Shown here: piece by piece, positions 1 to 64,000 of the stretch
How the letters are laid out: every line of letters starts with the position of its first letter
Numbering within the stretch: position 1 is the first letter of the stretch
From: an uncultured Actinomycetes bacterium
GTDB taxonomy: Bacteria; Actinomycetota; Thermoleophilia; Solirubrobacterales; Solirubrobacteraceae
Reading direction: 5' to 3'
Assembly: GCA_963825485.1 (NCBI GenBank)
Contig: CAWGTK010000003.1
Span: forward strand, 1,429-65,428
Length of the DNA stretch: 64,000 bases
Translations under genes and position numbers: made by a program
Notes under the pieces: model-generated
Told to the model about the DNA's origin: nothing
The model's input: only the letters and a program-made list of their open reading frames with translations
The model's database searches: none

Positions 1-180
1 CATTCGGCCCCTCCTTGCCGCCCTGGCTGACGAGCACGAGCACGACGACGATCGCCGCGGCCACGCCGAGCACGCCGCCGAGCTGCAGCAGCCGCCGGCG
101 CCGCCGCTCCGCCTGGGCCTGCTCACGCTCGCGGGCCTCGCGCTCGGCGCGCGCTCGCGCCTTCTGTTCCTGTCGGCTGC

Positions 181-438
181 TCATGTGGTCTCCTTCTGCC
201 CGGCCTGCTCGCGGGCGTCGTTGATCAGGGTACGGAGGTCGGTGGCGACCTCGGTCGGGTTCAGCGCAACCCCGGCGGGGTCCTTCGCTCGCAGCCGGCC
301 GCCGGCGTCGACGAGCCAGACGGCTGCGGTCTGGGTGCTCGTCTGCGGTCGTCCAGCCAGCTGAGGCGCCGCGTAGTACGCGTTGCAGACCGGCCTGAGT
401 TGCGCGTCGGATCCGATCGCGTAGTGGAAGTTTGCCGG
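181..438 (-). pseudogene. 3' remnant of a SCO1/SenC-like thioredoxin-fold copper chaperone, out of frame with its own CPDVC motif
   Basis: The frame of ORF 261..2237 reads ...GRPYALTFLYTPCPDVC (SCO-type motif) ending at 438. Only the -1 frame then reads sensibly: PANFHYAIGSDAQLRPVCNAYY...AAVWLVDAGGRLRAKDPAGVALNPTEVATDLRTLINDAREQAGQKETT, with TGA at 181-183. About 45 aa normally found after CPDVCP are missing. Confidence 0.5.
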
Positions 439-1496
439 CAGACGTCCGGACAGGGCGTGTAGAGGAACGTCAGCGCGTACGGGCGCCCGCGCAGCGCCCT
501 CGCGGCGATTCGCCCGCCCCGCGCATCGGCGAGGTCGAACGCCGCGCCCGGGCCGCCCGCCAGGCCGGACGGCAGCCGGCTGGCATGCAACACGCCCGCG
601 ACGCCATCAAGCCAGCGCGGCAATGCGAGCAACCTGCGCTCGCGGGCCCGCGCGAGGCGCGGCGACGGCCACAGCACAGCCAGCCCTACGAACGAGATCA
701 CGAGCACGGCGCTCGCCGCCCACGCCAACAGCCAACTCGGGAGCGGCAGGCTCTCCCCGCCGGCGATGTCGTGTGCCTGCGCCGCCGCCGGGGAAACCGG
801 CGCGGCCACCAGCGGCGCGCTGCCCGTGGTCAAACGCGATGCGGGGCCGGCCTGCGCGGCCGGCGGCCCGCTCGCGCGCAGGGCGGCGCAGGCGATCTTC
901 GCCGCATGCGAATGCCCACCCGCGGCACCGGCGGCCGCCGTGCCGGAGCCTGCGGCGTGGTGCTCATGCCCGGCGGCGGCGGCTGGCGTCGACGTGCCGG
1001 CAGCCGCCGCCGCGGGGTTCGCGGGCGCATCCAGATGCACGACGACCGAGCCTGCTGCGCCGGCGCCGACCCGCCTCGCGCTGTGCACCCGAGCGCTGGC
1101 GTGGCGCGTCGCATTGGACGCGAAGCGCAGATGGATCTCGTTGGGCGGCGTGTCGGTCCCGCCGGGGTCGAACTTGAAGTGCGGCCCACCGGGGTCGGGC
1201 TGGTTGCACGTGCCCTCGTGGACGTGCGCCAGGTAGCGGACGTTGGGCTTCAGTCCGCTCAGCGCGATCGACACGTCGCTGCCGCCGCCCGCAATGTCGG
1301 TCAGCTCGGCAGTGCCGGCGAGATCGGTGAATCCGCCGGGCGCGTCCGGGACGAGTGCGAATACCCCGGGTGGGGCCGCGCCGCTGCCCGGCGTGTCCGC
1401 GCCGGCGCCTGCACCGTCGGTCTGTCCGGTGCAGGCGCTCAGCCCGCCGGCCGCGAGCAGGCTCGCCAGCGCGGCGGTGATCGTGTGTCTCGACAC
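439..1496 (-). CDS. Lipoprotein with a Cu/Zn-superoxide-dismutase-like domain. The same frame runs on without a stop into a TM helix and the N-terminal half of the SCO-like domain.
   Basis: GTG at 1496 lies just below the PepSY stop. Lipobox LAAGGLSAC. SOD-like motifs HVHEGTCNQPDPGGPHF and KIACAAL. His-rich HEHHAAGS..GGHSH. Then LLAWAASAVLVISFVGLAVLW and FDLADARGG...CPDVC. The 3' boundary is unresolved. Confidence 0.55.
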
Positions 1497-1513
1497 GGAG
1501 GTTGGCCGGCCGT

Positions 1514-3226
1514 TCAGGCCGCCAGGGCCCTGTCGTCGGGGCTGCCCTTGCCGCTGGTCATGTACATCGCGTACATCCCGATCAGCCCGACCGCCAGGAA
1601 CACGACGCCGAGCGGCCGGCTCCAGGCCCACGCCAGGAGGGTCAACGTGGTGTTTACGCCCCACTCCTCGTCGGGGTTGCCGATGCCCGGAGCGACGAGC
1701 ATGAACAGGCCGAGCGTGGCGGCGATGACGGCCTTGTAGGCCTCCAAGCCGGGCTTCAGCGGCGCGCCCTGCTTGGCCATCCGAGCGGTCGCGCTCTTCG
1801 CCTTCGGTGTGCCGCGCGCGATCTGCCACCACAGCATTCCGCGCTCGACGACGAGCCATACGAGGAGCGACAGCGCGAGCGTCGGCAGCGCCCAGGCGAG
1901 CACGAGCACGATCGCCAGCAACGCCAGCGGCGCGTTGCGCAGCCAGGCGCGGATCGGCGGTGGCTCGCCCATCCCGCCCTTCGGCCGGCGCTGCCACCAC
2001 ATGCGGTAGCCGAACACGACCAGCGCGATCACGCCGATCGCCAGCAGCGTCATGAAGATCTGCGATCCGACGCCGAACAGCTGAGCCTGGTGGAAGGCGA
2101 TCCCGGCGGTCGACAGCTGGTTGAACCAGTGCGCCGTCGAATAGTCGAACCGTGACGTCACCTTCCCGGTCGCGCCGTCGACGGCGATCTCGTCGCGGTT
2201 GATCGGGAACCGCTGGCGCTCGCTCGTCGCCTTCCACGCCGTCTTGTCATCGGTCGGCAGCGTGATCCGGTACGGCGTCGGCAGGTTCACCTCGCTTGCC
2301 CGCCGCTTGACCTTGTCGATGTTCGCCACGGCGCTCGAGCCTGGGGCGGCGCCGGCCAGCGCGGTGTCGGCGCCACCTGCCTGCGGCGGCTGGAGGATCG
2401 CCGTCTTCGCCGTCTCGTAACGCGGGCCGGAGTACTTCGTCCACGTCAGCCCCGTCACGACGACGAAGAACATCGGCACGATGAGCGCGACGCCGATGAA
2501 GTTGTGCCAGTCCTTGCTCTGGCGCCGGCCCCGCATCCGGCGCCGGAACCCGAACGCCGCGCTGCCGCGCTTGCGCAGGCCGGGCCACCACAGGTACAGG
2601 CCGGACATCAGGCTGACGAGAAACCACGCGCCCGCCAGCTCGGTCAGCGGGCGCGGCCCGTCGCCGAGCAGCCAGTTGGAGTGCAGGCCCCTGAAGCGGG
2701 TGTCGGAGTTGTTGGTCTCCTTGACCTCGCCGGTGACCTTGCCGGTCGCCTGGTCGACGTAGACGTCGACCGCGTCGGCCGGCGCGCTGAACCCGTCCTC
2801 GCCACCCGGCGGGTCCATCACCACCGCCGTGTTCAGGTCGTTGCTGCCCGGCACCGCGTGCCCGGGGATCACCGAATGCACGCCCCAATCGGGATGCTTG
2901 GCCTGCGCCGCCCTGACCTGGTCGGCGAGCGGGACGCGTACCTGCCCGGAGGACGGCTTGATCGCGTCGCCGAAGCGCAACCCGTCGATCTGCGCAGACC
3001 AGGCGAACAGGATGCCCGTGATCGCCAGCGAGAGCACGACCGGACCGGCGAGAAAGCCCCCGACGAAATGCAGCCGCCACATGATCGGACGCAGCAGCTT
3101 GGAGCGCTTCGCGCGGCGGCGATCGGCATCGCCGGCGCCGCTCGCGGCGTCGGCCTGGTCCTGCTCGGCGATCTGATCGCCGACGAACGGGATGTCGCCG
3201 ACGGGCGGCGTGTCGATGGTTGCCAT
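1514..3226 (-). CDS. PepSY-associated TM-helix protein (PiuB/FoxB-type family) with an extra C-terminal membrane segment
   Basis: ATG at 3226 (MATIDTPP) is 2 nt after the upstream stop. Typical segments RLHFVGGFLAGPVVLSLAITGILFAW, DWHNFIGVALIVPMFFVVVTGLTW and IAFHQAQLFG. Confidence 0.85.
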   Translation of the reverse strand: MATIDTPPVGDIPFVGDQIAEQDQADAASGAGDADRRRAKRSKLLRPIMWRLHFVGGFLAGPVVLSLAITGILFAWSAQIDGLRFGDAIKPSSGQVRVPLADQVRAAQAKHPDWGVHSVIPGHAVPGSNDLNTAVVMDPPGGEDGFSAPADAVDVYVDQATGKVTGEVKETNNSDTRFRGLHSNWLLGDGPRPLTELAGAWFLVSLMSGLYLWWPGLRKRGSAAFGFRRRMRGRRQSKDWHNFIGVALIVPMFFVVVTGLTWTKYSGPRYETAKTAILQPPQAGGADTALAGAAPGSSAVANIDKVKRRASEVNLPTPYRITLPTDDKTAWKATSERQRFPINRDEIAVDGATGKVTSRFDYSTAHWFNQLSTAGIAFHQAQLFGVGSQIFMTLLAIGVIALVVFGYRMWWQRRPKGGMGEPPPIRAWLRNAPLALLAIVLVLAWALPTLALSLLVWLVVERGMLWWQIARGTPKAKSATARMAKQGAPLKPGLEAYKAVIAATLGLFMLVAPGIGNPDEEWGVNTTLTLLAWAWSRPLGVVFLAVGLIGMYAMYMTSGKGSPDDRALAA

Positions 3227-3228
3227 GG

Positions 3229-3366
3229 CTACTGGCCGGTGAGGACGAGCGCGATCGTCACGACGGCGAACGCGAACATGGATGCGGTGATCAGCCATGC
3301 CGGCGGGGCCTTGGCTCTGGAGCGAGGCGCCTGGGCGGCGGGATTCGGCGAATCGGACTGGGTCAT
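3229..3366 (-). CDS. 45-aa single-TM protein coupled to the PepSY gene
   Basis: AGGAGAG SD upstream of ATG 3366. Sequence MTQSDSPNPAAQAPRSRAKAPPAWLITASMFAFAVVTIALVLTGQ. The stop is 2 nt before the PepSY ATG. Confidence 0.6.
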   Translation of the reverse strand: MTQSDSPNPAAQAPRSRAKAPPAWLITASMFAFAVVTIALVLTGQ

Positions 3367-3459
3367 CGAAGCTCTCCTGGGGTTGAGACGCGTGGTCGGC
3401 GGTGGTGGCGAAGCACCGCATCCCGAAGCCGTCGCTCGGACGCCTTCGGGATGGTCAGG

Positions 3460-3516
3460 GCGCGCCCATCGGATGGCGCGTCCTCGTCGGGCGATGCGCG
3501 ACCATCGGATGGCGCG
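3460..3516. repeat. Two 21-nt direct repeats GCGCG(C/A)CCATCGGATGGCGCG, 36 nt apart, each with the palindromic core CCATC-G-GATGG
   Basis: Read directly at 3460-3480 and 3496-3516. They lie in the ORF-free gap upstream of the 3366 start. Confidence 0.8.
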
Positions 3517-3690
3517 CACCTTCACCGGTGCGAGGTCGGCGAGCGAGCTTCGGGTCCCTATCGCCGGACTCGCACCGGTCGCCGGCCATCGCGCCCCCGG
3601 ACGCGGAGGTGCGATCGGCCGCCGGACCTCCAGGCGAAGCGGGTGACCCGGTGGCCGTGGCAGCCTGTGGTCGTAGACGCCCGAGGGCGG

Positions 3691-4017
3691 CTACGGGTGG
3701 AGCAGCACCGGCGGCGGACGGTTGGCGAGGGAGAAGCAGATGACGATCCGGCTCTGCGCCGTGGCCGGACGCGTGTGCGGAGGTTGGAGTCGAGCGCGAT
3801 CTCGCCGCGGGGATGGGCGCACGCGGCGTGCGCGCAGCCGCTCGATCGTCGCCTCGCCCGGCAGCCAGCCGGTCAGGAGCACGAGCGCAAGGCCGAGCGC
3901 AGGGGTGGCCATGAGCAGCACGACCGGCGTCACCAGGACGCTGGCGAGCACGAGCACGAGCACGGCCGCGAGCACCGTCGCGCGCAGCCGGCGTGTGTCG
4001 CGTGCCCGCAGGCTCAT
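3691..4017 (-). CDS. Small 2-TM membrane protein, paralog of 4325..4666
   Basis: MSLRARDTRRLRATVLAAVLVLVLASVLV..LLTGWLPGEATIERLRARR...LANRPPPVLLHP. An alternative in-frame ATG at 4251 has a strong AAGGAGG SD. Confidence 0.45.
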   Translation of the reverse strand: MSLRARDTRRLRATVLAAVLVLVLASVLVTPVVLLMATPALGLALVLLTGWLPGEATIERLRARRVRPSPRRDRARLQPPHTRPATAQSRIVICFSLANRPPPVLLHP

Positions 4018-4324
4018 CGCGCAGGCGGCCGCCGTCGGATGCTGAGCCCGCCGGCCGCGGCCGCCGGCCGTGCCGCGGGCGCGAGGCCGCGGGCGATGCC
4101 GGGTCCCGGGTACGTGAACCAGTCCGCTTTCGCCAGCGTCGTGCGGTAGGCGCCCGGCAGGAACTTCAGGTTTCAGCAAGCCGGTAACCGAGGCGGCGCC
4201 GGGCGCGAGGGCCACGACGACGGCATGACGAGCGTGCGCGCGGGCGTCCATGACGCCCTCCTTTCGAGGTTCACAACGACAGACGAGGCGGCCTACGCCC
4301 CCATCGGTCGACGGAACGCGCGGC

Positions 4325-4666
4325 TCAGCGGTGCGACAGCACAGCGGCCGCGGCAGGCGGCGGACGCATCGCGAGCGCCGCCGCGAGCAGATAGCCCACA
4401 CGACGCACGACGACCGTCAGCTCGCGCTGCGGCACACACGACCGGCCCCGCAGATGCGCCACCGCAGAGCGCTGGCGACGCCAGCGATCGATCAGCGCCT
4501 CGCCGGGAGCGATGCCGTGCAGCAACAGCAGCGCCAAGACAACGGCCGGCGCCAACAGCAGCGCCACTGCCGAGCCCACGATGAAGATCAGCAACGCGCC
4601 GACAACGAAACCCAGAACCGGCAACGAAACCAGGCGCGCACGTGAGATGACCCCCGACAGACCCAT
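4325..4666 (-). CDS. Small 2-TM membrane protein, paralog of 3691..4017
   Basis: LPVLGFVVGALLIFIVGSAVALLLAPAVVLALLLLHGIAPGEALIDRWRRQR...LAMRPPPAAAAVLSHR. It shares the PGEAxIxRxR and RPPP motifs with its neighbour. Confidence 0.5.
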   Translation of the reverse strand: MGLSGVISRARLVSLPVLGFVVGALLIFIVGSAVALLLAPAVVLALLLLHGIAPGEALIDRWRRQRSAVAHLRGRSCVPQRELTVVVRRVGYLLAAALAMRPPPAAAAVLSHR

Positions 4667-4859
4667 ACCGCGCGAACTTGTACCACGCCTGACAACGTCA
4701 CAACACCTCTACGACCTCTCCTCCCACGCACGATCCTGCGAGCCGCGCGGACGAAGCCGGCCCCGCGGCCGGCACGGGGATGCGCTGCGACGCCTCGTCG
4801 TTCGGACGTGAAGCACGCGTTGCGCTCGAGCTCGGCGAACGCCAGCGCGATCGCTGCGA

Positions 4860-5717
4860 TCAGGCGCGCGGCGACGTCGCCGGCTCCCGCGCACGGTGCG
4901 CAGGTGCGCCGTCGGCGGGATGCTCGCCGGCCGCCACCGTGCGCCGTGCCACGCAGACCGGCCGGCCGTCGACCGGATCGGCGATCATCGTCGCGTGGAC
5001 GCCGAACACGTCGCGCACGAGGCCGGCGGTGATCACGGCGGCGGGCGGCCCGTCCGCGACGATCAGACCGTCTCGCATCACGACGACCCGGTCGGCGTGA
5101 CGGGCGGCGTGGTTGAGGTCGTGCAGCACCATGACGATCGTCGTCCCGCGGACGCGGTTGAGCCGTACGACGAGCTCGAGGATCTCCAGCTGGAAGCGCA
5201 GGTCGAGGAACGTCGTCGGCTCGTCGAGCAGCAGCAGGTCGGTGTCCTGCGCGAGCGCGAGCGCGATCCACGCGCGCTGGCGTTCGCCGCCCGACAGCTC
5301 CGTGAGCGGCCGCTCGGCGAACGCCGTCATCCCGGTGTCGGCGAGCGCGGCACGCACGCTGGCATGGTCCTGGCGCCCGAGCATGCGCAGCCCGCCGACA
5401 TGCGGGAAGCGGCCCTGCTCGACGAGCGCGCCAACCGTCAGCCCGTCGGGCGCCACGGGTCCCTGCGGCAGGACCGCGAGCCGCCGCGCGATCTGGGCCG
5501 ACGACAGGGTCGTCAGCGCGCGGCCGTCGATGTACACGGTCCCGCGGTCGGGGGCCACGAGCCTCGCGAGCGCCTTGAGCAGCGTCGACTTGCCGGCGCC
5601 GTTGGGCCCGACGACCGCCGTGATGCCCGCGGCCGGAAACGTCAGGTCGACGTCTGACAGCACGTCGCGCCCGCCATACGCATGCCCGATACCGTCGCCG
5701 CGAAGGATCTCGCTCAT
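4860..5717 (-). CDS. Fe-siderophore-type ABC importer ATPase (FepC/FecE-like)
   Basis: Walker A GPNGAGKST, signature LSGGERQR, Walker B LLLLDEPT. The ATG at 5717 overlaps the permease stop (ATGA). Confidence 0.92.
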   Translation of the reverse strand: MSEILRGDGIGHAYGGRDVLSDVDLTFPAAGITAVVGPNGAGKSTLLKALARLVAPDRGTVYIDGRALTTLSSAQIARRLAVLPQGPVAPDGLTVGALVEQGRFPHVGGLRMLGRQDHASVRAALADTGMTAFAERPLTELSGGERQRAWIALALAQDTDLLLLDEPTTFLDLRFQLEILELVVRLNRVRGTTIVMVLHDLNHAARHADRVVVMRDGLIVADGPPAAVITAGLVRDVFGVHATMIADPVDGRPVCVARRTVAAGEHPADGAPAHRAREPATSPRA

Positions 5718-6763
5718 CGGCCCATCCGCGCCTGCGAGCGCAGCAAGAGGACCGTGAAGACCGGCGCGCCGACGATCGCGACCGTGACCCCGACCGGGAG
5801 CGTCGGTGACGTGATGAGCCGCGACGGGAGGTTCGCGGCGAGCAGCAGCAGCATCCCGAAGAGGGCGCTGAGCGCAAACAGCCGGCGGCAGTCGGCGCCC
5901 GCGAACGGACGCGCCATGTGCGGGGCGACGAGGCCGAGGAACCCGATCGCCCCGACGACCGAGACAGCCCCGGCCGTCAGCGCGACGGCGACGGCGAGCA
6001 GCCCCACGCGCGCGCGCCGGACGCCCAGCCCCAGCCCCGCCGAGATCTCGTCGCCGAGTTGCAGCGCGTTCGCGAAGCCCGCGCTCGCCAGGCCGAGTGG
6101 CAGGGCGACGAGCGCCCACGGCCAGATCGTGCCCCAGTGCAGCCAGGTCAGGCCGTCGAGCGATCCGATCGTGAACAGCAGCACCGCCCCGATCTGGGTC
6201 GGATGCAGCAGCAGCAGCAGCGACGACGCCGAGGTCAGCATCGCGCCCACGAGCACACCGGTGAGCGTGACGCGCAGCGGGTTGCCGCCGCCCGCCCGGC
6301 TCAGCAGGTAGACGGTCGCCCCGGCCAGCAGCCCGCCCACGGCGGCCAGCAGCGGCAGCGCGGCGCCGTTCGCGCCGCCGGGTCCGTAGACGTTCCACAG
6401 CACGACGAACAGCACGCCGCCCGGGCCGATCCCGATCAGCGTCGGCTCGACGAGCGGGTTGCGCAACACCGACTGCAGCAACGCGCCGGCCAGCCCCAGC
6501 ATCGCTCCTGCGACGAGCGCGATGAGCGCTCCCGGCAGGCGCAGCTGGACGATGATCAAACCGGCGACGGGGTCGCCCTGGCCGGTCAGCGCGGCCACGG
6601 TGCGCGACGGCGAGATCGTCACGCTGCCGAGGCCGACGTTCAGCACGAACAGCAGTCCGACCGCGATCGCGGCGCCGACCCCGGCGAAGGCGGGCCGGCG
6701 CAACGACGAGCCGGCGGCGCCCCGGTCGAGCGCCCTGACCGGGGCTGCGGTCGCGGTCGTCAT
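5714..6763 (-). CDS. FecCD-family ABC importer permease
   Basis: RLPGALIALVAGAMLGLAGALLQSVLRNPLVEP and GFLGLVAPHMAR. ATGA overlap with the upstream permease. Confidence 0.9.
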   Translation of the reverse strand: MTTATAAPVRALDRGAAGSSLRRPAFAGVGAAIAVGLLFVLNVGLGSVTISPSRTVAALTGQGDPVAGLIIVQLRLPGALIALVAGAMLGLAGALLQSVLRNPLVEPTLIGIGPGGVLFVVLWNVYGPGGANGAALPLLAAVGGLLAGATVYLLSRAGGGNPLRVTLTGVLVGAMLTSASSLLLLLHPTQIGAVLLFTIGSLDGLTWLHWGTIWPWALVALPLGLASAGFANALQLGDEISAGLGLGVRRARVGLLAVAVALTAGAVSVVGAIGFLGLVAPHMARPFAGADCRRLFALSALFGMLLLLAANLPSRLITSPTLPVGVTVAIVGAPVFTVLLLRSQARMGR

Positions 6764-7794
6764 GCGCGCGCCGCCCGCTCCTGCAGGTGCATGACCCACA
6801 GGAAGACCGGCACGCCGAGCAGCGTCAGCCAGACGCCGACGGGGACCTCGAGCGGGCTGAACGCCAGCCGCGCCAGCAGGTCCGCCGCCGGCAGCAGCGT
6901 CGCGCCGAGCAGCGCGGACGCCGGCAGGACGACGCGGGCGTCGACGGTGCGCAGGGCGCGGCGCACGACGTGCGGGGCCAGCAGCGCGACGTAGGGGATC
7001 GGCCCGGCCACGGCGGCGACCGCGCCGACCAGCACAGCCGACAGGGCGAGCAGGAAGACCCGCATGCGCACGACGTTCAGGCCCAGCCCCTCGGCCACGT
7101 CGTCGTCGAGGCGCATGAGGTTCAGCCGCCGCCAGGAGGCCATCGCCAGCACGAGCCCGATCGCCGCGAACGGGGCGAGGAGCCGGACGTCGTCCCACGT
7201 CTGCCCCGACAGGCTGCCCAGCAGGTAGGAGAACAGCAGCTGGGCCTGGAGATCCTCACCGAGCGCGACGATCCCCGCCACGCCGGCCGACAGCATCGCC
7301 GAGACTGCGGCGCCGAGCAGGACCGTGCGCACCGGGTCGCTCGCGCTCAGCGTCACCGCAAGGACGAAGCCGCCGGCGACCAGGCCGCCGAGCAGCGCCG
7401 CCCATGGACGCAGGACGTACGGAACGGGGAGCGCGAATACGACGATCGCCGCCATGACGATCCCCGCTCCGGCCGATACGCCGAGCAGTTCGGGTCCGGC
7501 CAGGGGATTGCGCAGACCGTCCTGCAGCAGCACGCCCGTGACGCCGAGACAGGCGCCCGCGACGATCGCCAGCACGAGCCGAGGCAGTCGCAGCTCGAGC
7601 ACGAGGATGTGGTCCAGGCGCGGCCCGCCACCGCCGAGGGTCTCGACGAGCTCACGCGGATCGAGGTTGGGCCCGCCGCGCATAACGCTCGCCGCTGCGA
7701 CCGCGACCAGCACGACCGCCAGCGCGAGCGTCCAGAGCGCGACACGCGATCGGTCTCTGCGCGGCGGCGTGCCGGTCGCGTCGGCCCGGCTCAC
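6760..7794 (-). CDS. FecCD-family ABC importer permease
   Basis: RLPRLVLAIVAGACLGVTGVLLQDGLRNPLAGP and YVALLAPHVVR. The GTG at 7794 overlaps the binding-protein stop (GTGA). Confidence 0.88.
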   Translation of the reverse strand: MSRADATGTPPRRDRSRVALWTLALAVVLVAVAAASVMRGGPNLDPRELVETLGGGGPRLDHILVLELRLPRLVLAIVAGACLGVTGVLLQDGLRNPLAGPELLGVSAGAGIVMAAIVVFALPVPYVLRPWAALLGGLVAGGFVLAVTLSASDPVRTVLLGAAVSAMLSAGVAGIVALGEDLQAQLLFSYLLGSLSGQTWDDVRLLAPFAAIGLVLAMASWRRLNLMRLDDDVAEGLGLNVVRMRVFLLALSAVLVGAVAAVAGPIPYVALLAPHVVRRALRTVDARVVLPASALLGATLLPAADLLARLAFSPLEVPVGVWLTLLGVPVFLWVMHLQERAARA

Positions 7795-8789
7795 GTCAGC
7801 GGCGCCGGGATGTCCTCGGGGTACAGCAGCGGCATGAGCTCGTCGAGCGAGAGCCCGACGGCTCGAGTTCCCTGCGCCGTGTGGGCCCTCGCGTCGACCT
7901 CGTAGACGCGCTTGTTCTTGACCGCCGAGAGCTTGGACCACAGTGGGTTGGACGTCAGGCCCTTCGTCAGCGACGGATCGCCGGGGAACGTCACCGACAG
8001 GATGACGTCGGGATCGTCCTTGAGCACTCGCTCCAGCGAGTATGGGATGTCACCCGCACCATCCTCCTCGACGCCGGCCGGGACCTTCCACGGATACGGG
8101 TTGACGGCCGCCAGCGTGGAGCCGGCGACCGACGTGTTCGTCGAGATGCCGAGCTCCTTCGGCGACCCGTAGATGATCAGCGGAATGACGTCGTCGGGCG
8201 ACGCCTCCCTGTAGGCGGCGATCCTCGCCTCGAGCTTGGAGACGGCCGTCTCGGCCTGCGTCTCGCGGCCCGTCAGCTTCGCGATGTCGCGCAATTGCTT
8301 GATCGTGTCGGTGTACGGACCCGGTCCGACGAGGTACAGCGGCGCCCGCGCCTCGATCGCGCTGCGGAACTTGTCCTGGCGCCCGGCGGCCCCGATGACG
8401 AGGTCGGGCTGCTCGGAGACGACGTCCTCGACGTTCGGGGCGAACAGCGTCCCGCGGATCCGGCCGAGCGCCTTCGCCTTGTCCGGACCGAAGTACGCCG
8501 GCTCGGCGGCGGTCTTGCGACCGATGTCCGTGACCCCCGTCGTGCTCAACCCGAGCTCGGCGACGATGTCGACGCAGGTCACGCTCATGCACGCGATCTT
8601 CGTGACGGCCTGGTCGACGGTGACCTTCGTGCCGCTCTTGTCGATCACGGTGACCGGGAACTTCCCGCTCGCCGTCTGCGCGCTCGCCGCGCCGTCCGAG
8701 TTCGATTCGTCATCGCCGCACGCGCCGATCGTCAGCGCCAGCGCGGCCGCGGTCGCCGCCGCGACGACCCTCCTTCGTGTGCCCCTCAT
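7791..8789 (-). CDS. Substrate-binding lipoprotein, Peripla_BP_2 (FhuD/FecB-like) type
   Basis: Lipobox LTIGAC. PNVEDVVSEQPDLVIGA. The junction with the upstream gene reads TAG-GGGGAG-8 nt-ATG(8789). Confidence 0.88.
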   Translation of the reverse strand: MRGTRRRVVAAATAAALALTIGACGDDESNSDGAASAQTASGKFPVTVIDKSGTKVTVDQAVTKIACMSVTCVDIVAELGLSTTGVTDIGRKTAAEPAYFGPDKAKALGRIRGTLFAPNVEDVVSEQPDLVIGAAGRQDKFRSAIEARAPLYLVGPGPYTDTIKQLRDIAKLTGRETQAETAVSKLEARIAAYREASPDDVIPLIIYGSPKELGISTNTSVAGSTLAAVNPYPWKVPAGVEEDGAGDIPYSLERVLKDDPDVILSVTFPGDPSLTKGLTSNPLWSKLSAVKNKRVYEVDARAHTAQGTRAVGLSLDELMPLLYPEDIPAPLT

Positions 8790-8803
8790 GGTCTGCACTC
8801 CCC

Positions 8804-10588
8804 CTAGTCGGTTCGCATGCGTCCTTCTGTCCCGCCCTCGCTCATGAGCTGGCGGTATGCCGCGCAGCGCGCCATTAGCTCGCCGTCACTGCCCACGTCG
8901 ACGACCTCGCCGGCGCGCAGCAGGACGACCTTGTCGGCTGCCCGCACGGTCGAGCGCCGGTGCGCGATGACGAGGCTCGTCCGCCCCTCCCGCGCCCGCC
9001 GCATCGCCGTCTCGAGCGCCGCCTCGCTGTCGGCGTCGAGGTTCGAGACCGCCTCGTCGAGCACGAGGATCGGGGCCTCGGTGAGCAGCGCGCGGGCAAT
9101 TGCGATTCGCTGGCGCTGACCGCCCGACAGCCGGGCGCCGCGCTCGCCGACAACCGTGTCGTAGCCGTCGTCGAGCGCGGCCGTGATGAAGTCGTGGGCG
9201 AGCGCGTCGCGCGCGGCGCGCTCGACCATGGCATCGCTCGCGCCGGGCCGAGCCATGCCGATGTTGTCGCCCACCGAGCAGTTGAACAGGTAGGTGTCCT
9301 GGGGCACGAAGGCGACGAGCTGCGGCAGGTCGCGCAACGGAAGGTCGGCGACGTCGTGCCCGCCGATCGTGATCCGGCCGCCCGACGGGTCCCACCAGCG
9401 CAGCAGCAGGTGCGCGCAGGTCGACTTACCGGCGCCCGACGCGCCGACGAGCGCGACGGTCTCTCCGGCGGCGGCGGCGAAGCTCACGCCGCGGACGGCG
9501 GCGGGGAGATGCGGCTCGTAGGCGAACGTGACGTCCTCGAAGCCGACGTCGGGCGCGATGCGCTGCGGCAGCGACGCCGACGCACGGTCGGCCACCGCAG
9601 CGGGCTCGGCGAGGAACGCGAGGATCCGCTCGCCGGCGGCGGCCACCGCGCCGAGCTGGTGCAGCGTCTCCCCCAGGGCGACGAGCGGTGCGAACGCGTA
9701 CGCCGCCAGGACGACGGCGACCGGGAACAGCTCGCGCGGCAGGGCACCGTCGGCGACGAGCGCGCCCGCGGTCGCGACCACGGCGACGAGGCCCAGGGCC
9801 ATCAGGGCGTCGGTCAGCGCACGTTCGGCCCCCGAGCGACGCGCGTAGCCGCGCTGCGCGCCCGCCAGCCGCCGCGTCGAGCCGGCCAGCCGGCCGAGCT
9901 GATGCTCTTCCTGGCCGAACACGACGACCTCGCGCAGGCCCTGCACGCTGTCGACCGTGTCGGCGTTGAGGTCGCCGAGCCGGTCGCGCAGGGCTCGGCC
10001 CTGCGCGCCGGCGCGGCGCCGCCACCAGGCCGGCACGCTGGCCACCGCCAGCAGCGGCACGACGAGCACCGCCGCGAGCGCCGGGTCGATCGCGGCGAGG
10101 GCGGCGAGCGCGGCGAGCGGCACGACGACGGCCACGATCAGCGGGCTGAGCGTGTGCGCGAAGAACAGCTCGCACTGCTCGACGTCGGCCAGCACCGTCG
10201 CCCCGACGTCGCCCGCGCGCCGCTTGAGCATGAAGCCCGGCGTCAGGCGCTCGAACGCGTCGTAGCACTGCACGCGCATCTCGACGAGGCAGCGGTAGGC
10301 GAGATCGTGCGCGAACCACGACTCCAGCCAGCCCATCACCGCGCGCGGCAGCACGAGCACGCCCAGCGCGATGAGCCAGGGCCGCAGCTCGCCGACCGAT
10401 GCACCGGTCGCGGCCAGCCCGACGACGTAGGCGCCGGCGGCCGCGGCGGACAGCGCGAGCGCCTGGTCGACGATCCCGCACGCGATCGTCGCCGCGAGCT
10501 TGCGCCGCAAGCCGCGCAGGATGACGAGCAGCGGGCTGAAGCGGCGCAGGCTCGCGCGCGTCGGCGGTGCGGCGACCGTGACCGTCAC
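8804..10588 (-). CDS. ABC half-transporter (TMD-NBD, exporter fold; CydC/YbtQ/IrtB-like)
   Basis: GASGAGKST, LSGGQRQR, ILVLDEA. 4-nt overlap with the upstream partner. Confidence 0.9.
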   Translation of the reverse strand: MTVTVAAPPTRASLRRFSPLLVILRGLRRKLAATIACGIVDQALALSAAAAGAYVVGLAATGASVGELRPWLIALGVLVLPRAVMGWLESWFAHDLAYRCLVEMRVQCYDAFERLTPGFMLKRRAGDVGATVLADVEQCELFFAHTLSPLIVAVVVPLAALAALAAIDPALAAVLVVPLLAVASVPAWWRRRAGAQGRALRDRLGDLNADTVDSVQGLREVVVFGQEEHQLGRLAGSTRRLAGAQRGYARRSGAERALTDALMALGLVAVVATAGALVADGALPRELFPVAVVLAAYAFAPLVALGETLHQLGAVAAAGERILAFLAEPAAVADRASASLPQRIAPDVGFEDVTFAYEPHLPAAVRGVSFAAAAGETVALVGASGAGKSTCAHLLLRWWDPSGGRITIGGHDVADLPLRDLPQLVAFVPQDTYLFNCSVGDNIGMARPGASDAMVERAARDALAHDFITAALDDGYDTVVGERGARLSGGQRQRIAIARALLTEAPILVLDEAVSNLDADSEAALETAMRRAREGRTSLVIAHRRSTVRAADKVVLLRAGEVVDVGSDGELMARCAAYRQLMSEGGTEGRMRTD

Positions 10589-12327
10589 GCGACCCCGTCC
10601 TGGCGCGCGACGAGCTGCGCGTAGGCGCCGCCGGCGGTGATCAGCTGCGCGTGCCCGCCCAGCTCGACGGCCCGGCCGGCGTCGAGCACGACGATCCGGT
10701 CGGCCGACCGCACGGTCGACAGGCGGTGCGCGATGACGAGCGTCGTGCGGCCCGCTCGGACGCGCTCGAGCGCCTCCTGCACGATGCCCTCGCCCTCGAC
10801 GTCGACGCTCGACGTCGCCTCGTCGAGCACGAGGATCGGTGCATCCTTGACGAGGGCGCGGGCGATCGCCAGCCGCTGACGCTGGCCGCCCGACAGCGTC
10901 AGGCCACGATCGCCGATGACCGAGTCCGCACCAGCCGGCAGCGCCTCGACGAACTCCGCGGCGTTGGCCAGCCGCAGGGCCCGGCGCACCTCGTCGGGCG
11001 TGGCGCCGGGCCGGCCGAAGGCGACGTTGTCGAAGACCGTGCCGTAGAACAGGTAGACGTCCTGGGACACGACGGAGGCAAGCGATCGCAGCCGCGCGAG
11101 CCCGATCTCGCGCACGTCCACACCATCGACGCAGACGCGGCCCGCGTCGGGATCGAAGAAGCGCAGCAGCAGCGACAGCACGGTCGTCTTGCCGGCGCCT
11201 GAGGGCCCCACGATCGCCACGGTCTCGCGTGGCGAGACGGCGAGTGAGAAGTCGTCCAGCGCCGGGCGGGCGCCGGCGCGGTACGCGAAGCTGACGTGGT
11301 CAAAGGACACCGCCGGCGACGAGGTCCCGGCGATCCGGTCGCGCGATGGCCGCGACGCGCCCACCGGATCGGCGATCGCGGGCTCGGCCTCGAGCAGGTC
11401 GAAGATGCCGCCCGCCGCGGCCTCCGCCGAGTATGTGGAGTGAAAGGCCGTCTGCAGGTCCTTCAGCGGCCGGAACGCCTCGCGGCTGAGCAGCAGCAGC
11501 ACGAGCAGCTCGGTGATCGACAGGGCACCGGCCTCGAAGCGCAGCGCGCCGACGCCGATCGCCAGCGCCAAGCCGCCGCTCTCGGCCAGGCCGATCACGC
11601 CGACGCTCATGTTCGAGATCGCCGTCAGCCGCAGCGACGCGCGGTAGAAGCCCCACGACCGCTCGCGCAGGTTCTCCCCGTGCGTGCGCGTGGCGCCGAG
11701 CGCCTTGAGCGTCGACATCCCCTGCACCGCGTCGAGGTACTCCGCGCCGAGCGTGCGCCAGCGCCGCCAGTAGGTCCGGCTGCTCTCGCTCAGCATCCGC
11801 CGCATGACGCGCGGGGCGAACACCACCGAGGCGCCGCACGCGAGCACGACGACGCCCACGACCGGGTCGACGGTGGCGATGATCGCCACGCACGCGAGCG
11901 TCCCGACGAGCGACACGAGCAGCTGCGGGACGAACACCGCCGCGTAGCGGTCCAGCGCCTCGACGCCGTTGACGAGCGTCGTCAGCACCATCCCCGTGCG
12001 GGTGCGCAACAGGTAACCCGGCCCGAGCGCGAGCAGGTGCTCGTACAGGCGCGCGCGCAGGGCCAGCTTGACCGTCGCGGCGATCTCCGTGGCGGCCTGT
12101 TCGCGGGCCCAGATCAGGCCAGCGCGCAGAACGATGAGCACGATCGACGCGAGCAGCAACCCGGTGATGTCGGTGAACGGCCGGCCGTCGAAGATCCGCG
12201 CCAGCGCGTGCGCGACGACGAGCCCCTGGCCGATGTACGTGGCGGTGATCGCCAGCCCGATCGCCACGGCGACGAGCACCTGCGCTCGCGCGCAGCGCAC
12301 GAGCGCCAGCAGGCGACGGTTCAGCAT
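10585..12327 (-). CDS. ABC half-transporter (TMD-NBD, exporter fold; CydD/YbtP/IrtA-like)
   Basis: GPSGAGKTT, LSGGQRQR, ILVLDEAT. The start is 15 nt after the cyclodehydratase stop. Confidence 0.9.
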   Translation of the reverse strand: MLNRRLLALVRCARAQVLVAVAIGLAITATYIGQGLVVAHALARIFDGRPFTDITGLLLASIVLIVLRAGLIWAREQAATEIAATVKLALRARLYEHLLALGPGYLLRTRTGMVLTTLVNGVEALDRYAAVFVPQLLVSLVGTLACVAIIATVDPVVGVVVLACGASVVFAPRVMRRMLSESSRTYWRRWRTLGAEYLDAVQGMSTLKALGATRTHGENLRERSWGFYRASLRLTAISNMSVGVIGLAESGGLALAIGVGALRFEAGALSITELLVLLLLSREAFRPLKDLQTAFHSTYSAEAAAGGIFDLLEAEPAIADPVGASRPSRDRIAGTSSPAVSFDHVSFAYRAGARPALDDFSLAVSPRETVAIVGPSGAGKTTVLSLLLRFFDPDAGRVCVDGVDVREIGLARLRSLASVVSQDVYLFYGTVFDNVAFGRPGATPDEVRRALRLANAAEFVEALPAGADSVIGDRGLTLSGGQRQRLAIARALVKDAPILVLDEATSSVDVEGEGIVQEALERVRAGRTTLVIAHRLSTVRSADRIVVLDAGRAVELGGHAQLITAGGAYAQLVARQDGVA

Positions 12328-12342
12328 CGCGCCTGCGGCGGC

Positions 12343-14613
12343 TCAGGCATGGGCGAGCGGGAACAGGTTCAGCTCGTGCTCGCCGAGCGGCCGCTCCCGC
12401 CAGCCCAGCTCGACGGCCTCGTCCTGCAGGCGCCGCCGGCCGAGGAACGGAAACGCGGCCGGGAAGTTCGGCACCAGCCCCGGCACGACGATCCGCACGA
12501 CGCGCAGCCCGCTGGCGGCGACGTCGGGTGTCGTCAGATCGACGCAGAAGACCTCCAGGCCGGCGTGCTCGACGAGTGCGCGGTAGTGGTCGGCCGAGCG
12601 CTCCGCGAGGACCGGCAGGTCGTCGCACGTGATCGTCCCGCACGGTTGCAGCCACGGCCGCACGCGCTCGATCGCGCGCGGATCGAGATAGACCTGCGGC
12701 TGGCATTCGAGGTCGCCGACGTCGCGGAAGTCGCCGCGGAAGTCGTCGAGATAGGCGCGATCGGAGCGCCACGGCTTGATGAAGCCACCGCTCTTCAGCC
12801 CGAGGCGCACGGCATCGCGGAAGAGGCCATGCTCCCGCAGGAGGTCGCGGCTGATCTCCTGGTTGGTCAGGCCTTCGCTCCAGGCCTTCAGCGCCGCCTC
12901 GAGCGGATCGGCTCGGGCGGCGAACCCGATGCTCAGCAACTGCTCCTCGACGTTCTCCACGATGCCGGCCACCACCGGCACGCCGAGGCGGTTGGGCAGC
13001 GAGAGCAGGCTGCCACGCTGACCGAGCCGCTCGGGCTCCCCCTCCCAGACGGCGGCGAGCCGGTGCGGGAGCTCGATCGACGGCAGGGCGGGCAGGTTCG
13101 CCCACCACACCATCGTTGCGTGGCGCTCGATGAGCTCCTCGAGCCCGGCGCAGATCGCGTCGTCGAGCGTCGGCCCCGCGGCGATGCCGGGATAGAGCGG
13201 GAAGTTCGTCGGCGGCTCGTCCACGAACTCCGCGACGTGCCAGTTGACGTAGGCGAAGCTCGCCGGCACCCATGCCCCGACGTCGCGGGTGAGCGAACGG
13301 CCTCGAATCCATTGCACCGGCAGATCGGCGTCGAAGCGCACGAACGGGAAGCCGGGCGCGTCGTACTGCGCATCGGAGTACAGGACCATTGCCCGCGGGT
13401 CGAGCGCGTCCTCGCCCGCCGCGCACAGCTGCGCGTGGCTCGCGCGCCGCAGGCGGTCCGCTTGGACCCAGTTGCCGCAGTAGCGCTCGACGCCCTCGCC
13501 GATCGCGCTCTGGCCGACGCGCTCCGGCGTGCCGTACAGCAGGCTGCCGCCGCAGACGGGATTGATCGCCCACGGGGCGAGGCGCAGGGTGTCGCTCACC
13601 CGGGCGACGACCGTCGTCAGCACGCGCGGGATGACCGGCGGGTGGGTGATCTGCGACAGCGACGCGATCAACCCGGTGCGCTCGTCGAGCAGCAGCGCGG
13701 CACCGGACGTCGACGTGTTGCGGTAGTGAGCCGCGCCGGGCGCGTCGGGCCGCGGGAGCACGGGATGCGGTATCACCGCGAAGGCGCGCGGCTCGAGCTC
13801 GATCTCGTTGCCCAGCAGGGCGCTCGTGCCACCGCTGCGCCAGCGCTCGATCTCGACGAACGCGACCGCGAGCATCCAGCGCAGCTCTCGCGCCGGCGGG
13901 AGGTAGCCGCGAGGCGCGAGCGTGTCGGAGGCCAGCGCCTCGAACAGCGACTCCTCGAGCATGGCGCAACGGCGGCGATCGAGGACGTCGCGGTAGCGCA
14001 ACCCGACATCGGCGCCGATCGCCGGACCCAGCCATGCGCTCTCGCGATCGAAATGAAACGGCACCCAGGCAACCCCGGCCGCCGCGCAGCGTTCGTCGAC
14101 CTCGGTCAGGTACCCGACGTCCAAGCGGTCCCGCAGCACGACGAGCACGGCCTCCTCGACGCCCGCGAGCGCGCCAGGGTCGTCGCTGCATGTCGGCAGC
14201 AGCTCGACACCGTCGTCGGCGACGTGCTCGCGCGCGGCCTCGACGAGCGCGGCGTCACCCGCGAGCGCGACGCGCAGCGGACGCGGTGCCGCGGGGCGGC
14301 GACCGAAGCGTAGACAGTGCTCCTCGCCCGGCGCGTGCGGCAGATCGGTGATGCAGCCCTGCGCGCCCAGCACCTCGACGATCTCCTCGAAGCCACCGGT
14401 CAGGCCGGTCTGCGCCGCGACCTCGAGCGCCGATCGAGTGCCATCGCAGAGGAGCAGCGCCTCGCGCACGACCGCGGCGGGCGACGCGATCTCGAACGCG
14501 GCGCCCGTCGGCGTCAGTGCGAGGGTGTGGTCGCCACGCAGTTCACGGAGATCGACGCGGACGAGGCGCGGCCCGATCGTGGTCTGAACTGCCGATGCGT
14601 CGTGATCGCTCAA
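12343..14613 (-). CDS. Fused azoline-forming cyclodehydratase: PqqD-like RRE, E1-like (SagC/cyclodehydratase) domain and YcaO domain (PatD/LynD-like architecture)
   Basis: N-terminus FEIASPAAVVREALLLCDGTRSALEVAAQTGL..IVEVLGAQGCITD (RRE-like). Middle VALAGDAAL...GVAWVPFHFDRESAWLGPAIG. YcaO core SAIGEGVERYCGNW..PGIAAGPTLDDAICAGLEELIERH. TTG start per the track. Confidence 0.85.
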   Translation of the reverse strand: MSDHDASAVQTTIGPRLVRVDLRELRGDHTLALTPTGAAFEIASPAAVVREALLLCDGTRSALEVAAQTGLTGGFEEIVEVLGAQGCITDLPHAPGEEHCLRFGRRPAAPRPLRVALAGDAALVEAAREHVADDGVELLPTCSDDPGALAGVEEAVLVVLRDRLDVGYLTEVDERCAAAGVAWVPFHFDRESAWLGPAIGADVGLRYRDVLDRRRCAMLEESLFEALASDTLAPRGYLPPARELRWMLAVAFVEIERWRSGGTSALLGNEIELEPRAFAVIPHPVLPRPDAPGAAHYRNTSTSGAALLLDERTGLIASLSQITHPPVIPRVLTTVVARVSDTLRLAPWAINPVCGGSLLYGTPERVGQSAIGEGVERYCGNWVQADRLRRASHAQLCAAGEDALDPRAMVLYSDAQYDAPGFPFVRFDADLPVQWIRGRSLTRDVGAWVPASFAYVNWHVAEFVDEPPTNFPLYPGIAAGPTLDDAICAGLEELIERHATMVWWANLPALPSIELPHRLAAVWEGEPERLGQRGSLLSLPNRLGVPVVAGIVENVEEQLLSIGFAARADPLEAALKAWSEGLTNQEISRDLLREHGLFRDAVRLGLKSGGFIKPWRSDRAYLDDFRGDFRDVGDLECQPQVYLDPRAIERVRPWLQPCGTITCDDLPVLAERSADHYRALVEHAGLEVFCVDLTTPDVAASGLRVVRIVVPGLVPNFPAAFPFLGRRRLQDEAVELGWRERPLGEHELNLFPLAHA

Positions 14614-14713
14614 CCCATCTCCCAGCCTCTTGGAGAACGCGAGCGACAGGGTCGCCCGCTCGGAGTCCTGCCGCCGTCACGCCACGGCCCGTCGCGCGAC
14701 CGGCACGGCAGCC

Positions 14714-14741
14714 GGGGGCCCGCACGAACGTGCCGGCCCCC
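14714..14741 (-). terminator. GC-rich stem-loop between the small ORF and the cyclodehydratase (possible attenuator or partial terminator)
   Basis: GGGGGCCCGCAC-gaac-GTGCCGGCCCCC: a 12-bp stem with one mismatch and no obvious U-tract. Confidence 0.4.
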
Positions 14742-14790
14742 GCGCTACCGCCGTCACCGGTCGATCGAACGACCGGCGAGCGTCACCGTG

Positions 14791-14883
14791 CTACCGCGAC
14801 CAGCGGAAGTGCGCCACCACCGTCGAGTGGTTGTCGGCGGGCAGCACCTTCGTCTTGGGAGAGAGGTCGATGGACTTGATCAT
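14791..14883 (-). CDS. 30-aa candidate RiPP precursor peptide (below the ORF-track size cut-off)
   Basis: AAGGAG, then 6 nt, then ATG 14883. Sequence MIKSIDLSPKTKVLPADNHSTVVAHFRWSR, TAG at 14791-14793. Same strand as the YcaO gene, 177 nt upstream of it. An alternative upstream in-frame ATG at 14907 has no SD. Confidence 0.6.
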   Translation of the reverse strand: MIKSIDLSPKTKVLPADNHSTVVAHFRWSR

Positions 14884-15056
14884 GTGCCACTCCTTTTGCG
14901 CGTGCATCGATGTCGAGCACGTCGTCGGGGTACCTGCATTACGAACGCGCGTCCTTATTGCAAGGTAGCATCAATACGGAGTTGCTCGCAATCCGGAGTG
15001 CTTCACGTGCCGCGCAAGCCGGAGCATTGGAGCTCGAGTCGCCTACGACCTCCGCG

Positions 15057-16976
15057 CTATTCGAAGGCGGCGCCGAGGATGCCGAGCAGGTTGCTGCCGT
15101 TGAGCAGGGCGTCGAGCGCGCGTTTGCCCCCGCGGGCGATGCTGATGAGCACGTCGAGCGGCAGCCCCTCGGCGGCGGCGCGGGCGATGGCTGCCTGGGG
15201 CTCGGTCAGCTCGCCGGCAGTTCGCGCGTCGGCGATGCCGCGGCGCAGTCCGTCGCGCAGCGCTGCGGCGAGCGCGCCGTCGTCGATGTTGTGCTCGCGC
15301 AGGAACGTCACGCGCCGGTCGGTGGTGGCGAGCGCGAGGGTGAGCTCCTCGCGGGTGACGCGCAGGTTGCAGGCGGCACCGTCGAGCGCCGAGAGCCCGA
15401 GTTGCTCGGCGACCTGGCTGAGGCCCGTCGCGTCGGGCCAGACGCGTGGCTTGCAGGGATCGCGCGCCGACAGCGGCTTGTAGCTGCCGCCGCCGAGCGC
15501 GACGTAGGTGCCGCCGAGCGCTCCCGCGAGCGTGAGCGCCGCGAGGAGGCTGGCGGCGGATGCCGCGCCGCCCGTCAGCGCGATCGGAATGAGCGCGAGC
15601 AGGGCCAGCGCCGCGGCCACGAGGAACGACGTGCTGAACGCGTGCGTGGCGGCGCGGTGGACCTCGTCGGTGAGGTCGGCCTGCAGCCGTGCGTAGGCGA
15701 CCCGGTCCTCCGCCGGCGGCTGCTGGGCGGCGAACGCCGGGCGCAGGTCGGGCAGCTGGCCTCCCGCCAGCGCGATGCGCGTGGCGATCGCGTCGGCGAG
15801 ATCGAGCTTCAGCGCGGGCGAGAGGCGGGCGTCGAGCAGCTTGGCGGTGCCCGCTCGCTCAGCGGCGATCTGCTCGTCCTGCAATGCGGACGCGAACACC
15901 GGTGTGAGCACGAGCAGCCCGACGACGACGCCCGCGTGGCGCGCGGTGATCGTCCACGCGCCGCGGCGCGCGAGCTGTGCCGCGTCGACGTCGGCAATCC
16001 CCGCCCCGGGCTCACCGAGCGCGCGTCGCGTCAGCGCCCACAGCGTGAGCCCGAGCCCGACGCCGATCAACACCTGCGGCGCGATCGTCCAGCCGGCCTG
16101 CGCGCCGGGCAGCAGGCCGAGCGCCGCCAGGCCTCCGGCCAGCGCAACCGTACCGGCGGCGACGAGCCGCTGCTCGGCGGCGAATCTGCGGGCGAGCATC
16201 GCGGTCGCCAGCGCGGCCAGCGGCATCACCGAGACGATCGCGGCCGCGCGGAGGGGCGAGTGGCGCAGTCCCTCGGTCAACAGGATCACGAGCAAGAAGA
16301 GCGCCGCGGTGAGAGCGGCCGAGACCAGTGCGAGTGCGACCGTCGGCGCCGCCGTGCCGGGGCCAGCGGTCGTCGCCGGCCGCAGGGAGGCCGCACGCGG
16401 CATGTCGGCGACGTCGCGCGACAGCGGCCGCAGCAGCGCGACGAGCGCGAGCGGCACCTGCACGGCGAAGATCGCCTGCCAGGAGAACAGCTCCGTCAGC
16501 GCGCCGCCGAGCGCCGGACCGATCGCGGCGCCCGCGATCCCCGCGGCGGCCCAGATGCGCGAGCCCGCCGCTTGGCCGCGCTGGGCGACGAGCAGCTCGA
16601 GCGCGGCCGCGATGACCGCGGCGCCGCCGACCGCCTGCGCACAGCGCGCGGCGACGAGGACGGCGAGACTCGGAGCCAGCGCGCAGGCCAGCGAGGCCGC
16701 CGCGAAGGCGACGATCCCGAGCCGCCAGGCGGCGATCGCACCGCCGCGGCGCACCAGCACCGCGGCGGGCAGCGCGACGAGCGCGAGCACGAGGTTGAAC
16801 GACGTCAGCACCCAGGCGACATCGGTGACGTCGGCGCGAAACTCGCGCAGGACGGCGGGCAGGCCGAGCGTCACGACCGACGAGTCGGCCAGCACGATCG
16901 CGACCGCCAGCGCGACGACCACCGTTCGCGTGCGGCCCTGCTCCTCGCGGGCAGAACCTGGCGGGCGCCCGCTCAC
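15057..16976 (-). CDS. MFS transporter (DHA2/EmrB-like, multi-TM) with a ~190-aa soluble C-terminal extension
   Basis: VVVALAVAIVLADSSVVTLGLPAVLREF, then many TM segments. The C-terminal helical region begins SYKPLSARDPCKPRVWPD... Confidence 0.85.
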   Translation of the reverse strand: MSGRPPGSAREEQGRTRTVVVALAVAIVLADSSVVTLGLPAVLREFRADVTDVAWVLTSFNLVLALVALPAAVLVRRGGAIAAWRLGIVAFAAASLACALAPSLAVLVAARCAQAVGGAAVIAAALELLVAQRGQAAGSRIWAAAGIAGAAIGPALGGALTELFSWQAIFAVQVPLALVALLRPLSRDVADMPRAASLRPATTAGPGTAAPTVALALVSAALTAALFLLVILLTEGLRHSPLRAAAIVSVMPLAALATAMLARRFAAEQRLVAAGTVALAGGLAALGLLPGAQAGWTIAPQVLIGVGLGLTLWALTRRALGEPGAGIADVDAAQLARRGAWTITARHAGVVVGLLVLTPVFASALQDEQIAAERAGTAKLLDARLSPALKLDLADAIATRIALAGGQLPDLRPAFAAQQPPAEDRVAYARLQADLTDEVHRAATHAFSTSFLVAAALALLALIPIALTGGAASAASLLAALTLAGALGGTYVALGGGSYKPLSARDPCKPRVWPDATGLSQVAEQLGLSALDGAACNLRVTREELTLALATTDRRVTFLREHNIDDGALAAALRDGLRRGIADARTAGELTEPQAAIARAAAEGLPLDVLISIARGGKRALDALLNGSNLLGILGAAFE

Positions 16977-17016
16977 GATCTGGATCGTGTCGCTTGCATC
17001 TGGGTGCCCAGGCGTG

Positions 17017-19596
17017 TCACGTCGCGGTGGGGATCCTCACGCGATCGGCGATCAGCGGTCGCAGTCGCTTGCCGGGCCAGCCGCTGCGGTAGCCGACGAG
17101 CGCGATGATCGCCGGGACGAGCACGGTGCGGACGAGGAAGGCATCGATCAGCAGGCCGGCGGCCATCACGAACGCCAGCTCGCGAAACGCGGCGATCGGC
17201 ACGAGCGCCATCGCCCCGAAGGACAGCGCGAGCACGATGCCGGCGGCGGAGATCGCGCGCGCCGCGCCTGCGCCAGCAGCGATGATCGCCTCGTTGAGCG
17301 GCCGGCGGCGTGCCTCGTCCCAGACGCGGCCGACCAGGAAGATGTTGTAGTCCGAGCCCAGCGCCACGAGCAGCACGCCGGCCGCGACGGGCACGTAGTA
17401 CGTGACCTCGTCCTGGCCGAGGATTCCGCGGAAGAACGCGACGGTGAGCCCGAGCGCGGCGAGCGGGCCGAGCGTCGCGGCGGCGACGAGGTAAAGCGGC
17501 GCGACGAGCCCGCGCAGGAAGATCACGAGCACGAGCAGCACGGCGAGCAGGACCGCGGGAATCACCCGCAGCAGATCGTCGGTGGTGCCGTCGATCGTCT
17601 CCTGAGACAGCGCGGTGTCCCCCGCGAAGCTCGCCTGCGCGCGAGGCAGCCCGGCGCGCGCCAGCAGCCCGGGCGCTGCGCGCTGCAGTCGCCGGATGCG
17701 TTCCACCGCGCCAGCTCCGAGCGGGTCGGCCTTCAGCGCGATCACGTAGCGCGCGGCGTCCCCGTTGCGCGCGAGGACCGCCCCCAGCGTCAGGCGCGTG
17801 GGATTCGACGCCGGGCCGACGACCTGCGCGACGCCTGGCTGGGCGCCGAGCAGGCTCTGCAGCCGCGCGAGGCTGGCTCGGCGTGACGTGATCGCGGGCT
17901 GCTCGACGACCAGGACCGTCGGCGACAGGATGCCCGGGACGAACCCGCGGCTGGCCTCGACGTACGCCACCCGCGCGTTGCTGTCGGCCGGCAGGCCGCG
18001 GATCAGCGGATTGCCGAGATCAAGCCAACCGAGCCCGCAGCCCATCGCCGCCAGCACGACCACGCACCCGGCGATCGTCCGGCGCGGTGCGCGGACCGCC
18101 GTCGCGACGACGCGGTGCGCGACCCCGGGCCGCGTCCGATCTCGCGCCCCCCGGCTCGCCGGGCTGGGCACATGGGGCCAGAACAACCACCGGCCCAGCA
18201 AGGCCAGGGTCGCCGGGATGAACGTCATCGAGACCGCGAGGGCCACGAGGATCGCCATCGCCATCCCGGGCCCGAACGCGCGCAGGAAGCCGAGGTCTGC
18301 GACGGCCAGCGCGGCACACGCGGCCGCGACCGCCAGCCCGCAGGTCAGGATGATCGGCGTCAGCTCGGCCGTCGTGCGGCGCGCCGCCGCGGCCGGCGCG
18401 TCACCCGCCTCTAGCCGACGGCGAAAGCGCGACAAGAAGAAGAGCGAGTAGTCGGTCACGACGCCGAACAGCAGCGCGACGACGATCGGCTGCACCTCGC
18501 TGGGCACCGACACGCCGACGAGCTTGCCGAGCGTCGCGACGAGCCTGATCGAGATCAGATACGCCAGCGCGACCGTCGTGAGGTTGACCAGTGGAGCCAG
18601 CAGCGCACGGCAGTACAGGCCAACGGCACCGAGCACGAGCAGCAACGTCGCGATCTCCACGAGCGGCAGGTGCGAGGCGATCACGTCCGCCTGCTGAGCG
18701 CGCGCCGCGATCGCCCCGGTGACACCCACGAACGCATCCGGTGCGCCCGGCGCCACATGTACGTCGGCGAAGCGCCGCGCCGCGCCGATCCGCCCGTTCT
18801 GCCCGATGCTCGGCGCAAACAGCAGCGGCAACACCATCGTCGTCGAACGCTCGCGCACGAGCGGCGCGACGCCGATCGCGTTGGAGAGCACGTAGCCGCG
18901 CGTCTCGCGCAACTGGGGCAGATCGCCCTGGTCGAGCGCGACGACGCTGCGCGCGACGTAGGCCTGCTGAGGCAGCGACAGGCCGTCCGCGTCGCGGGCG
19001 ACGACGATCGTGCGACTCAGCAGCGGGAAGCTGAACAGCGCAGCGGAGCGCTCCTCGGTCGTGATCGCCCTTGCGCCGGCGGGCACGAGATCGCCGAGCG
19101 CTCCCACCTGCGCCTCGCGGATCGACGGCAGCCCCAGCGTGACCGCCAGCGCGAGCGCGATCCACCCGACCACCACCACGAACCGGCCGCGGACGACGAG
19201 CGCCGCGAAGCGATCCGCCAGCCCGCCAGGAGCGCCCGCCGCGCGCGACAACCGCCGATCTTCGCCGCCGCTCGCTGCCGCCGGTGCGTCCGCGGCGACG
19301 AGCTCGCGCAGCATGGCGACGACGTCGGTCCGCGCGGCCCGGCCGCCAGCGCCCGCGGCCGCCGCCAGCCTCGCCAGCAGCGCCCGACGCCGGCGCCGCA
19401 CCCGTCGCACCGGCATGCCCGCAGCCGTCGCGATCTCGTCGTCGTCCAGACCGTGACGGAGCGCGAGCTCGAGCAGCGCGCGATCGGCGGGGTCCAACCG
19501 TCGGAACTCCGCGTCCAGCGCGGGGGCCGCGACCATCGTCGGGACACTACGGTTTCCGCCCAGCCGCCGCGCGCCCGACTTCGAGCAGCGGCGCAT
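17017..19596 (-). CDS. MMPL/RND-superfamily transporter with an in-frame N-terminal sigma-70 region-4/LuxR-like HTH
   Basis: HTH-like LDPADRALLELALRHGLDDDEIATAAGMPVRRVRRRRRALLARL. MMPL body from LADRFAALVVRGRFVVVVGWIALALAV. Start uncertain (19596, 19536 or 19314). Confidence 0.8.
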   Translation of the reverse strand: MRRCSKSGARRLGGNRSVPTMVAAPALDAEFRRLDPADRALLELALRHGLDDDEIATAAGMPVRRVRRRRRALLARLAAAAGAGGRAARTDVVAMLRELVAADAPAAASGGEDRRLSRAAGAPGGLADRFAALVVRGRFVVVVGWIALALAVTLGLPSIREAQVGALGDLVPAGARAITTEERSAALFSFPLLSRTIVVARDADGLSLPQQAYVARSVVALDQGDLPQLRETRGYVLSNAIGVAPLVRERSTTMVLPLLFAPSIGQNGRIGAARRFADVHVAPGAPDAFVGVTGAIAARAQQADVIASHLPLVEIATLLLVLGAVGLYCRALLAPLVNLTTVALAYLISIRLVATLGKLVGVSVPSEVQPIVVALLFGVVTDYSLFFLSRFRRRLEAGDAPAAAARRTTAELTPIILTCGLAVAAACAALAVADLGFLRAFGPGMAMAILVALAVSMTFIPATLALLGRWLFWPHVPSPASRGARDRTRPGVAHRVVATAVRAPRRTIAGCVVVLAAMGCGLGWLDLGNPLIRGLPADSNARVAYVEASRGFVPGILSPTVLVVEQPAITSRRASLARLQSLLGAQPGVAQVVGPASNPTRLTLGAVLARNGDAARYVIALKADPLGAGAVERIRRLQRAAPGLLARAGLPRAQASFAGDTALSQETIDGTTDDLLRVIPAVLLAVLLVLVIFLRGLVAPLYLVAAATLGPLAALGLTVAFFRGILGQDEVTYYVPVAAGVLLVALGSDYNIFLVGRVWDEARRRPLNEAIIAAGAGAARAISAAGIVLALSFGAMALVPIAAFRELAFVMAAGLLIDAFLVRTVLVPAIIALVGYRSGWPGKRLRPLIADRVRIPTAT

Positions 19597-19836
19597 GCGG
19601 TTTCAAGCGGCCAGGGACGCCCACCGCGAGGTCGAGTACCCGCGGTCGATCTCGTCCAGGTCGCGCCGGGTACGGGAGCGGGCTCGGCGCGCCGGATCCG
19701 ACTCGAGGCGGGGCCGGTGTCCGCCGGTGACACACTCGCCCCGTCGGCCGAGGCGCCCGACGCGATCCTGACCGCCCCGTGACGCCGGCGCCGTGTCGGC
19801 GAGGGCGGCAATGGCCGGCGCGCGAGCAGCGCGTGG

Positions 19837-20421
19837 TCAAACGCCGGCGGCGCGCGGTGCCGCGACAGCCACCTTCAGCCGGCTGATCATCCGATCCAGC
19901 CGCCGTGAGACGTCGGCCGGCTCGGTCCCGAGCGCAGAGGCCATCTCGCCGATCGGGGTGTCGTCGAGGCGCATGCCGAGGATCGGAAGATCATCCGCGT
20001 CCAGCTGTCGGGCGGCCGCATCGAGCAGCTCGCGCGACGTCGCCGGAAGGACGCGTTCGCCGCGCGCGACACGGCGGATCGCGTCGTACAGCTCGCTGGC
20101 CGGCACCGACTTGTTGACGAGACCGTCGACGCCGGCGAGGCGTGCTGGGATCGTCAGCGCGGCGTCGGCGTACGCCGAGTACAACAGCACGGCCGGCGCC
20201 GGCACCTCGCGCTTGATGCGCCGGCAGACGACAAGACCGTCATCGCCGGGCATGTGGTAGTCCAGCACGACGACATCCGGCCGTGTGCTGTGCAGGGCGG
20301 GCCACAGATCCTGCACCGACGAGGCCGAGTCCAGCGGGACGAGGTCGTGCTCGGCCCGCAGCACCGCTACGAGGCCCGCGCGCATGGCCGGGTGATCGTC
20401 GACGACCAGGATGCGGATCAT
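19837..20421 (-). CDS. Response regulator, REC plus divergent LuxR/sigma-r4-type HTH
   Basis: MIRILVVDDHPAMRAGL..VVVLDYHMPGDDG. The ATG at 20421 overlaps the kinase stop (ATGA). Confidence 0.85.
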   Translation of the reverse strand: MIRILVVDDHPAMRAGLVAVLRAEHDLVPLDSASSVQDLWPALHSTRPDVVVLDYHMPGDDGLVVCRRIKREVPAPAVLLYSAYADAALTIPARLAGVDGLVNKSVPASELYDAIRRVARGERVLPATSRELLDAAARQLDADDLPILGMRLDDTPIGEMASALGTEPADVSRRLDRMISRLKVAVAAPRAAGV

Positions 20422-21551
20422 GGCGTATGGCTCCATTCGTCGGACTGGGTCGGGACCGTCAGCTGCACGTGCGTGCCATGGCCGTCGGGACGCGCTCCGA
20501 TCGTCAGCGTGGCACCGATCGTCTCGGCGCGAGCGCGCATCGAGCGTATCCCGTTCGAGCCGGGGCGGCGGACGACGGGCATGCCGCGCCCGTCATCTGC
20601 GACGACGATCGTCGCGCAAGTCGCGGTGCGCGACAACGACACGTCGATCCGTCGCGCGGCGCCGTGGCGGACCGCGTTCGTCAGGGCTTCAGCGCCGATC
20701 CGGTAGGCGTGCGCCGCGATGTGGGCCGGCAGCTCTCCGACCGTGCCGTGCACCGTGATCTCGGCGTCGCTCGCCGGGGTGAGCTCGGTCGCGCGTTCGC
20801 GGAGCATGCGTTCCACCGGGCGTCCCTCCAGCGGCGTCCGCAGCTCGGCAACGCTCGTGTCCATGTCGCCGCCCGCTGCGCGCAGCTCGCGGAGTGCGTG
20901 GCCGGCGAGCTCGGCCTGCGGACCGCCGAGCTGGCCGGCGAGCGCGCTCAGGACAAGATGCGCCGCGTGCACGCGCTGCTTGGCGGAGTCGTGCAACTCC
21001 CAGGCGATCCGCTGGCGCTCGCTTTCGACCGCGAGCCGCTCCGAGCGCAGCCGCTCGCTGCGCAGGCGTTCGAGGATCTCCGCCGCGTACGCGAGCGCGA
21101 GCACTACTACGACGGGAACCATCAGGTGCGTCGCGATCGTCTCCAGGCGGATCGTGCTCCCGAGCGTGTTGGCATCGAGCTCGGTGTAGACGGCGACGCC
21201 GAAGTAGGCGAGCGTGAAGCCGGCGCCCCACGCGATCGCCTTGCGGTAAGACAGCCCCGTGGACGGCAGGATCAGTGCCGTCAGCATGAGCACGTAGAAC
21301 GGACTGCGCCAGTCCTCCGACGCCGCGACGAGCGCCAGCACGGCGACGCTGTCGATCAGCCAGACCGCGGGCGCGAGCGCGAGCCGCGGAACGGCAGATA
21401 CGGCGCCAAGCGAGAGGGCGGCATAGGCGACGACGGCTACCGTCAGCTCACCGTCGTGCGCGGTCACCCGATGGACGACGAGCAGGAGCACCGCGACGGC
21501 CGCGGCGAGCAGCCGCGTCGTCAGCAGCAGCGTGATCCAGCGCGACGTCAC
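20418..21551 (-). CDS. Membrane sensor histidine kinase (HisKA_3/NarX-like)
   Basis: H-box RIAWELHDSAKQRV and HATPase ADDGRGMP. The GTG at 21551 overlaps the upstream TGA. ERLRS tandem repeat before the H-box. Confidence 0.85.
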   Translation of the reverse strand: MTSRWITLLLTTRLLAAAVAVLLLVVHRVTAHDGELTVAVVAYAALSLGAVSAVPRLALAPAVWLIDSVAVLALVAASEDWRSPFYVLMLTALILPSTGLSYRKAIAWGAGFTLAYFGVAVYTELDANTLGSTIRLETIATHLMVPVVVVLALAYAAEILERLRSERLRSERLAVESERQRIAWELHDSAKQRVHAAHLVLSALAGQLGGPQAELAGHALRELRAAGGDMDTSVAELRTPLEGRPVERMLRERATELTPASDAEITVHGTVGELPAHIAAHAYRIGAEALTNAVRHGAARRIDVSLSRTATCATIVVADDGRGMPVVRRPGSNGIRSMRARAETIGATLTIGARPDGHGTHVQLTVPTQSDEWSHTP

Positions 21552-22014
21552 GTCCGGTCGGCGAGGCGCCTGGCGGGAGCCCGGAAGGACTCCTCGCGCG
21601 TTGCGACACCCGTGAGCTCGGTGTGGTGGACGATCGGGATGATCAGCACGCGGTGATGCAGGAAGATCTCGGCGAGCCGGGTGTCTGAGAAGTCCTCGCC
21701 GACGTCGATGTGGTCGGTGTTCGTGTGGTTGCCGACCGGCTCGTCGGCGCCGGTCGCACGCTTCTGAAGCGCCTCGTCGAGCGAGCGTGCAACGAAGCCC
21801 GCGTAGCCTAGCGTCGTGAGGCAACCGGGAAACAGAGCGCCGATGAACTCGCGCTCCCCGAAGTTGCCGAGCGGCTGGCCGCCGGCATCGAGGACCGCCG
21901 GCGCGGGTACCTCGGCCTCGATCATCGCCGCGACCGCCTCGCTCAGCGGCCCGTCATGGCGCAGCAGCGGGACTTCGCGGCGGATGGTGCTGCTAGCCGT
22001 CCAGCGACGCGTCA
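21548..22014 (-). CDS. CBS-domain protein; start unresolved (only a CTG overlapping the regulator stop precedes the first CBS strand)
   Basis: STIRREVPLLRHDGPLSEAVAAMIEAEVPAPAVLDAGGQPLGNFGEREFIGAL ... HHRVLIIPIVHHTELTGVATRE. The first canonical in-frame start (ATG at MIEAEV) would truncate the domain. Confidence 0.6.
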
Positions 22015-22650
22015 GGGCTCGACGAGTCCGCGGCGGATCGCGTATTTGGTGAGGGCTACGCGGTCGCGCAGTCCCAGCTTTTCCAGGATGTTGCTGCGGT
22101 GGCGCTCGACGGTCTTGTCGCTGATGTGCAGCACGGTGGCGATCTCGCGACTCGTGAGGCCTTCGGCGACGAGCTTGAGAACCTCCGACTCGCGGCCGGA
22201 CAGCGGATCTTCCGGCATCTCGCCCGGACCGCGCTCGAGGTAGTCGCGCACGAGCGCCGCGACCCCCTTCGGATAGAGAAACGGCTCGCCGCGCATCGCC
22301 GACCGGCATGCGCGGATGAGGTCCTCGTGCGCAGCGGACTTGAGGATGTAGCCAGACGCGCCGGCGCGCAGCGCCTCGAAGAAGAACTGCTCGTTGTCAT
22401 GCATCGAGACGATCAGCACGCGCAGATCGGGTCGCTGCGCGGTCAGCTGGCGGGCGGCCTGGATCCCCGTCAGGCGTGGCATCGCGACGTCGAGCAACGC
22501 CAGGTCGATGGGCTGACCGAGCGCTGACGCGACCGCCTCCTGACCATCGCTCGCCTCGGCCACGACCTCGAAGTCCGGCTCGGCGTCGAGGATCATCCGC
22601 AGGCCGTGGCGCACGAGCGCATGGTCGTCAGCGAGCAGAACGCGTGTCAT
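22012..22650 (-). CDS. NarL/FixJ-family response regulator
   Basis: MTRVLLADDHALVRHGL..LALLDVAMPRLTG; LuxR HTH LSGRESEVLKLVAEGLTSREIATVLHISDKTVERH. Confidence 0.92.
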   Translation of the reverse strand: MTRVLLADDHALVRHGLRMILDAEPDFEVVAEASDGQEAVASALGQPIDLALLDVAMPRLTGIQAARQLTAQRPDLRVLIVSMHDNEQFFFEALRAGASGYILKSAAHEDLIRACRSAMRGEPFLYPKGVAALVRDYLERGPGEMPEDPLSGRESEVLKLVAEGLTSREIATVLHISDKTVERHRSNILEKLGLRDRVALTKYAIRRGLVEP

Positions 22651-22788
22651 CGATCGGCCCACGGTCGAGCGCGGCGGCTGCATGGCGTTGCGCATGGCCC
22701 CTGACGGTACGCGGGCCCGGGACTCGTCGCGACGCGTACGTCGTCGCGCCGGGCCCCGGACGCCGGGACCGCCGCTGGCGGCACGTCG

Positions 22789-23736
22789 TCAGCGCCCTGC
22801 CGGCAGGCCCAGGGTCACCCGCGTCCCCCGGCAATCGCGGCGCGCCTCGATGCGCAGCTCGGCGCCGATCGAGAGCGCACGCTCACGCATGCCGAGGATC
22901 CCGCCCTGGCGCTCGCCGTTGGCCACATAGCCGATGCCGTCGTCGCAGACGACCAGCTCGACACCATCGTGGTCGCGGCGCAATTGCATCTCGATGCGGG
23001 TCGGGGACGCGTGGCGCACCGCGTTGGTGAGGCTCTCCTGGGCGATGCGGTAGATCACGACCGCGCCGTCGTCGGTGATCGTCGGCAGGTCGCGCTCGAG
23101 CCGCCGGACGATCTTGATGTCGGTGTGTTGGGTCATGCGCTCCGACAGGTTCGTCAATGCCGCGACGAGCCCGAGCGTGTCGAGCGCCTCGGGGCGCAGC
23201 TCGCGGGCGATCCGGCGCACGTCGTCGACGCAGCCGAGGATGCCGTCGCGGACGTCGCGGATCTCGTCCTCGAGGTCCGCCGGCGAGCGCCCGAGGAGGC
23301 GGTCGACGTGCAGCCCGAGGGCGGTCAGGGTCTGCCCGACCTGGTCGTGCAGCTCGGCGGCCACCCGGCGGCGCTCTCCCTCGCGCTCGGAGAGCGCGCG
23401 CATGCCGGATTCGCGGCGCTCGGTCTCCAGGCGGTCGAGCATGTCGTTGAAGGCGTCCGTCAGGACCGTGAGCTCTGACTGCGCGCGCGGGCCGGGCAGG
23501 CGCTGGCCCGGGTGCAGCGGGTCGACCTCGCCCATCAGCTCGGTCAGCCGGACGAGCGGCGTCGTCGCGCGGCGGATGAGCACGACGTTGGCGGCGACCA
23601 TGATGGCGAATCCCCCGGCGAGGGCGGGGATGCGCCCGTTGGCCGGCTCGATGATGAGGACCAGGCACGCTACGCAGAGCACCGTGACGTTGGGCACGAG
23701 CAGGCGCCAGAACAGGGAGACGTAGCGACCTCGCAT
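22789..23736 (-). CDS. Sensor histidine kinase (HisKA_3)
   Basis: Two N-terminal TM helices, H-box RVAAELHDQVGQTL, HATPase VCDDGIGY..GILGMRERA. Confidence 0.9.
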   Translation of the reverse strand: MRGRYVSLFWRLLVPNVTVLCVACLVLIIEPANGRIPALAGGFAIMVAANVVLIRRATTPLVRLTELMGEVDPLHPGQRLPGPRAQSELTVLTDAFNDMLDRLETERRESGMRALSEREGERRRVAAELHDQVGQTLTALGLHVDRLLGRSPADLEDEIRDVRDGILGCVDDVRRIARELRPEALDTLGLVAALTNLSERMTQHTDIKIVRRLERDLPTITDDGAVVIYRIAQESLTNAVRHASPTRIEMQLRRDHDGVELVVCDDGIGYVANGERQGGILGMRERALSIGAELRIEARRDCRGTRVTLGLPAGR

Positions 23737-23827
23737 GGACGCGTACCTACCCGGCCCGGTAGCGGGCGGTCATCGGGATGACGGCGGGCGTGTGGCGCGC
23801 AGCGCGAGCGGAGAGTCCGACGAGGAG

Positions 23828-24397
23828 ATGAGGCACGCAGACGTCGTCGGGAGCAGCGGCCGCGGCGGGCGCCTGGGGGGCCCGTTGGCGTACCTCGCCG
23901 GCTGGCTGGCGGCCGGCCTCGTCGTGGCCGCGCTGGCGATCACGCTGCTGGGACACTGGGAACAGCCTGCCCGGCACACCATCGCCGTACCGCCGATCCG
24001 CGAGATCGCGCTCCCGTCGGCGGCTCGCAAGGCCGGCTGCGACCTCGACGCGCGCCGGCCGCTGCAACGCAGAGCCGTCGCCCACCTGCCGCAACCGAGC
24101 GGGACGATCTACCGCCGGCCCGTGAGCCGCGATCTGCGCGAGCGGGCCGTGCGCCGCGGGCTGATCGTGATCGAGTACGGCGCCGGCGGGACGGACGCCT
24201 CGCTGGACACGCTCGAGGCCCTGCAGCGGACCGCCCCCGCGGGCACGATCCTCGCGCCGAGCGGATCGGCGCAGCGCGACGAGCTGACGGCGACATCCTT
24301 CCGGCGCCGGCTGCGGTGCGCCCGGATACGGCCTGCGACGTATGACGCGCTGCTGCTCTTCCGCGGGCGGTACCTCGGTTCCGTGCCCCCGTCGTAG
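23828..24397 (+). CDS. Membrane-anchored DUF3105-like protein
   Basis: TM helix LAYLAGWLAAGLVVAALAITLL; PQPSGTIYRRPVSRDLRERAVRRGLIVIEYGAG. Start uncertain (track start 23735). Confidence 0.5.
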   Translation: MRHADVVGSSGRGGRLGGPLAYLAGWLAAGLVVAALAITLLGHWEQPARHTIAVPPIREIALPSAARKAGCDLDARRPLQRRAVAHLPQPSGTIYRRPVSRDLRERAVRRGLIVIEYGAGGTDASLDTLEALQRTAPAGTILAPSGSAQRDELTATSFRRRLRCARIRPATYDALLLFRGRYLGSVPPS

Positions 24398-24476
24398 CCC
24401 GATTGGGTGTCTCGCGCCGGTCCAGATGGTGGCGGACCCCCACTTCGGGGGCCGCGTCGCCGGGCAGGAGCAGGAG

Positions 24477-25301
24477 ATGCAGACTCCGAGCAACGATCTC
24501 GTCCGCGTCTTCGACGTCGACCCCGATCTGCTGGCCGGGATCGACGAGCCCACGGCCGGGCATCTGCGCGCGCGCATGGCGGCACGGAGGGTTTGGGTCG
24601 AGCGCGGACCGTGGCACCCCACGATCGGCGCCGCCGAGCAGAACCGGCATCTCGGGTTGCTCGTGCTCGACGGGCTGCTCGTGCGCACGCTGCGGCTGGT
24701 GGGTCGCGAGTGCTCGGAGGTCGTCGGGCCCGGCGACCTCATACGACCCTGGGACGGCGACGACCTCGGCGGATCGGTGCATTGCGTGAGCGAGTGGCGC
24801 GCGCTGCAGCCGGCGATGCTCGCGTCGCTCGACGGACACTTCGCCGCACGCATAGCGCGCTGGCCGGCGATCACGTCGGCCCTGCTGGCGCGCAGCACCC
24901 GGCGCTCCCGCGCGCTGGTCTATCAGGCGACGATCGCGCATGTGCGCCGCGCCGAGACGCGACTGCTGCTCGCACTCTGGCAGCTCGCCGATCGGTGGGG
25001 ACGGGTGACCCCGCGCGGCGTCGTCGTCCCGGTACCGCTGACGCACCAGCTGCTCGCGCAGATGACCTGCCTGCGGCGACCGACGGTGAGCGCCGGCCTC
25101 GGCCAGCTCGCGCACGCCGGCGAGGTCACGGCGCTGCCGGACGGCGGCTGGCTGCTGCACGGTGCGCCGCCCGGAGTGGCCGGCGTGGACGAGCAGGGCC
25201 TCGGATGCGAGCAGCGCCTGCGGCAGGCGACCTGCCCGAGTGTGACGATCGCGTCGTCCCGCCTGCCCGATCGCAGCTCCGCGATCGGTGCCGCCGCCTG
25301 A
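24477..25301 (+). CDS. Crp/Fnr-family transcription regulator
   Basis: GGAGCAGGAG SD before ATG 24477. cNMP-like GDLIRPWDG. HTH THQLLAQMTCLRRPTVSAGLGQLAHAG. Confidence 0.8.
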   Translation: MQTPSNDLVRVFDVDPDLLAGIDEPTAGHLRARMAARRVWVERGPWHPTIGAAEQNRHLGLLVLDGLLVRTLRLVGRECSEVVGPGDLIRPWDGDDLGGSVHCVSEWRALQPAMLASLDGHFAARIARWPAITSALLARSTRRSRALVYQATIAHVRRAETRLLLALWQLADRWGRVTPRGVVVPVPLTHQLLAQMTCLRRPTVSAGLGQLAHAGEVTALPDGGWLLHGAPPGVAGVDEQGLGCEQRLRQATCPSVTIASSRLPDRSSAIGAAA

Positions 25302-25430
25302 CGCAGCCGTTGTCACGCCGCTGACGGCCGGGCCGCCGATCGCGAGCGTCCGGTGTTCGGACCCGTGCGCGCCGGACGACCGGCGCGCCGGACCTGAGGA
25401 GACCATGATGACGCCAGGAATCGCACGCGA

Positions 25431-27071
25431 ATGACCCGCAGAACGCGACTGCTCTTCGTTGCCGCCACGCTGGCAGCGGCGCTCGTCCCGGCCGCGGCGC
25501 ATGCGAGCCCGACGCAGATGTCGATCATGATGGACGACGACCTGCTGCTGTACCGATCCGACGGCGTCGCGGCGCGCGCCCTGACGCAGATGAAGACGAT
25601 GGGCGTCGACACGGTGCGCGTCACCGTGCTGTGGCGCACCGTCGCCGAGTTCGCGCGGCCGAGCCTGCGCGACATCAAGCGCCTGAAGGGCAGGTCGAAG
25701 TCGCGCGCCCGCGCCCAGCGGCGGCGCTTCGAGGCCGACGATCCGCGGACCTACCCGCGCGAGAACTGGGATCGCTACGACAACCTCGTCAAGGCGGCGA
25801 CCGCCCGCGGCATCCGCGTCTACTTCAACGTCACGGGCCCCGGCCCGATCTGGGCGCAGCGCACACCGCCCAAGCGCCTGCGCCGGCTGCTGGCGACCTA
25901 CAAGCCCAAGGCGGGCGCGTACAAGCAGTTCGTCAAGGCGGTGGGCCGCCGCTTCGACGGGACCTACCGCGACGAGAACGGCGCGCGCGACGTGCTGCCG
26001 CGGGTGAGCATGTGGTCGCTGTGGAACGAGCCCAACCAGGCCGGCTGGCTGTCGCCGCAGTGGGAGAAGCGCGGCAGCCGCTGGGTCCCCGCCGCGCCGG
26101 CGATCTTCCGCCAGCTCGTGCAGTTCGGCTACGAGGGCCTCGTCGCGACGGGGCATCGCGCCGACAACGACACCATCCTGCTCGGCGAGACCGCGCCGCT
26201 GGGCTCGGGCTCGCGCAGCGAGCGCTCGTCGATGTACCCCAAGCGGTTCTTGCGCGAGCTGTTCTGCGTCAAGGCCAACGGGACCCCGTACACGGGCCGA
26301 TCGGCGCGCCTGCGCCGCTGCGCCGACTTCGAGAAGAAGGGCGCGCTGAAGGCGACCGGCTTCGCGCACCATCCGTACACGAAGAACGTCTCGCCGACAC
26401 AGCGCCACCGCGCCAAGGACGCCCTGACGATGGCGAACATCTCCGAGCTGGGCGCGCTGCTCGACGAGCTCGCCGCCAAGACCGGCGATCTGCCGGCCGG
26501 CCTGCCGCTCTACATGACCGAGTTCGGCTTCGAGACCAACCCGCCCGACCGGTTCTCCGGCATCCCGCCGAGCGCGCAGGCGTCGTTCAACACGCTCGGC
26601 GAGTACCTCGCCTGGAAGGACCCGCGGATCGCGTCGCAGGCGCAGTTCCTGCTGGCCGACGTCGCGCCGCGCAAGCAGCACCGCAAGGGCACGAAGTCCT
26701 ACTGGTCGACCTACCAGTCGGGGCTGCTGACCGGCACCGGTCAGCCCAAGCTCTCGGCGTACGGATACGCGCTGCCGTTTCTCGCGGCGAAGGCGGCCGC
26801 CGATCCGGCCACCGGCCTGCCGGGCTTCGACCTGTGGGGCCAGCTGCGCTTCCTGCCCAACGGGACGCCGGCCGTGGCGCAGCTGCAGTGGCATCCGCTG
26901 GACGGCTCGGCGCCCTGGGTCGCCGTGGGCGAGCCGGTCAGCGCCGACCAGTTGGGCTACTTCACCGCGTCGCGCTTCGCGCCGTCGACGCTGCCCGGCG
27001 AGTGGCGAGCGGTGTGGACCGCGCCCGACGACGCCAGCACGGCGGTCGGCAGCCTCGGCAGCGGCGGCTGA
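25431..27071 (+). CDS. Secreted TIM-barrel glycoside-hydrolase-like protein (clan GH-A/GH5-like)
   Basis: Signal peptide LLFVAATLAAALVPAAAHA. Acid/base-type motif SLWNEPNQ. Nucleophile-type motif LYMTEFGFE. Confidence 0.75.
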   Translation: MTRRTRLLFVAATLAAALVPAAAHASPTQMSIMMDDDLLLYRSDGVAARALTQMKTMGVDTVRVTVLWRTVAEFARPSLRDIKRLKGRSKSRARAQRRRFEADDPRTYPRENWDRYDNLVKAATARGIRVYFNVTGPGPIWAQRTPPKRLRRLLATYKPKAGAYKQFVKAVGRRFDGTYRDENGARDVLPRVSMWSLWNEPNQAGWLSPQWEKRGSRWVPAAPAIFRQLVQFGYEGLVATGHRADNDTILLGETAPLGSGSRSERSSMYPKRFLRELFCVKANGTPYTGRSARLRRCADFEKKGALKATGFAHHPYTKNVSPTQRHRAKDALTMANISELGALLDELAAKTGDLPAGLPLYMTEFGFETNPPDRFSGIPPSAQASFNTLGEYLAWKDPRIASQAQFLLADVAPRKQHRKGTKSYWSTYQSGLLTGTGQPKLSAYGYALPFLAAKAAADPATGLPGFDLWGQLRFLPNGTPAVAQLQWHPLDGSAPWVAVGEPVSADQLGYFTASRFAPSTLPGEWRAVWTAPDDASTAVGSLGSGG

Positions 27072-27095
27072 CGCCGCCGCCTGCCGGGGCCTCAC

Positions 27096-27854
27096 CTACA
27101 GACCCGCGGGATGCCGCGCGCGATAGCCGCGCCGCGAGGCCGGCTCGGCGCGCCAGCGCGGGCCGTCCTCGCCGCGGCCGGAGGTGTCGAAGCGCAGCCC
27201 CGCGATGACGATGTAGGCGTGCTCGCCGTGCGCGTAGGTGGTCATCCAGCTACCGGCGCCGCGCGCGCCGAATCGCATCAGGCCGGTCGAGTCCAGCGGG
27301 GACTCGAGCAGGCCGGCGGCGTGCAGGACGAAGGAGACCGCGCCTGAGCAGTCGTAGGCCGTGTCCCGGAAGTCGTCGGTGTGGCCGCCGCCGTAGCGGT
27401 AGGGCAGCGAGGTGAGCGAGTTCGCCGCGGCGATCGCCAGCACCACGGGCGCGGGCGCTCCGGCGGGCGCGACGGCGGTGCGGCCGTCGGGGGCCAGGAC
27501 GGCGCGCGCGACGGCCGGTGCGCCTGCCGCGCCCGCGGCGGCGGCGCTCGCCCGCGTCCGCAGTCCGCGCGCCTGGGCACGCGAGACGCGGCCGTCGACG
27601 CGCATGCCGAAGCGGCGCTCGTAGCGGCGCACGCTGCGCGTGGTGCGCGCCCCGAAGACGCCGTCGGCGCGCGTCGGCACGCCGACGCGCGTCATCCAGC
27701 GCTGCAGGACGCGGACGTCGCGCCCGTGATCGCCGCGCGCCAGCGAGCGGTCGCCGAAGCGCACGAAGCGCGCATCGGCATCGGAGATCGGCGCAAGCAG
27801 GCTCGCACCACAGGACAGCGCCGCCAGGGCGCAGGGAAGAAGTCGTGCTCGCAC
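27096..27854 (-). CDS. Secreted cell-wall hydrolase: peptidoglycan-binding domain plus NlpC/P60 domain
   Basis: Signal peptide; PG_binding-like GDHGRDVRVLQRWMTRVGV..DGVFGARTTRSVRRYE; NlpC/P60 YRYGGGH..YDCSGAVSFVLH. Confidence 0.85.
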   Translation of the reverse strand: MRARLLPCALAALSCGASLLAPISDADARFVRFGDRSLARGDHGRDVRVLQRWMTRVGVPTRADGVFGARTTRSVRRYERRFGMRVDGRVSRAQARGLRTRASAAAAGAAGAPAVARAVLAPDGRTAVAPAGAPAPVVLAIAAANSLTSLPYRYGGGHTDDFRDTAYDCSGAVSFVLHAAGLLESPLDSTGLMRFGARGAGSWMTTYAHGEHAYIVIAGLRFDTSGRGEDGPRWRAEPASRRGYRARHPAGL

Positions 27855-27859
27855 GTCGG

Positions 27860-28060
27860 TCGTCCTCGCTTTCCACGTCGCTTACGAGGTGAGCTGACGG
27901 GCTCGCGCTGGAAAGTGCGCTACGCCGGCGTACGCCGGTGATTCGCCCCTGCATGCCGATGGCATGCCGTGGTTCCCCCGCCCGCCGGCGCTCCGGGTGC
28001 GTCGGCGGTTCAGCCGTTCTCGGTCAAGACAAGCCGGCCGCCGGAAAGTTGCGACGTGCC
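27860..28060 (-). promoter_or_regulatory. c-di-AMP riboswitch (ydaO-yuaA class) in the 5' leader of the NlpC/P60 gene
   Basis: Minus-strand segments GCGGGGGAACCAC, GGGGCGAAUCACC and CCCGUCAGCUCACCUCGUAAGCGAC match remembered conserved blocks of the class. CACGUCGC/GCGACGUG and CUUUCCA/UGGAAAG pairings are present. The SD lies in the 3' strand. Confidence 0.75.
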
Positions 28061-28071
28061 CGGGCCGCGCG

Positions 28072-29523
28072 TCAGCGCGCCGGGTACGAGCGCGTCGGCG
28101 AGCCGACCCAGACGCGCCCGCTGACGTCGGTCCAGCGCACGCGATAGCGGCGATCGCGCCGCGCCGTCGTCGTCGTCCGCCAGATACCGTCGGCGTCGGT
28201 GCGGTCGTGCTTGAGCGTGCGCCAGCGGCCGCGGCCCGTGTTGCGGTACTCGATCGTCACCCGCGTGACGCCCAGCGCGCGGCGTACGAAGCCCCACAGC
28301 CGCGTGCGCCCGTGCCCGCGCAGCGCGACGAGCGGGACGGTGAAGGCGCTCCAGGCGCGCTTGCGCTTGCCCGTGCTCGTGCGCAGACCGGTTTCGAAGC
28401 CGGGATGGGCGTCGGCCGCGCCCGCCCGCACGACCGGATCGGAGTCGCGCATGAGGTACTGCGAGACGCTCACCACGCGCGGGTTGCGGCGCGCGATCCG
28501 CTCCGACAGCGCCAGGTACTCGGCCTGCATCGTCTGCGGCACGCCGAGCTGGCGGTCGGGCAGCGACTGGATGCCGAACTCGGTCAGCCACAGCGGCAGG
28601 CCCTTGCGCACCGCGCCCGCCCGGCCGGCGCGGGCCAGCGCGCGGTTCAGCCGCGACAGCGAGCCGATCGTCACGTCGTTGCGACTGGGCGGGCGAAAGA
28701 ACGGCCCGTCGCGCGTCGTGTAGGGATGGTGGGCGTAGCCGTCGGCGCGCAGCGGGGCGCAGGCGGCCCGCCGGCGGTAGCGGCTGTCGAGGCACATCGC
28801 GCGCCGCAGGAACGTCACCGGGGGCACGACGTGCGACGTCCCGCGCGGGGCGGTCTCGCCGAACAGCACCGGGACCGACCCGATCCCGGCCGCCGCCAGG
28901 CCGCGCTCGCCGCGCTGGAACAGCCGCCGGTAGACCGCTCCCGAGGTCGGGGTCCGGTAGCCGGTCCACTGCGGCCGCAGGTACTTCGGATGGTTGGGCT
29001 CGTTCCAGATCGCGTAGGCGTCGACGACCTTGCCGTAGCGGCGCCCGACGGCCTCTGAGAATCGCCCGAAGCGCGTCGCGTCAGGTCGCGTGACGTGGTC
29101 GCGCGCGGCCTTCGTGGCCCACATGGGCACCGGCCCGCTGATCGTCAGCAGAACCTTCAGGCCGCGCGCGTCGGCGCCGGCCACGATCGGGTCATAGCGC
29201 GACCAGTCGTACCGGCGCGGGTCGCGCTCGTCGAAACGCGGCGCGACCTGGGCGTCGGGCTGGGGCGCGACGTCGTTCCAGTACAGGACGACGCGCAGCC
29301 AGCCGGCGCCGAGATCGCGGATCTCTTCGAGCGTCGCGTCGCGCAGGGCGCGATCGGCGGAGCGCAGCTCGCGCGGCGCCTCGAAGATCGTCGCCGCATC
29401 GGGCCGTGCGGCGGCCGGCGCGACGATCGTGGCGAACATGGCGAGCGCGCAGAGCAGGCAGGAGCGCACGGGCAGCGAGCGCCGTCCCGGCGACAGACGC
29501 CCTTCGGCCGTCAGCGGGCTCAC
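28072..29523 (-). CDS. Secreted TIM-barrel glycoside-hydrolase-like protein (paralog of 25431..27071)
   Basis: The GTG at 29523 overlaps the upstream TGA. Signal peptide SCLLCALAMFATIVAPAAA. Motifs AIWNEPNH and LWLTEFGIQ. Confidence 0.75.
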   Translation of the reverse strand: MSPLTAEGRLSPGRRSLPVRSCLLCALAMFATIVAPAAARPDAATIFEAPRELRSADRALRDATLEEIRDLGAGWLRVVLYWNDVAPQPDAQVAPRFDERDPRRYDWSRYDPIVAGADARGLKVLLTISGPVPMWATKAARDHVTRPDATRFGRFSEAVGRRYGKVVDAYAIWNEPNHPKYLRPQWTGYRTPTSGAVYRRLFQRGERGLAAAGIGSVPVLFGETAPRGTSHVVPPVTFLRRAMCLDSRYRRRAACAPLRADGYAHHPYTTRDGPFFRPPSRNDVTIGSLSRLNRALARAGRAGAVRKGLPLWLTEFGIQSLPDRQLGVPQTMQAEYLALSERIARRNPRVVSVSQYLMRDSDPVVRAGAADAHPGFETGLRTSTGKRKRAWSAFTVPLVALRGHGRTRLWGFVRRALGVTRVTIEYRNTGRGRWRTLKHDRTDADGIWRTTTTARRDRRYRVRWTDVSGRVWVGSPTRSYPAR

Positions 29524-30214
29524 CGGATGTGCCGAGCCGCGATGTCGCGCCACGGCAGCCCGATCCGGCGATAGATCCCGCAGGCGGGCACGCTGACGCC
29601 CGGATCGCCGCCGGCGCATGCGTACGACGAGGGCACGTGGTAGGCCCGGGCGCCCGACCACGCCCAGCCCGACCACGCCTCGTTGGCCCCGGCGAGCTGG
29701 TAGTCCCCGGTCGAGATGCGATAGCGGATCGCGCCGGAGTTGCGCGTCGAGCAGCCGCCGCGATCGACCTGGCAGGCGCGGAAGAACGCGACGCGGCCGT
29801 TGTCGATCGACGGTCCGAGGTACGTCTGACCGGCGATCCCGGTCCCCATCGCCGCGACCTGGCGGGTATCGGAGCGACCGAGGTTCGTGAGGCGGATCTC
29901 GTTCTGGCGAAAGCCGGGGAAGTCATCGGGCTGGTAGCGCGCGCCGTCCCAGCGGCTGAACAGGACCCACCCCGCGTATCCGCGGACCGGCATGTCGCGG
30001 GCGAGATCGACGATCCTCATCGCGGAGTCCGCGGCCTGGGCAGACGTGGCCCCGGCGAGGGCGAGCACGAGCGCGAGCAGGGTGGCGAGCCTGGGCTCCG
30101 GACGTCGTGTCGCGAGCCGGCGAGGCGGGACGCGGTTTCGTCCGGGAGCGGTGCGGTCAGCCGCCCGGTGCTCGCGTGAAGGCGGCGATTGGATTGGGTT
30201 CTCGGAACCGGTCA
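29520..30214 (-). CDS. Secreted protein of unknown function; start unresolved (CTG overlapping the upstream TGA is the only candidate)
   Basis: Signal-like RRLATRRPEPRLATLLALVLALAGATSAQA|ADSAMRIVD. No ATG, GTG or TTG in any frame between 30212 and the hydrophobic core. Confidence 0.5.
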
Positions 30215-31174
30215 GCGGGAGTACCGGCGCAGGCGTTGCTTGAAGACGTCGAAGGCGGGACGCGGCGTTCCGTCCGCCTCCAGCAGGCCCGCGTCGAAGC
30301 GACACGTCGAGCCGCAGCCGCCGTTCTCGAGGCCGTACGCGTTGTAGTAGTAGACCCGCTGGACCCCGCGCGACCGGTAGCGACTGGCGTACCTGAAGAC
30401 GTTCTTGACGCGCGCCGCCTGCCGCGACTCGGAATACCTGAACGAGCGGCCGAAGCTCGCGAGGCCCCCGGTCTCGGTGAACCAGAACCTCGCGCGGCGG
30501 TTGTAGCGCCGGACCGCGCTGATGATCCGTGCGGTGCCGCGGGAGCGGTTGCGGTTGACGTCGGAGTAGTTGTGTATGCCGACGATCGTCAGGCGCTTGC
30601 GCCACGTCGGGCTGAGTCGCCGGTAGAACGAGCGGATGTAGCGTTCCACGCCGGCCTGGTCGAGCACGTCGAGGCCGACGACCGCGCACGAGCGGCAGCG
30701 GCGCTTCACCGCCCGGTACATGCTCTTGAAGTACGACGCCGCGTTGCCGATGTGGTTCCAGGTCTCCTGCGTCTTGTGGTTGACCTCGTTCCACGCCCCG
30801 AAGTCGCGCACGCCGAGGCGGCGGAAGTAGGCCACGAGGCGGGCGACGTTGCGGCGGTAGCTCGATGTCGAGACGATCCGGCCGCGCTTGGAGCGCAGGT
30901 CGGCCGTCGAGATGTGCAGCAGCGTGGATACGCCGGCGCGGCGCGCCGCCTTGACGAACGCCCGCGCCTTCAGGCGCTCGGCGCGATCCTGCATGACGTC
31001 GGCCGGCACGAAGTACCGCGTCCGCCGCAGCTTCAGCTCCTGGATCGCCGGCGAGTCGAACATCGCCGGGCTCTGGTCGGCGAGCCCCACGCGGATCGAG
31101 CTGCGAGCCGACGCGGGGCTGGCGGGCGCGAGCAGGAGAAGGGCGAGCAGTGAGATGAGCAGCGTTGAGGGCAT
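30212..31174 (-). CDS. Secreted TIM-barrel glycoside-hydrolase-like protein (clan GH-A-like, smaller paralog)
   Basis: Signal peptide MPSTLLISLLALLLLAPASPASA. Motifs GAWNEVNH and FWFTETGG. Confidence 0.7.
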   Translation of the reverse strand: MPSTLLISLLALLLLAPASPASARSSIRVGLADQSPAMFDSPAIQELKLRRTRYFVPADVMQDRAERLKARAFVKAARRAGVSTLLHISTADLRSKRGRIVSTSSYRRNVARLVAYFRRLGVRDFGAWNEVNHKTQETWNHIGNAASYFKSMYRAVKRRCRSCAVVGLDVLDQAGVERYIRSFYRRLSPTWRKRLTIVGIHNYSDVNRNRSRGTARIISAVRRYNRRARFWFTETGGLASFGRSFRYSESRQAARVKNVFRYASRYRSRGVQRVYYYNAYGLENGGCGSTCRFDAGLLEADGTPRPAFDVFKQRLRRYSR

Positions 31175-31239
31175 GGTGAATCGCAACCCGTGCGCCGGGG
31201 GCCGAGTTGCGGACGCTGTGCGTCCCAAGGCCGCCGTTG

Positions 31240-31638
31240 TCATCGCAATGACGGGCGCACGGGCCGGCGCCGCGCAGCGCTTGCCGTCGCGGATGCGAGC
31301 AGCAGGACGGCGCCACCGCAGAGCACGAGGTTCCAGGCGGCGGCGCTGCCGACCGCCAGCCAGGCTGCGGACCCGACCAACCAGGCACCGGCAAGTCCGA
31401 TGATCACCCGCCACGGCGCAGGACCGACCGCCCCTGCGGTACGAGCGAGTGCCATGAGCGCAACGAGCGCGCCCACGCCCATCGGGTTCCACCATGGGTC
31501 GCTGCCCGCGTAGCCGAGGGTCACCGGCGACAGCACGAGCCATGCGCCGACCGCGAACGAGAGGCAACTCGCGGGACTGATGACGTGGCGCGCCACCGGG
31601 CTCGTCAGGACTCCGATGGTCGGCCGATGGTTCATCAT
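31240..31638 (-). CDS. SPW-repeat membrane protein
   Basis: AGGAGG SD 7 nt before ATG 31638. SFAVGAWLVLSPVTLGY..DPWWNP. Confidence 0.7.
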   Translation of the reverse strand: MMNHRPTIGVLTSPVARHVISPASCLSFAVGAWLVLSPVTLGYAGSDPWWNPMGVGALVALMALARTAGAVGPAPWRVIIGLAGAWLVGSAAWLAVGSAAAWNLVLCGGAVLLLASATASAARRRPVRPSLR

Positions 31639-31738
31639 GGTCATACCTCCTGGCCAGGCGGGATTCGCGACTGCCACAGCGGCGATACCGCCGAACTCAC
31701 CGGCAATCCGGCGCATGGTCAGGGGGCTGACCAATCGG

Positions 31739-32221
31739 TCATGCGGCGCGCGACCGCGCGACGATCGCGCAGAGGGCGGCCAGGGTCATCATGAGCGGCC
31801 CGAAGAAGTAGATGTGCCAGTCGCGAGCGTATGCGTCGGGATCCTGGATCAGGTTGGTCACCCCGGCAAGCGCGAAGACCGCGACGAGCACCCAGGTGCC
31901 CACGCGCAGCAGCCACCGCGGCAGCGCCAGCGTGGCGACCCCGATCCGCGCGAGCAGCAGCACGGCTGCGCAGGCGATCAGGACGGCGACGACCGCGCTC
32001 GCCGCCGGCGCCGGGATCTCGGGCGACCCGTACGCGACGGCGGCTCCCCACGTCCCGCCGGCGGCCCAGTACGCGTGAAATACGAACGCGAACAGCAGGA
32101 TCGCGGCGCCGGCGCAGCCCGCGCCAATGGCGATCGGCGTCGGCGCTCGGCCTGTGGCCGGGTCGGTCATGACGGTTCTCCTTGCGTCGTGGGTGCGCGC
32201 GGTTTGAGCGGTGGTGGTCAT
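31739..32221 (-). CDS. DUF3995-like membrane protein
   Basis: FVFHAYWAAGGTWG. The ATG at 32221 overlaps the upstream stop (ATGA). An alternative ATG at 32170 has an AAGGAG SD. Confidence 0.7.
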   Translation of the reverse strand: MTTTAQTARTHDARRTVMTDPATGRAPTPIAIGAGCAGAAILLFAFVFHAYWAAGGTWGAAVAYGSPEIPAPAASAVVAVLIACAAVLLLARIGVATLALPRWLLRVGTWVLVAVFALAGVTNLIQDPDAYARDWHIYFFGPLMMTLAALCAIVARSRAA

Positions 32222-32766
32222 CGGTCCTCCTGTGGATGGGCGAAATGCGGGACAAGACGTGAGCAGCGGCGTGGCCGCGGAACGCTGGCGGCCGGTGCCT
32301 CGTTGTGGCGTGTCCGCCATGCCGTGACCGCGAAGCTCAGGCCGAGCACGACGAAGCACGAGTACACGCCGATGTAGATCGGCGGGGTGAGCATTGGATC
32401 GGGTCGTCCGGCGACGGCCTCCGCGACGGTCCCCGCGAGGCTGAGCAGCCCGACCGGGGTCATGATCGCGAAGCCCAACCATGCCAGCGACGCGCGTAGG
32501 CGCCGCGGTACTTGGCGGCCCCACGGCTGCACGAGCGACTGCAGGATCGCGGCGGCAATCAGGGCGAGCAATACGGTGGCCCACACCGCGATCAGGGGTC
32601 CTCCGATCTGAGCCATGAAGTCCTCGAAGACCGCGCTGTCGCGCACGCCGACCGTGCTGCCCAACCCCCATGCGGTCTTGATGGCGGCGTAGCCTGCTGC
32701 GGCGGCGCACCCCACGTGGGCGGCCGTGATCGCCTGCTTGTGGGGTGTTGAGGTCATGGTCGTCAC
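32218..32766 (-). CDS. Four-TM membrane protein (DUF3995-related)
   Basis: AAIKTAWGLGSTVG followed by hydrophobic helices. Divergent from the kinase gene. Confidence 0.65.
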   Translation of the reverse strand: MTTMTSTPHKQAITAAHVGCAAAAGYAAIKTAWGLGSTVGVRDSAVFEDFMAQIGGPLIAVWATVLLALIAAAILQSLVQPWGRQVPRRLRASLAWLGFAIMTPVGLLSLAGTVAEAVAGRPDPMLTPPIYIGVYSCFVVLGLSFAVTAWRTRHNEAPAASVPRPRRCSRLVPHFAHPQEDR

Positions 32767-32865
32767 TCTCGCGGCGACCGCCGGCGCGTTCGTCCCCCGT
32801 GCGAGCGATCTGCCTCACTCCTGCGAGGGATTTGCCAGCCCGCAGGCGTGTGACACGATCGCCAG

Positions 32866-34113
32866 ATGCCGCGAGCGCGTGAACTGCTGGCCATCCCCGT
32901 CCGCAGGTCGACATGGCAGCGCTTCGTGTATCTCGGGATCGGCACCGCGTTGATCGCGCCGTTCGGGACACTCGCCGGGTTCCTCGCGCCCGTGCTGGAG
33001 GGCGGCCTGGGAGAGCCCGCGGCATGGACGGTCGCAAGCGTGGTGTGCTTCGGTCCGCTGGCGATCGCTACGGGGATGCTGGCGTCCGTGCGCAATCTCG
33101 AGATCGCCGCGGTGCGCCGGCTGCTCGGCGTCGAGCTCGCTGATGCTGCTGCGCTCCACGCGCCGATCTCATGGTCGACGCGCTGGCGCTCGGCGGGGTG
33201 GTTCGCCGCGCACCTCGTCGCGGGCGGCGTGATCGGTGCGCTGACGCTCGTGCTGCCGCCGGCGGCCGTGTCCGCCTGCCTGGCGCCGTTTGCCTCCGAA
33301 GACATCCAGCTCGGTCAGCTGGACGCGACGGTGCCCGGTGGGCCTGCGAGCGCGTGGCTGGTGCCGCTCGCCCTGCTGTCACCGTTCGCACTCGTCTACC
33401 TCGTCGCGGCCGCGAGCGCGATCCTCGCGCGCGCGGCGCCGCGCCTGCTCGGCCCGTCGCCGGCCGAGCGGCTCGCCGCCGTGCAGCGCGACGCTGTGCG
33501 CCTGGCCGAGCGCAACCGGCTCGCGCGCGAGCTGCACGACTCCGTCGGCCACGCGCTGAGCATCGTGACGGTGCAGGCCGGCGCCGCAGGGCGTGTGCTC
33601 GACGACGATCCGGCGTTCGTTCGCGAGGCACTGACGAACATCGAGACCTCCGCGCGCCACGGCCTGCGCGACCTCGATCACGTCCTCGGCCTGCTGCGCG
33701 AGGACGGCGCTGACTCGCGCGCTCCGACACCCACCCTGGCTGACCTGCAGCGACTCGTCGAAAGCTCGCGGTCCGCCGGCATCGAAATCACCGCCGAACT
33801 GACCGGCGAGATCGACGAGGTACCCCAGGCGGTCTCGCGCGAGGCCTACCGGATCGTCCAGGAGAGCCTGACGAACGCCGCGCGTCATGCGGGCCGCGCG
33901 CCGGTCAGCCTGAGCCTCAACGTCGGCGCGGATGAGCTCGAGCTCGAGCTGACCAATCCGCTCGGCGCATCGCGTCCGCGGCGTTCGGGCGGCGGCCGCG
34001 GCCTGAACGGCATCCAAGAGCGCGTCACGAGCCTGCGCGGCCAGATGTCCGCCGGCCCCGACGCGGGCCGCTGGCGCGTCTGCGTGCGACTGCCGCTGCA
34101 CCCCACGCCATGA
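32866..34113 (+). CDS. Membrane sensor histidine kinase (HisKA_3)
   Basis: H-box RLARELHDSVGHAL and HATPase GGGRGLNGIQERV. Confidence 0.9.
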   Translation: MPRARELLAIPVRRSTWQRFVYLGIGTALIAPFGTLAGFLAPVLEGGLGEPAAWTVASVVCFGPLAIATGMLASVRNLEIAAVRRLLGVELADAAALHAPISWSTRWRSAGWFAAHLVAGGVIGALTLVLPPAAVSACLAPFASEDIQLGQLDATVPGGPASAWLVPLALLSPFALVYLVAAASAILARAAPRLLGPSPAERLAAVQRDAVRLAERNRLARELHDSVGHALSIVTVQAGAAGRVLDDDPAFVREALTNIETSARHGLRDLDHVLGLLREDGADSRAPTPTLADLQRLVESSRSAGIEITAELTGEIDEVPQAVSREAYRIVQESLTNAARHAGRAPVSLSLNVGADELELELTNPLGASRPRRSGGGRGLNGIQERVTSLRGQMSAGPDAGRWRVCVRLPLHPTP

Positions 34114-34763
34114 GCCTCGGCATCGTGCTCGTCGACGACGAACCGCTGATCCGCAGCGGCCTGCGCGCGATCATCAACGCCGAAGCAGACCTCAGCGTCA
34201 TCGGCGAGGCCGAGGACGGAGCCGGCGTCACCGCGCTCGTGCGCCGCCTGCGCCCCGATGTCGTGCTGATGGACGTCCGCATGCCAGGCGTCGACGGCAT
34301 CGAGGCGACGCGACGCCTACTCGCCAACCTCGACGACCCGCCCCGCATCCTCGTCCTCACGACCTTCGAGAACGACGATTACGTCTTTGACGCTCTTCAC
34401 GCTGGAGCGTCCGGATTTCTGCTCAAGCGCGCCCGAGCCGACGAGGTCATCCGTGCGATCCGGCTGCTCGCCGCCGGTGATTCGCTGCTCTTTCCGGCCG
34501 CGATCCGCGCACTTGCGGCGCGCAACTCGCCCCCCGCGCCGTCCGCCCGCGGCCTTGATGCGGCAGGGCTCACCGAACGCGAGGCCGAGGTGCTGCGCCT
34601 CGTCGCGCGCGGGCTGTCGAACGCCGAGATCGCCGCGCACCTGATCGTCAGCCTCGAAACGGTCAAGACCCACGTCGCGCATCTGCTCACCAAGCTCGAA
34701 GCGCGCGATCGCACGCAAGCGGTCATCCGCGCCTACCAGAGCGGATTCATCACGCCCCAATGA
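34110..34763 (+). CDS. NarL/FixJ-family response regulator
   Basis: IVLVDDEPLIRSGL..VVLMDVRMPGVDG; LTEREAEVLRLVARGLSNAEIAAHLIVSLETVKTH. ATGA overlap with the kinase. Confidence 0.93.
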   Translation: MSLGIVLVDDEPLIRSGLRAIINAEADLSVIGEAEDGAGVTALVRRLRPDVVLMDVRMPGVDGIEATRRLLANLDDPPRILVLTTFENDDYVFDALHAGASGFLLKRARADEVIRAIRLLAAGDSLLFPAAIRALAARNSPPAPSARGLDAAGLTEREAEVLRLVARGLSNAEIAAHLIVSLETVKTHVAHLLTKLEARDRTQAVIRAYQSGFITPQ

Positions 34764-35439
34764 CGTGCACCGCTCGTCGATCGAAGCCGGCCGCGCGGGC
34801 CGACTTCGACGAGGACGCGGCGATCTGCAGCATCCGCCTGGCGTGGCCGCGGGCGGCGCGCGTGACTCGTCATGTTCGACGACGACGACGCCGAGGTCGG
34901 GCGCCGCGAGCTCGTGCACGGCGACGACGCCGAACTTCAGACGTTCCTGGCCGGCGGCTAGCACTGGTCCGTGCGCTACCAGCTGCCGTTCGCGGCCCCC
35001 ACGCGCGGCAACCTCATCCAGGAGCTCCACCCAGCAGGGCTCTGGCGGCGCCCGAGAGCACTTCTGGGAGTACTGGCCGATCGAGGCCAACCAGCGCGAG
35101 CCGCTGCCGGCGGAGCGCACCAACACGCCGAGCGTGGGTCACGCCCACCGGCGTCCCGTACGACGACCGCTAGGTCCACGGTGTCGTTCCCAGCGCCCCG
35201 CAGGCGCCCGCGGGGTGGCATCGCCATATCGGGATCGCGGTCTCATCCCGGACCGCTGCCGCCGCAGTTCACGGCAGCCAACCGCCAGACCCGGGACATG
35301 CCGACCGGCTGGACCGGCACCGGCACGCGCCACGACTGCTACGACGAATGGGGCCGCCGCCCCGGGCGGCCGCGCCGGCTCGGCCGCGTCGCGGGAGCCA
35401 CTCGGCGCACGTCGTCGACCGGCAGCGGTCCCGGGACGA

Positions 35440-36396
35440 TCAGGCCGACCCGTCCGACCCGGCCATGCGGTCGGCGACGAGCCGGCCGAGCAACCGGCTC
35501 AGCTTGGCGTCCTCGCGCTCCCACTCCACAGCGCTGCGCCTCGAAAACAGAAGGTCCGCGACCGCGTTGTCTGGATCATGATCGCCTGCCATCAGGAAAT
35601 GTCGGTTGCCCTCGAAGAAGGTGTATCTCCCGTCCTCGTGACGATGGTAGTCAAGCGCGATGACATCGGCGTCCAGCGCGCTCGCGGCGCGAACGAGCAG
35701 TTCCGGGTGCGGGTCGCCATCCCGACAGAACGCCAGATCCTCGGCCGCGGCCTGTTCATCAGCGATGCACGAATCAACGTTGACGCGCCAGTCTGACCCC
35801 AGATTCATCGTTCTCGGCAGAACCCGGCCCCCGACCACGTAGCTGCGCCATTTGCGATAGAGCCTGTCGCTGTGGCGCGTGTCGATGTACTCGATGGCGA
35901 GATCCAACGGTCGTTGGCCCTGCAGCTCGCGTGCCGCCACGATCTGCCGCGCCTCGTCGCTGTCGCGCGCCAAGTGCACGTCACGTCCCTGATGCTGCCC
36001 GTCGACACGGAGTATCAGCGGGAAGTCGAGCGAGACCTCGTCAACGGAGGTGAAGGCCTCCACTCGAGCGCAGGGCACGCCCGCTGCAGCCCAGCGTGTC
36101 AGACATGACCGGTGAGCTGTCATGCAGTATCTGGCTGAGTTGACGACGGGGATGCCCGTGGCGGCCTGGGCGTCTTCGAACCGCCGCGCCCAGAGCGGGA
36201 AGTCGTTGGTGCGATACCCGTAGGACCAGCACACGATCACGTCGAAGGGCTCGGCCTCCAGAGCAGTCCACGGCTGATGCAGCGTCCACCGGATCCCGAG
36301 CTCGTCGAGTCCTTGCAGAAGCAGGCGGCTCGCAGCCCGCTGCGTGAACTGCGCGGGATCCTTGTAGGGCGTGACGATCAGGGCGTGAGAACCCAT
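35440..36396 (-). CDS. ATP-grasp fold enzyme (RimK/GshB-like ligase)
   Basis: FPLILRVDGQHQGRDVHLA; AIEYIDTRHSDRLYRKWRSYVVGGRVL; DADVIALDYHRHEDGRYTFFEGN. More A/T-ending codons than its neighbours, by eye. Confidence 0.75.
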   Translation of the reverse strand: MGSHALIVTPYKDPAQFTQRAASRLLLQGLDELGIRWTLHQPWTALEAEPFDVIVCWSYGYRTNDFPLWARRFEDAQAATGIPVVNSARYCMTAHRSCLTRWAAAGVPCARVEAFTSVDEVSLDFPLILRVDGQHQGRDVHLARDSDEARQIVAARELQGQRPLDLAIEYIDTRHSDRLYRKWRSYVVGGRVLPRTMNLGSDWRVNVDSCIADEQAAAEDLAFCRDGDPHPELLVRAASALDADVIALDYHRHEDGRYTFFEGNRHFLMAGDHDPDNAVADLLFSRRSAVEWEREDAKLSRLLGRLVADRMAGSDGSA

Positions 36397-36398
36397 GA

Positions 36399-36689
36399 CT
36401 AGCGGACGCAGGTCGGCCGGTTCGTTGGTGATCGCTCTGCGAGGTCGACGTCAACGCGTGAGTTCCTGCGATGCACCGCGTATGCCGTTGCGCCGGCCGC
36501 CGGTCCAGCTGTCTGGCACCGGGGAGCGCTCGATGCTGCGCGCTCCCCTGCTGTCCCATTCCGGCCCGGCGACCGCTCACCCTCGGCTGGCAGCACGGTC
36601 GCGACGCTCACAACGCCGGGCCCGTGATCGACGAGCGGGCGGGCCACGTCGCCAGACACGATCTTCTTCAGGACGGGAACCCATTTCAT
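36399..36689 (-). CDS. 96-aa ORF of unknown function wedged between the acylase and the ATP-grasp gene
   Basis: The ATG at 36689 overlaps the acylase TGA (ATGA). Its TAG is 2 nt before the ATP-grasp ATG. Begins MKWVPVLKKIVSGDVARPLVDHGPGVV... The second half is low-complexity with weaker codon bias. Confidence 0.4.
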   Translation of the reverse strand: MKWVPVLKKIVSGDVARPLVDHGPGVVSVATVLPAEGERSPGRNGTAGERAASSAPRCQTAGPAAGATAYAVHRRNSRVDVDLAERSPTNRPTCVR

Positions 36690-39031
36690 GCCGGTCTGAG
36701 GGTGATGACGTGCTCGGTTGCGTCCTGGACGGCCGCCCGTGAGTAAAGCAGCGGAAAGGACTCACCGCGCATCCAGGGCTCGAAGAGACTCGTGCTCTTG
36801 TGCCCGTCGAGTTGCCCAGATTGCCCTGGCGCGTTCATTGCCCGGGATTCGTCCCAGCTACCGACGTCGATCACGACTCGGAAGGTTGCCCCGTGGACCT
36901 GTCGAAACCCCGACGCGTAGAGCGTGTTGCAGACCGTGTCGCCACTGCCCTGCTGCGGAAGGGGGCCCGCGGCGAGCTGGTCCCAAGGTAGTGAAGTCAG
37001 TACCGGTGAGAGGGGATGGCGCACATGCGCGCTGTGTAGGCGGCCCCAGGACCACCCAGAGCGCGCCGTGCCCAGCAGCCGCTCGATGTCAGCGACTGCG
37101 CTGCGTAGTGTCCGTTCGACGATGTCGATCAACCCAGGGTTGTCCGTGCCGATCATCGCACGTGCGTCCTCGACCAGATCGAGGTCGACGCGCGGGTCTC
37201 CGCGCGAGTCGCGCGTCGCCATCCGTTTCATGGCCGCATCAACTTCGTGCGCGGGGACGATACGTCGCAGAGCCGTCCGCAGCAGCTCTGGTCGAAGGTG
37301 CCGGCGGTACCACACCTCGAACAGCGCGGCCGCAGCAGAGTCCGTCGTTAGGTGTCCGTCCCAACGCAGCAGCATGTCAAGCTCCGGTGTGGCGGGAATG
37401 TCCAACTGCCGCACCGCCGTCAGGATGCTCTGCGCTGGAATGCTGAGCACATCTGTCTGCAACGCCAGCATGTCTTCGACGGAGCTATGTTGCCGGGCGG
37501 CCAGCACGTCGTCGATGCGTTGTTTGCGGTAGCGCGGCTTCCACTCGTAGCCGATGTTGAGGTGACGCGCACCGTCCTGCGAAATGTTCATCTCATTCGC
37601 CGTCGCGATCCAGCCGTTTGGCGGATTGAAACGGACGGGGAACTCTTGGGCCGGATGAAATCCGGCCCACTCGTACTGCCCGTCGCCGGGGACCGGCAGC
37701 AAACCGTCCCAATTCGGTCGGATCGGTGCAAGTCCTGCAGCCTTCCAGCCGATATTGCCGGCGATGTCCGCGAAGACGTGGACCTCGGGTGGCGCGCCCC
37801 AACCGTCGACCGCGGCAAGGAAGCTCTGCCAGTCTTTAGCCCCCATCACCTCGATTCCGCGCAGGTAGGGGGCCGTGCCGGGTGCAAGCCACGCGGCGCG
37901 AACCGCGAACGCCGTGTTGGTTGGGCCGTCCTCGAAGATCACGGGTCCGTGGCGTGTGAAGCGAAGCTCGGCCTCCACCGGTGGGCCGTCCTTGACCGGG
38001 ATCTGTTCGATGATGACCGTCATGGCTTCCCAGTCGCCGTCGTAGCGATACTCGAGGGGGTTCTCGGGGTTCACTCGGTAGACATACAGGTCCTCTTGGT
38101 CGATGGGCCAGAACGTGATCCCGAAGGCGATGGACCCGTTGTGCCCGATCGAGATGCCCGGCCCGACGGGCTCGCCGGCCCCGATCACATCCAGCCCGGG
38201 CGCTGACAGGTGCGCGATGTACCGTTCCCCGGGCAGGTTGCCGGTTTCGCGGTGCGGGTCGCTGCAGAGGATGGGCCGCCCGGTCGTCGTGCGAGCTCCA
38301 GCTACGGCCCAGCTGTTGCTGCCGCCTGCCGTCTGATCACGTGGCGAGTGCGCCTCGCCGCCGACACCGATCTGGGGCATCAGCGTCGCGAGGTGATAGG
38401 TCCTCAGGACGTTATGGGGGATCAACGTCAAGTCGAGCCCGTCCGGCACCGCGATCTCGTGGGGCGGCTCCACGCGAAACCGAAGCGACTCGGCGGCTAC
38501 CCCGTGGTCGCGTATTGTCAGCGCGCGCGCAACCTCTTGGCGAAGGTTGAGAAAGAAGCCACGGCCGCGGATGGCGGCGAGATCCCCGAGGTCCCAGAAA
38601 TCGGGCTCGTACTCCAGTTCGCGGAACTCCGCCGGCAGCAGACTCGTGTCCACCCGGGTCAGCTGAATGTACGCGTTGACGCCTTCCACCCACGCGCGTG
38701 CCGCATCCGCCGCAGTCGGCCCGTAGTCGCGCCATTCCGCGTCGGTGTCGCCCCGATAGAGGAACAGCCTCGCGGCGCGGTCGCGCTCGACGTGCTCTGG
38801 CCCCAGCATCGCTGCGACGCGCCCGAGGCCGCGACGACGCGCATAGTCGATCTGCCACAAGCGCTCTCGCGCGATATTGAACCCTTGCACCCGGAAGGCA
38901 TCGTCAGTACTTCCGGCGTAGATGTGGGGGACGCCCCAGCGGTCGACGAGGATCTCGGCATCCGCCTCGAGACCGGGCAGCACGAACGCGCTAGAGGTGA
39001 CGTGGGTTGACATCTGGGAGCCAAGGCGCAC
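36686..39031 (-). CDS. Penicillin-acylase-family Ntn hydrolase (S45) without a recognisable signal peptide
   Basis: VDRWGVPHIYA and the nucleophile region GGSNSWAVAGARTTTGRPILCSDPH. The N-terminus MRLGSQMSTHVTSSAFVLPG is not hydrophobic. The start may instead be ATG 39013. Confidence 0.88.
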   Translation of the reverse strand: MRLGSQMSTHVTSSAFVLPGLEADAEILVDRWGVPHIYAGSTDDAFRVQGFNIARERLWQIDYARRRGLGRVAAMLGPEHVERDRAARLFLYRGDTDAEWRDYGPTAADAARAWVEGVNAYIQLTRVDTSLLPAEFRELEYEPDFWDLGDLAAIRGRGFFLNLRQEVARALTIRDHGVAAESLRFRVEPPHEIAVPDGLDLTLIPHNVLRTYHLATLMPQIGVGGEAHSPRDQTAGGSNSWAVAGARTTTGRPILCSDPHRETGNLPGERYIAHLSAPGLDVIGAGEPVGPGISIGHNGSIAFGITFWPIDQEDLYVYRVNPENPLEYRYDGDWEAMTVIIEQIPVKDGPPVEAELRFTRHGPVIFEDGPTNTAFAVRAAWLAPGTAPYLRGIEVMGAKDWQSFLAAVDGWGAPPEVHVFADIAGNIGWKAAGLAPIRPNWDGLLPVPGDGQYEWAGFHPAQEFPVRFNPPNGWIATANEMNISQDGARHLNIGYEWKPRYRKQRIDDVLAARQHSSVEDMLALQTDVLSIPAQSILTAVRQLDIPATPELDMLLRWDGHLTTDSAAAALFEVWYRRHLRPELLRTALRRIVPAHEVDAAMKRMATRDSRGDPRVDLDLVEDARAMIGTDNPGLIDIVERTLRSAVADIERLLGTARSGWSWGRLHSAHVRHPLSPVLTSLPWDQLAAGPLPQQGSGDTVCNTLYASGFRQVHGATFRVVIDVGSWDESRAMNAPGQSGQLDGHKSTSLFEPWMRGESFPLLYSRAAVQDATEHVITLRPA

Positions 39032-39362
39032 GCGGCGCCCGATCCGGGTGTCGAGAGCAAGCAGCCGAGAAGCTCGCCGCTCATCGCCGAGCGGTTGAAC
39101 CGGCGATCAGTCTCCGCCGATCGTGCTGCTCGCGCGAGCCGGTCTCGCCAGTCCGGGCGCGACCGTGTCACACGATCGAGGCAATGTCAACGCGGCCGCC
39201 CGTCAGGCGCTCGAGCCCCGCGGTCGTGCACGGTCTGTGCGCGCTCGCGATCGAGCGCGGGCGGCCGGTCGCGTGCGTGTCGCAGCTGCTGATCGAGCGG
39301 TGCGCTCGTCCAGACAGGCGCAGTGTCGCGAACCGTCCGGACCGCTCGCCACGATTGCGGTC

Positions 39363-39644
39363 ATGGACGACGCCGACCTCACCGCACTGCGCATCCCCAC
39401 CGCACTGCGTGACCGCACCCGCGCGATCCTCTCGGTCACCGACCAGGCATGCACCGACCATCTCGACGGGGATCAGCCCGCGGCGGCGGGCTCGTCTTGC
39501 ACCTCGACCACCACGGCGCCGCATGACCACGACGGCACGCCTGAGCGGCTCGACGCGCTCATCGACGACCGCACCGTCGACGCCGCCAGCCAGCCCGCGC
39601 CGATCGTGGCCGCGTACCGCCGCTGGCAGGGGCGCACGCCATAG
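39363..39644 (+). CDS. Small hypothetical protein, possibly a gene fragment
   Basis: MDDADLTALRIPTALRDRTRAILSVTDQACTDHLDGD... No strong SD. Confidence 0.25.
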   Translation: MDDADLTALRIPTALRDRTRAILSVTDQACTDHLDGDQPAAAGSSCTSTTTAPHDHDGTPERLDALIDDRTVDAASQPAPIVAAYRRWQGRTP

Positions 39645-39743
39645 CGAGCGCAGCGCCGTGAGCCGGCCCCGGCTCGTGCGTGAGCGAGGCGCGACGCTCG
39701 CGCACCCGAGATCCGAACCTGCCTACCAGCTGCCCGGCACCGC

Positions 39744-40925
39744 ATGAGCACCGTCGCGCGGACCTGTCTCGCCCCGCTCGCGGCCGCTGCGCTCGCGGTG
39801 GCGGCGCTCATCCCGGCGGGCGCTGACGCCGGCGTCGCGCTGCGCGTCGTCAACGGGACGCCGCTTGCCCCCGGTCAGGTGCCGTGGCAGGTCGCGGTGC
39901 GCTGGACGATGGCCCGCACCACCACCACGACCGTCGACCCGGACGGGCGCGTCACCACGACCACGCTGCTGAAGATCGCCGACTGCGGCGGCGCCGTGCT
40001 CGACGCCACCCGCATCCTGACCGCGGCGCACTGCTTCCTCGACGAGGCCGACCCGGGGCGCCGGGCCGCGCCCGCGGACGTCGCGGTCAACGCCGGCACC
40101 GCACAGAAGAAGCCCGCCGACGACGCCGTGGGCGTCCAGCGGGCTGCGGTGGCCGCGATCGCGATCCATCCCCACTACGCCCCCGCGGCGCGCGAGAAGG
40201 CGCCCGACGTCGCGGTCGTCACCTTGGCCGCGCCGCTGGATCTGACCGGACCGTACGTCGGCCCTGCGACGCTGCCGGGAGCGACCGATCGCCGCCCGGG
40301 CGCGGGTACGCCGCTCACGGTCTCCGGGTTCGGTGAGGGCACCGCGGTCGGCACGCTGCATGGCGGCGAGGTCCGGACGGTGAAGAGCACCCGCCGAGAC
40401 TGCCGGCAGCTCGGCGGCCCCTCCCGCGAGGCGCTGACCGTCTGTGCCCGGGCGGCGCCCCCGACGTTCGCGACCACGTGCAACGGAGACAGCGGCGGGC
40501 CCGTGACGCTGGTCGGCACGTCGACGCTGGCGGGGATCGTCTCGCGCCGGTCCGGACCCTGCGGCAGCGGGACGATGGCGTTCGTCGACGTCGCGGCGCC
40601 GGAGATCCGGGCCTTCGTGGACGGCGCCCGCGTCGTGCCCTACGCGCCGCGCAGCGCCGGCGGCGAGCCGGCCCGGCTGAGCGGCCGCATGTCCCGGGGC
40701 CGGCTGATCCGCTGTGCGAGCGGCCGGTGGCGGCACGCCACGCGGACGCGCTACACGTTCGCCTGGGCGGGCACCCCCGGCCGGACCCGCCAGTCGGGAG
40801 CGTCGCGCCTGTACCGCCTGACCCGGGCCGACTTCGGCCGGCGGCTGCGCTGCACGGTCACGGTGTCGAGCCCGGGCGGCAGCATCGAGGTGGTCGGCGA
40901 GCTCGGGCAGCGCACCCGGAGGTAG
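39744..40925 (+). CDS. Secreted trypsin-like (S1) serine protease with a C-terminal Ig-like domain
   Basis: Signal peptide; RVVNG; TAAHC; GDSGGP. C-terminal CASGRW..YTFAW..RLRCTVTV. Confidence 0.9.
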   Translation: MSTVARTCLAPLAAAALAVAALIPAGADAGVALRVVNGTPLAPGQVPWQVAVRWTMARTTTTTVDPDGRVTTTTLLKIADCGGAVLDATRILTAAHCFLDEADPGRRAAPADVAVNAGTAQKKPADDAVGVQRAAVAAIAIHPHYAPAAREKAPDVAVVTLAAPLDLTGPYVGPATLPGATDRRPGAGTPLTVSGFGEGTAVGTLHGGEVRTVKSTRRDCRQLGGPSREALTVCARAAPPTFATTCNGDSGGPVTLVGTSTLAGIVSRRSGPCGSGTMAFVDVAAPEIRAFVDGARVVPYAPRSAGGEPARLSGRMSRGRLIRCASGRWRHATRTRYTFAWAGTPGRTRQSGASRLYRLTRADFGRRLRCTVTVSSPGGSIEVVGELGQRTRR

Positions 40926-41051
40926 GCGAACGCGCCAGCTTCGGCCTGCGCGGAGCACCATCGGCGCACGCGCTGCGAATGGACTGCTGACCACGCACTC
41001 AGCGCGCCCGCCGACCTTGTCGAGGCGTGTTCGTCCAAGGAGGACCCACCG

Positions 41052-42029
41052 ATGTCGCCCAAGAACCGCCGCCTGCGCACAAGTGCGGCCCTCGCCGCCG
41101 GCGCGCTCGCGCTCGCTGTCGCCGCACCGTCCGCCGCCTCGGCCCAGGCCCCCGCCGCAGCGCCCGCCTACGGCGCGACCGCCAACGGCCGGGTCCTCAC
41201 CTTCTCGCTCACCAGCCCGCTCGGCGTGAGCTCGCGGACGATCACGGGCCTGGCCGCCGGGGACCGCATCGTGGGCATCGACGAGCGCCCCGTGGGCGGA
41301 GCGCTCCACGCGGTGACGAAGGGCTCGGGCGGCGCCGGCCGCGTCTACACGATCAACCCCGCGACAGGACAGGCCACGCTCGCGTTCGCGCTCGTCGCCC
41401 CCGGTCGCACCGACGCAAGCCAGGCCGGCACGCCGATCGTCCTGAGCGGCAGCGAGTTCGGCGTCGACTTCAACCCGGCCGCGGACGCGCTGCGGATCAT
41501 CAGCAACACCGGCCAGGACCTGCGCGCGCTGCCAACCACGCGGGTGGCCGCGGGGGTCCAGCGGTTCGCCGGCGACACGTTCACCGACGGCGCCCTGAGC
41601 TACCAGCCGATCACGGCGAACCCGCGCGCGGTCGAGCCGGGCGTGAACGCCGCGGCCTATACGAACAGCGACACGGACCCGGGAACGGGAACCGCCCTGT
41701 TCGACATCGACGCGACCACGCAACGCGATCTCGTCGCCCAGAATCCGCCCAACGACGGGACGCTGACCAAGGTCGCCGACCTCGACCTCGGGCTGCGCCA
41801 GGTGCAGGGCTTCGACATTCGCGGCGCCAACGAGGCGTTTGCGGTGCTCGGCGGCATCCGGCTGCCGGCGTTCGTCGAGTCGATCCTGCTGGCGCGCCAG
41901 ATCGTGCCGGCGCTGGTGCCGGTGCGGCTCGTCTCGCTGGACCTCGCGACCGGCGCGATCACCGACCGCGGGCTGATCGCCACCGGCTCGCCGCTGGTCG
42001 GCTTCACGATCGGCATTCCGAGCGCCTGA
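41052..42029 (+). CDS. Secreted DUF4394-domain protein
   Basis: AAGGAGG SD; signal peptide; GDRIVGIDERPVGGALHAV..RVYTINPATGQAT; FGVDFNPAADALRIISNTGQDLR. Confidence 0.8.
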   Translation: MSPKNRRLRTSAALAAGALALAVAAPSAASAQAPAAAPAYGATANGRVLTFSLTSPLGVSSRTITGLAAGDRIVGIDERPVGGALHAVTKGSGGAGRVYTINPATGQATLAFALVAPGRTDASQAGTPIVLSGSEFGVDFNPAADALRIISNTGQDLRALPTTRVAAGVQRFAGDTFTDGALSYQPITANPRAVEPGVNAAAYTNSDTDPGTGTALFDIDATTQRDLVAQNPPNDGTLTKVADLDLGLRQVQGFDIRGANEAFAVLGGIRLPAFVESILLARQIVPALVPVRLVSLDLATGAITDRGLIATGSPLVGFTIGIPSA

Positions 42030-42036
42030 CGGCACA

Positions 42037-42069
42037 GCGCGCGGCGGCCGTCCCCGGGCCGTCGCGCGC
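42037..42069. terminator. GC-rich hairpin between convergent genes
   Basis: GCGCGCGGCGGCC-loop-GGCCGTCGCGCGC (13-bp arms, one mismatch). Confidence 0.45.
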
Positions 42070-42085
42070 AGCCGGGTGTAGGTGT

Positions 42086-43636
42086 TCAGTCCGGGTCGGC
42101 CCGCACGTCGAGCCAGTCGGCGATCTGGTCGACGACCCGGGCCGCGCCGGCCCCCGGCCTGACGGTCAGGATCGCCGTCTCGGGCAGCTCGTCCCAGCCG
42201 CTGTGCTGCGCGGCGAGCTGCGCCGCGACCGCCGGTGAGGCGTCCGAGCCGCGGGCCGTCCGCGCACCGCGCTCGCGCGCCCAGCGCTCGCGCAGCGCCG
42301 CCGGGACGACGCATTCGAGCGCGCGCAGGTGCGGCGGCCGCTCGCCCAGCCCTGCGACGAATGCGGCGCGCAGCCGCGCGTCGCCGAACGTGGCGTCGAC
42401 GACGACGCCGTCGCCCGCCGCGATCGCCGCCGCCGCCCGCTCGGCGAGCTCGCGGTAGACCGCCGCGCGCGCATCCAACGCGTACGCCTCGTCCGGCGCG
42501 CTGACCTCGAGCTCGACGCCCCGCCGCTGCTTGCGCACCACGTCGGAGGAGAGCGCCGTCCAGCCGCTGCGGCGCGCCAGCTCGGCCGCCAGCGTCGACT
42601 TGCCGCTGGCCGGCGGGCCGCCGACGGCGATCACGAGCGGCCCGCGGGCGCGCCAGGCGAGCCGCTCGGCGAGGTCGAGCAGGGTGCCCGCGTCGACCCG
42701 CGCCGCGGCGGCGGACTCGCCGGCATCGTCGAGCTGGGCGGCGCGCAGGAGGTCGACCTTGGCGCGCACGAGCGCGCGGTAGGTGCCGAAGAACGCGACG
42801 AGCGCGTCGCTGCCCGGGTCGCCGCCGGCGTCGCGGTAGGCGCTGAGCAGCCGCCGCGCGGCGCCCCCGGCACCGAGCGCTTCGAGGTCCATCGCGAGGA
42901 AGGCGATGTCGTCGGCGACGTCGATCGCGCGCAGGCCGGCGTCGAACTCGAGGCGGTCGACGATCGCCAAGGGCGCGGAGAGGACGACGTGCTCGGCGCG
43001 CAGGTCGCCATGGCCGTCGCGCACGCGGCCCGCCGCGGCCCGCGCCGCCAGCTCGCCGCGATGGGCGACGAGGAAGGCGCCGGTGAAGCGCTCCGCGGCG
43101 AGCAGCCTTCGCGCCGTGGCGTCGTCGGAGGCGAGCGCCAGCAGCTCGCGCGCGTTGCGGTCGCAGGCGCGCTTGACGTCGCCGGCGGGATCGGACGGGG
43201 AGAGCACGTCCGCCGCCGCGTGGAACTGCGCCAGCCGGCGGGCGACCGCGCGCACGTCGTCCTCGGCCAGCGCCCCGCGGCGCACGAGCGCCGCCATCGT
43301 CCGCTCCTCGTCGAAGCGCCGCATCTCGATGGCGTACTCGACGGCGTCGTCGTCGCAATGACCGTCGCCCGTCTTGTCCTCCGTCAGGACATACACCCCG
43401 TCGCGCACGACGACCGTCCGCACGCGCATCTCCAGGGCACCGGCGAGCGCGGCGTTGACGCGCACCTCCTCGTGGCAGACGGCGCGGCGGCGCTCAAGGG
43501 TGCTGAAGTCCAGAAACGCCATCCGCACGGGCTTCTTGACCTTGTAGGCGCGCTCGCCCGCGAGGAAGACCCAGGCCGAGTGCGTCTCGCGGACCGCCAC
43601 CTCGGGTGCGCCGGGATAGAAGTCGCTGCGACTCAT
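42086..43636 (-). CDS. Bifunctional APH-like kinase domain plus P-loop (AAA/zeta-like) kinase domain protein
   Basis: ETHSAWVFLAGERAYKVKKP; HGDLRAEHV; Walker A GGPPASGKST. Start at MSRSDFYPG. Confidence 0.8.
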   Translation of the reverse strand: MSRSDFYPGAPEVAVRETHSAWVFLAGERAYKVKKPVRMAFLDFSTLERRRAVCHEEVRVNAALAGALEMRVRTVVVRDGVYVLTEDKTGDGHCDDDAVEYAIEMRRFDEERTMAALVRRGALAEDDVRAVARRLAQFHAAADVLSPSDPAGDVKRACDRNARELLALASDDATARRLLAAERFTGAFLVAHRGELAARAAAGRVRDGHGDLRAEHVVLSAPLAIVDRLEFDAGLRAIDVADDIAFLAMDLEALGAGGAARRLLSAYRDAGGDPGSDALVAFFGTYRALVRAKVDLLRAAQLDDAGESAAAARVDAGTLLDLAERLAWRARGPLVIAVGGPPASGKSTLAAELARRSGWTALSSDVVRKQRRGVELEVSAPDEAYALDARAAVYRELAERAAAAIAAGDGVVVDATFGDARLRAAFVAGLGERPPHLRALECVVPAALRERWARERGARTARGSDASPAVAAQLAAQHSGWDELPETAILTVRPGAGAARVVDQIADWLDVRADPD

Positions 43637-44201
43637 GGCCTCGGCGACGCTGGGCGTTGGCGACGCGGCGGACACGCGAGGCGACCGTACCCGACGCTCA
43701 CACAGGGGAACCCGTCGCGGGTCAGGCGGGCGAGCAACTCGGCCTACCCCGGATCGCACGGATCGCGATCCACTACCCGCGCCGTGTCGAGCGCCTGCAG
43801 CGCGTGGCGCCACCTCATCGGCGGGCCGCCACGCGCCGGTGTGGGCTCACTGCACCTTGATGGGTGCCGGCGCCGTCTGGGCCTTGCTCTTGCGGGTCAG
43901 CACCGATCGTCATCTCGTAGCGCGCTCCGCGCTTCAGGGCCCGGCGCTGCACGCGGTTGACCGAGGTGCCGCGCTTGCCCGACTTCAGGCTGCCCCTGCC
44001 ATCGCGTAGACCGTCGCGGCGCGCTGCACGCGCAGCGCGACGCTCGCGCGAGCGCCGGCCGTGGCCTGGGTGACCGTGGCCTTGCCCTTCTCGGTCACCT
44101 GCGCGCCCGCCGGCGAGTTCGCGTTGCCGGTCGCGTCCTGCTTCGCCGGGCTGGCGCTGCGCACGCGCACGGCGTCGAGTCCGCGGGAATGCTGAAGCAG
44201 C

Positions 44202-44453
44202 TCACGGTGCTGGCCGGGAGGTCGCCCAGAACGCCGGGATGTTCGGCTCGTTGCACACCTGCCACTTCGGATCGGCGTCGCGCTCAGCTCGGGATGCGTC
44301 GCCCGGAAGCGGCCGCTCGGCCCGGGAGCGGCGCGCGAACGCGACGGGCGCCGCCGGCAACACCCACGCCGCCGCGGCCACCGTCACGAACCACGCCAGC
44401 ACGGTGACGCCGCGCCAGGTCCGGGCCCGGGCCGTCAGCGACGCGGCGGGCAC
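44202..44453 (-). pseudogene. Remnant of a secreted GH-like gene (signal anchor joined directly to the NEPN motif)
   Basis: VTVLAWFVTVAAAAWVLPAAPVAFA...KWQVCNEPNIPAFW, then a stop. Downstream (43830-44170) only shifted-frame Ig-like fragments remain. Confidence 0.4.
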
Positions 44454-44548
44454 TCGGCGGATGGTGGAGCGATCATGCGCCTCCTACCGGCGGTTCACGC
44501 AAGACCCTTGGCGCGATTGGCTGTTTGGTTGTGTAACTGCGCTCATCC

Positions 44549-45391
44549 TCAGGGGCGCAGGTCGAGGCGACTGGTGGGGGCGTTGCGAGCCCTGAGCGCG
44601 GAGCTTCCGAGGAAGCGCGTCTCGACGGTGATCGCATCGACGCCGGCCGGCAGCGAGAAGGCCTGGCCGCGCAGCCGGTAGCGGCATCCGGCGGTGGTCG
44701 CGACCGTCGCCCGCACGATGTCGCGGCTGTTCGCGAGGATCCGGATCAGCATCCGGCCGCCGCGGCAATTCGCCGTGGACGCGCGGGGGCGGATGATCGT
44801 GCCCTGCTCGTCGAGGCGGCAGCTCTGCCCGCCCTCCTGCGTCACATCGCAGCGCGCCTCGCTGCGCGTGGTCACCGCCCGCGGCGTGCGCACCGCGTGG
44901 CGATGCTCGCGCAGGCCGAGGCTGAAGTGCGCGTCGCCCGACTCGCGCTTGCCGTCGGCGCCCACCACGTCGCCGTAGCGGATCGAGACCAGCAGCATCG
45001 CGCGCGGCCGCGCGGCCGGCAGCGAGACGGTGAAGCGACGGTGGCTCTCGTCGAGCCGGTCGACGCGGAGGGCCGCCCCCGCCGCCGACCCGTCCGCACC
45101 CGCGTACCTGGCGACGACCGAGGTGACCGCGACGCCCGTGGCGATCGTCACGTTGCCGCCGCGGTGCACGGCGACGCGTGTCGCCGTCGCGGTGGGAACG
45201 CCGTCCGCGCAGAGGCTGGTGCCCGTCCCCTGCGGATCGGTGGTCGTACGGCAGTACGTGAAGAGCTTCGCCCTGACCGACACGCCGTGGCCGGTCGCGA
45301 CCAGCTGGTGCGCAGGGGACACGGCGTCGGCCTGAGCCGCGGCCGGGCAGGTAAGGGGCAGCAGCGCAAGCGTGAGCGCGAACAGCGTCAT
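44549..45391 (-). CDS. Secreted hypothetical protein
   Basis: MTLFALTLALLPLTCPAAAQA signal peptide, followed by a Cys-containing, beta-rich sequence. Confidence 0.55.
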   Translation of the reverse strand: MTLFALTLALLPLTCPAAAQADAVSPAHQLVATGHGVSVRAKLFTYCRTTTDPQGTGTSLCADGVPTATATRVAVHRGGNVTIATGVAVTSVVARYAGADGSAAGAALRVDRLDESHRRFTVSLPAARPRAMLLVSIRYGDVVGADGKRESGDAHFSLGLREHRHAVRTPRAVTTRSEARCDVTQEGGQSCRLDEQGTIIRPRASTANCRGGRMLIRILANSRDIVRATVATTAGCRYRLRGQAFSLPAGVDAITVETRFLGSSALRARNAPTSRLDLRP

Positions 45392-46025
45392 GCGATGGCG
45401 CCGGCGGGTCGCGTGACGTCCGGCGGGATGCAGCGCGGCGATGGACATGAACGCACCATATGGGCACGCGCCCGGCAGCGCCATCGGGAGCACGGGCGTG
45501 TGCCCGACCGCAGCGGGACCATCCGCGAGGCGCTCGCGGTGGCGCCGCGCGCGACCTGCCCGCAGGCTCGCGTGAACAGCGGCGCGCCCTTGTCCTTGAC
45601 GTCGACGTCGAGAATCGAGATGTTCGTCCCGGCGACCGGGGCGTGGTTGGTCATGAGGATGCGCTCGAGCGCGATCCGTCGGGCGCATGAGCGGTGCTCC
45701 AGCGTGAGCGGGCCGAACGCCGGTCGCGCTGCCGGCGGAATAGACGGCCGCTGCGCATGGCGACACGCTCGGGGAAGCCCGGGTCATTCGGGAACCGCGC
45801 GAGAACCTCGCCGTCGCCGAGGACGGCAGATGCGCCGGCCGGGGATCGCGAGCGCGGCGACGCCGCCGCGACGCTCAGCACGCGGCGGGCGGTGGGCGTG
45901 GCAAAGCATGGTGGCCTCCGTGGGATGGTCCGGCGCGGGGGCCGGCGCAGCATCTCCGAACGCGCGCGATTGCACGTCGGGCAGACCGCGGCGATGGTTC
46001 GGCCTCCCCCCGCGGCCGCCGGTCG

Positions 46026-46919
46026 TCAGGCGACGAGCACGAGCGCGTTGCCCGACGGGTCGCGTACGAGCGGGCCGTCCGGCGTGTCCTCGACGTGCCC
46101 CGCGCGATCGGCCCGCGCCAGCACGCGCTCGCGCTCGGCGTCGTCGGGCAGGACGATGGTGGCGTGACGCAGGGCCGCCCGGCCGGGCGGGGGCGGCGGC
46201 GCCCCGCGGCTCTCCCATGTGTTCGCGCCGATGTGGTGGTGGTAGCCGCCGGCGGAGAGAAACGCCGCCTGCGAGCCGAGCTGCGCCATCAGCCCGAACC
46301 CGAGCACGTCGCGGTAGAAGGCGACGGTGGAAGCGATGTCGGCGACCTTCAGATGCACGTGGCCCATCGCCGTCCGTGCCGTGAGGCCGGCGAAGGGCTC
46401 CGTGCGCGGGTCGTCGAGCTCGCCGAGCAGGTCCTCGACGTCGAGCGGGAGCGTGGTCAGGCGCACCGCGACCTGCCCCTCCCAGACCTCGCGCGGGCGG
46501 TCCCAGTAGATCTCGATCCCGTGGCCGTCGGGGTCGTCGAGGTACAGGGCCTCGCTGACGAAGTGGTCCGACAGGCCGGTGAGCCCGACCTGATCATGGG
46601 CGGCGTGCGCCAGCCAGCGCGCGAGGTCGGCGCGCTCGGCGAGCAGCAGCGCGAAGTGATACAGGCCGGTGTGGCCGGTCGCCGGTCGCGCCCCCCGCTC
46701 CTCGACGAGCACGAGCAGCTCGCGCTCACCGGCGCCGAGCGTGGCCCGGCCCGCGCCGATCTCCAGCGTGGCGAGTCCCACCGCGCTGCGGTAGTACTCC
46801 AGCGAGCGCTCGAGATCGGACACCGTCAGGTGCACGGCGCCGACCGTCGCCAGCGGCGAGATCTCGCCCGGCACGGCGGTGGCGGTCGCCTCGAGCTGCT
46901 CGGGATCACGCGGGCTCAT
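46026..46919 (-). CDS. Two-domain VOC-family ring-cleavage dioxygenase (MhqO/CatE-like)
   Basis: VGAVHLTVSDLERSLEYY..GLYHFALL; MGHVHLKVADIASTVAFY..HHHIGANTW. Confidence 0.85.
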   Translation of the reverse strand: MSPRDPEQLEATATAVPGEISPLATVGAVHLTVSDLERSLEYYRSAVGLATLEIGAGRATLGAGERELLVLVEERGARPATGHTGLYHFALLLAERADLARWLAHAAHDQVGLTGLSDHFVSEALYLDDPDGHGIEIYWDRPREVWEGQVAVRLTTLPLDVEDLLGELDDPRTEPFAGLTARTAMGHVHLKVADIASTVAFYRDVLGFGLMAQLGSQAAFLSAGGYHHHIGANTWESRGAPPPPPGRAALRHATIVLPDDAERERVLARADRAGHVEDTPDGPLVRDPSGNALVLVA

Positions 46920-47445
46920 CGGTACCTCCGGCGTCGCAGGTCTGCGCCGTGCGCGGTGCGAAGCGCCCGAACACGTGCGCCAGCGTGTGGATCTCGTCCT
47001 CCTCGAGCTGATCGAAGAATGCCGCCTGGACGGAGGCGAAGTGCGTTGCCTGCGCGCTGCGCACGAGCGCGAGTCCCGCGCCGTTGATCTGCGCGTGGAC
47101 GGCGCGCGCGTCGCTCGGGCAGGCGTGGCGGTCGACGAGGTTGCGCTCCTCGAGCACGCCGATGATCCGCGAGACGCGGCTGAGGCTCAGGCCCGACGCG
47201 CCCGCGAGCGCCGTGAGGTGCATCTGGCGATCGTCGGCTGCGGCGAGCCGTGCCAGCAGCTCGAGGCCGCTGAGGCTCAGGCCGTGCTTGGCGATGAGCT
47301 CGGCGTCGAGCGCGCGCGTGAGCTGTTTGTGGGTCTCGAGCAGGCCGATCCACGCGTCGGCGTGCGCCTCCGACCAGTGGGCGAGGCCCTGCTCGTCGGT
47401 CTCATACGAACAGCTGTGGGGCTTGGGGGTGAGCTTCTCCGGCAT
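46906..47445 (-). CDS. MarR-family transcription regulator
   Basis: LSLSGLELLARLAAADDRQMHLTALAGASGLSLSRVSRIIGVLEERNLVDR. Confidence 0.88.
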   Translation of the reverse strand: MPEKLTPKPHSCSYETDEQGLAHWSEAHADAWIGLLETHKQLTRALDAELIAKHGLSLSGLELLARLAAADDRQMHLTALAGASGLSLSRVSRIIGVLEERNLVDRHACPSDARAVHAQINGAGLALVRSAQATHFASVQAAFFDQLEEDEIHTLAHVFGRFAPRTAQTCDAGGTDEPA

Positions 47446-47480
47446 GTCTGGCCTCCTGCCACGTCAGGATAGCGCGAAAG

Positions 47481-47494
47481 GTTGCGCGCGCAAC
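47481..47494. promoter_or_regulatory. Perfect 14-bp palindrome GTTGCGCGCGCAAC in the MarR/YceI divergent intergenic region (candidate operator)
   Basis: Read directly. It lies 36 nt upstream of the marR-like start. Confidence 0.4.
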
Positions 47495-47554
47495 TATCTG
47501 TGCTACGGTTGCTCTAGCAAGCAAATCAGGCGCACCTCAGGAGGCACCACGAAA

Positions 47555-48103
47555 ATGAGCACTGCAACGATCGCCCCGACCGGAACCTGGACCGTCGACC
47601 CCACGCACTCTCGTGTCGGGTTCTCCGTCAAGCACCTCGGCATCGCCACCGTCCGCGGCACGTTCAATGAGTTCGAGGGCACGCTGGAGATCGGTGATGA
47701 CCTCACGACCGCCAAGGCCTACGGGACGGTCAAGACGGCATCGGTCGATACGAACGAGTCCAACCGTGACGACCACCTGCGCACCGCCGACTTCTTCGAC
47801 GCCGAGAACTACCCCGAGATCACGTTCGAATCGACGTCGATCGAGGCGATCGACGAGGACTCGCTGAAGATCCTCGGCAACCTCACGATCAGGGACGCCA
47901 CGAACGAGGTCGAGCTCCTCGCCGAGATCGGCGGCACCGAGCTCGATCCGTGGGGCAACGACCGCGTCGGCCTCGAGGCCGTCGGCAAGATCTCACGCGA
48001 CGACTTCGGGATCAAGTTCAACATGGCGCTCGGCAGCGGCAACGTCGCCGTCGGCGACAAGGTCACGCTGAGCCTCGACATCTCGGCCGTCAAGTCGGCG
48101 TAG
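47555..48103 (+). CDS. YceI-family polyisoprenoid-binding protein
   Basis: GGAGG SD; WTVDPTHSRVGFSVKHLGIATVRGTF..SNRDDHLR..FFD. Confidence 0.9.
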   Translation: MSTATIAPTGTWTVDPTHSRVGFSVKHLGIATVRGTFNEFEGTLEIGDDLTTAKAYGTVKTASVDTNESNRDDHLRTADFFDAENYPEITFESTSIEAIDEDSLKILGNLTIRDATNEVELLAEIGGTELDPWGNDRVGLEAVGKISRDDFGIKFNMALGSGNVAVGDKVTLSLDISAVKSA

Positions 48104-48192
48104 GGACCAGCTCACGCTCGCAACCGGGCCGGCGGTGACTGCTCCCGCCGCCGTCCCGAGCGGCATTTGCGCACTGCCACACTGTTCGAGCC

Positions 48193-49020
48193 GTGGCCGA
48201 CCCGCTCGTCATCCAGTGCGCGATCACCGGGTCGATCGATCCTGACCCCGAGCGCCGGCCGAACCTGCCGTCCACGCCGCACGCGATCGTCGACGCGGCG
48301 CTCGACGCGTGGCGGGCCGGGGCCGCCGTCCTGCATCTGCACGCGCGGCAGCTCGACGGCACGCCGACGCAGGACCGCGAGGCCTATCGCGTCCTCGTCG
48401 AGGCGCTGCGCGAGGCGGGCTGCGAGGCGATCGTCAACCTCTCGTGCGGCAGCGCCGGCGGGCGCGCGGTGCGCGACGAGCGGCTTGGCCCGCTCGAGCT
48501 CGCCCCCGAGATGGCGAGCTTCGACTGCGGTTCGATCAACTTCCGCGAGCAGCTCTTCGAAGGCGACCTGCCGTTCCTGCGGCGCATGGCCGCGCGATTT
48601 CGCGAGTTCGGCGTGCGCCCCGAGGTCGAGTGCTTCGACACCGGACACGTCGGCCTCGCCCTGCAGCTGCGTGACGAGGGCCTGCTCGACGCGCCGATGG
48701 TCATGCAGTTCGTCGTCGGCGTGCCGGGCAGCGGGGTCCCCGCCACCGTCGAGATGATCGAGCACCTGCGGCGGATGATCCCCGCCGACTGGCCCTGGTC
48801 GGTGTGCGCGATCGGACGCGCGCAGCTGGCGCTGAACGCCTACTGCATCCTCGCCGGCGGCCACGTGCGCACCGGCTTGGAGGACAACCTCTGGTTTCGC
48901 CGCGGCGAGCCGGCGACGAACGCCATGCTCGTCGAGCGGATCGTGCGGATCGCGGGCGAGCTCGACCGGCCGGTCGCCACGCCCGCCGAGGCGCGCACCC
49001 TCCTGGGCCTGCCAGGCTGA
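48193..49020 (+). CDS. BKACE-family (3-keto-5-aminohexanoate cleavage, DUF849) enzyme
   Basis: IQCAITGS..AGAAVLHLHAR..ECFDTGH..GGHVRTGLEDNL. Confidence 0.88.
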   Translation: MADPLVIQCAITGSIDPDPERRPNLPSTPHAIVDAALDAWRAGAAVLHLHARQLDGTPTQDREAYRVLVEALREAGCEAIVNLSCGSAGGRAVRDERLGPLELAPEMASFDCGSINFREQLFEGDLPFLRRMAARFREFGVRPEVECFDTGHVGLALQLRDEGLLDAPMVMQFVVGVPGSGVPATVEMIEHLRRMIPADWPWSVCAIGRAQLALNAYCILAGGHVRTGLEDNLWFRRGEPATNAMLVERIVRIAGELDRPVATPAEARTLLGLPG

Positions 49021-49060
49021 CGCGCGCGCGGCTGGGCCTCCGGCAGCGGTACCGCTAGTG

Positions 49061-49234
49061 CTAGTCCCTGCGCAGGAGCTGCTTGAACTTTGCGGCGGCG
49101 CCGCCGACGGCGTCCTTGACCTTGCCCGAGGCGCGATCGACCTTGCCCTCGTCCTTGAGCTCCTGGTTGCCGGTGAGGTCGCCGAGCGCCTCCTTCGTGC
49201 GGCCCTTGGCCTCGTCCGTCGTTCCGTCAGACAT
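49061..49234 (-). CDS. CsbD-family stress protein (57 aa)
   Basis: AAGGAGA SD; MSDGTTDEAKGRTKEALGDLTGNQELKDEGKVDRASGKVKDAVG. Confidence 0.85.
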   Translation of the reverse strand: MSDGTTDEAKGRTKEALGDLTGNQELKDEGKVDRASGKVKDAVGGAAAKFKQLLRRD

Positions 49235-49264
49235 CTGGTCTCCTTCGAGTGGGATACGCCGTCC

Positions 49265-49290
49265 GTACCCGGTCGGCTGCCGCGCACACT
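49265..49290 (-). promoter_or_regulatory. Possible SigB/SigF-type promoter for the csbD-like gene
   Basis: The minus strand reads GTGT-N15-GGGTAC about 30 nt upstream of the start (consensus recalled as GTTT-N15-GGGTAT). Confidence 0.25.
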
Positions 49291-49610
49291 GCGGACACTC
49301 GGCCGTGGCGTCCAGCGGCGGGCGCGGCCGCCCCGCGGCCCGCGATCGCGTCGCCGCCACGACTGTGACGGGCATGATCGAGTGACACCTCGAGCCCGCC
49401 CACTCGGTGGCCTGTCAGTGCTTCATGGCATACACGAACGAGCGACACCCGGCCGCCGTGCGGTTGCCCAGCTGTCAATCGATCATGCGCCACGGCGCGA
49501 CGATCGCTCGCCCGGCAGGCGGGAGTCCGCCCGGGCGTAGTCGTCGCACTCCCGGCGCGGTTCGCAGGAACCGCCTCGAGATATTGGCGCTGTGACCAAT
49601 TCTCTAGGCT

Positions 49611-50306
49611 GTGCGGTCGATGCGCTGGCTGGCCACCAACAGCGAGGGCTACGCGGCGCCGGCGGCGCTGGCCACCGACGTCGTCGTGCTGACCGTGCGC
49701 GCGGAGGGTCTGCTCGCGCTCACCGTCGCCCGCGACGGCGACGCCGACGAGCGCGCGCTGCCCGGCGGCTTCGTCGGCCTCGGCGAGCGGCCCTCGGACA
49801 CGGCGCTGCGCAAGCTGCACGAGAAGACCGGGCTCGAAGCGCCCTACGTCGAGCAGCTCGGTGCGTTCGCCGACCCGGACCGCGACGCGCGCGGCTGGAT
49901 CCCCTCGATCGCCTACCTCGCGCCGGTCCCGCCCGCGACCGTCGTGCCCGACCCGAGCGCGCGCTGGATCCCCGCGCACGGCGACACGTCGCTGGCCTTC
50001 GACCATCGCGAGGTCCTCGACGCCGCCGTCGAGCGCCTCGAGGGCAAGCTGTGGTGGTCGAACATCACGGTCGGGATGCTGCCCGGCGCGTTCACGCTCA
50101 GCGACGCGCGGCGCGTCTACGAGGCGATCGCCCAGACGCGCTATGACCCGGCGACGTTCGGCCGCGACCTCAAGGCCACCGGCCTGATCGAGGCGACCGG
50201 CGCGCAGCGGGCGACAGGGCCGGGCCGCCCCGCCGCGATGTACCGCTTCACGTCCAACCGTCCCGAGTGGGGCGCCGGGCGACGCAAGCGCATCGCCGCC
50301 GTGTGA
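49611..50306 (+). CDS. NrtR-like regulator: degenerate Nudix domain plus C-terminal winged HTH
   Basis: The Nudix box is degenerate (GGFVGLGERPSDTALRKLHEKTG). C-terminal TLSDARRVYEAIAQTRYDPATFGRDLKATGLIE. Confidence 0.75.
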   Translation: MRSMRWLATNSEGYAAPAALATDVVVLTVRAEGLLALTVARDGDADERALPGGFVGLGERPSDTALRKLHEKTGLEAPYVEQLGAFADPDRDARGWIPSIAYLAPVPPATVVPDPSARWIPAHGDTSLAFDHREVLDAAVERLEGKLWWSNITVGMLPGAFTLSDARRVYEAIAQTRYDPATFGRDLKATGLIEATGAQRATGPGRPAAMYRFTSNRPEWGAGRRKRIAAV

Positions 50307-50427
50307 GGATGACCGCCGACCCGCGAGGGCCGAACCCCGCGCCAGCGCTCGCCGACATCCGCATCGACCGCTGACGACCGGGGAATCACGGGTTCACGGT
50401 CGCCGCGGCGACCGTGAACCCCTCCGC

Positions 50428-52614
50428 CTACTCGCGCTCGATCGCCAACTGCGGCATCTTGCGCACCAGCCACGCGGGCGCCCACCAGGCCTTGCGCCCG
50501 ACGACCTGCATGAGGGCCGGCACGAGCAGGCAGCGGATGACGAGCGCGTCGAGCAGGACCGCCATCGCCAGCCCGATGCCGAACTCCTTGATGACCCGCT
50601 CGGGCGTCAGGGCGAACGCCACGAACACGACGATCATGATCAGTGCGGCGGCCGTGATCACGCGCCCGGTCGTCGCGACGCCGTTGCGGATCGCCAGCGA
50701 CGCGTCGCCCGTGCGCAGCCACTCCTCGCGCACCCGCGTCATGAGGAACATCTCGTAGTCCATGCTCAGGCCGAAGACGATCGCGAACGTCATGACCGGC
50801 ACGAACGACTCGATCGGGCCGGCCCCGACGCCGAGCGCGCCGGCCATGAAGCCGTCCTGGAAGACGAGCGTCAGGAAGCCGAGCGCGGCGCCGATCGACA
50901 GCAGGTTCATGATCGCGGCCTTGATCGGGATGAACACGCTGCGGAACACCGCCATCAGCAGCAGCGCGCTGAGCAGCACCACCATTGCGACGAACAGCGG
51001 CAGCTTGTCGGCGATGACGCTCGTGAAGTCCTCCTGCGAGGCGACCTGGCCGCCCACGAAGATCTCCGCGCCGGTCTCACGCTCCAGCGGCGGCAGGATC
51101 TCGCCGCGCAATCGCTCCAGCAGCCGTGTCGTCTCCTCCTCCCGTGGCCCGCTCTTGGGGAACATCACGATCGTCGCGATCTCGCCGTCCTTCGACAGCT
51201 GCGGCGGCGTCACCTGCGCGACGTCGGGATCGCGCGAGACGGCGTCGGCCATGCGCTGCGCGGCCGCCGTGTCGCCCCTGCGCTGCAGGTCGGCCGCGAG
51301 CAGGAACGACCCGCTCGTGCCGGCGCCGAAGCCGTCGGCGATGATGTCGTAGGCCTCGCGCGTTGTCGTGCCGGGCGGGTCGAGGCCGGCGTCGGAGGTG
51401 CCCAGGCGCATGTGCAGGGCGGGAATCGCGAGGCCGAGCAGGATGATCAGCGCCAGCGCGATCGCTGCCCACGGACGCTTCTGGACGGCCTCCGCCCAGC
51501 GTCCCCAGGCCGGGCTGTAGCCGGAGACGCCGATCGCGGTGGCCTTCTCGTTGGCGGCCGCCTGGCGGCGCTTCTGGCCGGGCAACGGCACGTGCAGGCG
51601 GTCGATCCACTTGCCCGAGCGGCTCAGCAGCGCGGGCAGCAGCGTCAGTGCGGCGAGCATCGTCAGCCCGACCGCGATCGCCGACGCGACGGCGGCCCCG
51701 TGCAGGAACGAGAGGCCGAGCAGCAGCAGCCCGAGCAGCGCGATGATCACCGTGCAGCCGGCGAAGAAGACCGTGCGGCCGGCCGTGTCCATCGCCAGCA
51801 GCAGCGCCTCTTCGCGATCGAGGCCGCGGGCGTGCTCGGCGCGGTAGCGCGTGACGACGATCAGCGCGTAGTCGATCCCGACGCCGATGCCGATCAGCGC
51901 GGCGAGCTGGCCTGCGAACTCGGGCGTGTCGACGACGTGCGAGATCAACGGCACGAAGCCGAACGTCGCGCCGATCGCGAAGGCGGCGGTGAGCAGCGGG
52001 ATGCCGGCCGCGATGAGCGACCCGAACATCACGAGCAGGACGAAGAACGCGGCGAGGAAGCCGATGAACTCCGTCGCGCCCTGCTCCTGCTCGCCGTAGC
52101 GCACGAACTGCGCTCCGGTGCCGCCATGCTCGACCTGCAGCCCGGCGCCGCGCGCGGTGAACGCCGCCTCCTGGACGCTCTTGAAGTCCTCGGGCTCGAG
52201 CTCTTCGAAGTCCTCCTGGTAGGTGACGTCGACGACGCCGGTGCGCCCGTCGGGCGTCAGGCGCGGGGCCGCGACGTCGACGACGATCGGGTCCTGGCGT
52301 ACGAGCTCGAGCGAGCGGTCGATGCGCGCGCGCAGGGCGGAGTCCTCCAGCGTGCCGTCGCGGGCGACGTAGACGAGCTGGTCGACCAGCCCGTTCTGCT
52401 GCGGCGAGTGCTCGGCGAGCACGTCGTAGGCGCGCTGGGACTCCGTGCCGGGGAGGCGGAAGTCATCGATCTTGGCGGTGCCGACGGTCGAGCCGAGCAC
52501 GCTCACGGCGACGACGAGCAGCACCCATCCGAGGAACGTCTGCCAGCGGTGGTGGGCACACCAGCGGGAGACGCGGATGAAGCGGGAGTGGGAATGTGAT
52601 GCAGGGGTGGACAT
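50428..52614 (-). CDS. MMPL-family (RND superfamily) transporter
   Basis: 12-TM pattern with GIDYALIVVTRY and GLSMDYEMFLMTRVRE. Confidence 0.9.
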   Translation of the reverse strand: MSTPASHSHSRFIRVSRWCAHHRWQTFLGWVLLVVAVSVLGSTVGTAKIDDFRLPGTESQRAYDVLAEHSPQQNGLVDQLVYVARDGTLEDSALRARIDRSLELVRQDPIVVDVAAPRLTPDGRTGVVDVTYQEDFEELEPEDFKSVQEAAFTARGAGLQVEHGGTGAQFVRYGEQEQGATEFIGFLAAFFVLLVMFGSLIAAGIPLLTAAFAIGATFGFVPLISHVVDTPEFAGQLAALIGIGVGIDYALIVVTRYRAEHARGLDREEALLLAMDTAGRTVFFAGCTVIIALLGLLLLGLSFLHGAAVASAIAVGLTMLAALTLLPALLSRSGKWIDRLHVPLPGQKRRQAAANEKATAIGVSGYSPAWGRWAEAVQKRPWAAIALALIILLGLAIPALHMRLGTSDAGLDPPGTTTREAYDIIADGFGAGTSGSFLLAADLQRRGDTAAAQRMADAVSRDPDVAQVTPPQLSKDGEIATIVMFPKSGPREEETTRLLERLRGEILPPLERETGAEIFVGGQVASQEDFTSVIADKLPLFVAMVVLLSALLLMAVFRSVFIPIKAAIMNLLSIGAALGFLTLVFQDGFMAGALGVGAGPIESFVPVMTFAIVFGLSMDYEMFLMTRVREEWLRTGDASLAIRNGVATTGRVITAAALIMIVVFVAFALTPERVIKEFGIGLAMAVLLDALVIRCLLVPALMQVVGRKAWWAPAWLVRKMPQLAIERE

Positions 52615-52711
52615 TCACCCATCCTGCCCGATGGCGCGGCGTGATGGTGTGTCCGACATCTCACTTCGGCCGCGCCGCCGATGAGCCAAGATGCAGAGCA
52701 TGGGAGGCGCG

Positions 52712-53191
52712 ATGGAGATCGAGCGGAAGTTCCTGCTGAACGGCGTCCCGCCGACGATGCGCTTCGCCCACCGCCAGCCGATCCGCCAGGGCTACCTCGC
52801 GCTCGACGGCGACACCGAGGTGCGGCTGCGCATCACGGCGAAGGGCGCCGTCATGACGATCAAGGCGGGCCGCGGCGGCGTCCGCGTCGAGGAGGAGATC
52901 CCCCTGCAAACGCGGCAGGCCGAGGCGCTGTGGGCGCTCACGGAGGGCCGGCGCGTGCAGAAGACGCGGCGCACGGTGCGGCTCGCCGGCCCGGCGGACG
53001 GCCCCGACCTGACCGCCGAGGTCGACGAGTACGCCGGTGCGCTGGACGGGCTCGTCGTCGTGGAGGTCGAGTTCCCCGACGAGCAGACGGCGCGCGGATT
53101 CGAACCCCCGGCGTGGTTCGGTCGTGAGCTGACCGACGACTGGCGCTACGCCAACCGCAGCCTGGCCAGCGACGGGATGCCCGCGGAATGA
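52712..53191 (+). CDS. CYTH-domain protein (triphosphatase/class IV cyclase fold)
   Basis: GGGAGG SD; MEIERKFLL signature; EVDEYAG..VVVEVEF. Confidence 0.85.
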   Translation: MEIERKFLLNGVPPTMRFAHRQPIRQGYLALDGDTEVRLRITAKGAVMTIKAGRGGVRVEEEIPLQTRQAEALWALTEGRRVQKTRRTVRLAGPADGPDLTAEVDEYAGALDGLVVVEVEFPDEQTARGFEPPAWFGRELTDDWRYANRSLASDGMPAE

Positions 53192-53603
53192 CCGCCGCGC
53201 GCCTGCGGCCGTTCGCCACGACGCTCGTCGGCGAGATGTCCGCGCTCGCCACGCGGACGGACGGGCGGCCGCGCCGGGCGCGCGGGTGCTCGTGCTCAAC
53301 TCGCCGCCCCACCCGCCCGGGCGCGTGCTGACCCGCGCCGAGCTCGCGGGCGTCGCGCGGGTCTGCGTCGAGCATGACCTCGTCGAGGTCAGCCTACGAG
53401 CACCTCGTCTACGACGGCGAGCACGTCCCGCTGGCCCCGCTGCCCGGCTCGGCCGAACGCTCCCTGACGATCCAGCGCCGGCACGTCGTTCTCGTTCATC
53501 ACCGGCTGGAAGGCTCGTGCGCTTCGCGTTCTGCAAGCGCCCGGAGGTCATCGACGCGGCGGTCGGCCGGCTGCTGCGCGCCGGACGCGCGATGGTCGGT
53601 TAG
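53188..53603 (+). pseudogene. Class I/II aminotransferase (DapC/MalY-like) reduced to ~140 codons by internal deletions and frameshifts
   Basis: Pieces lie in different frames: MTAARLRPFATTLVGEMSALA, VLVLNSPPHPPGRVLTRAELAGVARVCVEHDL, YEHLVYDGEHVPLAPLPGSAERSLTI, FSFITGWK, VRFAFCKRPEVIDAAVGRL. Confidence 0.7.
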
Positions 53604-53613
53604 CGTCCGGTTC

Positions 53614-54064
53614 ATGGCGAAGCTCTCCGACAGCGCAAGCACCGAGATATGAGGCCCCGATCGACGCCGTCTGGGCGGTCGTGCAGGACGTGGCGGCATG
53701 GCCCGAGTGGCAGGCGACGCTCGGCTCGCTGGACATCCTCGAGACCGACGGTGACGGCCGGGCGACGCTCTGCGCCGTCGAGTTCGACGCAAAGGTCACG
53801 AAGATCAAGATGAAGCTCGAGTGCTCCTACTCGTCCCCGGCGAAGATGTCGTTCGAGCGCGTCTCGGGCGACCTGTCGGCGCTGTCGGGCTCGTGGACGC
53901 TGTCCGATCTCGGCGCCGCGCACACGGCCGTCACCTACCAGCTCGACGTCAACCCGGGCGGGGTCCTGAACTTCCTGCTCAACGAGGAGCGCATCGGCAA
54001 GCTGCGCGAGCTGCTCGTCGACTCGCGGCCGCCGGAGCTCAAGGCGCGGGTCGAGGGGACGTGA
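53614..54064 (+). pseudogene. SRPBCC (polyketide cyclase/dehydrase-like) gene with a 1-nt frameshift near 53650
   Basis: MAKLSDSASTEI then stop. The next frame continues EAPIDAVWAVVQDVAAWPEWQ... to 54064. This could be a sequencing indel. Confidence 0.6.
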
Positions 54065-54261
54065 CGCAAGGAAGGTCCCGAGGTTCCGAACGAGGGGATT
54101 AGGCGGTAGGGTGCTGAGCTTGCGGCCCGACGGTTAGGCCGCGAGGAGTGGGCGGGACGCATGAGCGCATGAGCGGCGCGGCGTCGGCCGAGCATCGCCA
54201 AGGACGTGCGAGCGACCGACTGTACGCGCGAACCGGAGTGATGGGGCGGGGGGCCAGGCGG

Positions 54262-55515
54262 ATGCGGGAGATCGTGAGCGAGGCAGGGCGCGCAGCGCAG
54301 CGCCGCCCGTCCGGCGACCGCTGGCGGCCGACGCACGCAACGCGGCCCTCGTGGCGCCACCGCGTCGCGCTGACGACCTGCGTGGCGCTGGGCATCATCC
54401 TGTTCGCGTCAGAAGCCGCGCCGGCGTTCACGCTCAAGCTCGTCTTCCCCGACGGCCAGCCGATGACCTACGGGACGGCGTGCAGCGGCGACGGCTGCCT
54501 GCAAGGCGGACAGATCCTCGGGTCCACCGACAGCAAGGGCGAGATCTCGCTGCCGGATGCGCCCGATCGCGTCATCGAGTTTCGCCGCGACGGCATCGAT
54601 CTCTCGCAGGTGGGCGAAGGCGTCGCCTCTGGCCGCCTGATGCCCACCGGCGCGCGGGCGACGGTCGTCCTGTCGCGGTTGCTGGTCGGCCACACGCCGG
54701 CGATCGATGCGGTCGAGACAGACATCGCGGCGCGCATCAACGAGGCGCGCCGCGCTCGCGGACTGCCCGCCGCCGTGCTCGAGGAGCGCCTCTCCCGGGC
54801 GGCGGACATGCAGGCCGCGTGGCTTGCCCGCAACAGCCTCGGCCATCCGCTGCCGGTCCTCTCGCACGTGGGCCAGTACGCCACCACGCTGGCGTTCCGC
54901 CTGGGCGCGGTCTCGTACGCCGAGCCGGCCGCCGGCTCGGAGCTCGCCGCGGCCGGCGCGTCGCCGACGGTGGCGCTCGAGGACTGGCTGGCTTCCGCGG
55001 CGCACCGCGACCCGATGCTGGCGCCCGGTCCGCAGCTGATCGGCGTCGCCCAGGTCGGCAGCGTCATCATCGTCGACATGCACCCGCCGTGCCACGGCTG
55101 CCCGCCGGCGACGCCGGCCCCCGGCGCCAGCGGTCCGCCGGCGCGCTCCGGCACCCCGGCGGCGCCGACCAACAGCGCCAGCAGCGGCAGCGGCGGCGGC
55201 GGCAACAGCGGCGGCGACGGGTCACGCGCCGCGTCGTGCGGCGCCGAGCAGCTGCGGGTCAAGCGCCTGCGCACCCGCCGGGGGCGCCTGCGCCTGAGCG
55301 TAGGTGTCGAATGCCTGCGGTCGGGCGCCAGCTACAAGCTGACGATCATGCAGCGCCCATCGCGTTCGATTCTCAGGACGCGCGCGATTCGGGGTGCCGG
55401 GACGATCCTGCTGGCGCTGCGCCCCTCGCGCACGACCCGCACGCTGCGCGTCAAGCTCAAGCGCAACGGCCGTGCCATCGCGGCACGCTCGATCACGCGC
55501 CGCTCATCGCGGTGA
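54262..55515 (+). CDS. Membrane-anchored CAP/SCP-domain protein with a Gly/Ser-rich linker and a basic C-terminal domain
   Basis: TM helix VALTTCVALGIILFA. CAP-like INEARRARGLPAAVLEERLSRAADMQAAWLA..WLASAAHRDPML. Start uncertain (track start 54148). Confidence 0.65.
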   Translation: MREIVSEAGRAAQRRPSGDRWRPTHATRPSWRHRVALTTCVALGIILFASEAAPAFTLKLVFPDGQPMTYGTACSGDGCLQGGQILGSTDSKGEISLPDAPDRVIEFRRDGIDLSQVGEGVASGRLMPTGARATVVLSRLLVGHTPAIDAVETDIAARINEARRARGLPAAVLEERLSRAADMQAAWLARNSLGHPLPVLSHVGQYATTLAFRLGAVSYAEPAAGSELAAAGASPTVALEDWLASAAHRDPMLAPGPQLIGVAQVGSVIIVDMHPPCHGCPPATPAPGASGPPARSGTPAAPTNSASSGSGGGGNSGGDGSRAASCGAEQLRVKRLRTRRGRLRLSVGVECLRSGASYKLTIMQRPSRSILRTRAIRGAGTILLALRPSRTTRTLRVKLKRNGRAIAARSITRRSSR

Positions 55516-55690
55516 CAGCCACTGCTCGCCGCAGAAGCTCGCCACCGGCTTGGCGTTGAGCGCGGCGGTCTCGTCGCGCATGCCCTGCCCGCGGGTGGCG
55601 GCCGGTTCGGCGTCGACGGGGCGAGGGCGAAACCGCAGCATCGGGTGAGATCAGCTTGCCCGCCGCGACGACGTTGCGCGGACTGGGTCG

Positions 55691-56128
55691 CTACGTCGGG
55701 AGCGCGTCGCGCTCGCGCTCCCATTCCGCGCGGGCGCGATCGAAGTCGCTCCACAGCTCGTCCGGCGGGCCCCCGGCGGGCTCCGGCGGCGCGGGCGGGT
55801 CGGGACGCTTGCGCGGACCGCCGCCACCGTCCTGGCCGTCGTCGTCATCCTCGCCGCGGCGCGTGAAGCGCGACGTCAGGCCGAGCCACAGGCAGCCGCT
55901 CACGACGACGAGCGCGACACATCCGGCGATCCCCGATTCGAACCAGCGGCCCATGAACGACAGCGTGATCGCCAGGCTCATCGTCAGGCCGCCGCCGCAC
56001 ACGAGCGCGCGGCGGGCCAAGCGCAGGCGCCGCGACGCGCCTTGGGCAATCGGCGTGAGGACGGCGAGCGCCAGGCTCAGCGCGACGACGTAGAGGACGG
56101 CGTTGAGGACGAGCACGATCACCGTCAT
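55691..56128 (-). CDS. Small 4-TM membrane protein with an acidic, Pro-rich tail
   Basis: GGGGGA SD; MTVIVLVLNAVLYVVALSLALAVL...; tail RRGEDDDDGQDGGGGPRKRPDPPAPPEP. Confidence 0.6.
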   Translation of the reverse strand: MTVIVLVLNAVLYVVALSLALAVLTPIAQGASRRLRLARRALVCGGGLTMSLAITLSFMGRWFESGIAGCVALVVVSGCLWLGLTSRFTRRGEDDDDGQDGGGGPRKRPDPPAPPEPAGGPPDELWSDFDRARAEWERERDALPT

Positions 56129-56250
56129 TGTGGTTCCCCCGCACGCCGGGCACAAATCCTCAGGACCCACGGCCGGCATGCTCACCGGAGATCGCCGGCG
56201 CGCGTCGACGGCCATCGCGTCGATGGCCCCGCCCCGGCTATGGTCGGCGG

Positions 56251-58029
56251 ATGACCGGCGCGGGGATGGAACCCGGCATCGAGCACGCGGCGTCGTCCGC
56301 CGTCTGGCTGCGCCACACCCTGGAGGAGATCCTCTCGCAGGTGCGCGTGCTGCTCGACGTCGACGGCTGCGCCTTTCAGACCGTGGACTGGGAGCGCGGC
56401 CACATCAGCCCCGCGGCGGCGTGGTTCGAGACGCCGGACATCCGGGCGGCCATGCAGCCCGTCCTCGACCGCCCGTACGACGCCGCCCGCGGCGGTGTGA
56501 CGGAGGCAGCCATCGAGCGCGGCGAGCCGCTGCTGATCAGCGACATCGAGGCGTGGGAGGGCGCGCCGGCGCTGCGCGCCCGGCTGCACGAGCAGCTCGA
56601 CGAGGCGGCTGCCGAGACCGCCTGGGCGTGGTACCGGACGTCGACGTTCGTCTCCTGCCCGGTGCAGACGGCGCTCGGGCGCACGCTCGGCGTGCTCGCG
56701 ATGTCCGCCGCGCCGCCGCGCCCGCCGTTGGGGCCCGAGCAGCTGCGGGTGACCGAGGTCTTCGCCGGGCTGGCGGCGCTCGCCTTGGAGCGCACGGAGC
56801 TGCTCGATCGCGAGGCGAGCCGGGCCGAGGTCGAGGAGCGGCTGCACAACGCCGCGCAGCTCATCACCGCCTCGCTGGACCTCGAGGCGGTCTACGGCGC
56901 GATCGTCGAACAGGCCGCGCTGCTGGCGAACGTCCCGACGGCGCTGCTGCTGCGCCTCGACGACGTGACGCAGACGCTGCGCTGCGTCGCGAGCACGGGG
57001 GCGTCGGACCGCCTCGTCAGCCATCGCTACGCGGTCGCCGAGGGGATGGTCGGCGCCGTCGCCACGCGAGGAGAGTCCTACGTCAGCCGCACCGAGGACC
57101 GCGGGCTCTTTCTGCCCTGGATCGAGCGCGAGGGCGTGCGCTCGTTCGCGCACGTCGCCCTCGAGCTCGGGCCGCGGCGCTTCGGGGTGCTGAGCGTCGC
57201 CCACCCCGAGGAGGGCGCGCTCGGCGACGAGAGCGTGGCGCTGCTGGAGTCGCTGGCCCGGCCGGCCGCCGCGGCGATCGCCAACGCGCTCGAGTTCCAG
57301 CACGAGCGGCGGATCGCCAGCGCGCTGACGCGCGGGTTCATCCCCGACGCGCCGCCCGAGCTCGAGGGCTTCTCGCTCGGCCTCGTCTACGCGCCGGTCG
57401 GCCAGGAGGTCTCCGGCGGCGACGTCTTCGGTGTGTGGCGCCAGCCCGACGGCGCGCTGGCCGTGCTCGTCGGCGACGTCAGCGGCAAGGGCATCGAGGT
57501 CGCGGCGATCAGCGCGATGGTGCGCTTCTTCATCGAGGCGCGCACGTGGGATGCCGACTGCCCGGCCGAGGTGCTCGCCCAGGCCAACGCGATCCTGCGC
57601 CGGCGCCTGCCGGGCGGCGTGGCGATGGTGACGGCGTTTCTCGGCGTCATCGACGGCGGCGTCCTGCGCTACGCCAACGCCGGCCACGTGCCGCCGCTCG
57701 TCGACGGCGGCGATGGCGATGGCGGCGGCGAGCTGCGCGAGCTACCCACCACCGGTCTGCCGCTGGGGGTCGACGACGACGTCGTCTACGAGGTGTGCGA
57801 GCTGGCGTTCGGACCCGGCGCGCTGCTCTTCGCGAGCACCGACGGGCTCGTCGAGGCACGCCGCGCCGGCGAGCTGTTCGGCCAGCAGCGCGTGTCGGCG
57901 CTGGTGAGCGCAAACGCCGGGACGCTCAGCACGCAGGCGCTCGTCGAGCTCGCCTACGCCGAGGCCGCGGCGTTCGCCGACGAGCTGACCGACGACATCG
58001 CGATCATCGCGCTGCGGCCGACCGCCTAG
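56251..58029 (+). CDS. GAF-GAF-PP2C (SpoIIE-type) serine phosphatase
   Basis: Two GAF-like segments, then PP2C VSGGDVFGV..VLVGDVSGKG..FASTDGLVEAR..DDIAIIALR. Confidence 0.85.
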   Translation: MTGAGMEPGIEHAASSAVWLRHTLEEILSQVRVLLDVDGCAFQTVDWERGHISPAAAWFETPDIRAAMQPVLDRPYDAARGGVTEAAIERGEPLLISDIEAWEGAPALRARLHEQLDEAAAETAWAWYRTSTFVSCPVQTALGRTLGVLAMSAAPPRPPLGPEQLRVTEVFAGLAALALERTELLDREASRAEVEERLHNAAQLITASLDLEAVYGAIVEQAALLANVPTALLLRLDDVTQTLRCVASTGASDRLVSHRYAVAEGMVGAVATRGESYVSRTEDRGLFLPWIEREGVRSFAHVALELGPRRFGVLSVAHPEEGALGDESVALLESLARPAAAAIANALEFQHERRIASALTRGFIPDAPPELEGFSLGLVYAPVGQEVSGGDVFGVWRQPDGALAVLVGDVSGKGIEVAAISAMVRFFIEARTWDADCPAEVLAQANAILRRRLPGGVAMVTAFLGVIDGGVLRYANAGHVPPLVDGGDGDGGGELRELPTTGLPLGVDDDVVYEVCELAFGPGALLFASTDGLVEARRAGELFGQQRVSALVSANAGTLSTQALVELAYAEAAAFADELTDDIAIIALRPTA

Positions 58030-58043
58030 CGGGCCCCGCCGCG

Positions 58044-58556
58044 TCAGCGGCGCGGGTCGGGCTGCGCGCGCGCCCACCACGGCAGCGCCGGCGCCGGGAA
58101 CTGCTCGAGCACCCACTCCGGTCCCAGCACCGGGCGCCGGTAGGAGCGACCGCCGACCCGCACGTAGTCGCCGGTGCGCGGATTCAGGGGCAGGTCGCGC
58201 TCGACGGGATACCAGTCGTTGTGCTGCTCGATGAGCAGGTTCAGATCGTCGAAGCGCCACGTCCCCGCCAGCTCGCGCCAGCGCGCGCCGAAGCGCTCGT
58301 CGTCGCCATCGCACTCGGCCTGCAGGGCGCGGTACGCGCGCTCCAGGCGGCGGCGTTCGCTGGCGATCCCGGCGTCGATGTCCGCCACGCGCTCCATCCA
58401 GCGCGGTCGCACGCCGGACTTCAGGTAGGCGTCGATCGACCGCTGGGTCTGGGCCGCGCGGCTCGACAGCGGCTTGCCCCTGCCGGTCGTCTCGTCGAGA
58501 TCGCGCGCCACGATGCGCTCCACCTGGGAGCGCTGGTCGTCGTCGTACTGACGCAT
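58044..58556 (-). CDS. Hypothetical protein with a DUF1992-like N-terminus
   Basis: ETTGRGKPL motif. No TM helix. Confidence 0.5.
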   Translation of the reverse strand: MRQYDDDQRSQVERIVARDLDETTGRGKPLSSRAAQTQRSIDAYLKSGVRPRWMERVADIDAGIASERRRLERAYRALQAECDGDDERFGARWRELAGTWRFDDLNLLIEQHNDWYPVERDLPLNPRTGDYVRVGGRSYRRPVLGPEWVLEQFPAPALPWWARAQPDPRR

Positions 58557-58578
58557 CGCCCGTTAAGGCTAGCTGCCG

Positions 58579-59529
58579 CTATTCGTAGACGACGAGGTCC
58601 GGCGGCGGGCGCAGCGCGAGCACCTGGGCCGGCGTCATGAGGTTCGTGTCCTCCTCGTAGAAGAGCTTGAAGCCGTTGTGAAAGCGGGTCAGCTCCGACG
58701 TGAACTGGTCGTACTTGGATTCCTTGTTGGAGCGGTCGCCGAAGCCGTCGACGTTCATCGTCAGGGCCAGCCCGAGGCGCTGCTGCACGCGATCCTTGCC
58801 CGCGATCATCGAGCTCGTGAACTGATGCACGACGAAGAGCTTGTCGGGCAGGTCGTGGTCGCTGACGAACGCCGACACGTAGGCCGACACCGCGTTGACC
58901 TCGTCGGCGGTCACCGAGCCGATGACCTTGCCGGGGACCTCGCCGGGCCCGACGTGCCACTCCGGATCGAGCGCGATGCCGACGTCGGGCTCCCGCAGCC
59001 AGCGCTCCAGGCGCCGTGCCTCGCTGAGGAAGTCCCCGCGGCCGGGCTGGATGTCGAGGATCAGCAGCGCCTTGGCGCGGCGCGCGGCGGCCAGGTAGCG
59101 GCCGATGACCTCGTCGGACTGGTGGATGCGGTACATGCCGTCGTCGCCTGGCGCCTCGGCGGCGATCGTCGAGATGAGCTCGAAGGCCGGCAGCACGGGC
59201 CGCGTCCGGCGCGCGTAGTCGCGCGCGACCCGGCGCAGCCGGGCGGCCGCCTCGGCGGGCGTGCCGATGCCCAGCGCGCCGAGCTGCCGGTCCTGCGGGG
59301 CGCCATAGAAGGCCACGACCCGGTAGTCGGGGAAGATCCGCCGCCCGCCACCGGGCAGCGCGGCGGTGCTGGCCGCGGCGGCGGGCTCGGCCTCGCCGTC
59401 GCCGCCGCCGACCGGGAGGTCGTCGGCGCCGCAGGATCTGACGGCCAGCACGCAGGCGAGCGCGACGCACGCGAGCACCGCGATCGCGGCCAGGCGCCGC
59501 CGGCGATAGGTCTCGATCGACTCGCCCAT
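58579..59529 (-). CDS. Membrane-anchored or secreted conserved hypothetical protein
   Basis: MGESIETYRRRRLAAIAVLACVALACVLAV anchor; ALLILDIQPGRGDF..GIALDPEWHV..FVVHQF. Confidence 0.6.
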   Translation of the reverse strand: MGESIETYRRRRLAAIAVLACVALACVLAVRSCGADDLPVGGGDGEAEPAAAASTAALPGGGRRIFPDYRVVAFYGAPQDRQLGALGIGTPAEAAARLRRVARDYARRTRPVLPAFELISTIAAEAPGDDGMYRIHQSDEVIGRYLAAARRAKALLILDIQPGRGDFLSEARRLERWLREPDVGIALDPEWHVGPGEVPGKVIGSVTADEVNAVSAYVSAFVSDHDLPDKLFVVHQFTSSMIAGKDRVQQRLGLALTMNVDGFGDRSNKESKYDQFTSELTRFHNGFKLFYEEDTNLMTPAQVLALRPPPDLVVYE

Positions 59530-59610
59530 CGCCCCATCCTGCCCACTGCGCCGGAGGACAAATGTGTGAGCGTCCTCCAGTATGGGTGCCGACCTGCCGA
59601 AGGAGGCCTT

Positions 59611-59886
59611 GTGCAGCACCGCTTCGAGCGCATCTCCATCCAGACTCCGCGCCACCGGATCGTCGGCGTCGCGACCCTCGCCAGCGACGGCTATCGCAGC
59701 CGGCTGTCCGATCTGCTCAACGCTCCCGAGCGCGACTTCATCCCGCTCACCGACGCGACCGTGACCGAGCTCGACGGCGATCACGAGGTAACCCAGCACG
59801 AGTTCATCGCCGTGCACCGCCAGCACGTCGTGTTCGCAGTGCCGCTCGGCGAGGTCGCCGAGCCCGCGGGCGGCGCCGTCGTCTGA
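59611..59886 (+). CDS. Small conserved hypothetical protein (91 aa)
   Basis: AAGGAGG SD 4 nt before GTG 59611. RIVGVATLASDGYRSRLSDLLNAPERDFIPLTDATV. Confidence 0.6.
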   Translation: MQHRFERISIQTPRHRIVGVATLASDGYRSRLSDLLNAPERDFIPLTDATVTELDGDHEVTQHEFIAVHRQHVVFAVPLGEVAEPAGGAVV

Positions 59887-59909
59887 CGAACCGCGGGCGC
59901 CGCGCCTCT

Positions 59910-60545
59910 TCAGCCCACGCGCACCTCCGGCGCGAGCCGGAAGGGCGCCACGAGCTCGAGCCGGTCGCCGCTCCAGAACGCACCGGGGTCATAGAAGCTC
60001 GCCGGACGCTTGGCCGGTAGCAGGCCCATCTGCTGGTAGGTCGTCGCGACGAGCTCCGCGCAGTAGATCGTCTCCAGCGGCGCGTTGGGCCGGCGCCGCA
60101 CGCGGCCGGTCACCCAGCGTCCGGCCAGGCTGAGCATCGTCGGAAAGGCCCGGCCGTCGAAGCGCTCGATGACCTCCATGAGCCGATCCTCGTGCTCGCG
60201 TTCGAGCGTGCCGCCGGTCAGCTGGCGCACCCAGCCGCGCTGGCCGTACTTCTGCGACCAGGTGGTGACCGCGTCCTCGAGGCGGTGCAGCTGCACGCCG
60301 CGCTGGCGCTCGCCGGTCCACACGTCGGGCAGCGAGCGGCCGAGCTCCGCGTGCCACAGCAGCGGCGGGAGATCGTCGATCGCGACGACCATGCCGACGT
60401 GGTTGACGGGGCTGTTGGTCACCGTCTGGATCGCGCGGTCGGCGATCGAGCGCCCGCGAAAGAGCCAGACGTCACCGGTCTGCGCGGCGGCGACCGCCTC
60501 GGCGAGGGAGAGCGAGCTGTCGGGCGCGGCGGGCTTGGGGGGCAC
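59910..60545 (-). CDS. YiiX/C92-like permuted papain-fold (NlpC/P60 superfamily) protein
   Basis: GDVWLFRGRSIADRAIQTVTNSPVNHVGMVV...IYCAELVATTY. GTG start at 60545. Confidence 0.65.
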   Translation of the reverse strand: MPPKPAAPDSSLSLAEAVAAAQTGDVWLFRGRSIADRAIQTVTNSPVNHVGMVVAIDDLPPLLWHAELGRSLPDVWTGERQRGVQLHRLEDAVTTWSQKYGQRGWVRQLTGGTLEREHEDRLMEVIERFDGRAFPTMLSLAGRWVTGRVRRRPNAPLETIYCAELVATTYQQMGLLPAKRPASFYDPGAFWSGDRLELVAPFRLAPEVRVG

Positions 60546-60565
60546 GGCCCCTAACCTACGCGTCG

Positions 60566-60766
60566 ATGCGGCCACGCTGGAAGCTGCTGGGTCTGGCCGG
60601 TGCGGCGGGCGTCGCCGCCACCGGCGTCGTCGTCGCGCGCAAGCGCCGCGCCCACGTCGAGCTCGAGCCCGACGAGCTGCGCGAGCGGCTGCGGGCGCGC
60701 CTGGCCGAGGTGCCGCGTTTGGATGACGGCCCGGGCGCGGGCCCGCCGCCGTCGGTCGGCGTCTGA
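60566..60766 (+). CDS. Small single-TM protein
   Basis: MRPRWKLLGLAGAAGVAATGVVVARKRR... Confidence 0.35.
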   Translation: MRPRWKLLGLAGAAGVAATGVVVARKRRAHVELEPDELRERLRARLAEVPRLDDGPGAGPPPSVGV

Positions 60767-60798
60767 CGCGCACCGGCGGCCCGGCTACGCTTCCGGGT

Positions 60799-61068
60799 AT
60801 GTGCCGAAACATCCGCACCCTCCACAACTTCGAGCCGCCGGCGACCGAGGACGAGGTCCGCGCCGCCGCGCTGCAGTACGTCCGCAAGATCAGCGGCTCC
60901 GCGAAGCCGTCGGCGGCCAACGCCGAGGCGTTCGCGCTCGCCGTCGACGCCGTGACGGCGGCGTCGGCGCAGTTGCTCGACGCGCTCGTGACGACGGCGC
61001 CGCCGAAGGACCGCGAGGTCGAGGCCGCCAAGGCGCGGGCCCGCGCCGCGCAGCGGTACGCGGCGTAG
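60799..61068 (+). CDS. DUF2277-family protein
   Basis: MCRNIRTLHNFEPPATEDEVRAAALQYVRKISG is the family's hallmark N-terminus. Confidence 0.85.
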   Translation: MCRNIRTLHNFEPPATEDEVRAAALQYVRKISGSAKPSAANAEAFALAVDAVTAASAQLLDALVTTAPPKDREVEAAKARARAAQRYAA

Positions 61069-61094
61069 CCGAGTCCGCTCGCACCGGTCGGCGC

Positions 61095-61457
61095 TTGCGG
61101 GGGCGCCGCGGCGCGACGCCCCTGGGCTTTCCCTTTCCCTGCAGCCTCTGCGACGCCGTCGCCGGGACGGCCTGGATGGAGAGCGACCGGCAGGTCGCGC
61201 GCGTGCGCTTCAACTGCCGCCTGTGGCTCGCCGTGGAGCGCCGCCAGCTGCGCCCGCTGCGGGCGGCGCTGCGCGAGGCCGACCCCGCCGCGCTGTACGC
61301 CGTCGACGTGGAGCTCGCGCCGTTCTGGTGCCCGCGATGCGAGGCGTCGTACGACGGCGCGTCCTGGCCGCGCTGGTCGGTCTTCCACGATGACGTCTGG
61401 CACGACTCGTCCCGCGGCCGCTGCCCGCACGGCCACGAGCGGATGCTCATGGGCTGA
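61095..61457 (+). CDS. Cys/His-rich putative zinc-ribbon protein
   Basis: CSLC...CPRC...CPHGH. A TTG at 61095 is the only start upstream of the first CxxC. Confidence 0.4.
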   Translation: MRGRRGATPLGFPFPCSLCDAVAGTAWMESDRQVARVRFNCRLWLAVERRQLRPLRAALREADPAALYAVDVELAPFWCPRCEASYDGASWPRWSVFHDDVWHDSSRGRCPHGHERMLMG

Positions 61458-61462
61458 CGGCT

Positions 61463-61747
61463 TCAGTCCTGCTCCTCGCTGAGCCGCAGCGCCGCGTGCA
61501 GGTCGGCCAGCACGCGGTCGCTCATCGCGCCGAGCAGCGCCGTCGCCGCGCGGACCTCAGCGATGCCCGCCGCGGCGGCGACCGGAGCTACCGTGCCGAC
61601 GAGCATCTCGAAGAGCACCTCGACCTGGTCTTCGCCCGCGAACGCATTCTCCGGCAGCTCGTCGAGCAGGTCGCCGACGAGCGTGCTGAGCATCACCCCC
61701 GTGCGCAGCGCCTGCTCGGTGAGAGCGCGGACAGCGTCGGCATCCAT
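61463..61747 (-). CDS. Small acidic helical hypothetical protein
   Basis: MDADAVRALTEQALRTGVMLSTLVGDLLDELPENAF... Confidence 0.45.
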   Translation of the reverse strand: MDADAVRALTEQALRTGVMLSTLVGDLLDELPENAFAGEDQVEVLFEMLVGTVAPVAAAAGIAEVRAATALLGAMSDRVLADLHAALRLSEEQD

Positions 61748-61839
61748 GCCCTCCCAAGTGCGCGGCGCACGCAGATTCGCCCCCCGCGGACCCCACGAGC
61801 GCGCCGCAGCACGTCGCCTTCGGCCCCGGTGCGGCGTAC

Positions 61840-62064
61840 GTGGCCAGCGGGGAGGGGCGCTCGCTGACGGTCCACGCGCTCGACGACGGGCGCGTGCGGC
61901 GGCGCGCCGCCGTCCCGCCGGGCTCCTACAACGTCGCGCGCGGGCCGGCGGGCGTGCTCACGCCGTCGCTCGGCTCCGGCGCGCTGACCGTGCTCGACGG
62001 CGCCGGGCGCGTGCGCTGGGCGGTGACGATCGCCGGCGCCGCGCACGACGCCTGCCTGCTCTGA
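61840..62064 (+). pseudogene. C-terminal fragment of a YVTN-type beta-propeller protein
   Basis: In frame: PQHVAFGPGAAYVASGEGRSLTVHALDDGRV...PPGSYNVARGPAGVLTPSLGSGALTVLD. Only about 90 codons, with no N-terminal body. Confidence 0.4.
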
Positions 62065-62104
62065 GTCGCGCCTCGGGGGCGGGGCGGCCTGCGAGGATCG
62101 GGGG

Positions 62105-62356
62105 ATGAGCCGGCGCGATCTCGCCCATGTCCTCGACGTCCTGTGGCAGCGCTCGGGCGGCGAGGCGGGCGTCGGCGTGATCGTGGCCGACATCGACGCC
62201 GCGATCGGCCGCGGGCACGACGACATGCGCACGCCGCTGAACCTGCAGTCGCTGGCGGCCGACGGGCGCGCCGTCCGCCTCGACGACGGCCGCTGGGCGC
62301 TCACGCCCGATGGCGTCGCGTGGGTCGAGCAGGACCGCGACCTCTCCGATCGCTAG
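62105..62356 (+). CDS. Small hypothetical protein (possible winged helix)
   Basis: MSRRDLAHVLDVLWQRSGGEAGVGVIVADIDAAIG... Confidence 0.45.
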   Translation: MSRRDLAHVLDVLWQRSGGEAGVGVIVADIDAAIGRGHDDMRTPLNLQSLAADGRAVRLDDGRWALTPDGVAWVEQDRDLSDR

Positions 62357-62969
62357 TGGTCGTCGCCGGGGGTGGTGATGGTTCGCGGCCCGCGCGAATG
62401 ATTCGCCACACCGCTGCCGAAACGTGCACCAGCACGCCGCGTCGGGTCGTGTCGGGGGAACCGTCAGCCGGTCGGCGGCTCCCCGTCGCGCCGGCGGTCG
62501 GCCTCCGCGACGAACGCCTCGACGCGGGCGCCGCGAGGGAGGTTCTGGCGCACGCTGGGCGTCGCCGCCTCCTCGATCGTTCGTGATCGGCCGGTCGTCC
62601 TCCATGCGCAGCGGCGCCATCAGCCGCGGCCCGGCGCGTCGGTGCGCTCGTCGACGGCCTCCTTGACGTGGCTCACCGCCCGCCCGGCGTTCGCCGCGGC
62701 GACCGCCTTGGCCCTCTCGGCCGCCTCGAGCGCTTCGCGCGCACTCTGTCGGACAGGCTCATGGGCGGCCGCTCGAGCTGTCGCGGGGCGTCATCCGTAC
62801 GGCAGCGGCCCGGGTGGGCCGCCTCGATCATCCGTGCCGTGCCGGGGAGATCGGGCGCGAGCGCCGCAACTAGCGACGCGAGCGTCTCGTGCAGCCGCTC
62901 GCCCGTGGTCACGCTCTGCGCGGCGGTTCTCCTCGACGAGGATGATCCAGCCGGCGACCGGACGTGACG

Positions 62970-63630
62970 CGAGCAGCCCCTCCACGCCCGACAGCGCCGG
63001 CGGCTCGCCGTCCAACTACGCGAGGGTCGACCGGACCGCGGGCTCGATTGGATCGAAACCAGTTCCAACCTCATCCGCAACGCGACTGCCACGACCGACG
63101 ACCGCCTCTCGGCTATCCGAAACGCCCTTGCCGATACGGCCTCCAACGGCTCACCTCTGCCGTGGAGGCTTGGGTACGATCAGGCATCCCGTGCTCGTGC
63201 GGCGCTCGGCTTGGCCCCGGCCGAGCTGATGAACCCTGCGGAGCTCATGTCCGTGCGTAGATCGGCCGTCTCAGATCGGGGATTGCAGGGGCTCGGGGGC
63301 GGATCGGAGACGCACTCGCCGACATTGGTTCTCGGGCGGTCGCCGCCTCTCGAGTCTACGACGCGATTCGCATCAGCCCGGGCACTCTGGCATTTCGTTA
63401 GCCATCCGCAACGCGAGCGATTCCTGCTGACGCCAACTCGCACCGACGTCCCCCGCATCGAACGCGCGTTTGCAGCAGAACTGCTCGCTCCCGCCGCGGG
63501 GTTGCGAGAGCAGTTCATCGACGCGCCGGGTGCTGCCACGGACGACGACCTCGACGCTGCTGCCGCGCACTACCACGTCTCGCCACTGCTGATCCGGCAT
63601 CAGATCGACAACCAACTGCTCGCTACGTAG
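62970..63630 (+). pseudogene. ImmA/IrrE (DUF955)-like gene with a degenerate metal motif and no canonical start for its N-terminal part
   Basis: The open frame begins after the TGA near 62966: ...DDRLSAIRNALADTAS..YDQASRARAALGL...RFASARALWHFVSH (in place of HExxH)...ERAFAAELLAP..HYHVSPLLIRHQI. The first ATG/GTG/TTG is the TTG at 63211. Confidence 0.45.
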
Positions 63631-64000
63631 TGGGTATCGTGGTCGACTCAGGTTTCTGGGCCGAGCCTTGGAAATGGGCCTTGCGGATACCGGCCCGCTG
63701 AGCTCCGACGGGCCTCTGGCGGGGGGCGCCGGCGGCCAGCGGACGCGGGTTCGAAGACGGTCAGAATCCTCGTGTCCGATCGCTTGCCCGAAAATCGTCG
63801 TGCAACGGGGGGACGAGCGTAAAGACAGCGGCAGCGGGGCGGGAAGGACGTCATGCGAACCCTCGACCCACGATCCAACTCCTGATCGAGCGTCTCGTGG
63901 ATCCAGCAGGGCGCCGATCGCGATCACAGGCAGCGATGGCTCTGCGTCGGGTGAATCAGTCCCGGTCGATACGGACGCTGACGAAGCCCAGCGCTGACGC

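Follow-up and report, generated by a model that had tools for sequence, protein, structure and literature searches.

A minimal streptamidine-superfamily operon joining a fused RRE/E1-like/YcaO enzyme to exporters and a chelate-type importer: a candidate ribosomal metallophore system

Analysis of a 64-kb stretch of DNA (hereafter, the window) leads us to favor, with a confidence slightly better than even, the reading that an operon of approximately 10 kb and eight genes (~4860-15010) is a minimal, fused-enzyme RiPP cluster of the streptamidine superfamily, the product of which is re-imported, likely with metal. A role for the peptide as a metallophore is plausible but unproven. Inspection of the junctions revealed that the eight genes, all located on the minus strand at 4860-14883, are tightly or translationally coupled, and that in the 5' to 3' direction they encode a 30-aa precursor peptide, an RRE/E1-like/YcaO fusion, two ABC half-transporters (T1 and T2), a substrate-binding lipoprotein (SBP), two FecCD permeases, and an ATPase. 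Profile searches, with PF02624, TIGR03604, PF01497, and PF01032 among the matches, recovered the genes described by the first-pass annotation at their coordinates and on the same strand, and the junctions read exactly as that annotation had given them: 15 nt separate the YcaO and T1 genes, T1 and T2 overlap by 4 nt (GTGA), TAG-GGGGAG-8 nt-ATG lies ahead of the SBP gene, and the subsequent overlaps are GTGA (SBP/permease 1), ATGA (permease 1/permease 2), and ATGA (permease 2/ATPase).

A sequence check of the 14 nt separating the T2 stop codon from the SBP start found a Shine-Dalgarno sequence alone, with neither promoter nor terminator. Together these overlaps and junctions support the proposal that the precursor, the YcaO cyclodehydratase-type enzyme, the exporter pair, and the chelate-type importer are joined in a single co-transcribed unit. 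As to how far this unit extends, the homology shared with L001, a relative at 92% identity, covers only ~4860-15010, matching the eight genes, and stops at the stop codon of the importer ATPase gene. While the eight-gene unit is upheld by this comparison, the proposed membership of three flanking genes is not: because the block conserved with L001 is so confined, the MFS (15057-16976), MMPL (17017-19596), and PepSY_TM (1514-3421) genes are placed outside the unit, which they adjoin by accident of location.

The enzyme gene (12343-14613, minus strand) encodes a 756-aa protein corresponding to a fusion of AmiB and AmiD. Its YcaO domain matches PF02624 (E=6e-50) and scores 250 bits with TIGR03604, above the cutoff of 219, which, together with the RRE/E1-like domain, is the composition of a TOMM enzyme (SagD-type YcaO with an E1-like/RRE partner). 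Specifically, blastp aligned residues 308-755 with residues 10-454 of AmiD, spanning full-length AmiD (33.7% identity, E=2e-61), while hhalign aligned positions 16-294 of the family profile with residues 9-271 of AmiB (probability 95%, E=3.5e-8), and these alignments argue that the enzyme is related to AmiD with an E1-like AmiB counterpart fused on. Additionally, the enzyme family profile matches TruD, LynD, and MusD at E values of about 1e-45, and an AF2 model (pLDDT 81), in which the N-terminus displays the beta3-alpha3 RRE topology, returned LynD as its best Foldseek match (E=3e-35, TM about 0.6), pointing to a predicted fold of the LynD/TruD/MusD type. The three-domain RRE/E1-like/YcaO architecture and fold are likewise those of LynD/TruD/PatD and MusD; however, identity to the cyanobactin-type heterocyclases is only ~20% and, unlike cyanobactin systems, the window contains neither PatA/PatG proteases nor Cys-rich cassettes.

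The 30-aa ORF proposed by the first-pass annotation (14791-14883, minus strand; MIKSIDLSPKTKVLPADNHSTVVAHFRWSR) proved to be a real gene, with an AAAGGAG Shine-Dalgarno sequence, a GC3 of 0.94, and homologous peptides, each with its own Shine-Dalgarno sequence, immediately 5' of the homologous YcaO gene in 44 of 49 related loci. A leader, MIKSIDLSPKTKVLP, precedes the core region ADNH-STVVAH-FRW-SR, and the motif P-x(1-3)-[NH]-H-x6-F-x-W is kept among the homologues. Family cores are His-rich (HNH, NHHGH, HCHH), those of loci L056-L058 being nearest to the core of the window. Azoline formation had been suggested as the modification, and the window core does contain one Ser-Thr pair, though only one; because the core of sister locus L004 (HNHAVQAAVFGWN) contains no Ser, Thr, or Cys, azoline formation is not the conserved chemistry of the family, and the characterized family product is an amidine. 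Between the precursor and enzyme genes lies a structured spacer of 177 nt with GC-rich hairpins (14614-14790, minus strand; MFE -112 kcal/mol, z about -3.2), which is also kept in L001. Within this spacer a U-tract is absent and no terminator-like site was called; it probably acts as an attenuator or stabilizer fixing the ratio of precursor to enzyme.

The half-transporters T1 (10585-12327) and T2 (8804-10588), both encoded on the minus strand and both of the exporter fold (PF00664 and PF00005), are counterparts of AmiT1 (40% identity over 552 aa) and AmiT2 (38% identity over 593 aa), respectively, and T1 is kept in 44 loci. We infer the directions of transport, including export by T1/T2, as direction is not readable from the T1/T2 sequence. 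The remaining minus-strand genes encode the SBP, a Peripla_BP_2 lipoprotein (7791-8789, start at 8789 or 8798; PF01497, E=2.5e-20) with 37% identity to AmiF1; FecCD permease 1 (6760-7794; PF01032, E=8e-78), 46% identical to AmiF2; FecCD permease 2 (5714-6763; PF01032, E=1e-75), 40% identical to AmiF3; and, as the final gene of the module, a FecE-like ATPase (4860-5717) 51% identical to AmiF4. The SBP begins 14 nt past the T2 stop behind the Shine-Dalgarno sequence GGGGAG, has a signal peptide ending in ...LTIGAC, and belongs to the chelate-binding PF01497 class, with YfiY, HtsA, and FepB as its nearest solved structures. This combination of a PF01497 lipoprotein, FecCD permeases, and a FecE/FhuC-type ATPase is that of a siderophore/metallophore uptake system of the ABC class (a type II importer with a cluster A-II SBP). 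The importer substrate is not specifically assigned since every NCBIfam equivalog score falls under its cutoff, including the 292 bits of the ATPase against the FecE-like model NF008409.

The first-pass annotation had regarded a YcaO-made metallophore as a new system. The combination of a YcaO enzyme, a precursor, a FecBCDE-like importer, and two ABC exporters has, however, already been published as the streptamidine (ami) family, and the architecture is therefore not new (PMC8442711). The streptamidine BGC was described in Streptomyces albidoflavus J1074, with the family found in roughly 230 species, and a metal role was already proposed by those authors (Russell et al., 2021, Chem Sci, PMC8442711). 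Several similarities link the two systems. Firstly, both combine a short precursor, an AmiD-related YcaO with an E1-like partner, two ABC half-transporters (581/594 aa in streptamidine and 580/594 aa in the window), and an SBP with two FecCD permeases and an ATPase; the transporter genes are colinear, and pairwise identity across the shared proteins is 34-51%. Secondly, the cores are flanked by His in both (HLSATH in streptamidine, HSTVVAH in the window). Thirdly, a Fur-family operator, in the window a degenerate operator-like palindrome, lies ~70 nt 5' of each precursor gene.

Despite these similarities, the window differs from streptamidine in that AmiB and AmiD are fused as one 756-aa protein, AmiC (an S15 hydrolase), AmiE (a dehydrogenase), and AmiX are absent, the precursor comes first with all genes co-directional, the leader is basic where that of streptamidine is acidic, the precursor ends in F-x-W without the NALVENPF follower, and the operator is degenerate and Nur/Zur-ambiguous. 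Using tblastn, no homologue of AmiC (Peptidase_S15) or AmiE was found in the 64-kb window or in 49 sister loci. Both proteins are essential for streptamidine, while many family BGCs have no amiB, amiE, or amiX (PMC8442711); the absence of AmiC and AmiE indicates that the chemistry of the window may differ from that of streptamidine. Neither the window precursor nor the sister precursors matched NF040714 or NF040715 even at E<=10 (AmiA scores 67.9 bits), and the window precursor carries neither motif A nor motif B (…NALV(E/H)NPF…). The orthologous precursors and YcaO enzymes of sister loci L027 and L030 appear in Network 1 of the published dataset, where the sister peptides fall in the "no motif" minority, while its tables contain neither the window peptide nor the b-type peptides, which are 28-30 aa long (0 matches to APHNH; PMC8442711).

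Kinship with a TOMM/heterocyclase-type YcaO, and the presence of two ABC exporter genes directly 3' of the enzyme gene, would also suit a secreted inhibitor, in which case secretion and self-protection would fall to the exporters, with the importer either unrelated or serving in salvage. Amidine RiPPs that act as antibiotics are indeed known, as exemplified by klebsazolicin and bottromycin (PMC8442711). The amidines of these two compounds are likewise YcaO-dependent, and the nearest characterized family member uses a free N-terminal amine, yet klebsazolicin and bottromycin are ribosome-targeting antibiotics with extra tailoring genes and no linked importer. Streptamidine itself displays neither antibacterial nor antifungal activity (PMC8442711). 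Given, moreover, that a toxin producer is unlikely to couple translationally a high-affinity importer of its own toxin, that the importer linkage survives a change of importer class, and that metal-sensor boxes lie at the promoters (both described below), we hold an antibiotic or other bioactive function of this kind to be very unlikely.

Linkage of the YcaO gene to the importer in relatives, on which the earlier proposal had been staked, is borne out by comparison: the precursor, YcaO enzyme, two exporters, and importer are linked in ~44 of 49 related loci, in at least four different arrangements, and importer linkage is also present in all six ami loci. This conserved linkage from precursor to importer is a new observation here. 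Most family members carry chelate-type PF01497/FecCD importers, while L057 and L058 have an Opp/Nik-type system (SBP_bac_5) instead and retain the exporters and precursor. Such linkage bears directly on whether the locus is merely a RiPP and exporter cassette abutting an ordinary importer for a siderophore, haem, or cobalamin, the two having no common substrate. PF01497/FecCD importers do commonly adjoin unrelated genes, and at L010 an unrelated importer with an IdeR box adjoins the locus; additionally, the window importer shares more similarity with the AmiF type (37-51%) than with those of the nearest YcaO relatives, a pattern showing separate acquisition. Nevertheless, the promoter- and terminator-free T2/SBP gap, module boundaries in L001 that take in the importer, and linkage that persists through both rearrangement and class replacement render two independent functions highly improbable, and the comparative evidence has for the most part already refuted that reading.

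Independent support for a metal role comes from the promoters of relatives. The published actinobacterial Zur box, scanned against 36 promoter windows of the family, was present in 20, 24, and 33 of these at <=2, <=3, and <=4 mismatches, respectively, as compared to means of 0, 0.15, and 0.8 for composition-matched shuffled palindromes; these sites occur in most high-GC sister loci and in 6/6 genuine ami loci. All Actinomycetaceae loci carry IdeR/DtxR boxes with 1-3 mismatches immediately 5' of the precursor, and Nur-type boxes are confined to L056, the closest relative, where they are found at 3/3 promoters. In sum, Zur, IdeR, or Nur boxes lie at cluster promoters in >45 loci, while the promoters of L057 and L058 contain no recognizable metal box. 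The predicted metal-regulator boxes in the promoters of relatives constitute a new observation here.

Within the window itself, a degenerate Fur-family operator-like palindrome, TATTGATGCTACCTTGCAATA (14956-14976, minus strand), is located 73-93 nt 5' of the precursor ATG, overlapping a candidate -35 element (TTGCAA). It is the sole match with <=5 mismatches to the Zur-box pattern in 64 kb, with mismatches at 5/16 positions, and differs from the Nur 6-5-6 box at 3/12; among 24 control patterns, only the TTGCAA pattern matches the window promoter. The palindrome occupies the position of the amiA-proximal Zur box in L050 and falls inside the ~125 nt of upstream sequence kept with L001. A pattern scan of the window promoter found no IdeR box and only this degenerate match to Zur or Nur. 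The metal role proposed by the first-pass annotation draws support from the boxes of relatives; because the promoter of the window copy carries only a degenerate operator, metal control of this particular locus is a tentative proposal.

Metallophore clusters are among the known targets of Zur, though Zur regulons also hold many non-metallophore genes (PMC6103462). The product might accordingly be a non-chelating peptide induced by metal starvation (metal-sparing, chaperone-like, or protective), with the FecCD system importing a metal or cofactor for biosynthesis rather than the product. Purified streptamidine did not bind Fe, Co, Cu, Mg, Mn, Ni, or Zn as assessed by CAS and LC-MS, metal starvation of an amiD mutant gave no phenotype, and deletion of amiF1-F4 abolished streptamidine production (PMC8442711); the first and last of these findings would fit such a peptide. 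The amiF phenotype may, however, reflect mere loss of the amiA promoter, because the Zur box of this promoter overlaps the end of amiF4, and replacement of FecCD by a peptide/metallophore-type Opp/Nik importer is hard to square with cofactor supply only. Overall, we consider a non-chelating product unlikely.

The logic of making, exporting, and importing a peptide is equally compatible with a pheromone-like signal, secreted and then re-imported to act on its target in the cytoplasm, in the manner of Opp-dependent peptide signalling in Gram-positive bacteria, metal control then being secondary. In L057 and L058, an Opp/Dpp-type peptide permease accompanies a gene for a LuxR-type response regulator beside the precursor, canonical Zur or IdeR boxes are absent from the clade of the window, and streptamidine failed to bind metals (PMC8442711), each of which favors a signal. 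Yet across the relatives compared the module lacks a conserved receptor or regulator gene, and both the prevalence of chelate-type importers and the metal-sensor boxes at >45 loci argue against this explanation, which strikes us as decidedly unlikely.

Re-import of the peptide as a metal complex, the reading we prefer, has parallels among known metallophores. Staphylopine/pseudopaline (Cnt), coelibactin, and [S,S]-EDDS follow the same make-export-reimport scheme under a metal-sensing repressor (PMC6103462), and some relatives carry a Cnt/Nik-like SBP_bac_5 importer; the ligands of those systems are opine, NRPS, or aminopolycarboxylate products, whereas that of the window would be ribosomal and YcaO-modified, and its metal binding is only proposed here. 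Methanobactins and the MNIO-made bufferins resemble the window in pairing a ribosomal peptide with dedicated transport in a metal-homeostasis context. They bind copper via oxazolone/thioamide or thiooxazole groups. Their enzymology (MbnBC/MNIO) is unrelated to YcaO, and profile searches found no MNIO/DUF692 gene in the operon, all eight genes being otherwise assigned.

Under this preferred reading, the N-terminal RRE of the fusion would bind the 30-aa precursor via its leader, and a backbone amide in the His-containing core at the C-terminus would be activated by the YcaO domain at the cost of ATP, most probably yielding an amidine ring as in streptamidine, with a possible added oxazoline at the Ser-Thr of the window core. 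Leader removal may fall to a peptidase whose gene is located elsewhere, or YcaO itself could conceivably do the cutting. A T1/T2 heterodimer would then export the small modified peptide, and the coupled SBP, paired FecCD permeases, and ATPase would re-import it, most likely as a transition-metal complex; which metal that would be (Zn, Ni, or Fe) is uncertain. Expression would probably be controlled by a Fur-family metal sensor acting via the palindrome over the -35 region. Taken together, the presence of zinc-, iron-, or nickel-sensor sites in the relatives lends concrete support to the idea of a ribosomal metal-scavenging peptide.

Within a window of 70-76% G+C, eight genes lie co-directionally on the minus strand: a 30-aa precursor ORF (MIKSIDLSPKTKVLPADNHSTVVAHFRWSR; 14791-14883) with an AAAGGAG Shine-Dalgarno sequence and a GC3 of 0.94, a 756-aa YcaO protein (12343-14613; PF02624, E=6e-50; TIGR03604, 250 bits against a cutoff of 219), the ABC half-transporters T1 (10585-12327) and T2 (8804-10588), a Peripla_BP_2 substrate-binding lipoprotein (SBP; 7791-8789), two FecCD permeases (6760-7794 and 5714-6763), and a FecE-like ATPase (4860-5717). 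The first-pass annotation read the gene junctions as 15 nt, GTGA, TAG-GGGGAG-8 nt-ATG, GTGA, ATGA and ATGA; every one is correct, and the operon is genuine and was correctly read. The 177-nt spacer 3' of the precursor ORF folds strongly (-112 kcal/mol, z about -3.2) and carries no U-tract, while scans of 3400-20500, uninformative at 73% GC, returned no sigma-70-like promoter and terminator-like sites at chance level. Solved structures gave T1 and T2 generic ABCB/MsbA/Sav1866-type matches, which do not decide between export and import, and the best NCBIfam models for both, CydD/CydC-like, fall below cutoff.

Alignment with a related locus (L001, a MAG contig whose YcaO protein is 92% identical to that of the window) reveals homology that begins approximately 125 nt 5' of the precursor ATG and stops at the ATPase stop codon, and since the flanks are unrelated, the unit is placed at about 4860-15010. 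A search for direct or inverted flanking repeats marking a mobile element found no terminal repeats, only ABC-ATPase paralogy and GC-rich noise. The same boundaries rule out as parts of the unit the MFS (15057-16976), MMPL (17017-19596) and PepSY_TM (1514-3421) genes, which had been positioned correctly but had also been associated with the unit; they accompany it in none of 49 related loci, L001 included. The MMPL ORF carries some 110 additional N-terminal residues with a weak Sigma70_r4_2 match, which may reflect a wrongly assigned start or a small HTH gene joined to the ORF. The region upstream of it (19837-25301) encodes two NarL/LuxR-type two-component systems as well as a Crp-like regulator. 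The downstream neighbors (261-3421, minus strand) are copper-related in appearance rather than tied to the module, and comprise a lipoprotein followed by PepSY_TM; the lipoprotein combines a Cu,Zn-SOD-like HVHEGTC…GPHF motif with a CPDVC stretch resembling Sco1/SenC, and may result from a frameshift or fusion.

The streptamidine (ami) family of biosynthetic gene clusters, described in more than 230 species, includes a precursor (amiA), a dehydrogenase (amiE), ABC transporters (amiT1 and amiT2) and four FecBCDE-like genes (amiF1-F4), and yields streptamidine, HLSATH with an N-terminal six-membered amidine (Russell et al., 2021; PMC8442711). When the Streptomyces albidoflavus ami locus (L050), retrieved via its precursor, was compared directly with the window genes, the YcaO domain matched AmiD over its full length (34% identity, E=2e-61), T1 and T2 matched AmiT1 (40%) and AmiT2 (38%), and the SBP, the two permeases and the ATPase matched AmiF1 (37%), AmiF2 (46%), AmiF3 (40%) and AmiF4 (51%), respectively. 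The N-terminal domain of the enzyme (profile positions 16-294) aligns with AmiB 9-271 at an hhalign probability of 95% (E=3.5e-8), and gene sizes are almost equal throughout. Moreover, precursor orthologs from the sister loci, as the 49 related loci are called here, are already listed among the Network 1 peptides in the supplementary tables of that study, for example from Actinomyces gerencseriae (L027), Arcanobacterium phocae (L030) and Agromyces; these lack motifs A and B and are presumably among the 22 peptides without a motif that are reported there (PMC8442711). Because the family is published with matching genes and listed sister precursors, the proposal that a YcaO-made metallophore locus of this kind would be a new system fails. 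Several differences from the ami cluster do exist: the window enzyme is an AmiB-AmiD fusion, its precursor lacks the NALVENPF follower and is not recognized by NCBIfam NF040714 or NF040715, and all of its genes are co-directional. In addition, the 64-kb window contains no homolog of AmiC, AmiE or AmiX, and none of the accessory genes of the sister clusters (Peptidase_S9, two class I SAM methyltransferases, second YcaO). The window locus is thus a minimal, fused, new form within the known streptamidine superfamily rather than a new kind of system.

The description of the enzyme as an RRE, E1-like and YcaO protein is supported at the level of both profile and fold. A profile built from 20 homologs matches TruD, LynD and MusD along almost its entire length (E about 1e-45), and the AlphaFold2 model (pLDDT 81, pTM 0.78), in which the N-terminal module adopts the beta3-alpha3 topology of an RRE, finds its best structural matches in LynD (E=3e-35, TM about 0.6), then TruD and MusD. 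Its putative substrate ends in ADNHSTVVAHFRWSR, and the pattern P-x(1-3)-[N/H]-H-x6-F-x-W near the C-terminus is common to precursors in 44 of the 49 related loci. One sister core (HNHAVQAAVFGWN, from L004) contains no Ser, Thr or Cys, which rules out azoline formation as the conserved modification; by analogy with streptamidine, an amidine is the more likely common chemistry. The closest precursors are those of L056, L057 and L058, which share the basic MIK… leader of the window peptide, and L056, the closest distinct relative, encodes a two-core precursor (…LLPPDHHPVPQSPFQWS… twice). The L056 cluster (2781-17369) also holds additional genes for a DPPIV/S9-S15 peptidase, a luciferase-like monooxygenase, a methyltransferase and an M24 peptidase. 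Precursors of L029-L047 and L052-L055, loci that span the Actinomycetaceae and genuine ami clusters, have an invariant Pro immediately before the core, and in these loci a Peptidase_S9 (prolyl-oligopeptidase family) gene lies in or beside the importer operon (e.g., L036, 7996-9177); the peptidase could serve in leader removal or in breakdown of re-imported peptide.

A lack of linkage between homologous YcaO loci and the importer had been named in the first-pass annotation as a refutation; comparison of related genomes instead favors a coupling of the YcaO enzyme to the importer. The fused YcaO, both exporters and genes of a FecCD/ATPase importer occur together in 44 of the 49 loci, with an SBP seen by Pfam in the representative loci checked, and the five exceptions comprise three truncated contigs and two genuine cases (L006 and L033). 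Chance adjacency of two unrelated functions is accordingly less likely. Gene order varies among the loci. The window and L001 share the fully co-directional arrangement of eight genes (architecture a). In Jiangella, Microlunatus and Nonomuraea (architecture b), an operon of ATPase, permease and SBP genes diverges from one encoding T1, T2, precursor, YcaO and two methyltransferases, and in Microbacterium, Cellulomonas, Glycomyces and others (architecture c) a second YcaO is added to this layout. In Varibaculum, Arcanobacterium and Mobiluncus (architecture d), ATPase, SBP, permease and Peptidase_S9 genes diverge from precursor, YcaO, T1 and T2; such a divergent importer/S9 operon is also found in genuine ami loci of Arthrobacter, Nocardiopsis and Rhodococcus, and in the Dermatophilus ami locus only an S9 peptidase and two exporters were called. 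The paired methyltransferases of architecture b (L003-L007 and L045, about 12100-13700) and of Mobiluncus (L029, L032 and L043) imply methylated products in those lineages.

In two loci the importer is of another class. A gene for an Opp/Nik/Cnt-type SBP_bac_5 protein directly follows the YcaO gene in L057 (Sinosporangium, 12574-14157) and L058 (Saccharothrix, 10652-17197), in place of a FecCD-type importer and with T1/T2 kept; the L058 importer consists of five genes (SBP_bac_5, two BPD_transp_1 and two ATPases), besides which there is a second SBP_bac_5, and the L057 contig stops just past the SBP gene. In both, a LuxR-type response regulator gene adjoins the precursor. The window importer is itself closer to AmiF1-4 (37-51% identity) than to its counterparts in the nearest YcaO relatives (24-43%), and the module is therefore a mosaic. 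As an importer is retained while its type is swapped, these sequence comparisons strongly favor a function that includes re-uptake of the product. Re-uptake would also be expected of a signaling peptide, a less likely reading given the metal-regulator operators associated with these clusters.

Promoter sequences supply the principal new evidence. All Actinomycetaceae loci carry an IdeR/DtxR iron box (consensus TTAGGTTAGGCTAACCTAA; PMC4598388) between importer operon and precursor, with 1-3 mismatches. The high-GC loci of architectures b and c instead have, in the divergent promoter, a Zur box with the family consensus TAATGATAATCATTATCAATA (actinobacterial Zur box: taaTGaNAANNNTTNtCANta; PMC5472717), and in each of the six genuine ami loci such a box lies 60-100 nt 5' of amiA, essentially the sole match of this kind in 20 kb. 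Among 36 promoter windows, the Zur pattern was found in 20 at up to 2 mismatches, 24 at up to 3 and 33 at up to 4, against means of 0, 0.15 and 0.8, respectively, for shuffled palindromes. In L056, Nur-like TTGCAA-N5-TTGCAA boxes (Nur box: tTGCaa-N5-ttGCAA; PMC2691836) occur at exactly three sites (4915, 9647 and 17401), which are the three promoters of the cluster, and none of 23 control hexamer patterns matches just those three. An antibiotic, which the exporter pair could also serve, is less likely in light of these operators and the linked importer. In the Microbacterium karelineae locus (L010), IdeR boxes flank a second complete SBP-permease-permease-ATPase importer (14061-18480) that immediately follows the second YcaO gene, whereas the importer belonging to the cluster itself carries a Zur box (6269). 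L058 has a near-perfect 20-bp palindrome (TGTGTTGAAAAATTCACACA, about 8050-8070) approximately 20 nt 5' of the precursor start codon that fits no metal-regulator pattern among those tried.

In the window, the Fur-family-like palindrome TATTGATGCTACCTTGCAATA (14956-14976) is the sole match to the Zur pattern with up to 5 mismatches in 64 kb, differs from the Nur pattern at 3 positions, and sits 73 nt 5' of the precursor ATG, a position equal to that of the amiA-proximal Zur box (70 nt); no credible IdeR, CsoR, NikR, MntR or Fur box was found in the window. Because the palindrome is degenerate, metal regulation of the window copy is only suggested. The S. albidoflavus cluster has two Zur-type boxes (5794-5814 and 9911-9931), the second overlapping the last amiF4 codons 70 nt 5' of amiA. 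Given this overlap, the published loss of streptamidine production upon amiF1-F4 deletion could have arisen because the amiA promoter was removed, and not because biosynthesis requires the importer. Zur is an established regulator of the metallophore clusters for coelibactin, EDDS and pseudopaline (PMC6103462); the literature searched yielded no paper linking a streptamidine-type cluster to Zur or zinc, or describing a RiPP zincophore.

Gene identities, their coupling, homology to the family, conserved linkage and the operators of relatives are directly observed; the structure of the product, the directions of transport, the binding of a metal and its identity are inferred, and the following cycle is proposed. 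The RRE would bind the precursor leader, and the YcaO domain, with ATP, would activate a backbone amide to form an amidine and/or oxazoline; an unlinked peptidase would remove the leader, MusD-like YcaO-mediated cleavage being a speculative alternative. T1/T2 would then export the modified peptide, the SBP, FecCD permeases and ATPase would take it up, probably as a metal complex, and a Fur-family sensor would repress the operon at metal repletion. Extended to the whole streptamidine superfamily, the minimal fused form included, the proposal is a tentative one in which doubt still outweighs confidence: its products may be ribosomal, YcaO-modified, His-based metallophores made, exported and re-imported under the metal sensor of each lineage, namely Zur for most Actinomycetota, IdeR/DtxR for Actinomycetaceae and, for the clade of the window, a Nur-like Fur homolog. 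Such lineage-dependent sensors could mean a broad-spectrum ligand, by analogy with opine metallophores.

A role in metal import was explicitly hypothesized for streptamidine by Russell et al., who nevertheless detected no metal binding by CAS assay or by LC-MS with Fe, Co, Cu, Mg, Mn, Ni or Zn, and no ami phenotype under metal starvation (PMC8442711). These negative data are the main argument against a metallophore, but are not decisive, given acidic LC-MS, a possibly trimmed product and strains with redundant uptake. A non-chelating role in metal starvation would accommodate the binding results and is less likely. Taken together, the metallophore reading has been proposed before and is unproven, but it gains considerable strength at the family level and can now be tested directly.

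Streptamidine-type clusters occur widely across Actinomycetota, among them S. albidoflavus J1074 and Actinomycetaceae of the vagina and mouth, and their biological role has been an acknowledged question since 2021. An importer that stays linked despite a change of class, together with Zur-, IdeR- and Nur-type operators, turns a discarded idea into a specific and cheaply testable hypothesis, and the window module, with one enzyme, one precursor and neither protease nor dehydrogenase, offers the simplest setting for reconstituting both the chemistry and the cycle of export and import. Should the hypothesis be wrong, the locus would be one more uncharacterized member of a known RiPP family. Should it be true, these peptides would be the first YcaO-derived class of metallophore and the first ribosomal zincophore or nickelophore, and a function would be provided for a gene cluster family of hundreds of species, model streptomycetes and human-associated Actinomycetaceae among them.

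What the first reader, a model, noticed from the sequence alone, without database searches (positions are those of the whole stretch)
14791..14883. Unlisted 30-codon ORF with a near-ideal SD directly upstream of the cyclodehydratase: candidate precursor peptide
The minus strand reads cgcgcAAAAGGAGtggcacATG ATC AAG ..., encoding MIKSIDLSPKTKVLPADNHSTVVAHFRWSR followed by TAG. It is too short for the ORF track. It lies in a locally AT-richer leader, on the same strand as the YcaO gene and 177 nt upstream of it, which is the canonical position for a RiPP precursor.

The N-terminal part (IKSIDLSPKTKVLP) could act as a beta-strand leader for the RRE. The C-terminal part has the only clustered heterocyclisable residues (S20, T21, S29), flanked by H19 and H25. 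There is no Cys, which is unusual for azol(in)e RiPPs.
Basis: seen in the sequence. Interest (0 to 1): 0.85.

Follow-up and report, generated by a model that had tools for sequence, protein, structure and literature searches.

The report
Precursor peptide gene for YcaO enzyme
The 30-codon ORF is a real, conserved gene that most likely encodes the substrate peptide of the adjacent YcaO enzyme; it belongs to an uncharacterised, cysteine-free branch of the streptamidine-like peptide natural products.

Summary
ATG 14883 to TAG 14791 (minus strand) encodes MIKSIDLSPKTKVLPADNHSTVVAHFRWSR. AAAGGAG lies 6 nt upstream, and the ORF ends 177 nt before a 756-aa YcaO gene.

The ORF is not a chance ORF:
- 55 of 80 YcaO-homologue loci, from three phyla, carry a homologous small ORF on the same strand just upstream, mostly behind GGAGG.
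- Differences between relatives fall mainly on third codon positions (34/25/99).
- A strong hairpin usually follows the stop codon.
- Within a 10.1-kb cassette shared at about 90-92% identity by three metagenome contigs, the longest identical run (111 nt) is exactly the SD plus this ORF.

The enzyme models as RRE + E1-like + YcaO. Its closest solved relatives are LynD, TruD and MusD.

Peptides of this type are listed in the supplement of the streptamidine paper (Russell 2021, "Network 1"). NCBIfam's streptamidine models do not recognise them, and their product is unknown.

Family conservation falls on L14, A/P15-16, N/H17-18, H19, F26 and W28. It does not fall on S20, T21, H25 or S29, and no member has Cys. 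"Precursor peptide" is therefore well supported, but oxazoline formation at Ser/Thr is not. The chemistry remains open.

This is a new variant of a known kind, of moderate interest.

The parts
14884..14995 (-). Conserved upstream block, the presumed promoter/operator and 5' UTR. It contains the SD AAAGGAG at 14890-14896 and an imperfect 28-bp palindrome at 14935-14962.
   Evidence: Homology with the sister cassettes L081 and L083 begins at window 14995; further upstream the neighbours differ. GC is 0.56-0.58. Palindrome. No sigma-70 consensus was found.
14791..14883 (-). Precursor peptide gene: 30 codons plus TAG, encoding MIKSIDLSPKTKVLPADNHSTVVAHFRWSR.
14705..14782 (-). Two strong GC-rich hairpins directly after the stop codon (14752-14782 and 14705-14751). 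They are a candidate attenuator or mRNA-stabilising element between the precursor gene and the enzyme gene.
   Evidence: Intergenic fold of -112 kcal/mol, z = -3.45. A hairpin at this position recurs in 70% of 56 family loci, against 5% of controls, p = 2.5e-9. No U-tract terminator was scored.
12343..14613 (-). Fused RRE-like / E1-like / YcaO enzyme, 756 aa.
   Evidence: PF02624 at residues 369-713 and TIGR03604 above cut-off. PDB profile hits to TruD, LynD and MusD. AF2 model with pLDDT 85.8, with Foldseek alignments of about 800-830 columns to LynD and TruD (796-831) and 710-726 columns to MusD.
10585..12327 (-). ABC transporter T1: fused permease and ATPase of exporter type, with no peptidase domain.
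   Evidence: Co-located with the YcaO in many loci.
8804..10588 (-). ABC transporter T2: fused permease and ATPase.
7791..8789 (-). FecB-like substrate-binding protein (Peripla_BP_2).
5714..7794 (-). Two FecCD-family permease genes (6760-7794 and 5714-6763).
4860..5717 (-). FecE-like ABC ATPase. Its stop codon is the 3' end of the conserved cassette.
   Evidence: Homology with L081 and L083 ends at window 4856.

Best explanation
The ORF at 14791-14883(-) is a translated gene encoding the precursor (substrate) peptide of the fused RRE/E1-like/YcaO enzyme encoded 177 nt downstream. It is the first gene of an eight-gene cassette, window 4856-14995: precursor, YcaO, two exporter-type ABC transporters, and a FecBCDE-like importer.

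Proposed mechanism, with status of each step:
1. The mRNA is translated from a strong SD (inferred from sequence and conservation).
2. A hairpin after the stop codon sets the ratio of precursor to enzyme transcript (inferred).
3. The N-terminal part of the peptide, MIKSIDLSPKTKVL, docks on the enzyme's RRE (inferred).
4. The YcaO domain uses ATP to activate a backbone amide in the conserved segment around N18-H19 (inferred).
5. The product is trimmed, exported by T1/T2 and possibly taken up again through the Fec-like system (inferred).

The peptide belongs to a distinct sub-family with the pattern MIxxI...(L/V)AP-N/H-x-N/H-H...F-x-W. This sub-family is related to the streptamidine (AmiA) precursors. 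The chemistry is therefore more likely streptamidine-like (amidine or another non-azole backbone modification) than classical Ser/Thr/Cys azoline formation, but this was not determined.
For: Shown here:

1. Homologous small ORFs lie immediately upstream of the YcaO, on the same strand, in 55 of 80 homologue loci from Actinomycetota, Chloroflexota and Acidobacteriota. Three further variants turned up on inspection. Nearly all follow a GGAGG or AAGGAG motif.
2. Coding signature in 14 close pairs. In frame there are 83 synonymous and 46 non-synonymous codon changes, against 23:105 and 9:116 in the other two frames. Differences by codon position are 34/25/99, p = 3.6e-14.
3. In the 10.1-kb cassette shared with contigs L081 and L083 (91.8% and 89.8% identity), the longest identical run is 111 nt at 14786-14896, which is the SD plus the ORF. 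All 19 zero-difference 93-nt windows lie on it.
4. A hairpin after the stop codon is a conserved architectural feature.
5. The enzyme has a beta3-alpha3 RRE-like module at residues 21-84, then an E1-like domain and a YcaO domain. Its best relatives are LynD, TruD and MusD.
6. Some relatives carry two core units in one ORF (L013, L051, P0185, P0190, P0199, P0207) or two tandem ORFs (L024). This is typical of RiPP precursors.
7. Peptides of this type are listed in 'Network 1: streptamidine-like family' of Russell et al. 2021: Actinomyces gerencseriae (the same genome as L079), Microbacterium testaceum and Arcanobacterium phocae. In that family, deleting amiA abolished the product and NMR placed the core inside AmiA.
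8. The cassette pairs two ABC exporters with FecBCDE, as the ami cluster does.
Against: - No expression, peptide or product data exist for this locus or for any member of the sub-family.
- The window peptide is a divergent member: LPA instead of LAP, D17 instead of N/H, and no R9. The leave-out HMM gives only E = 0.0043.
- NCBIfam's streptamidine models NF040714 and NF040715 do not hit it or its relatives.
- The cassette has no AmiC-like hydrolase and no AmiE-like dehydrogenase. Both are essential for streptamidine, so leader removal is unexplained.
- Streptamidine itself showed no metal binding and no bioactivity, so the role of the Fec-like genes is unknown.
- The perfect conservation of synonymous sites is not explained by peptide function alone.
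- L081 and L083 are 97.6% identical to each other, so they count as roughly one independent comparison.
Confidence: 0.85

Rival explanations
1. Same precursor role, but with classical LAP/cyanobactin-type chemistry. The YcaO cyclodehydrates S20 and/or T21 (or S29) to (methyl)oxazolines, and the product is an azoline peptide.
For: - The enzyme passes the TIGR03604 'thiazole/oxazole-forming peptide maturase' cut-off.
- Its nearest solved relatives are the azoline-forming heterocyclases LynD and TruD.
- This peptide does have S20-T21 right after the invariant His.
- Streptamidine shunt products were consistent with an oxazoline intermediate.
Against: - Ser/Thr at positions 20 and 21 occur in only 21/53 and 11/53 family members, and none has Cys.
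- The Microlunatus relative has no Ser/Thr/Cys in its core.
- A sister clade of the same enzyme family has (AVVHNR)n precursors with no Ser/Thr/Cys in the repeats.
- The cassette has no dehydrogenase.
- The window enzyme's C-terminus, FPLAHA, has only one Pro of the Pro-rich motif.
Confidence: 0.3
2. The ORF is a regulatory leader peptide, that is, a translation-coupled attenuator. Ribosome stalling at His/Asn codons would control formation of the downstream hairpin and hence read-through into the YcaO and transporter operon. The peptide itself would have no function.
For: A short ORF with conserved His/Asn codons, followed directly by a strong hairpin and then the operon, resembles his-type attenuators. 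The hisL comparison rests on general knowledge.
Against: - Conservation is at the amino-acid level across three phyla at non-His positions: L14, A-P, F26 and an invariant W28.
- Purifying selection acts along the whole ORF.
- Repeated core modules and tandem gene copies occur.
- The family is homologous to experimentally proven precursors.
- There are only 1-4 His residues, not a run.
- No alternative antiterminator pairing was identified.
Confidence: 0.04
3. It is a chance ORF in high-GC intergenic DNA, and the SD match is fortuitous.
For: ORFs of 30 codons are common in this window. There are 118 ORFs of at least 25 aa in 14 kb.
Against: All the conservation evidence argues against it.
Confidence: 0.01
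4. It is a real small protein, but not the enzyme's substrate. It could be, for example, an accessory or regulatory peptide of the transporters or of the YcaO.
For: Substrate status was not tested directly. No protease is present in the cassette.
Against: The position directly upstream of an RRE-bearing YcaO, the multi-core variants, and the kinship to AmiA-type precursors all fit a substrate.
Confidence: 0.08

Closest known systems
Streptamidine (ami) biosynthetic gene clusters and AmiA precursors (Russell et al. 2021, Chem Sci, PMC8442711)
   Same: - A short Cys-free precursor next to a YcaO, with an E1/RRE-like partner function, two ABC transporters and FecBCDE-like genes.
- Precursors with 1-3 repeated motifs.
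- Peptides of exactly this sub-type (..VLAPNSNHHGHVATSFSWTG) appear in the paper's Network 1 table.
- My reading of the aligned landmarks: L-A ... H ... aromatic, and 'LAP ... FAW' shared with motif B (..LAAPQDPTTHALVQNPFAW).
   Different: - It lacks motif A and motif B (the ALV motif), and NF040714 and NF040715 give no hit.
- AmiB and AmiD are fused here into one 756-aa protein.
- There is no AmiC hydrolase and no AmiE dehydrogenase in the cassette.
- The product is unknown.
Cyanobactin heterocyclases LynD/TruD/PatD with PatE-type precursors
   Same: - The enzyme shares the three-domain fused architecture (RRE, E1-like, YcaO). These are its best matches in sequence-profile and fold searches.
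- Some family precursors have one leader with several core cassettes.
   Different: - Sequence identity is only about 20%.
- The cores have no Cys and no conserved Ser/Thr.
- There are no PatA/PatG proteases and no oxidase.
- The hosts are Actinomycetota, Chloroflexota and Acidobacteriota.
MusD (PDB 7u58), a YcaO with ATP-dependent peptide-bond cleavage in muscoride biosynthesis
   Same: It is among the top three relatives. It offers a precedent for a fused YcaO that trims a recognition sequence without a protease (PMC10885120), which could explain the missing hydrolase.
   Different: There is no evidence here for cleavage activity. MusA substrates carry azoles.
Klebsazolicin and bottromycin amidine-forming YcaOs
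   Same: They are precedents for YcaO-dependent amidine formation instead of azoline formation (as discussed in PMC8442711).
   Different: They belong to different enzyme clades and have different precursors. They were not compared directly here.

Membership tests
Streptamidine-like RiPP family (Network 1 of Russell et al. 2021) | A short precursor near the YcaO that groups by sequence with Network 1 peptides. | tested here: met
   Network 1 lists A. gerencseriae MPEITIVEVEERRAAETVLAPNSNHHGHVATSFSWTG and similar peptides. The same peptide was recovered in L079. The window ORF matches a profile of this sub-family built without it, at E = 0.0043 and rank 1 of 1173. Identity to the nearest relatives is 37-45%.
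Streptamidine-like RiPP family (Network 1 of Russell et al. 2021) | Precursor motif A (..LAHxSAxHSNALVENPF) or motif B (..APQGPGTNALVHNPFA), as captured by NCBIfam NF040714 and NF040715. | tested here: not met
   No NCBIfam hit for the window peptide or four relatives even at E <= 10, while control motif A and B peptides score 66.5 and 70.6 bits. The window peptide falls with the paper's 'no conserved motif' minority.
Streptamidine-like RiPP family (Network 1 of Russell et al. 2021) | A YcaO of the associated clade plus an E1-like/RRE partner (AmiD plus AmiB). | tested here: met
   The window YcaO is 42-43% identical to the YcaO next to the Network 1 peptide of A. gerencseriae (L079). The E1-like/RRE part is present as an N-terminal fusion. 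No tree including AmiD itself was built.
Streptamidine-like RiPP family (Network 1 of Russell et al. 2021) | AmiC hydrolase and AmiE flavin dehydrogenase, both essential for streptamidine. | tested here: not met
   The cassette 4856-14995 is filled by eight genes, none of them a hydrolase or dehydrogenase. The paper notes that many related clusters also lack some of these genes.
Streptamidine-like RiPP family (Network 1 of Russell et al. 2021) | FecBCDE-like genes and two ABC transporters in the cluster. | tested here: met
Streptamidine-like RiPP family (Network 1 of Russell et al. 2021) | A product with an N-terminal six-membered amidine ring. | not testable with these tools
   This needs MS and NMR of the product.
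Azoline-forming TOMM/LAP/cyanobactin cyclodehydratase systems | A YcaO domain of the SagD family with conserved ATP/Mg-binding glutamates. | tested here: met
   TIGR03604 scores 250 bits against a cut-off of 219. GEGVERY (E373, E376) and EELIER (E493, E496) are invariant in the 25-sequence alignment. Their role as ATP/Mg ligands is inferred from general knowledge of YcaO enzymes.
Azoline-forming TOMM/LAP/cyanobactin cyclodehydratase systems | An E1-like domain with an RRE that binds the leader. | tested here: inconclusive
   The fold is predicted: beta3-alpha3 at residues 21-84, with the model aligning over most of its length (about 800-830 columns) to LynD and TruD. Leader binding was not tested.
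Azoline-forming TOMM/LAP/cyanobactin cyclodehydratase systems | A core peptide rich in Cys/Ser/Thr that is conserved as the site of heterocyclisation. | tested here: not met
   There are 0 Cys in 53 peptides. Ser/Thr is not conserved at any core column, and one member has none.
Azoline-forming TOMM/LAP/cyanobactin cyclodehydratase systems | A Pro-rich (PxPxP-like) C-terminus on the YcaO. | tested here: inconclusive
   The family consensus is ..FPLPHA, with P752 invariant and P754 at least 90% conserved. The window enzyme ends ..FPLAHA.

The most novel reading that the evidence does not exclude
This fused-YcaO clade performs a backbone modification that needs no Ser/Thr/Cys. The modification would centre on the invariant Asn/His-His element. 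A sister clade of the same enzyme family has (AVVHNR)n precursors with no hydroxyl or thiol residues in the repeats. With no protease in the cassette, the enzyme may also trim its own substrate, as MusD does. The small His-containing product would be exported by the ABC pair and recaptured by the Fec-like importer, acting as a ribosomally made metallophore or signalling peptide. The system occurs in soil Actinomycetota, Chloroflexota, Acidobacteriota and Actinomyces.
Probability: 0.25. Interest if true: 0.75.

Novelty: new variant of a known kind. Interest (0 to 1): 0.5.

Why it matters
Streptamidine-like clusters are among the most widespread YcaO RiPP clusters in Actinobacteria, yet their biological role is unknown. 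Only one product has been solved.

This cassette is a stripped-down version: one precursor, one fused enzyme and transporters. Its precursor motif is distinct, is missed by current annotation models, and is labelled "hypothetical protein" or not called at all.

With only two biosynthetic genes, it is a convenient system for two questions:
- What does a cyclodehydratase-type YcaO do to a core without conserved Ser/Thr/Cys?
- Why are Fec-type importers always nearby?

For genome annotation, the result gives a usable signature: MIxxI..LAP-N/H-x-N/H-H..FxW, a GGAGG SD, then a hairpin, then a YcaO of about 750 aa.

Tried and rejected
- **Rfam:** scanning 14300-15300 at E <= 1 found no known RNA family.
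- **Promoter and terminator scans:** the sigma-70 and U-tract scans found nothing. The hairpins are therefore not classical intrinsic terminators by that definition, and the promoter is unidentified.
- **Pfam and NCBIfam:** no hit on the peptide or its relatives, and no Pfam hit on YcaO residues 1-368.
- **Upstream ATG at 14907 (38-aa version):** rejected because of the frame-breaking indel in L001.
- **Second-best HMM hit in the window** (3561-3872 minus strand..HGHRVTRFAWR, E = 0.3): rejected. It has no start codon or SD and lies outside the cassette.
- **MFS and MMPL genes upstream (15057-19596):** not part of the unit, because the sister cassettes have different upstream neighbours.
- **Profile searches of the big protein libraries with the peptide family:** only 40 and 32 clusters were returned. 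Gene callers usually miss these ORFs, so family size cannot be estimated this way. The first attempt failed because the query was under 40 aa.
- **Full-text searches:** motif strings (LAPNSNHH, AVVHNR and others) and 'YcaO + metallophore' found no paper describing this sub-family.

Full report
**1. The observation**

On the minus strand, the sequence reads cgcgcAAAAGGAGtggcacATG ATC AAG ... TGG TCG CGG TAG. Translation gives MIKSIDLSPKTKVLPADNHSTVVAHFRWSR, running from ATG 14883 to TAG 14791.

- The SD AAAGGAG sits at 14896-14890, 6 nt before the ATG.
- The next gene on this strand is 12343..14613, a 756-aa ORF with a TTG start preceded by GGGAG. It is a YcaO protein: PF02624 scores 170.8 bits over residues 369-713, and TIGR03604 (SagD family) scores 250 bits against a cut-off of 219.
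- The gap between the two genes is 177 nt.
- GC falls to 0.56-0.61 over 14800-15050, against 0.70-0.82 around it.

All elements of the description are therefore correct. A longer 38-aa version starting at ATG 14907 exists in this window. In the sister contig a 1-nt indel puts that ATG out of frame, so 14883 is the start.

**2. Is it a gene?**

I collected 80 loci that encode relatives of the YcaO from one genome per species. I then searched all six frames with a profile of the first hits.

*Presence and position.*
- 55 loci have a significant match (E < 1e-2).
- Every match is on the YcaO strand and directly upstream of the YcaO.
- Nearly all follow a GGAGG or AAGGAG motif.
- Three more variants were found by eye.
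- Most of the remaining loci either lack upstream sequence or belong to a distant clade with a different small ORF (see section 6).

*Coding signature in 14 close pairs.*

| Measure | Result |
|---|---|
| Nucleotide differences by codon position 1/2/3 | 34 / 25 / 99 (p = 3.6e-14) |
| Synonymous : non-synonymous, ORF frame | 83 : 46 |
| Synonymous : non-synonymous, other two frames | 23 : 105 and 9 : 116 |

*Leave-out test.* A profile built without the window peptide and its identical copy in L001 still ranks this ORF first among 1173 stop-to-stop segments of the 64-kb window, at E = 0.0043.

*Sister cassettes.* The window is ENA ERZ25039485 contig_6441 (99.8% identical). Two other contigs of that sample carry the same cassette at 91.8% and 89.8% identity.
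- Homology runs from window 14995 to 4856. That is from 112 nt upstream of the ATG to the stop codon of the last transporter gene.
- Within these 10.1 kb, the longest perfectly identical run is 111 nt at 14786-14896, which is the SD plus the ORF. All 19 zero-difference 93-nt windows lie on it.
- The two sister contigs are 97.6% identical to each other, so this counts as about one independent comparison.
- The conservation extends to synonymous sites. Peptide function alone does not explain that, and I leave it unexplained.

**3. Anatomy around it**

*Hairpins.* The 177-nt spacer folds into two long GC-rich hairpins right after the stop codon (-112 kcal/mol, z = -3.45). This is a family feature of position rather than sequence:
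- In 56 family ORFs, the 90 nt after the stop fold with a mean z of -2.7, and 70% fall below -2.
- Control segments inside the YcaO gene give a mean z of -0.07, and 5% fall below -2 (p = 2.5e-9).
- There is no U-tract.
- I read the hairpins as an attenuator or stabiliser that sets the precursor-to-enzyme ratio. That is common in RiPP operons, and it is inference here.

*The enzyme.* Residues 1-368 have no Pfam hit, but other evidence defines the fold.
- A profile of 25 homologues hits TruD (E = 5.5e-46, from residue 123), LynD and MusD in the PDB.
- An AF2 model (pLDDT 85.8, pTM 0.83) has three strands followed by three helices at residues 21-84, the topology expected of a RiPP recognition element. 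An E1-like domain and the YcaO domain follow.
- Foldseek aligns the model to LynD and TruD over about 800-830 columns, and to MusD over 710-726 columns.
- The glutamate motifs GEGVERY and EELIER are invariant.

*Downstream genes.* Two fused permease-ATPase ABC transporters follow, neither with a peptidase domain. Then come a Peripla_BP_2 binding protein, two FecCD permeases and an ABC ATPase. These eight genes fill the cassette, and none is a protease or a dehydrogenase.

*Upstream genes.* The MFS and MMPL genes upstream are not part of the unit, because the sister contigs have integrase, DUF2442 and DUF4160 genes there instead.

**4. What is conserved in the peptide**

The alignment holds 53 distinct peptides.

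| Window position | Family pattern |
|---|---|
| I2 | I/V in 45/53 |
| I5 | I/V in 50/53 |
| 9 | R in 41/53; the window has P |
| L14 | L in 43/53; always hydrophobic |
| 15-16 | A-P in 50-52/53; the window has P-A |
| 17-18 | N or H |
| H19 | 51/53 |
| 20 | small residue: G 20, S 12, T 9, A 7 |
| 21 | H 34, T 7, S 4, V 4 |
| F26 | F 44, I 8 |
| W28 | 53/53 |

- No peptide contains Cys.
- The Microlunatus parietis member (..LAPHNHAVQAAVFGWN) has no Ser/Thr/Cys after LAP.
H19, F26 and W28 are.
- The window peptide is a divergent member. Its 'LPADNH' is echoed by 'LLPPDHH' in P0199.
- Several relatives carry two units in one ORF, or two tandem genes. That is typical of RiPP precursors and hard to reconcile with a purely regulatory leader.

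**5. Comparison with what is known**

Russell et al. 2021 (PMC8442711) mined short ORFs near actinobacterial YcaOs. They defined 'Network 1', 237 peptides, as the streptamidine-like family.
- Their tables include MPEITIVEVEERRAAETVLAPNSNHHGHVATSFSWTG from Actinomyces gerencseriae DSM 6844 (my L079), plus Microbacterium, A. howellii and Arcanobacterium peptides of the same type. The paper reports 22 Network 1 sequences that lack motifs A and B. I infer that these peptides belong to that minority, because the NCBIfam motif models do not hit this peptide type.
- For the model cluster, they showed that amiA is required. The product, streptamidine, derives from the internal HLSATH core and carries an N-terminal amidine ring rather than an oxazoline. 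AmiB (E1/RRE-like), AmiC (hydrolase), AmiD (YcaO), AmiE (dehydrogenase) and the FecBCDE-like genes are all needed.

The window cassette shares the precursor-YcaO-ABC-ABC-FecBCDE logic. It differs in three ways:
- AmiB and AmiD are fused.
- AmiC and AmiE are missing.
- The precursor has neither motif A nor motif B. NCBIfam NF040714 ('streptamidine family RiPP') and NF040715 recognise control motif A and B peptides at 66-71 bits but give nothing for this sub-family even at E <= 10.

Where public databases call these ORFs at all, they label them 'hypothetical protein'. I found no paper describing a product for this sub-family.

**6. Mechanism**

*Shown:*
- a conserved, translated small gene;
- tight linkage to an RRE-bearing fused YcaO;
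- recurrent linkage to an exporter pair and to an importer-type binding protein (Peripla_BP_2 in most examples, SBP_bac_5 in Sinosporangium).

*Inferred:* leader docking, ATP-dependent activation of a backbone amide near N18-H19, export, and re-uptake.

*Chemistry.* For this particular peptide, oxazoline formation at S20/T21 is possible. The family-wide pattern argues for a reaction that needs no hydroxyl or thiol side chain. Streptamidine, klebsazolicin and bottromycin are precedents for amidine formation by YcaOs.

A more distant clade of the same enzyme family reinforces this. In Amycolatopsis and Streptomyces (YcaO 37-41% identical) an SD-preceded ORF sits 64-137 nt upstream. It encodes MISTFERPAAVVVHNRAVVHNRAVVHNRAVVHNRAVVHNRSAAK, that is, 4-5 copies of AVVHNR with no Ser/Thr/Cys in the repeats. 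It is followed only by the YcaO and an MFS transporter in L080. What the two clades share is a His-Asn or Asn-His element.

*Leader removal.* This is unexplained, since the cassette has no protease. MusD, one of the three closest relatives, cleaves a peptide bond ATP-dependently (PDB 7u58 title; PMC10885120). Self-trimming is therefore conceivable but untested.

**7. Rivals**

- **His-type attenuator leader.** It would fit the ORF-hairpin-operon layout. It does not fit the amino-acid-level conservation at non-His positions, the multi-core variants, or the homology to proven precursors.
- **Chance ORF.** Excluded.
- **Non-substrate small protein.** Cannot be formally excluded without biochemistry.

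**8. Verdict**

The locus is a minimal, fused-enzyme variant of the streptamidine-like RiPP clusters. Its precursor motif has been listed in a supplement but never characterised and is not covered by annotation models.

This is a new variant of a known kind. It would not surprise RiPP specialists, but it is a tidy two-gene system for asking what this YcaO clade does to cores without Ser/Thr/Cys. I score interest at 0.5.

Noticed in passing
L043, L053, L055, L059, L062, L076 (Amycolatopsis) and L068, L070, L074, L075, L077, L080 (Streptomyces), about 64-137 nt upstream of the YcaO start (e.g. L080 5763-5882): A distant clade of the same fused-YcaO family has a different SD-preceded small ORF: MISTFERPAAVVVHNRAVVHNRAVVHNRAVVHNRAVVHNRSAAK. 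It consists of 4-5 tandem AVVHNR hexapeptides with no Ser/Thr/Cys in the repeats. It has no NCBIfam hit, only one called protein in the 5.8-billion library, and no literature hit. In L080 an MFS transporter lies downstream and an M20 peptidase lies divergently upstream.
   Followed up: partly
window 14786-14896: The SD plus ORF is identical at every nucleotide, synonymous sites included, in three cassettes that otherwise differ at 8-10% of sites. Peptide-level selection alone does not explain this. An RNA-level constraint or a recent local exchange is possible.
   Followed up: no
window 4856-14995 versus L081 (contig_588) and L083 (contig_14702): The eight-gene cassette has sharp homology boundaries and sits in different contexts. 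Phage-type integrases, DUF2442, DUF4160 and an acetyltransferase lie upstream in the two sister contigs, whereas MFS, MMPL and two-component genes lie upstream in the window. This suggests the cassette moves as a unit. Several transporter genes look split in the sister contigs, either as pseudogenes or through assembly indels.
   Followed up: partly
window 14935-14962: An imperfect 28-bp palindrome, TGCATTACGAACGCGC/GCGCGTCCTTATTGCA (81% complementary), lies in the AT-richer conserved block 52-79 nt upstream of the ATG. It is a candidate operator. One arm carries a substitution and a 1-nt deletion in L001, so its significance is doubtful.
   Followed up: partly
window 4325-4666 (-) and the C-terminal part of 3691-4401 (-): Just beyond the cassette end there are two apparently paralogous small membrane-protein ORFs. 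Each has hydrophobic stretches followed by PGEA(L/T)I(D/E)R(W/L)R. Neither has a Pfam hit.
   Followed up: no
window 1514-3421 (-) and 261-2237 (-): A PepSY_TM protein and an ORF with a partial SCO1/SenC domain lie further downstream on the same strand. Both are metal-related by annotation, but they are outside the block conserved with the sister contigs.
   Followed up: no
L013 3327-3551, L051 5089-5394, L024 208-505; proteins P0185, P0190, P0199, P0207: Some family precursors contain two core modules in one ORF, or occur as two tandem genes. In P0185 the whole unit including the leader-like RKVE..RWEKAIAP part is duplicated. In P0190 and P0199 only the roughly 20-aa LAP..FxW module is duplicated.
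   Followed up: partly
L084 (Microlunatus parietis) 12398-13935; L085 (Actinomyces-type) 11492-12868; L086 (Chloroflexota) 2870-6262: Accessory genes vary between loci. In Microlunatus, two methyltransferases follow the YcaO. In many Microbacteriaceae and Actinomyces loci, a second YcaO of about 455 aa with no N-terminal domain follows. One Chloroflexota locus has three YcaO genes in a row.
   Followed up: no
P0123 (MPEITIVEVEERRAAETVLAPNSNHHGHVATSFSWTG): This Actinomyces-type family member is very common in public assemblies. It is indexed in 394 blocks of the collection and seen on 249 contigs, yet it is annotated only as a hypothetical protein.
   Followed up: no

Follow-up and report, generated by a model that had tools for sequence, protein, structure and literature searches.

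A low-GC block joining a penicillin-acylase homologue and an ATP-grasp ligase in a soil Solirubrobacteraceae genome: a probable mosaic over the scar of a Bestrophin-like gene

Do three tightly spaced reading frames in the genome of a soil Solirubrobacteraceae bacterium make up a pathway? An earlier note on the 64-kb stretch of DNA analysed here (the window) had described a compositionally distinct cassette of a penicillin-acylase homologue, a 96-aa ORF (ORF96) and an ATP-grasp ligase, and had proposed that ligase and hydrolase form a functional unit around the small protein. The three minus-strand ORFs and their junctions were found as described: the TGA of the acylase overlaps the ATG of ORF96 (ATGA), and the TAG of ORF96 lies 2 nt before the ATG of the ATP-grasp gene. 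The locus comprises the following features.

34764-35439, no strand: left flank, host-like GC of 0.743, no recognisable gene
35440-36396, minus strand: ATP-grasp carboxylate-amine ligase of a rare uncharacterised family, 318 aa, intact
36399-36689, minus strand: ORF96, a chance open frame over the spacer, 96 aa, orphan with flat GC phase
36460-36576, minus strand: 39-codon remnant of a Bestrophin-like (PF14023) membrane-protein gene, found by tblastn
36686-39031, minus strand: S45 Ntn-hydrolase (penicillin-acylase family) of a D-succinylase-like clade, 781 aa, intact ORF
37595-37597, minus strand: codon of Asn479, aligned to 7reo_A residue 241 (beta numbering from 1)
38318-38320, minus strand: codon of Ser238, predicted N-terminal nucleophile of the beta chain (GG/SNSW), from structure alignments
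39032-39743, no strand: right flank, host-like GC of 0.730, no Pfam match

We hold it to be probable that the block was acquired horizontally and has decayed in part, being a mosaic of two genes without relation to each other, with a chance ORF (ORF96) between them, and not a three-gene pathway.

The GC content of the 3.6-kb block was 0.662, compared with 0.7305 ± 0.0125 for all other 3.6-kb windows (z = -5.5). It is the lowest-GC 3.6 kb of the whole window, the minimum among the others being 0.704, and the GC steps at approx. 35.45 and 39.05 kb were sharp and coincided with the ORF ends. GC3 was 0.79-0.80 in the block, whereas 49 putative genes of the window averaged 0.889 (sd 0.058), so that both the distinct composition and the excess of A/T-ending codons, earlier judged by eye, were borne out by calculation. 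The contigs on which the closest ATP-grasp orthologues lie have a GC of 0.66-0.67, equal to the 0.66 of the block, and in a related Solirubrobacteraceae MAG the stretch at approx. 31.3-41.0 kb was missing as a whole between the same neighbours. These observations support the suggestion that the block is foreign DNA, horizontally acquired; we infer both the direction and the timing of the transfer. As acylase and ATP-grasp have the same GC, they may have come together from an unsampled donor. Relatives lack the whole approx. 31.3-41.0 kb, synteny is poor, and the comparison shows a larger variable region; none of the related genomes compared was cleanly empty at the position of the 3.6-kb block. 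A Pfam search of the flank ORFs revealed no mobility gene, no tRNA marking an insertion was found, and flanking repeats were limited to short imperfect matches. That none of these marks an insertion, and that no clean insertion of the block was seen, speaks against the mosaic.

The ORFs of the left flank had no Pfam match, and this flank was polymorphic relative to a near-identical contig (L006), with an 11-nt indel and a TAG/TGG difference. In the right flank a putative 92-93-aa ORF at 39366-39644 on the plus strand showed a coding-like GC phase, and the gene caller used on L006, in another assembly, called a 93-aa gene at the equivalent place. The claim that both flanks lack intact genes thus stood in so far as no Pfam-recognisable gene lies on either side, but it became uncertain for the right flank because of this ORF.

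The acylase matched PF01804 over positions 1-674 of 675 (E 1.3e-181). The GGSNSW nucleophile region noted earlier was present, and residue 1 of solved acylase beta chains aligned to Ser238. Asn479 aligned to an Asn of penicillin G acylase (7reo_A), residue 241 of its beta chain, which we take to be the oxyanion-hole residue. By analogy with the family, the enzyme would cleave itself before Ser238 into alpha and beta chains, would be cytoplasmic and would cleave an N-acyl amide, possibly of the N-succinyl- or N-acyl-amino-acid type. A signal peptide would not fit: the frame is closed by a stop 25 codons before the start, no other start codon occurs in between, and a conserved motif of the mature domain (LPGL..AEI.VDRWGVPHI) starts already at residue 18. 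The acylase is signal-less, as had been observed, but not peculiarly so, since all inspected members of its 120 nearest homologues shared the same N-terminal start without signal peptide; the lack is a trait of the clade.

The nearest solved structure was the D-succinylase of Cupriavidus sp. P4-10-C (PDB 7EBY, 7EA4; MEROPS S45). Residues 13-780 of the acylase aligned to residues 36-823 of 7EBY (E 1.2e-188, 632.6 bits), and the two share the GSN.W nucleophile, the N..ADxxGNIGW and the C-terminal PGQSG motifs, whereas the 35 residues preceding the aligned region of the deposited chain are absent from the acylase. The clade itself consists of actinobacterial proteins annotated as 'penicillin acylase family protein' (Pseudonocardia, Geodermatophilus, Amycolatopsis, Homoserinimonas and others), which like the acylase are approx. 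770-790 aa long with a signal-less N-terminus (..LPGL..AEI.VDRWGVPH), and which are encoded by stand-alone genes in varied contexts. Acylases that de-acylate a peptide-like metabolite, such as PvdQ in pyoverdine maturation, belong to acylase-dependent maturation or pro-drug systems and are exported and located inside their clusters. This logic was the idea behind the earlier note. The acylase studied here lacks a surrounding cluster, an export signal and any conserved linkage, and it scored 42.7 bits on the PvdQ model, for which the cut-off is 950.

More than 7000 homologues of the acylase were found, the nearest being 60% identical. Compared with its 119 nearest homologues, the acylase was off consensus at 32 of the 258 columns that are at least 97% conserved, while the other members deviated at a median of 1 column and at no more than 16, and it was the most deviant protein at conserved columns. 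Its average identity to clade members was 56%, whereas the members were 69% identical to each other. Several of the deviant columns lie near the nucleophile (N240S, A256C, N257S). Relative to the D-succinylase and the 119 actinobacterial homologues SNN is changed to SNS, ANDPH to CSDPH and the Asn at 417 to Val. The acylase is a long-branch outlier within its clade, and the substitutions at clade-invariant positions would reflect a shift in specificity or a loosening of constraint. No majority-supported deletion of 5 or more residues relative to the homologues was detected, nor any frameshift or internal stop in the 781 codons.

The ATP-grasp protein matched the RimK-like PF08443 (E 1e-7). Its AF2 model (pLDDT 91.7, pTM 0.90) gave ArgX/LysX, Ddl and RimK as top Foldseek matches (probability 1.00, TM 0.5-0.6, E approx. 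1e-13). Thus it shares the three-domain ATP-grasp fold and the conserved K/R and D-E-N set with LysX/ArgX/RimK and D-Ala-D-Ala ligase, but is only 14-19% identical to them, and it scored far below the cut-offs of the curated LysX, RimK and CofF models: 32.5 bits on TIGR02144 (LysX), with a cut-off of 275.6, and 37.7 bits on TIGR00768 (RimK), with a cut-off of 143.4. The family is rare: among 1.84 billion representatives, 54 clusters belong to it at E<=1e-30. The protein aligned with its homologues over the full length, free of frameshift or stop in 318 codons, and kept 49 of the 52 columns that are at least 90% conserved, including K182, R184, D249, E262 and N264. Such a ligase would activate a carboxylate as acyl-phosphate and join it to an amine in a peptide-like bond.

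The closest relatives (60-67% identical, on contigs of 66-67% GC) belong to small-molecule clusters that also encode chain-elongation enzymes, Asp/Arg hydroxylases and a GNAT; the contexts of orthologues include homocitrate-synthase-like, aconitase, Iso_dh, Aminotran_4, Asp_Arg_Hydrox, GNAT and CmcI genes. Those with homocitrate-synthase-like, aconitase and Iso_dh genes recall the gene sets of the alpha-aminoadipate/LysW pathway. A LysW-like ORF with an acidic C-terminal tail was found neither in the window nor in nine related ATP-grasp loci (L002, L003, L004, L005, L007, L088, L096, L098, L108). Neighbourhoods of ATP-grasp peptide synthetases have been described with dioxygenases, CmcI-like methyltransferases, aminotransferases and GNATs (Iyer et al., PMC2938197, and its reference 60), and exactly these gene types occur in L002, L003 and L007, which hold the 60-67%-identical orthologues. 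In contrast, none of the cluster partner genes is present in the 64-kb window, where a fragment of the Bestrophin-like neighbour alone remains. The ATP-grasp gene is orphaned from the cluster in which its orthologues sit. These orthologues would act in clusters for small, amino-acid-derived molecules, and the partners would here have been lost.

The spacer of 290 nt between acylase and ATP-grasp contains the scar of a Bestrophin-like gene. A 39-codon remnant, bounded by stops at 36577-36579 and 36457-36459, was identical at 25 of 39 positions to residues 112-150 of the protein encoded by L002:5207-6052 and at 24 of 39 to that of L007:12750-13595 (tblastn; E 2e-10 against the whole window). L002:5207-6052 is a PF14023 gene (E 3e-24) that immediately precedes the ATP-grasp orthologue of 67% identity, and the remnant is in the frame of the ATP-grasp gene, not in that of ORF96. 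The spacer is probably what is left of a Bestrophin-like gene that preceded the ATP-grasp gene in the ancestral arrangement; this gene would have been truncated at its 5' end, with approx. 440 nt lost between its codon 150 and the ATP-grasp start.

ORF96 (C-terminus ...NRPTCVR) overlaps this pseudogene fragment out of frame. A search of 5.8 billion proteins returned no homologue but itself, its GC1/2/3 values of 0.72/0.61/0.74 were flat compared with 0.70/0.48/0.79 in the neighbouring genes, and it was not a called gene in the 99.7%-identical contig L006. A stop-free frame of 96 codons is expected by chance, as it occurred in 42% of arbitrary frames in the window and 29% inside the block, and an ORF from the fixed ATGA start bridged the gap in 14% of shuffles. 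The 96-aa ORF did not hold up as a gene. We concluded that ORF96 is a chance ORF over a wrecked membrane-protein gene, not a conserved gene, and that, if translated at all, it may act only as an accidental bridge; it would be a by-product of high GC, the scar being read out of frame. The exact ATGA and TAG-N2-ATG junctions were reproduced in just 1.8% of shuffles, and no Shine-Dalgarno sequence was visible before the ATP-grasp gene, and for these reasons translation of ORF96 could matter for ATP-grasp expression. The rarity of the junctions, together with the equal GC of acylase and ATP-grasp, goes against the mosaic.

The combination of genes was not conserved. An acylase was near none of 39 other ATP-grasp-family loci, and an ATP-grasp gene near none of three acylase-homologue loci; thus not even the pair, let alone the triad looked for in other genomes, was found. 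Only nearly identical copies of this organism showed the adjacency of acylase, ORF96 and ATP-grasp. The same arrangement was present in four or more soil metagenome runs from a single study. The small ORFs that precede orthologous ATP-grasp genes resembled neither ORF96 nor one another, and no conserved precursor-peptide gene (graspetide-type RiPP) was detected next to the ligase, ORF96 being without homologue. With the triad unconserved and ORF96 lacking a coding signal, two outcomes that the earlier note had itself named as refuting, the proposed ligase-hydrolase unit around a small protein was not supported.

The acylase and ATP-grasp genes are intact, share a strand and lie only 290 nt apart, and no terminator-like site was found between them, which speaks against the mosaic; a common transcript is probable, and the two could have come to work together. 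Thus the block might be a newly assembled functional module of acylase and ATP-grasp, with spacer and ORF96 as a translational bridge only, for example for immunity to, or salvage of, a peptide-like metabolite from clusters carrying ATP-grasp orthologues. We consider this unlikely. The intact ORFs of equal GC and strand, the conserved positions retained by the ATP-grasp, the substitutions near the acylase nucleophile, which could mean a new specificity, and the recurrence in several metagenome runs would all agree with it. However, the pairing is confined to a single lineage, the junction is a deletion scar and not a designed intergenic region, and the only population differences in the ATP-grasp gene, relative to L006, were two nonsynonymous ones (n = 2, both in a variable loop). 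A literature search found no biochemical link between the acylase and ATP-grasp families, and we know of none. We see only a small chance that the deletion which destroyed the Bestrophin-like gene itself joined acylase and ATP-grasp into a new two-gene module, with ORF96 delivering ribosomes. If so, the module may give immunity to, or allow recycling of, a peptide-like metabolite from neighbours in which the cluster is complete, the divergence of the acylase pocket would be an adaptation to this metabolite, and ORF96 would be translated only to bring ribosomes to the Shine-Dalgarno-less ATP-grasp start.

It is still harder to believe that both genes are decaying relics without current function, their low GC and the long acylase branch resulting from relaxed selection after transfer. 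The acylase has twice as many deviations at near-invariant positions as the next most deviant homologue, the neighbouring gene is already down to a 39-codon fragment, no recognisable genes lie in the flanks and the ATP-grasp cluster partners are absent throughout the window. Yet frames of 781 and 318 codons are undisturbed, and an unconstrained 781-codon frame at 66% GC would soon pick up stops; the acylase lacks sizeable deletions, the ATP-grasp aligns full length, and Ser238, Asn479 and the ATP-grasp K/R/D/E/N set are kept. A functional three-gene operon, in which ORF96 is a carrier or precursor loaded or modified by the ATP-grasp and later cleaved by the acylase (amino-group-carrier, graspetide or pro-drug logic), is barely credible: the tight junctions, the structural proximity to LysX/ArgX, which use the small carrier LysW, and the weak TIGR02144 match would suit it, but ORF96 has neither homologue nor coding GC phase and lies out of frame over a pseudogene, no LysW-like acidic-tail ORF lies in the window or the nine related loci, the small ORFs of orthologous loci are unrelated, the LysX score is far below its cut-off and the triad does not recur in the loci compared.

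Under the mosaic reading, the locus illustrates how, in high-GC DNA, the scar of a pseudogene can come to bear 'translationally coupled small ORFs' that look convincing, and how weak single-genome adjacency is as evidence for a pathway, and the block can serve as a worked example. The signal-less D-succinylase-like S45 acylases, a large Actinomycetota clade with no known physiological substrate, may interest specialists, as may the very rare ATP-grasp family with its two recurrent, apparently undescribed biosynthetic contexts.

The three ORFs of the block (window 35440-39031, minus strand, ~3.6 kb) are arranged as follows.

35440-36396, minus strand, ATP-grasp ORF of 318 aa (PF08443)
36399-36689, minus strand, ORF96, an ORF of 96 aa
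36686-39031, minus strand, acylase ORF of 781 aa (PF01804)

Both stop/start junctions claimed for these minus-strand frames in the earlier note were seen in the sequence: the acylase ends in ...CCG GCA TGA, where A-TG-A supplies the start of ORF96, and the TAG of ORF96 is followed by TC and then by the ATG of the ATP-grasp. The block has a GC content of 0.662, the lowest of any 3.6-kb stretch in the 64 kb, compared with 0.7305 ± 0.0125 (minimum 0.704) for every 3.6-kb window without contact to the block (z = −5.5). At 300-nt resolution the fall in GC extends from ~35.45 kb to ~39.05 kb, the outer ends of both large ORFs, and the flanks are host-like (0.743 and 0.730). GC3 in the block is 0.79-0.80, compared with a mean of 0.889 (sd 0.058) for the window's 49 putative genes. 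Because of this deviation, the sharp edges and the low GC3, the compositional difference first noted by eye was found to be correct and significant. A promoter/terminator scan gave no promoter-like sites and one terminator-like site, within the acylase, which is fewer than expected by chance.

ORF96, the open frame in the spacer between acylase and ATP-grasp, had been proposed as a gene. A search of 5.8 billion proteins returned no homologue except ORF96 itself, and neither it nor the flank ORFs matched in Pfam, NCBIfam or PADLOC. Its GC is flat over the codon positions (0.72/0.61/0.74, compared with 0.70/0.48/0.79 in the neighbours). Stop-free frames of 96 codons make up 42% of arbitrary window frames and 29% of those within the block, and 14% of spacer shuffles yielded an ORF across the gap when the ATGA start, set by the acylase's last codons, was held fixed. 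The decisive argument is that the middle of ORF96 is a scar read out of frame. Positions 36576-36460 (minus strand) encode, in a frame other than that of ORF96, AVAGPEWDSRGARSIERSPVPDSWTGGRRNGIRGASQEL, which matches residues 112-150 of a Bestrophin-like protein of 281 aa (PF14023, E 3e-24) with 25/39 identities (tblastn against the whole window, E 2e-10). In contig L002, which carries a related ATP-grasp locus, the gene for this protein lies immediately upstream of a 67%-identical ATP-grasp orthologue, and a second copy is present in the orthologous locus L007. Taken together, the identity of the fragment, the stops on either side of it and the adjacency in the orthologue show that the spacer is the scar of a neighbouring Bestrophin-like gene. 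The first ~111 codons of this gene were lost, and a deletion removed ~440 nt between its codon 150 and the start of the ATP-grasp. A low-stringency search of the spacer and both flanks found no Bestrophin-like fragment beyond the 39-codon piece. We concluded that ORF96 is not a gene, because it lacks homologues and a coding signal, is expected by chance and runs out of frame over the scar. Gene callers were split: it was left uncalled on L006, a contig 99.7% identical to the block region, and called on a short Logan contig. At L007:7611-7997 a 128-aa ORF stops 3 nt short of the orthologous ATP-grasp. It contains what resembles the C-terminus of the aconitase large subunit (..STHNRNF.. by eye; the Pfam match, E 0.044, is below threshold), so that scars of rearrangement may recur immediately before this ATP-grasp.

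The block is probably a mosaic, in which an acylase (DSA-like, cytoplasmic and acquired) and a cluster-type ATP-grasp, now orphaned, were joined across the scar of the Bestrophin-like gene. The ATP-grasp protein gave a weak RimK-type match (PF08443, E 1e-7) and scored far under the cut-offs of the curated LysX, RimK and CofF models. Its AF2 model was confident (pLDDT 91.7, pTM 0.90), with ArgX/LysX, D-Ala-D-Ala ligases and RimK as Foldseek neighbours (TM 0.5-0.6, 14-19% identity). The protein retains 49 of the 52 family columns that are ≥90% conserved, including K182, R184, D249, E262 and N264, and its start codon aligned with those of the orthologues; a DNA alignment revealed no conserved leader or ribosome-binding site upstream of the orthologous starts. 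A C-terminal motif search for LysW-like carrier ORFs found none, either in the window or at nine loci of related ATP-grasps. We infer that the enzyme is a carboxylate-amine ligase that serves a small-molecule pathway by forming a peptide-like bond. The family is rare, with 43 matches in a word-indexed search and 54 representative clusters at E ≤ 1e-30 among 1.84 billion in a full HMM scan, and the protein had no match in the plasmid collection.

Two recurrent contexts were found for this family. Context A (L002:3600-14100, L003:7000-13000, L007:200-13600 and partly L108:5070-8966) contains homocitrate-synthase-like, aconitase large and small subunit, Iso_dh (the isocitrate/isopropylmalate dehydrogenase family of Pfam), class-IV aminotransferase, GNAT and Bestrophin-like genes, one or two Asp/Arg beta-hydroxylases and, in some loci, CmcI-like and PLP enzymes. 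It agrees with the neighbourhoods that Iyer et al. (PMC2938197) describe for ATP-grasp peptide synthetases; the cluster itself is apparently undescribed. None of the context-A partner genes is present in the window. The GC of the context-A contigs (0.66-0.67) equals that of the block, and GC3 of their ATP-grasp genes is 0.72-0.77. Horizontal acquisition of the block, as the earlier note had proposed, is therefore a reasonable reading of its low GC, its sharp edges and this agreement in GC. In context B (L004:2300-10700, L005:2300-11200, L088:3500-11300 and L090) a pair of paralogous ATP-grasps stands in tandem, with 35-41% identity between the two. Before them comes a PRTase-like protein of 209 aa, in which a PRPP-binding-like motif, VWLIDDIVNTGRS, was seen by eye. 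Alongside are TauD, an acyltransferase, an APH-type kinase (phosphotransferase) and a beta-lactamase-fold protein.

The acylase is a full-length member of the penicillin-amidase family (PF01804, E 1.3e-181) with more than 7000 homologues; the closest is 60% identical, and those named are nearly all from Actinomycetota. The closest solved structure is the Cupriavidus D-succinylase 7EBY (E 1.2e-188), to which the acylase can be aligned end to end. Ser238 aligned to the first residue of the beta chains in solved structures, and Asn479 to the beta-241 Asn of penicillin G acylase. By count on the same alignment V417 falls at beta-178; V417 as a replacement of the oxyanion-hole Asn was ruled out, the beta-241 Asn being kept. 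A signal peptide is impossible: the frame is closed by a stop 25 codons upstream, and the interval contains no start codon. In nearly all of the 120 nearest homologues the motif ..LPGL..AEI.VDRWGVPH starts ~5-30 residues from the N-terminus, without a hydrophobic leader ahead of it. The claimed absence of a signal peptide therefore holds, but as a property of the clade and not as a peculiarity of the cassette. Within this clade the acylase is a long-branch outlier: it averages 56% identity to its homologues, which are 69% identical among themselves. Of 258 columns with ≥97% conservation across the 119 nearest homologues, it departs from the conserved residue at 32, twice as many as the next most deviant member (other members: median 1, maximum 16). 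Three of these changes, N240S, A256C and N257S, lie next to the nucleophile; others include L290G, N417V, P484S and R693Q/G694Q. Where checked, the deviating positions are conserved in the D-succinylase too. Changed specificity and relaxed constraint would fit these changes alike.

The adjacency of acylase and ATP-grasp is unique. An acylase homologue was within reach at none of 39 other ATP-grasp loci (5 from exact look-ups and 34 from a metagenome scan, near-identical copies of the window excluded), and an ATP-grasp at none of three loci of close acylase homologues (Geodermatophilus, Pseudonocardia and a JGI contig), whose contexts are unrelated. In the literature found, no pathway is described that pairs an S45 acylase with this kind of ATP-grasp. 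The main surviving alternative to the mosaic, which we regard as unlikely, is that the two enzymes, both intact, have come to function together as a new pair, ORF96 serving by accident as a translational bridge. The proposed logic of ligase, small protein and hydrolase fails by the grounds for refutation set out in the earlier note, since the triad is absent from all these loci and its small protein has neither coding signal nor homologue.

The source of the window is a Solirubrobacteraceae (Thermoleophilia) soil MAG. The neighbouring DUF4394 gene is 76-86% identical in such MAGs, and the block is present in four soil metagenome runs of one study; in one search with the whole block across any library kind, the runs listed were of soil DNA only. 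On L010, a contig from a related Solirubrobacteraceae MAG, the counterpart of window 30320-31226 has the DUF4394 gene immediately after it. Thus ~10 kb (window ~31300-41000, compared with L010:8830-10966), holding a sensor kinase/response regulator pair, the block and a trypsin-like protease gene, are variable; the 25.5-31.2 kb stretch is inverted in that genome. The close relatives recovered through the DUF4394 gene, all Solirubrobacteraceae MAGs, lack the trypsin-like gene, the regulatory pair and the block alike, so that none of them offers a clean empty site for just the 3.6-kb block. A tRNA scan gave no tRNA, no integrase was found at the block, and flanking direct or inverted repeats were limited to short imperfect matches.

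Over 4.7 kb, just five differences separate L006 from the window. The left flank has an 11-nt indel (near 34770) and a TAG/TGG difference (35171-35173), the right flank has a single substitution (~39371), and the ATP-grasp has two neighbouring nonsynonymous changes (G/S, Q/R) at 35900-35910, within a variable loop. The acylase and ORF96 show zero differences. In the right flank, 39366-39644 (plus strand) is a possible gene of 92-93 aa with a coding-like GC phase and without a Pfam match; the equivalent place is called as a gene in L006. Two further 1-kb stretches of low GC are 47001-48000 (0.668) and 63001-64000 (0.661), and the putative gene at 47084-48103 (plus strand) has an unusual GC1 of 0.52. 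In the whole window Rfam identified only a c-di-AMP riboswitch (RF00379; 58 bits, gathering score 38) at 27864-28025 (minus strand), far from the block and immediately upstream of a 252-aa ORF at 27096-27854 (minus strand).
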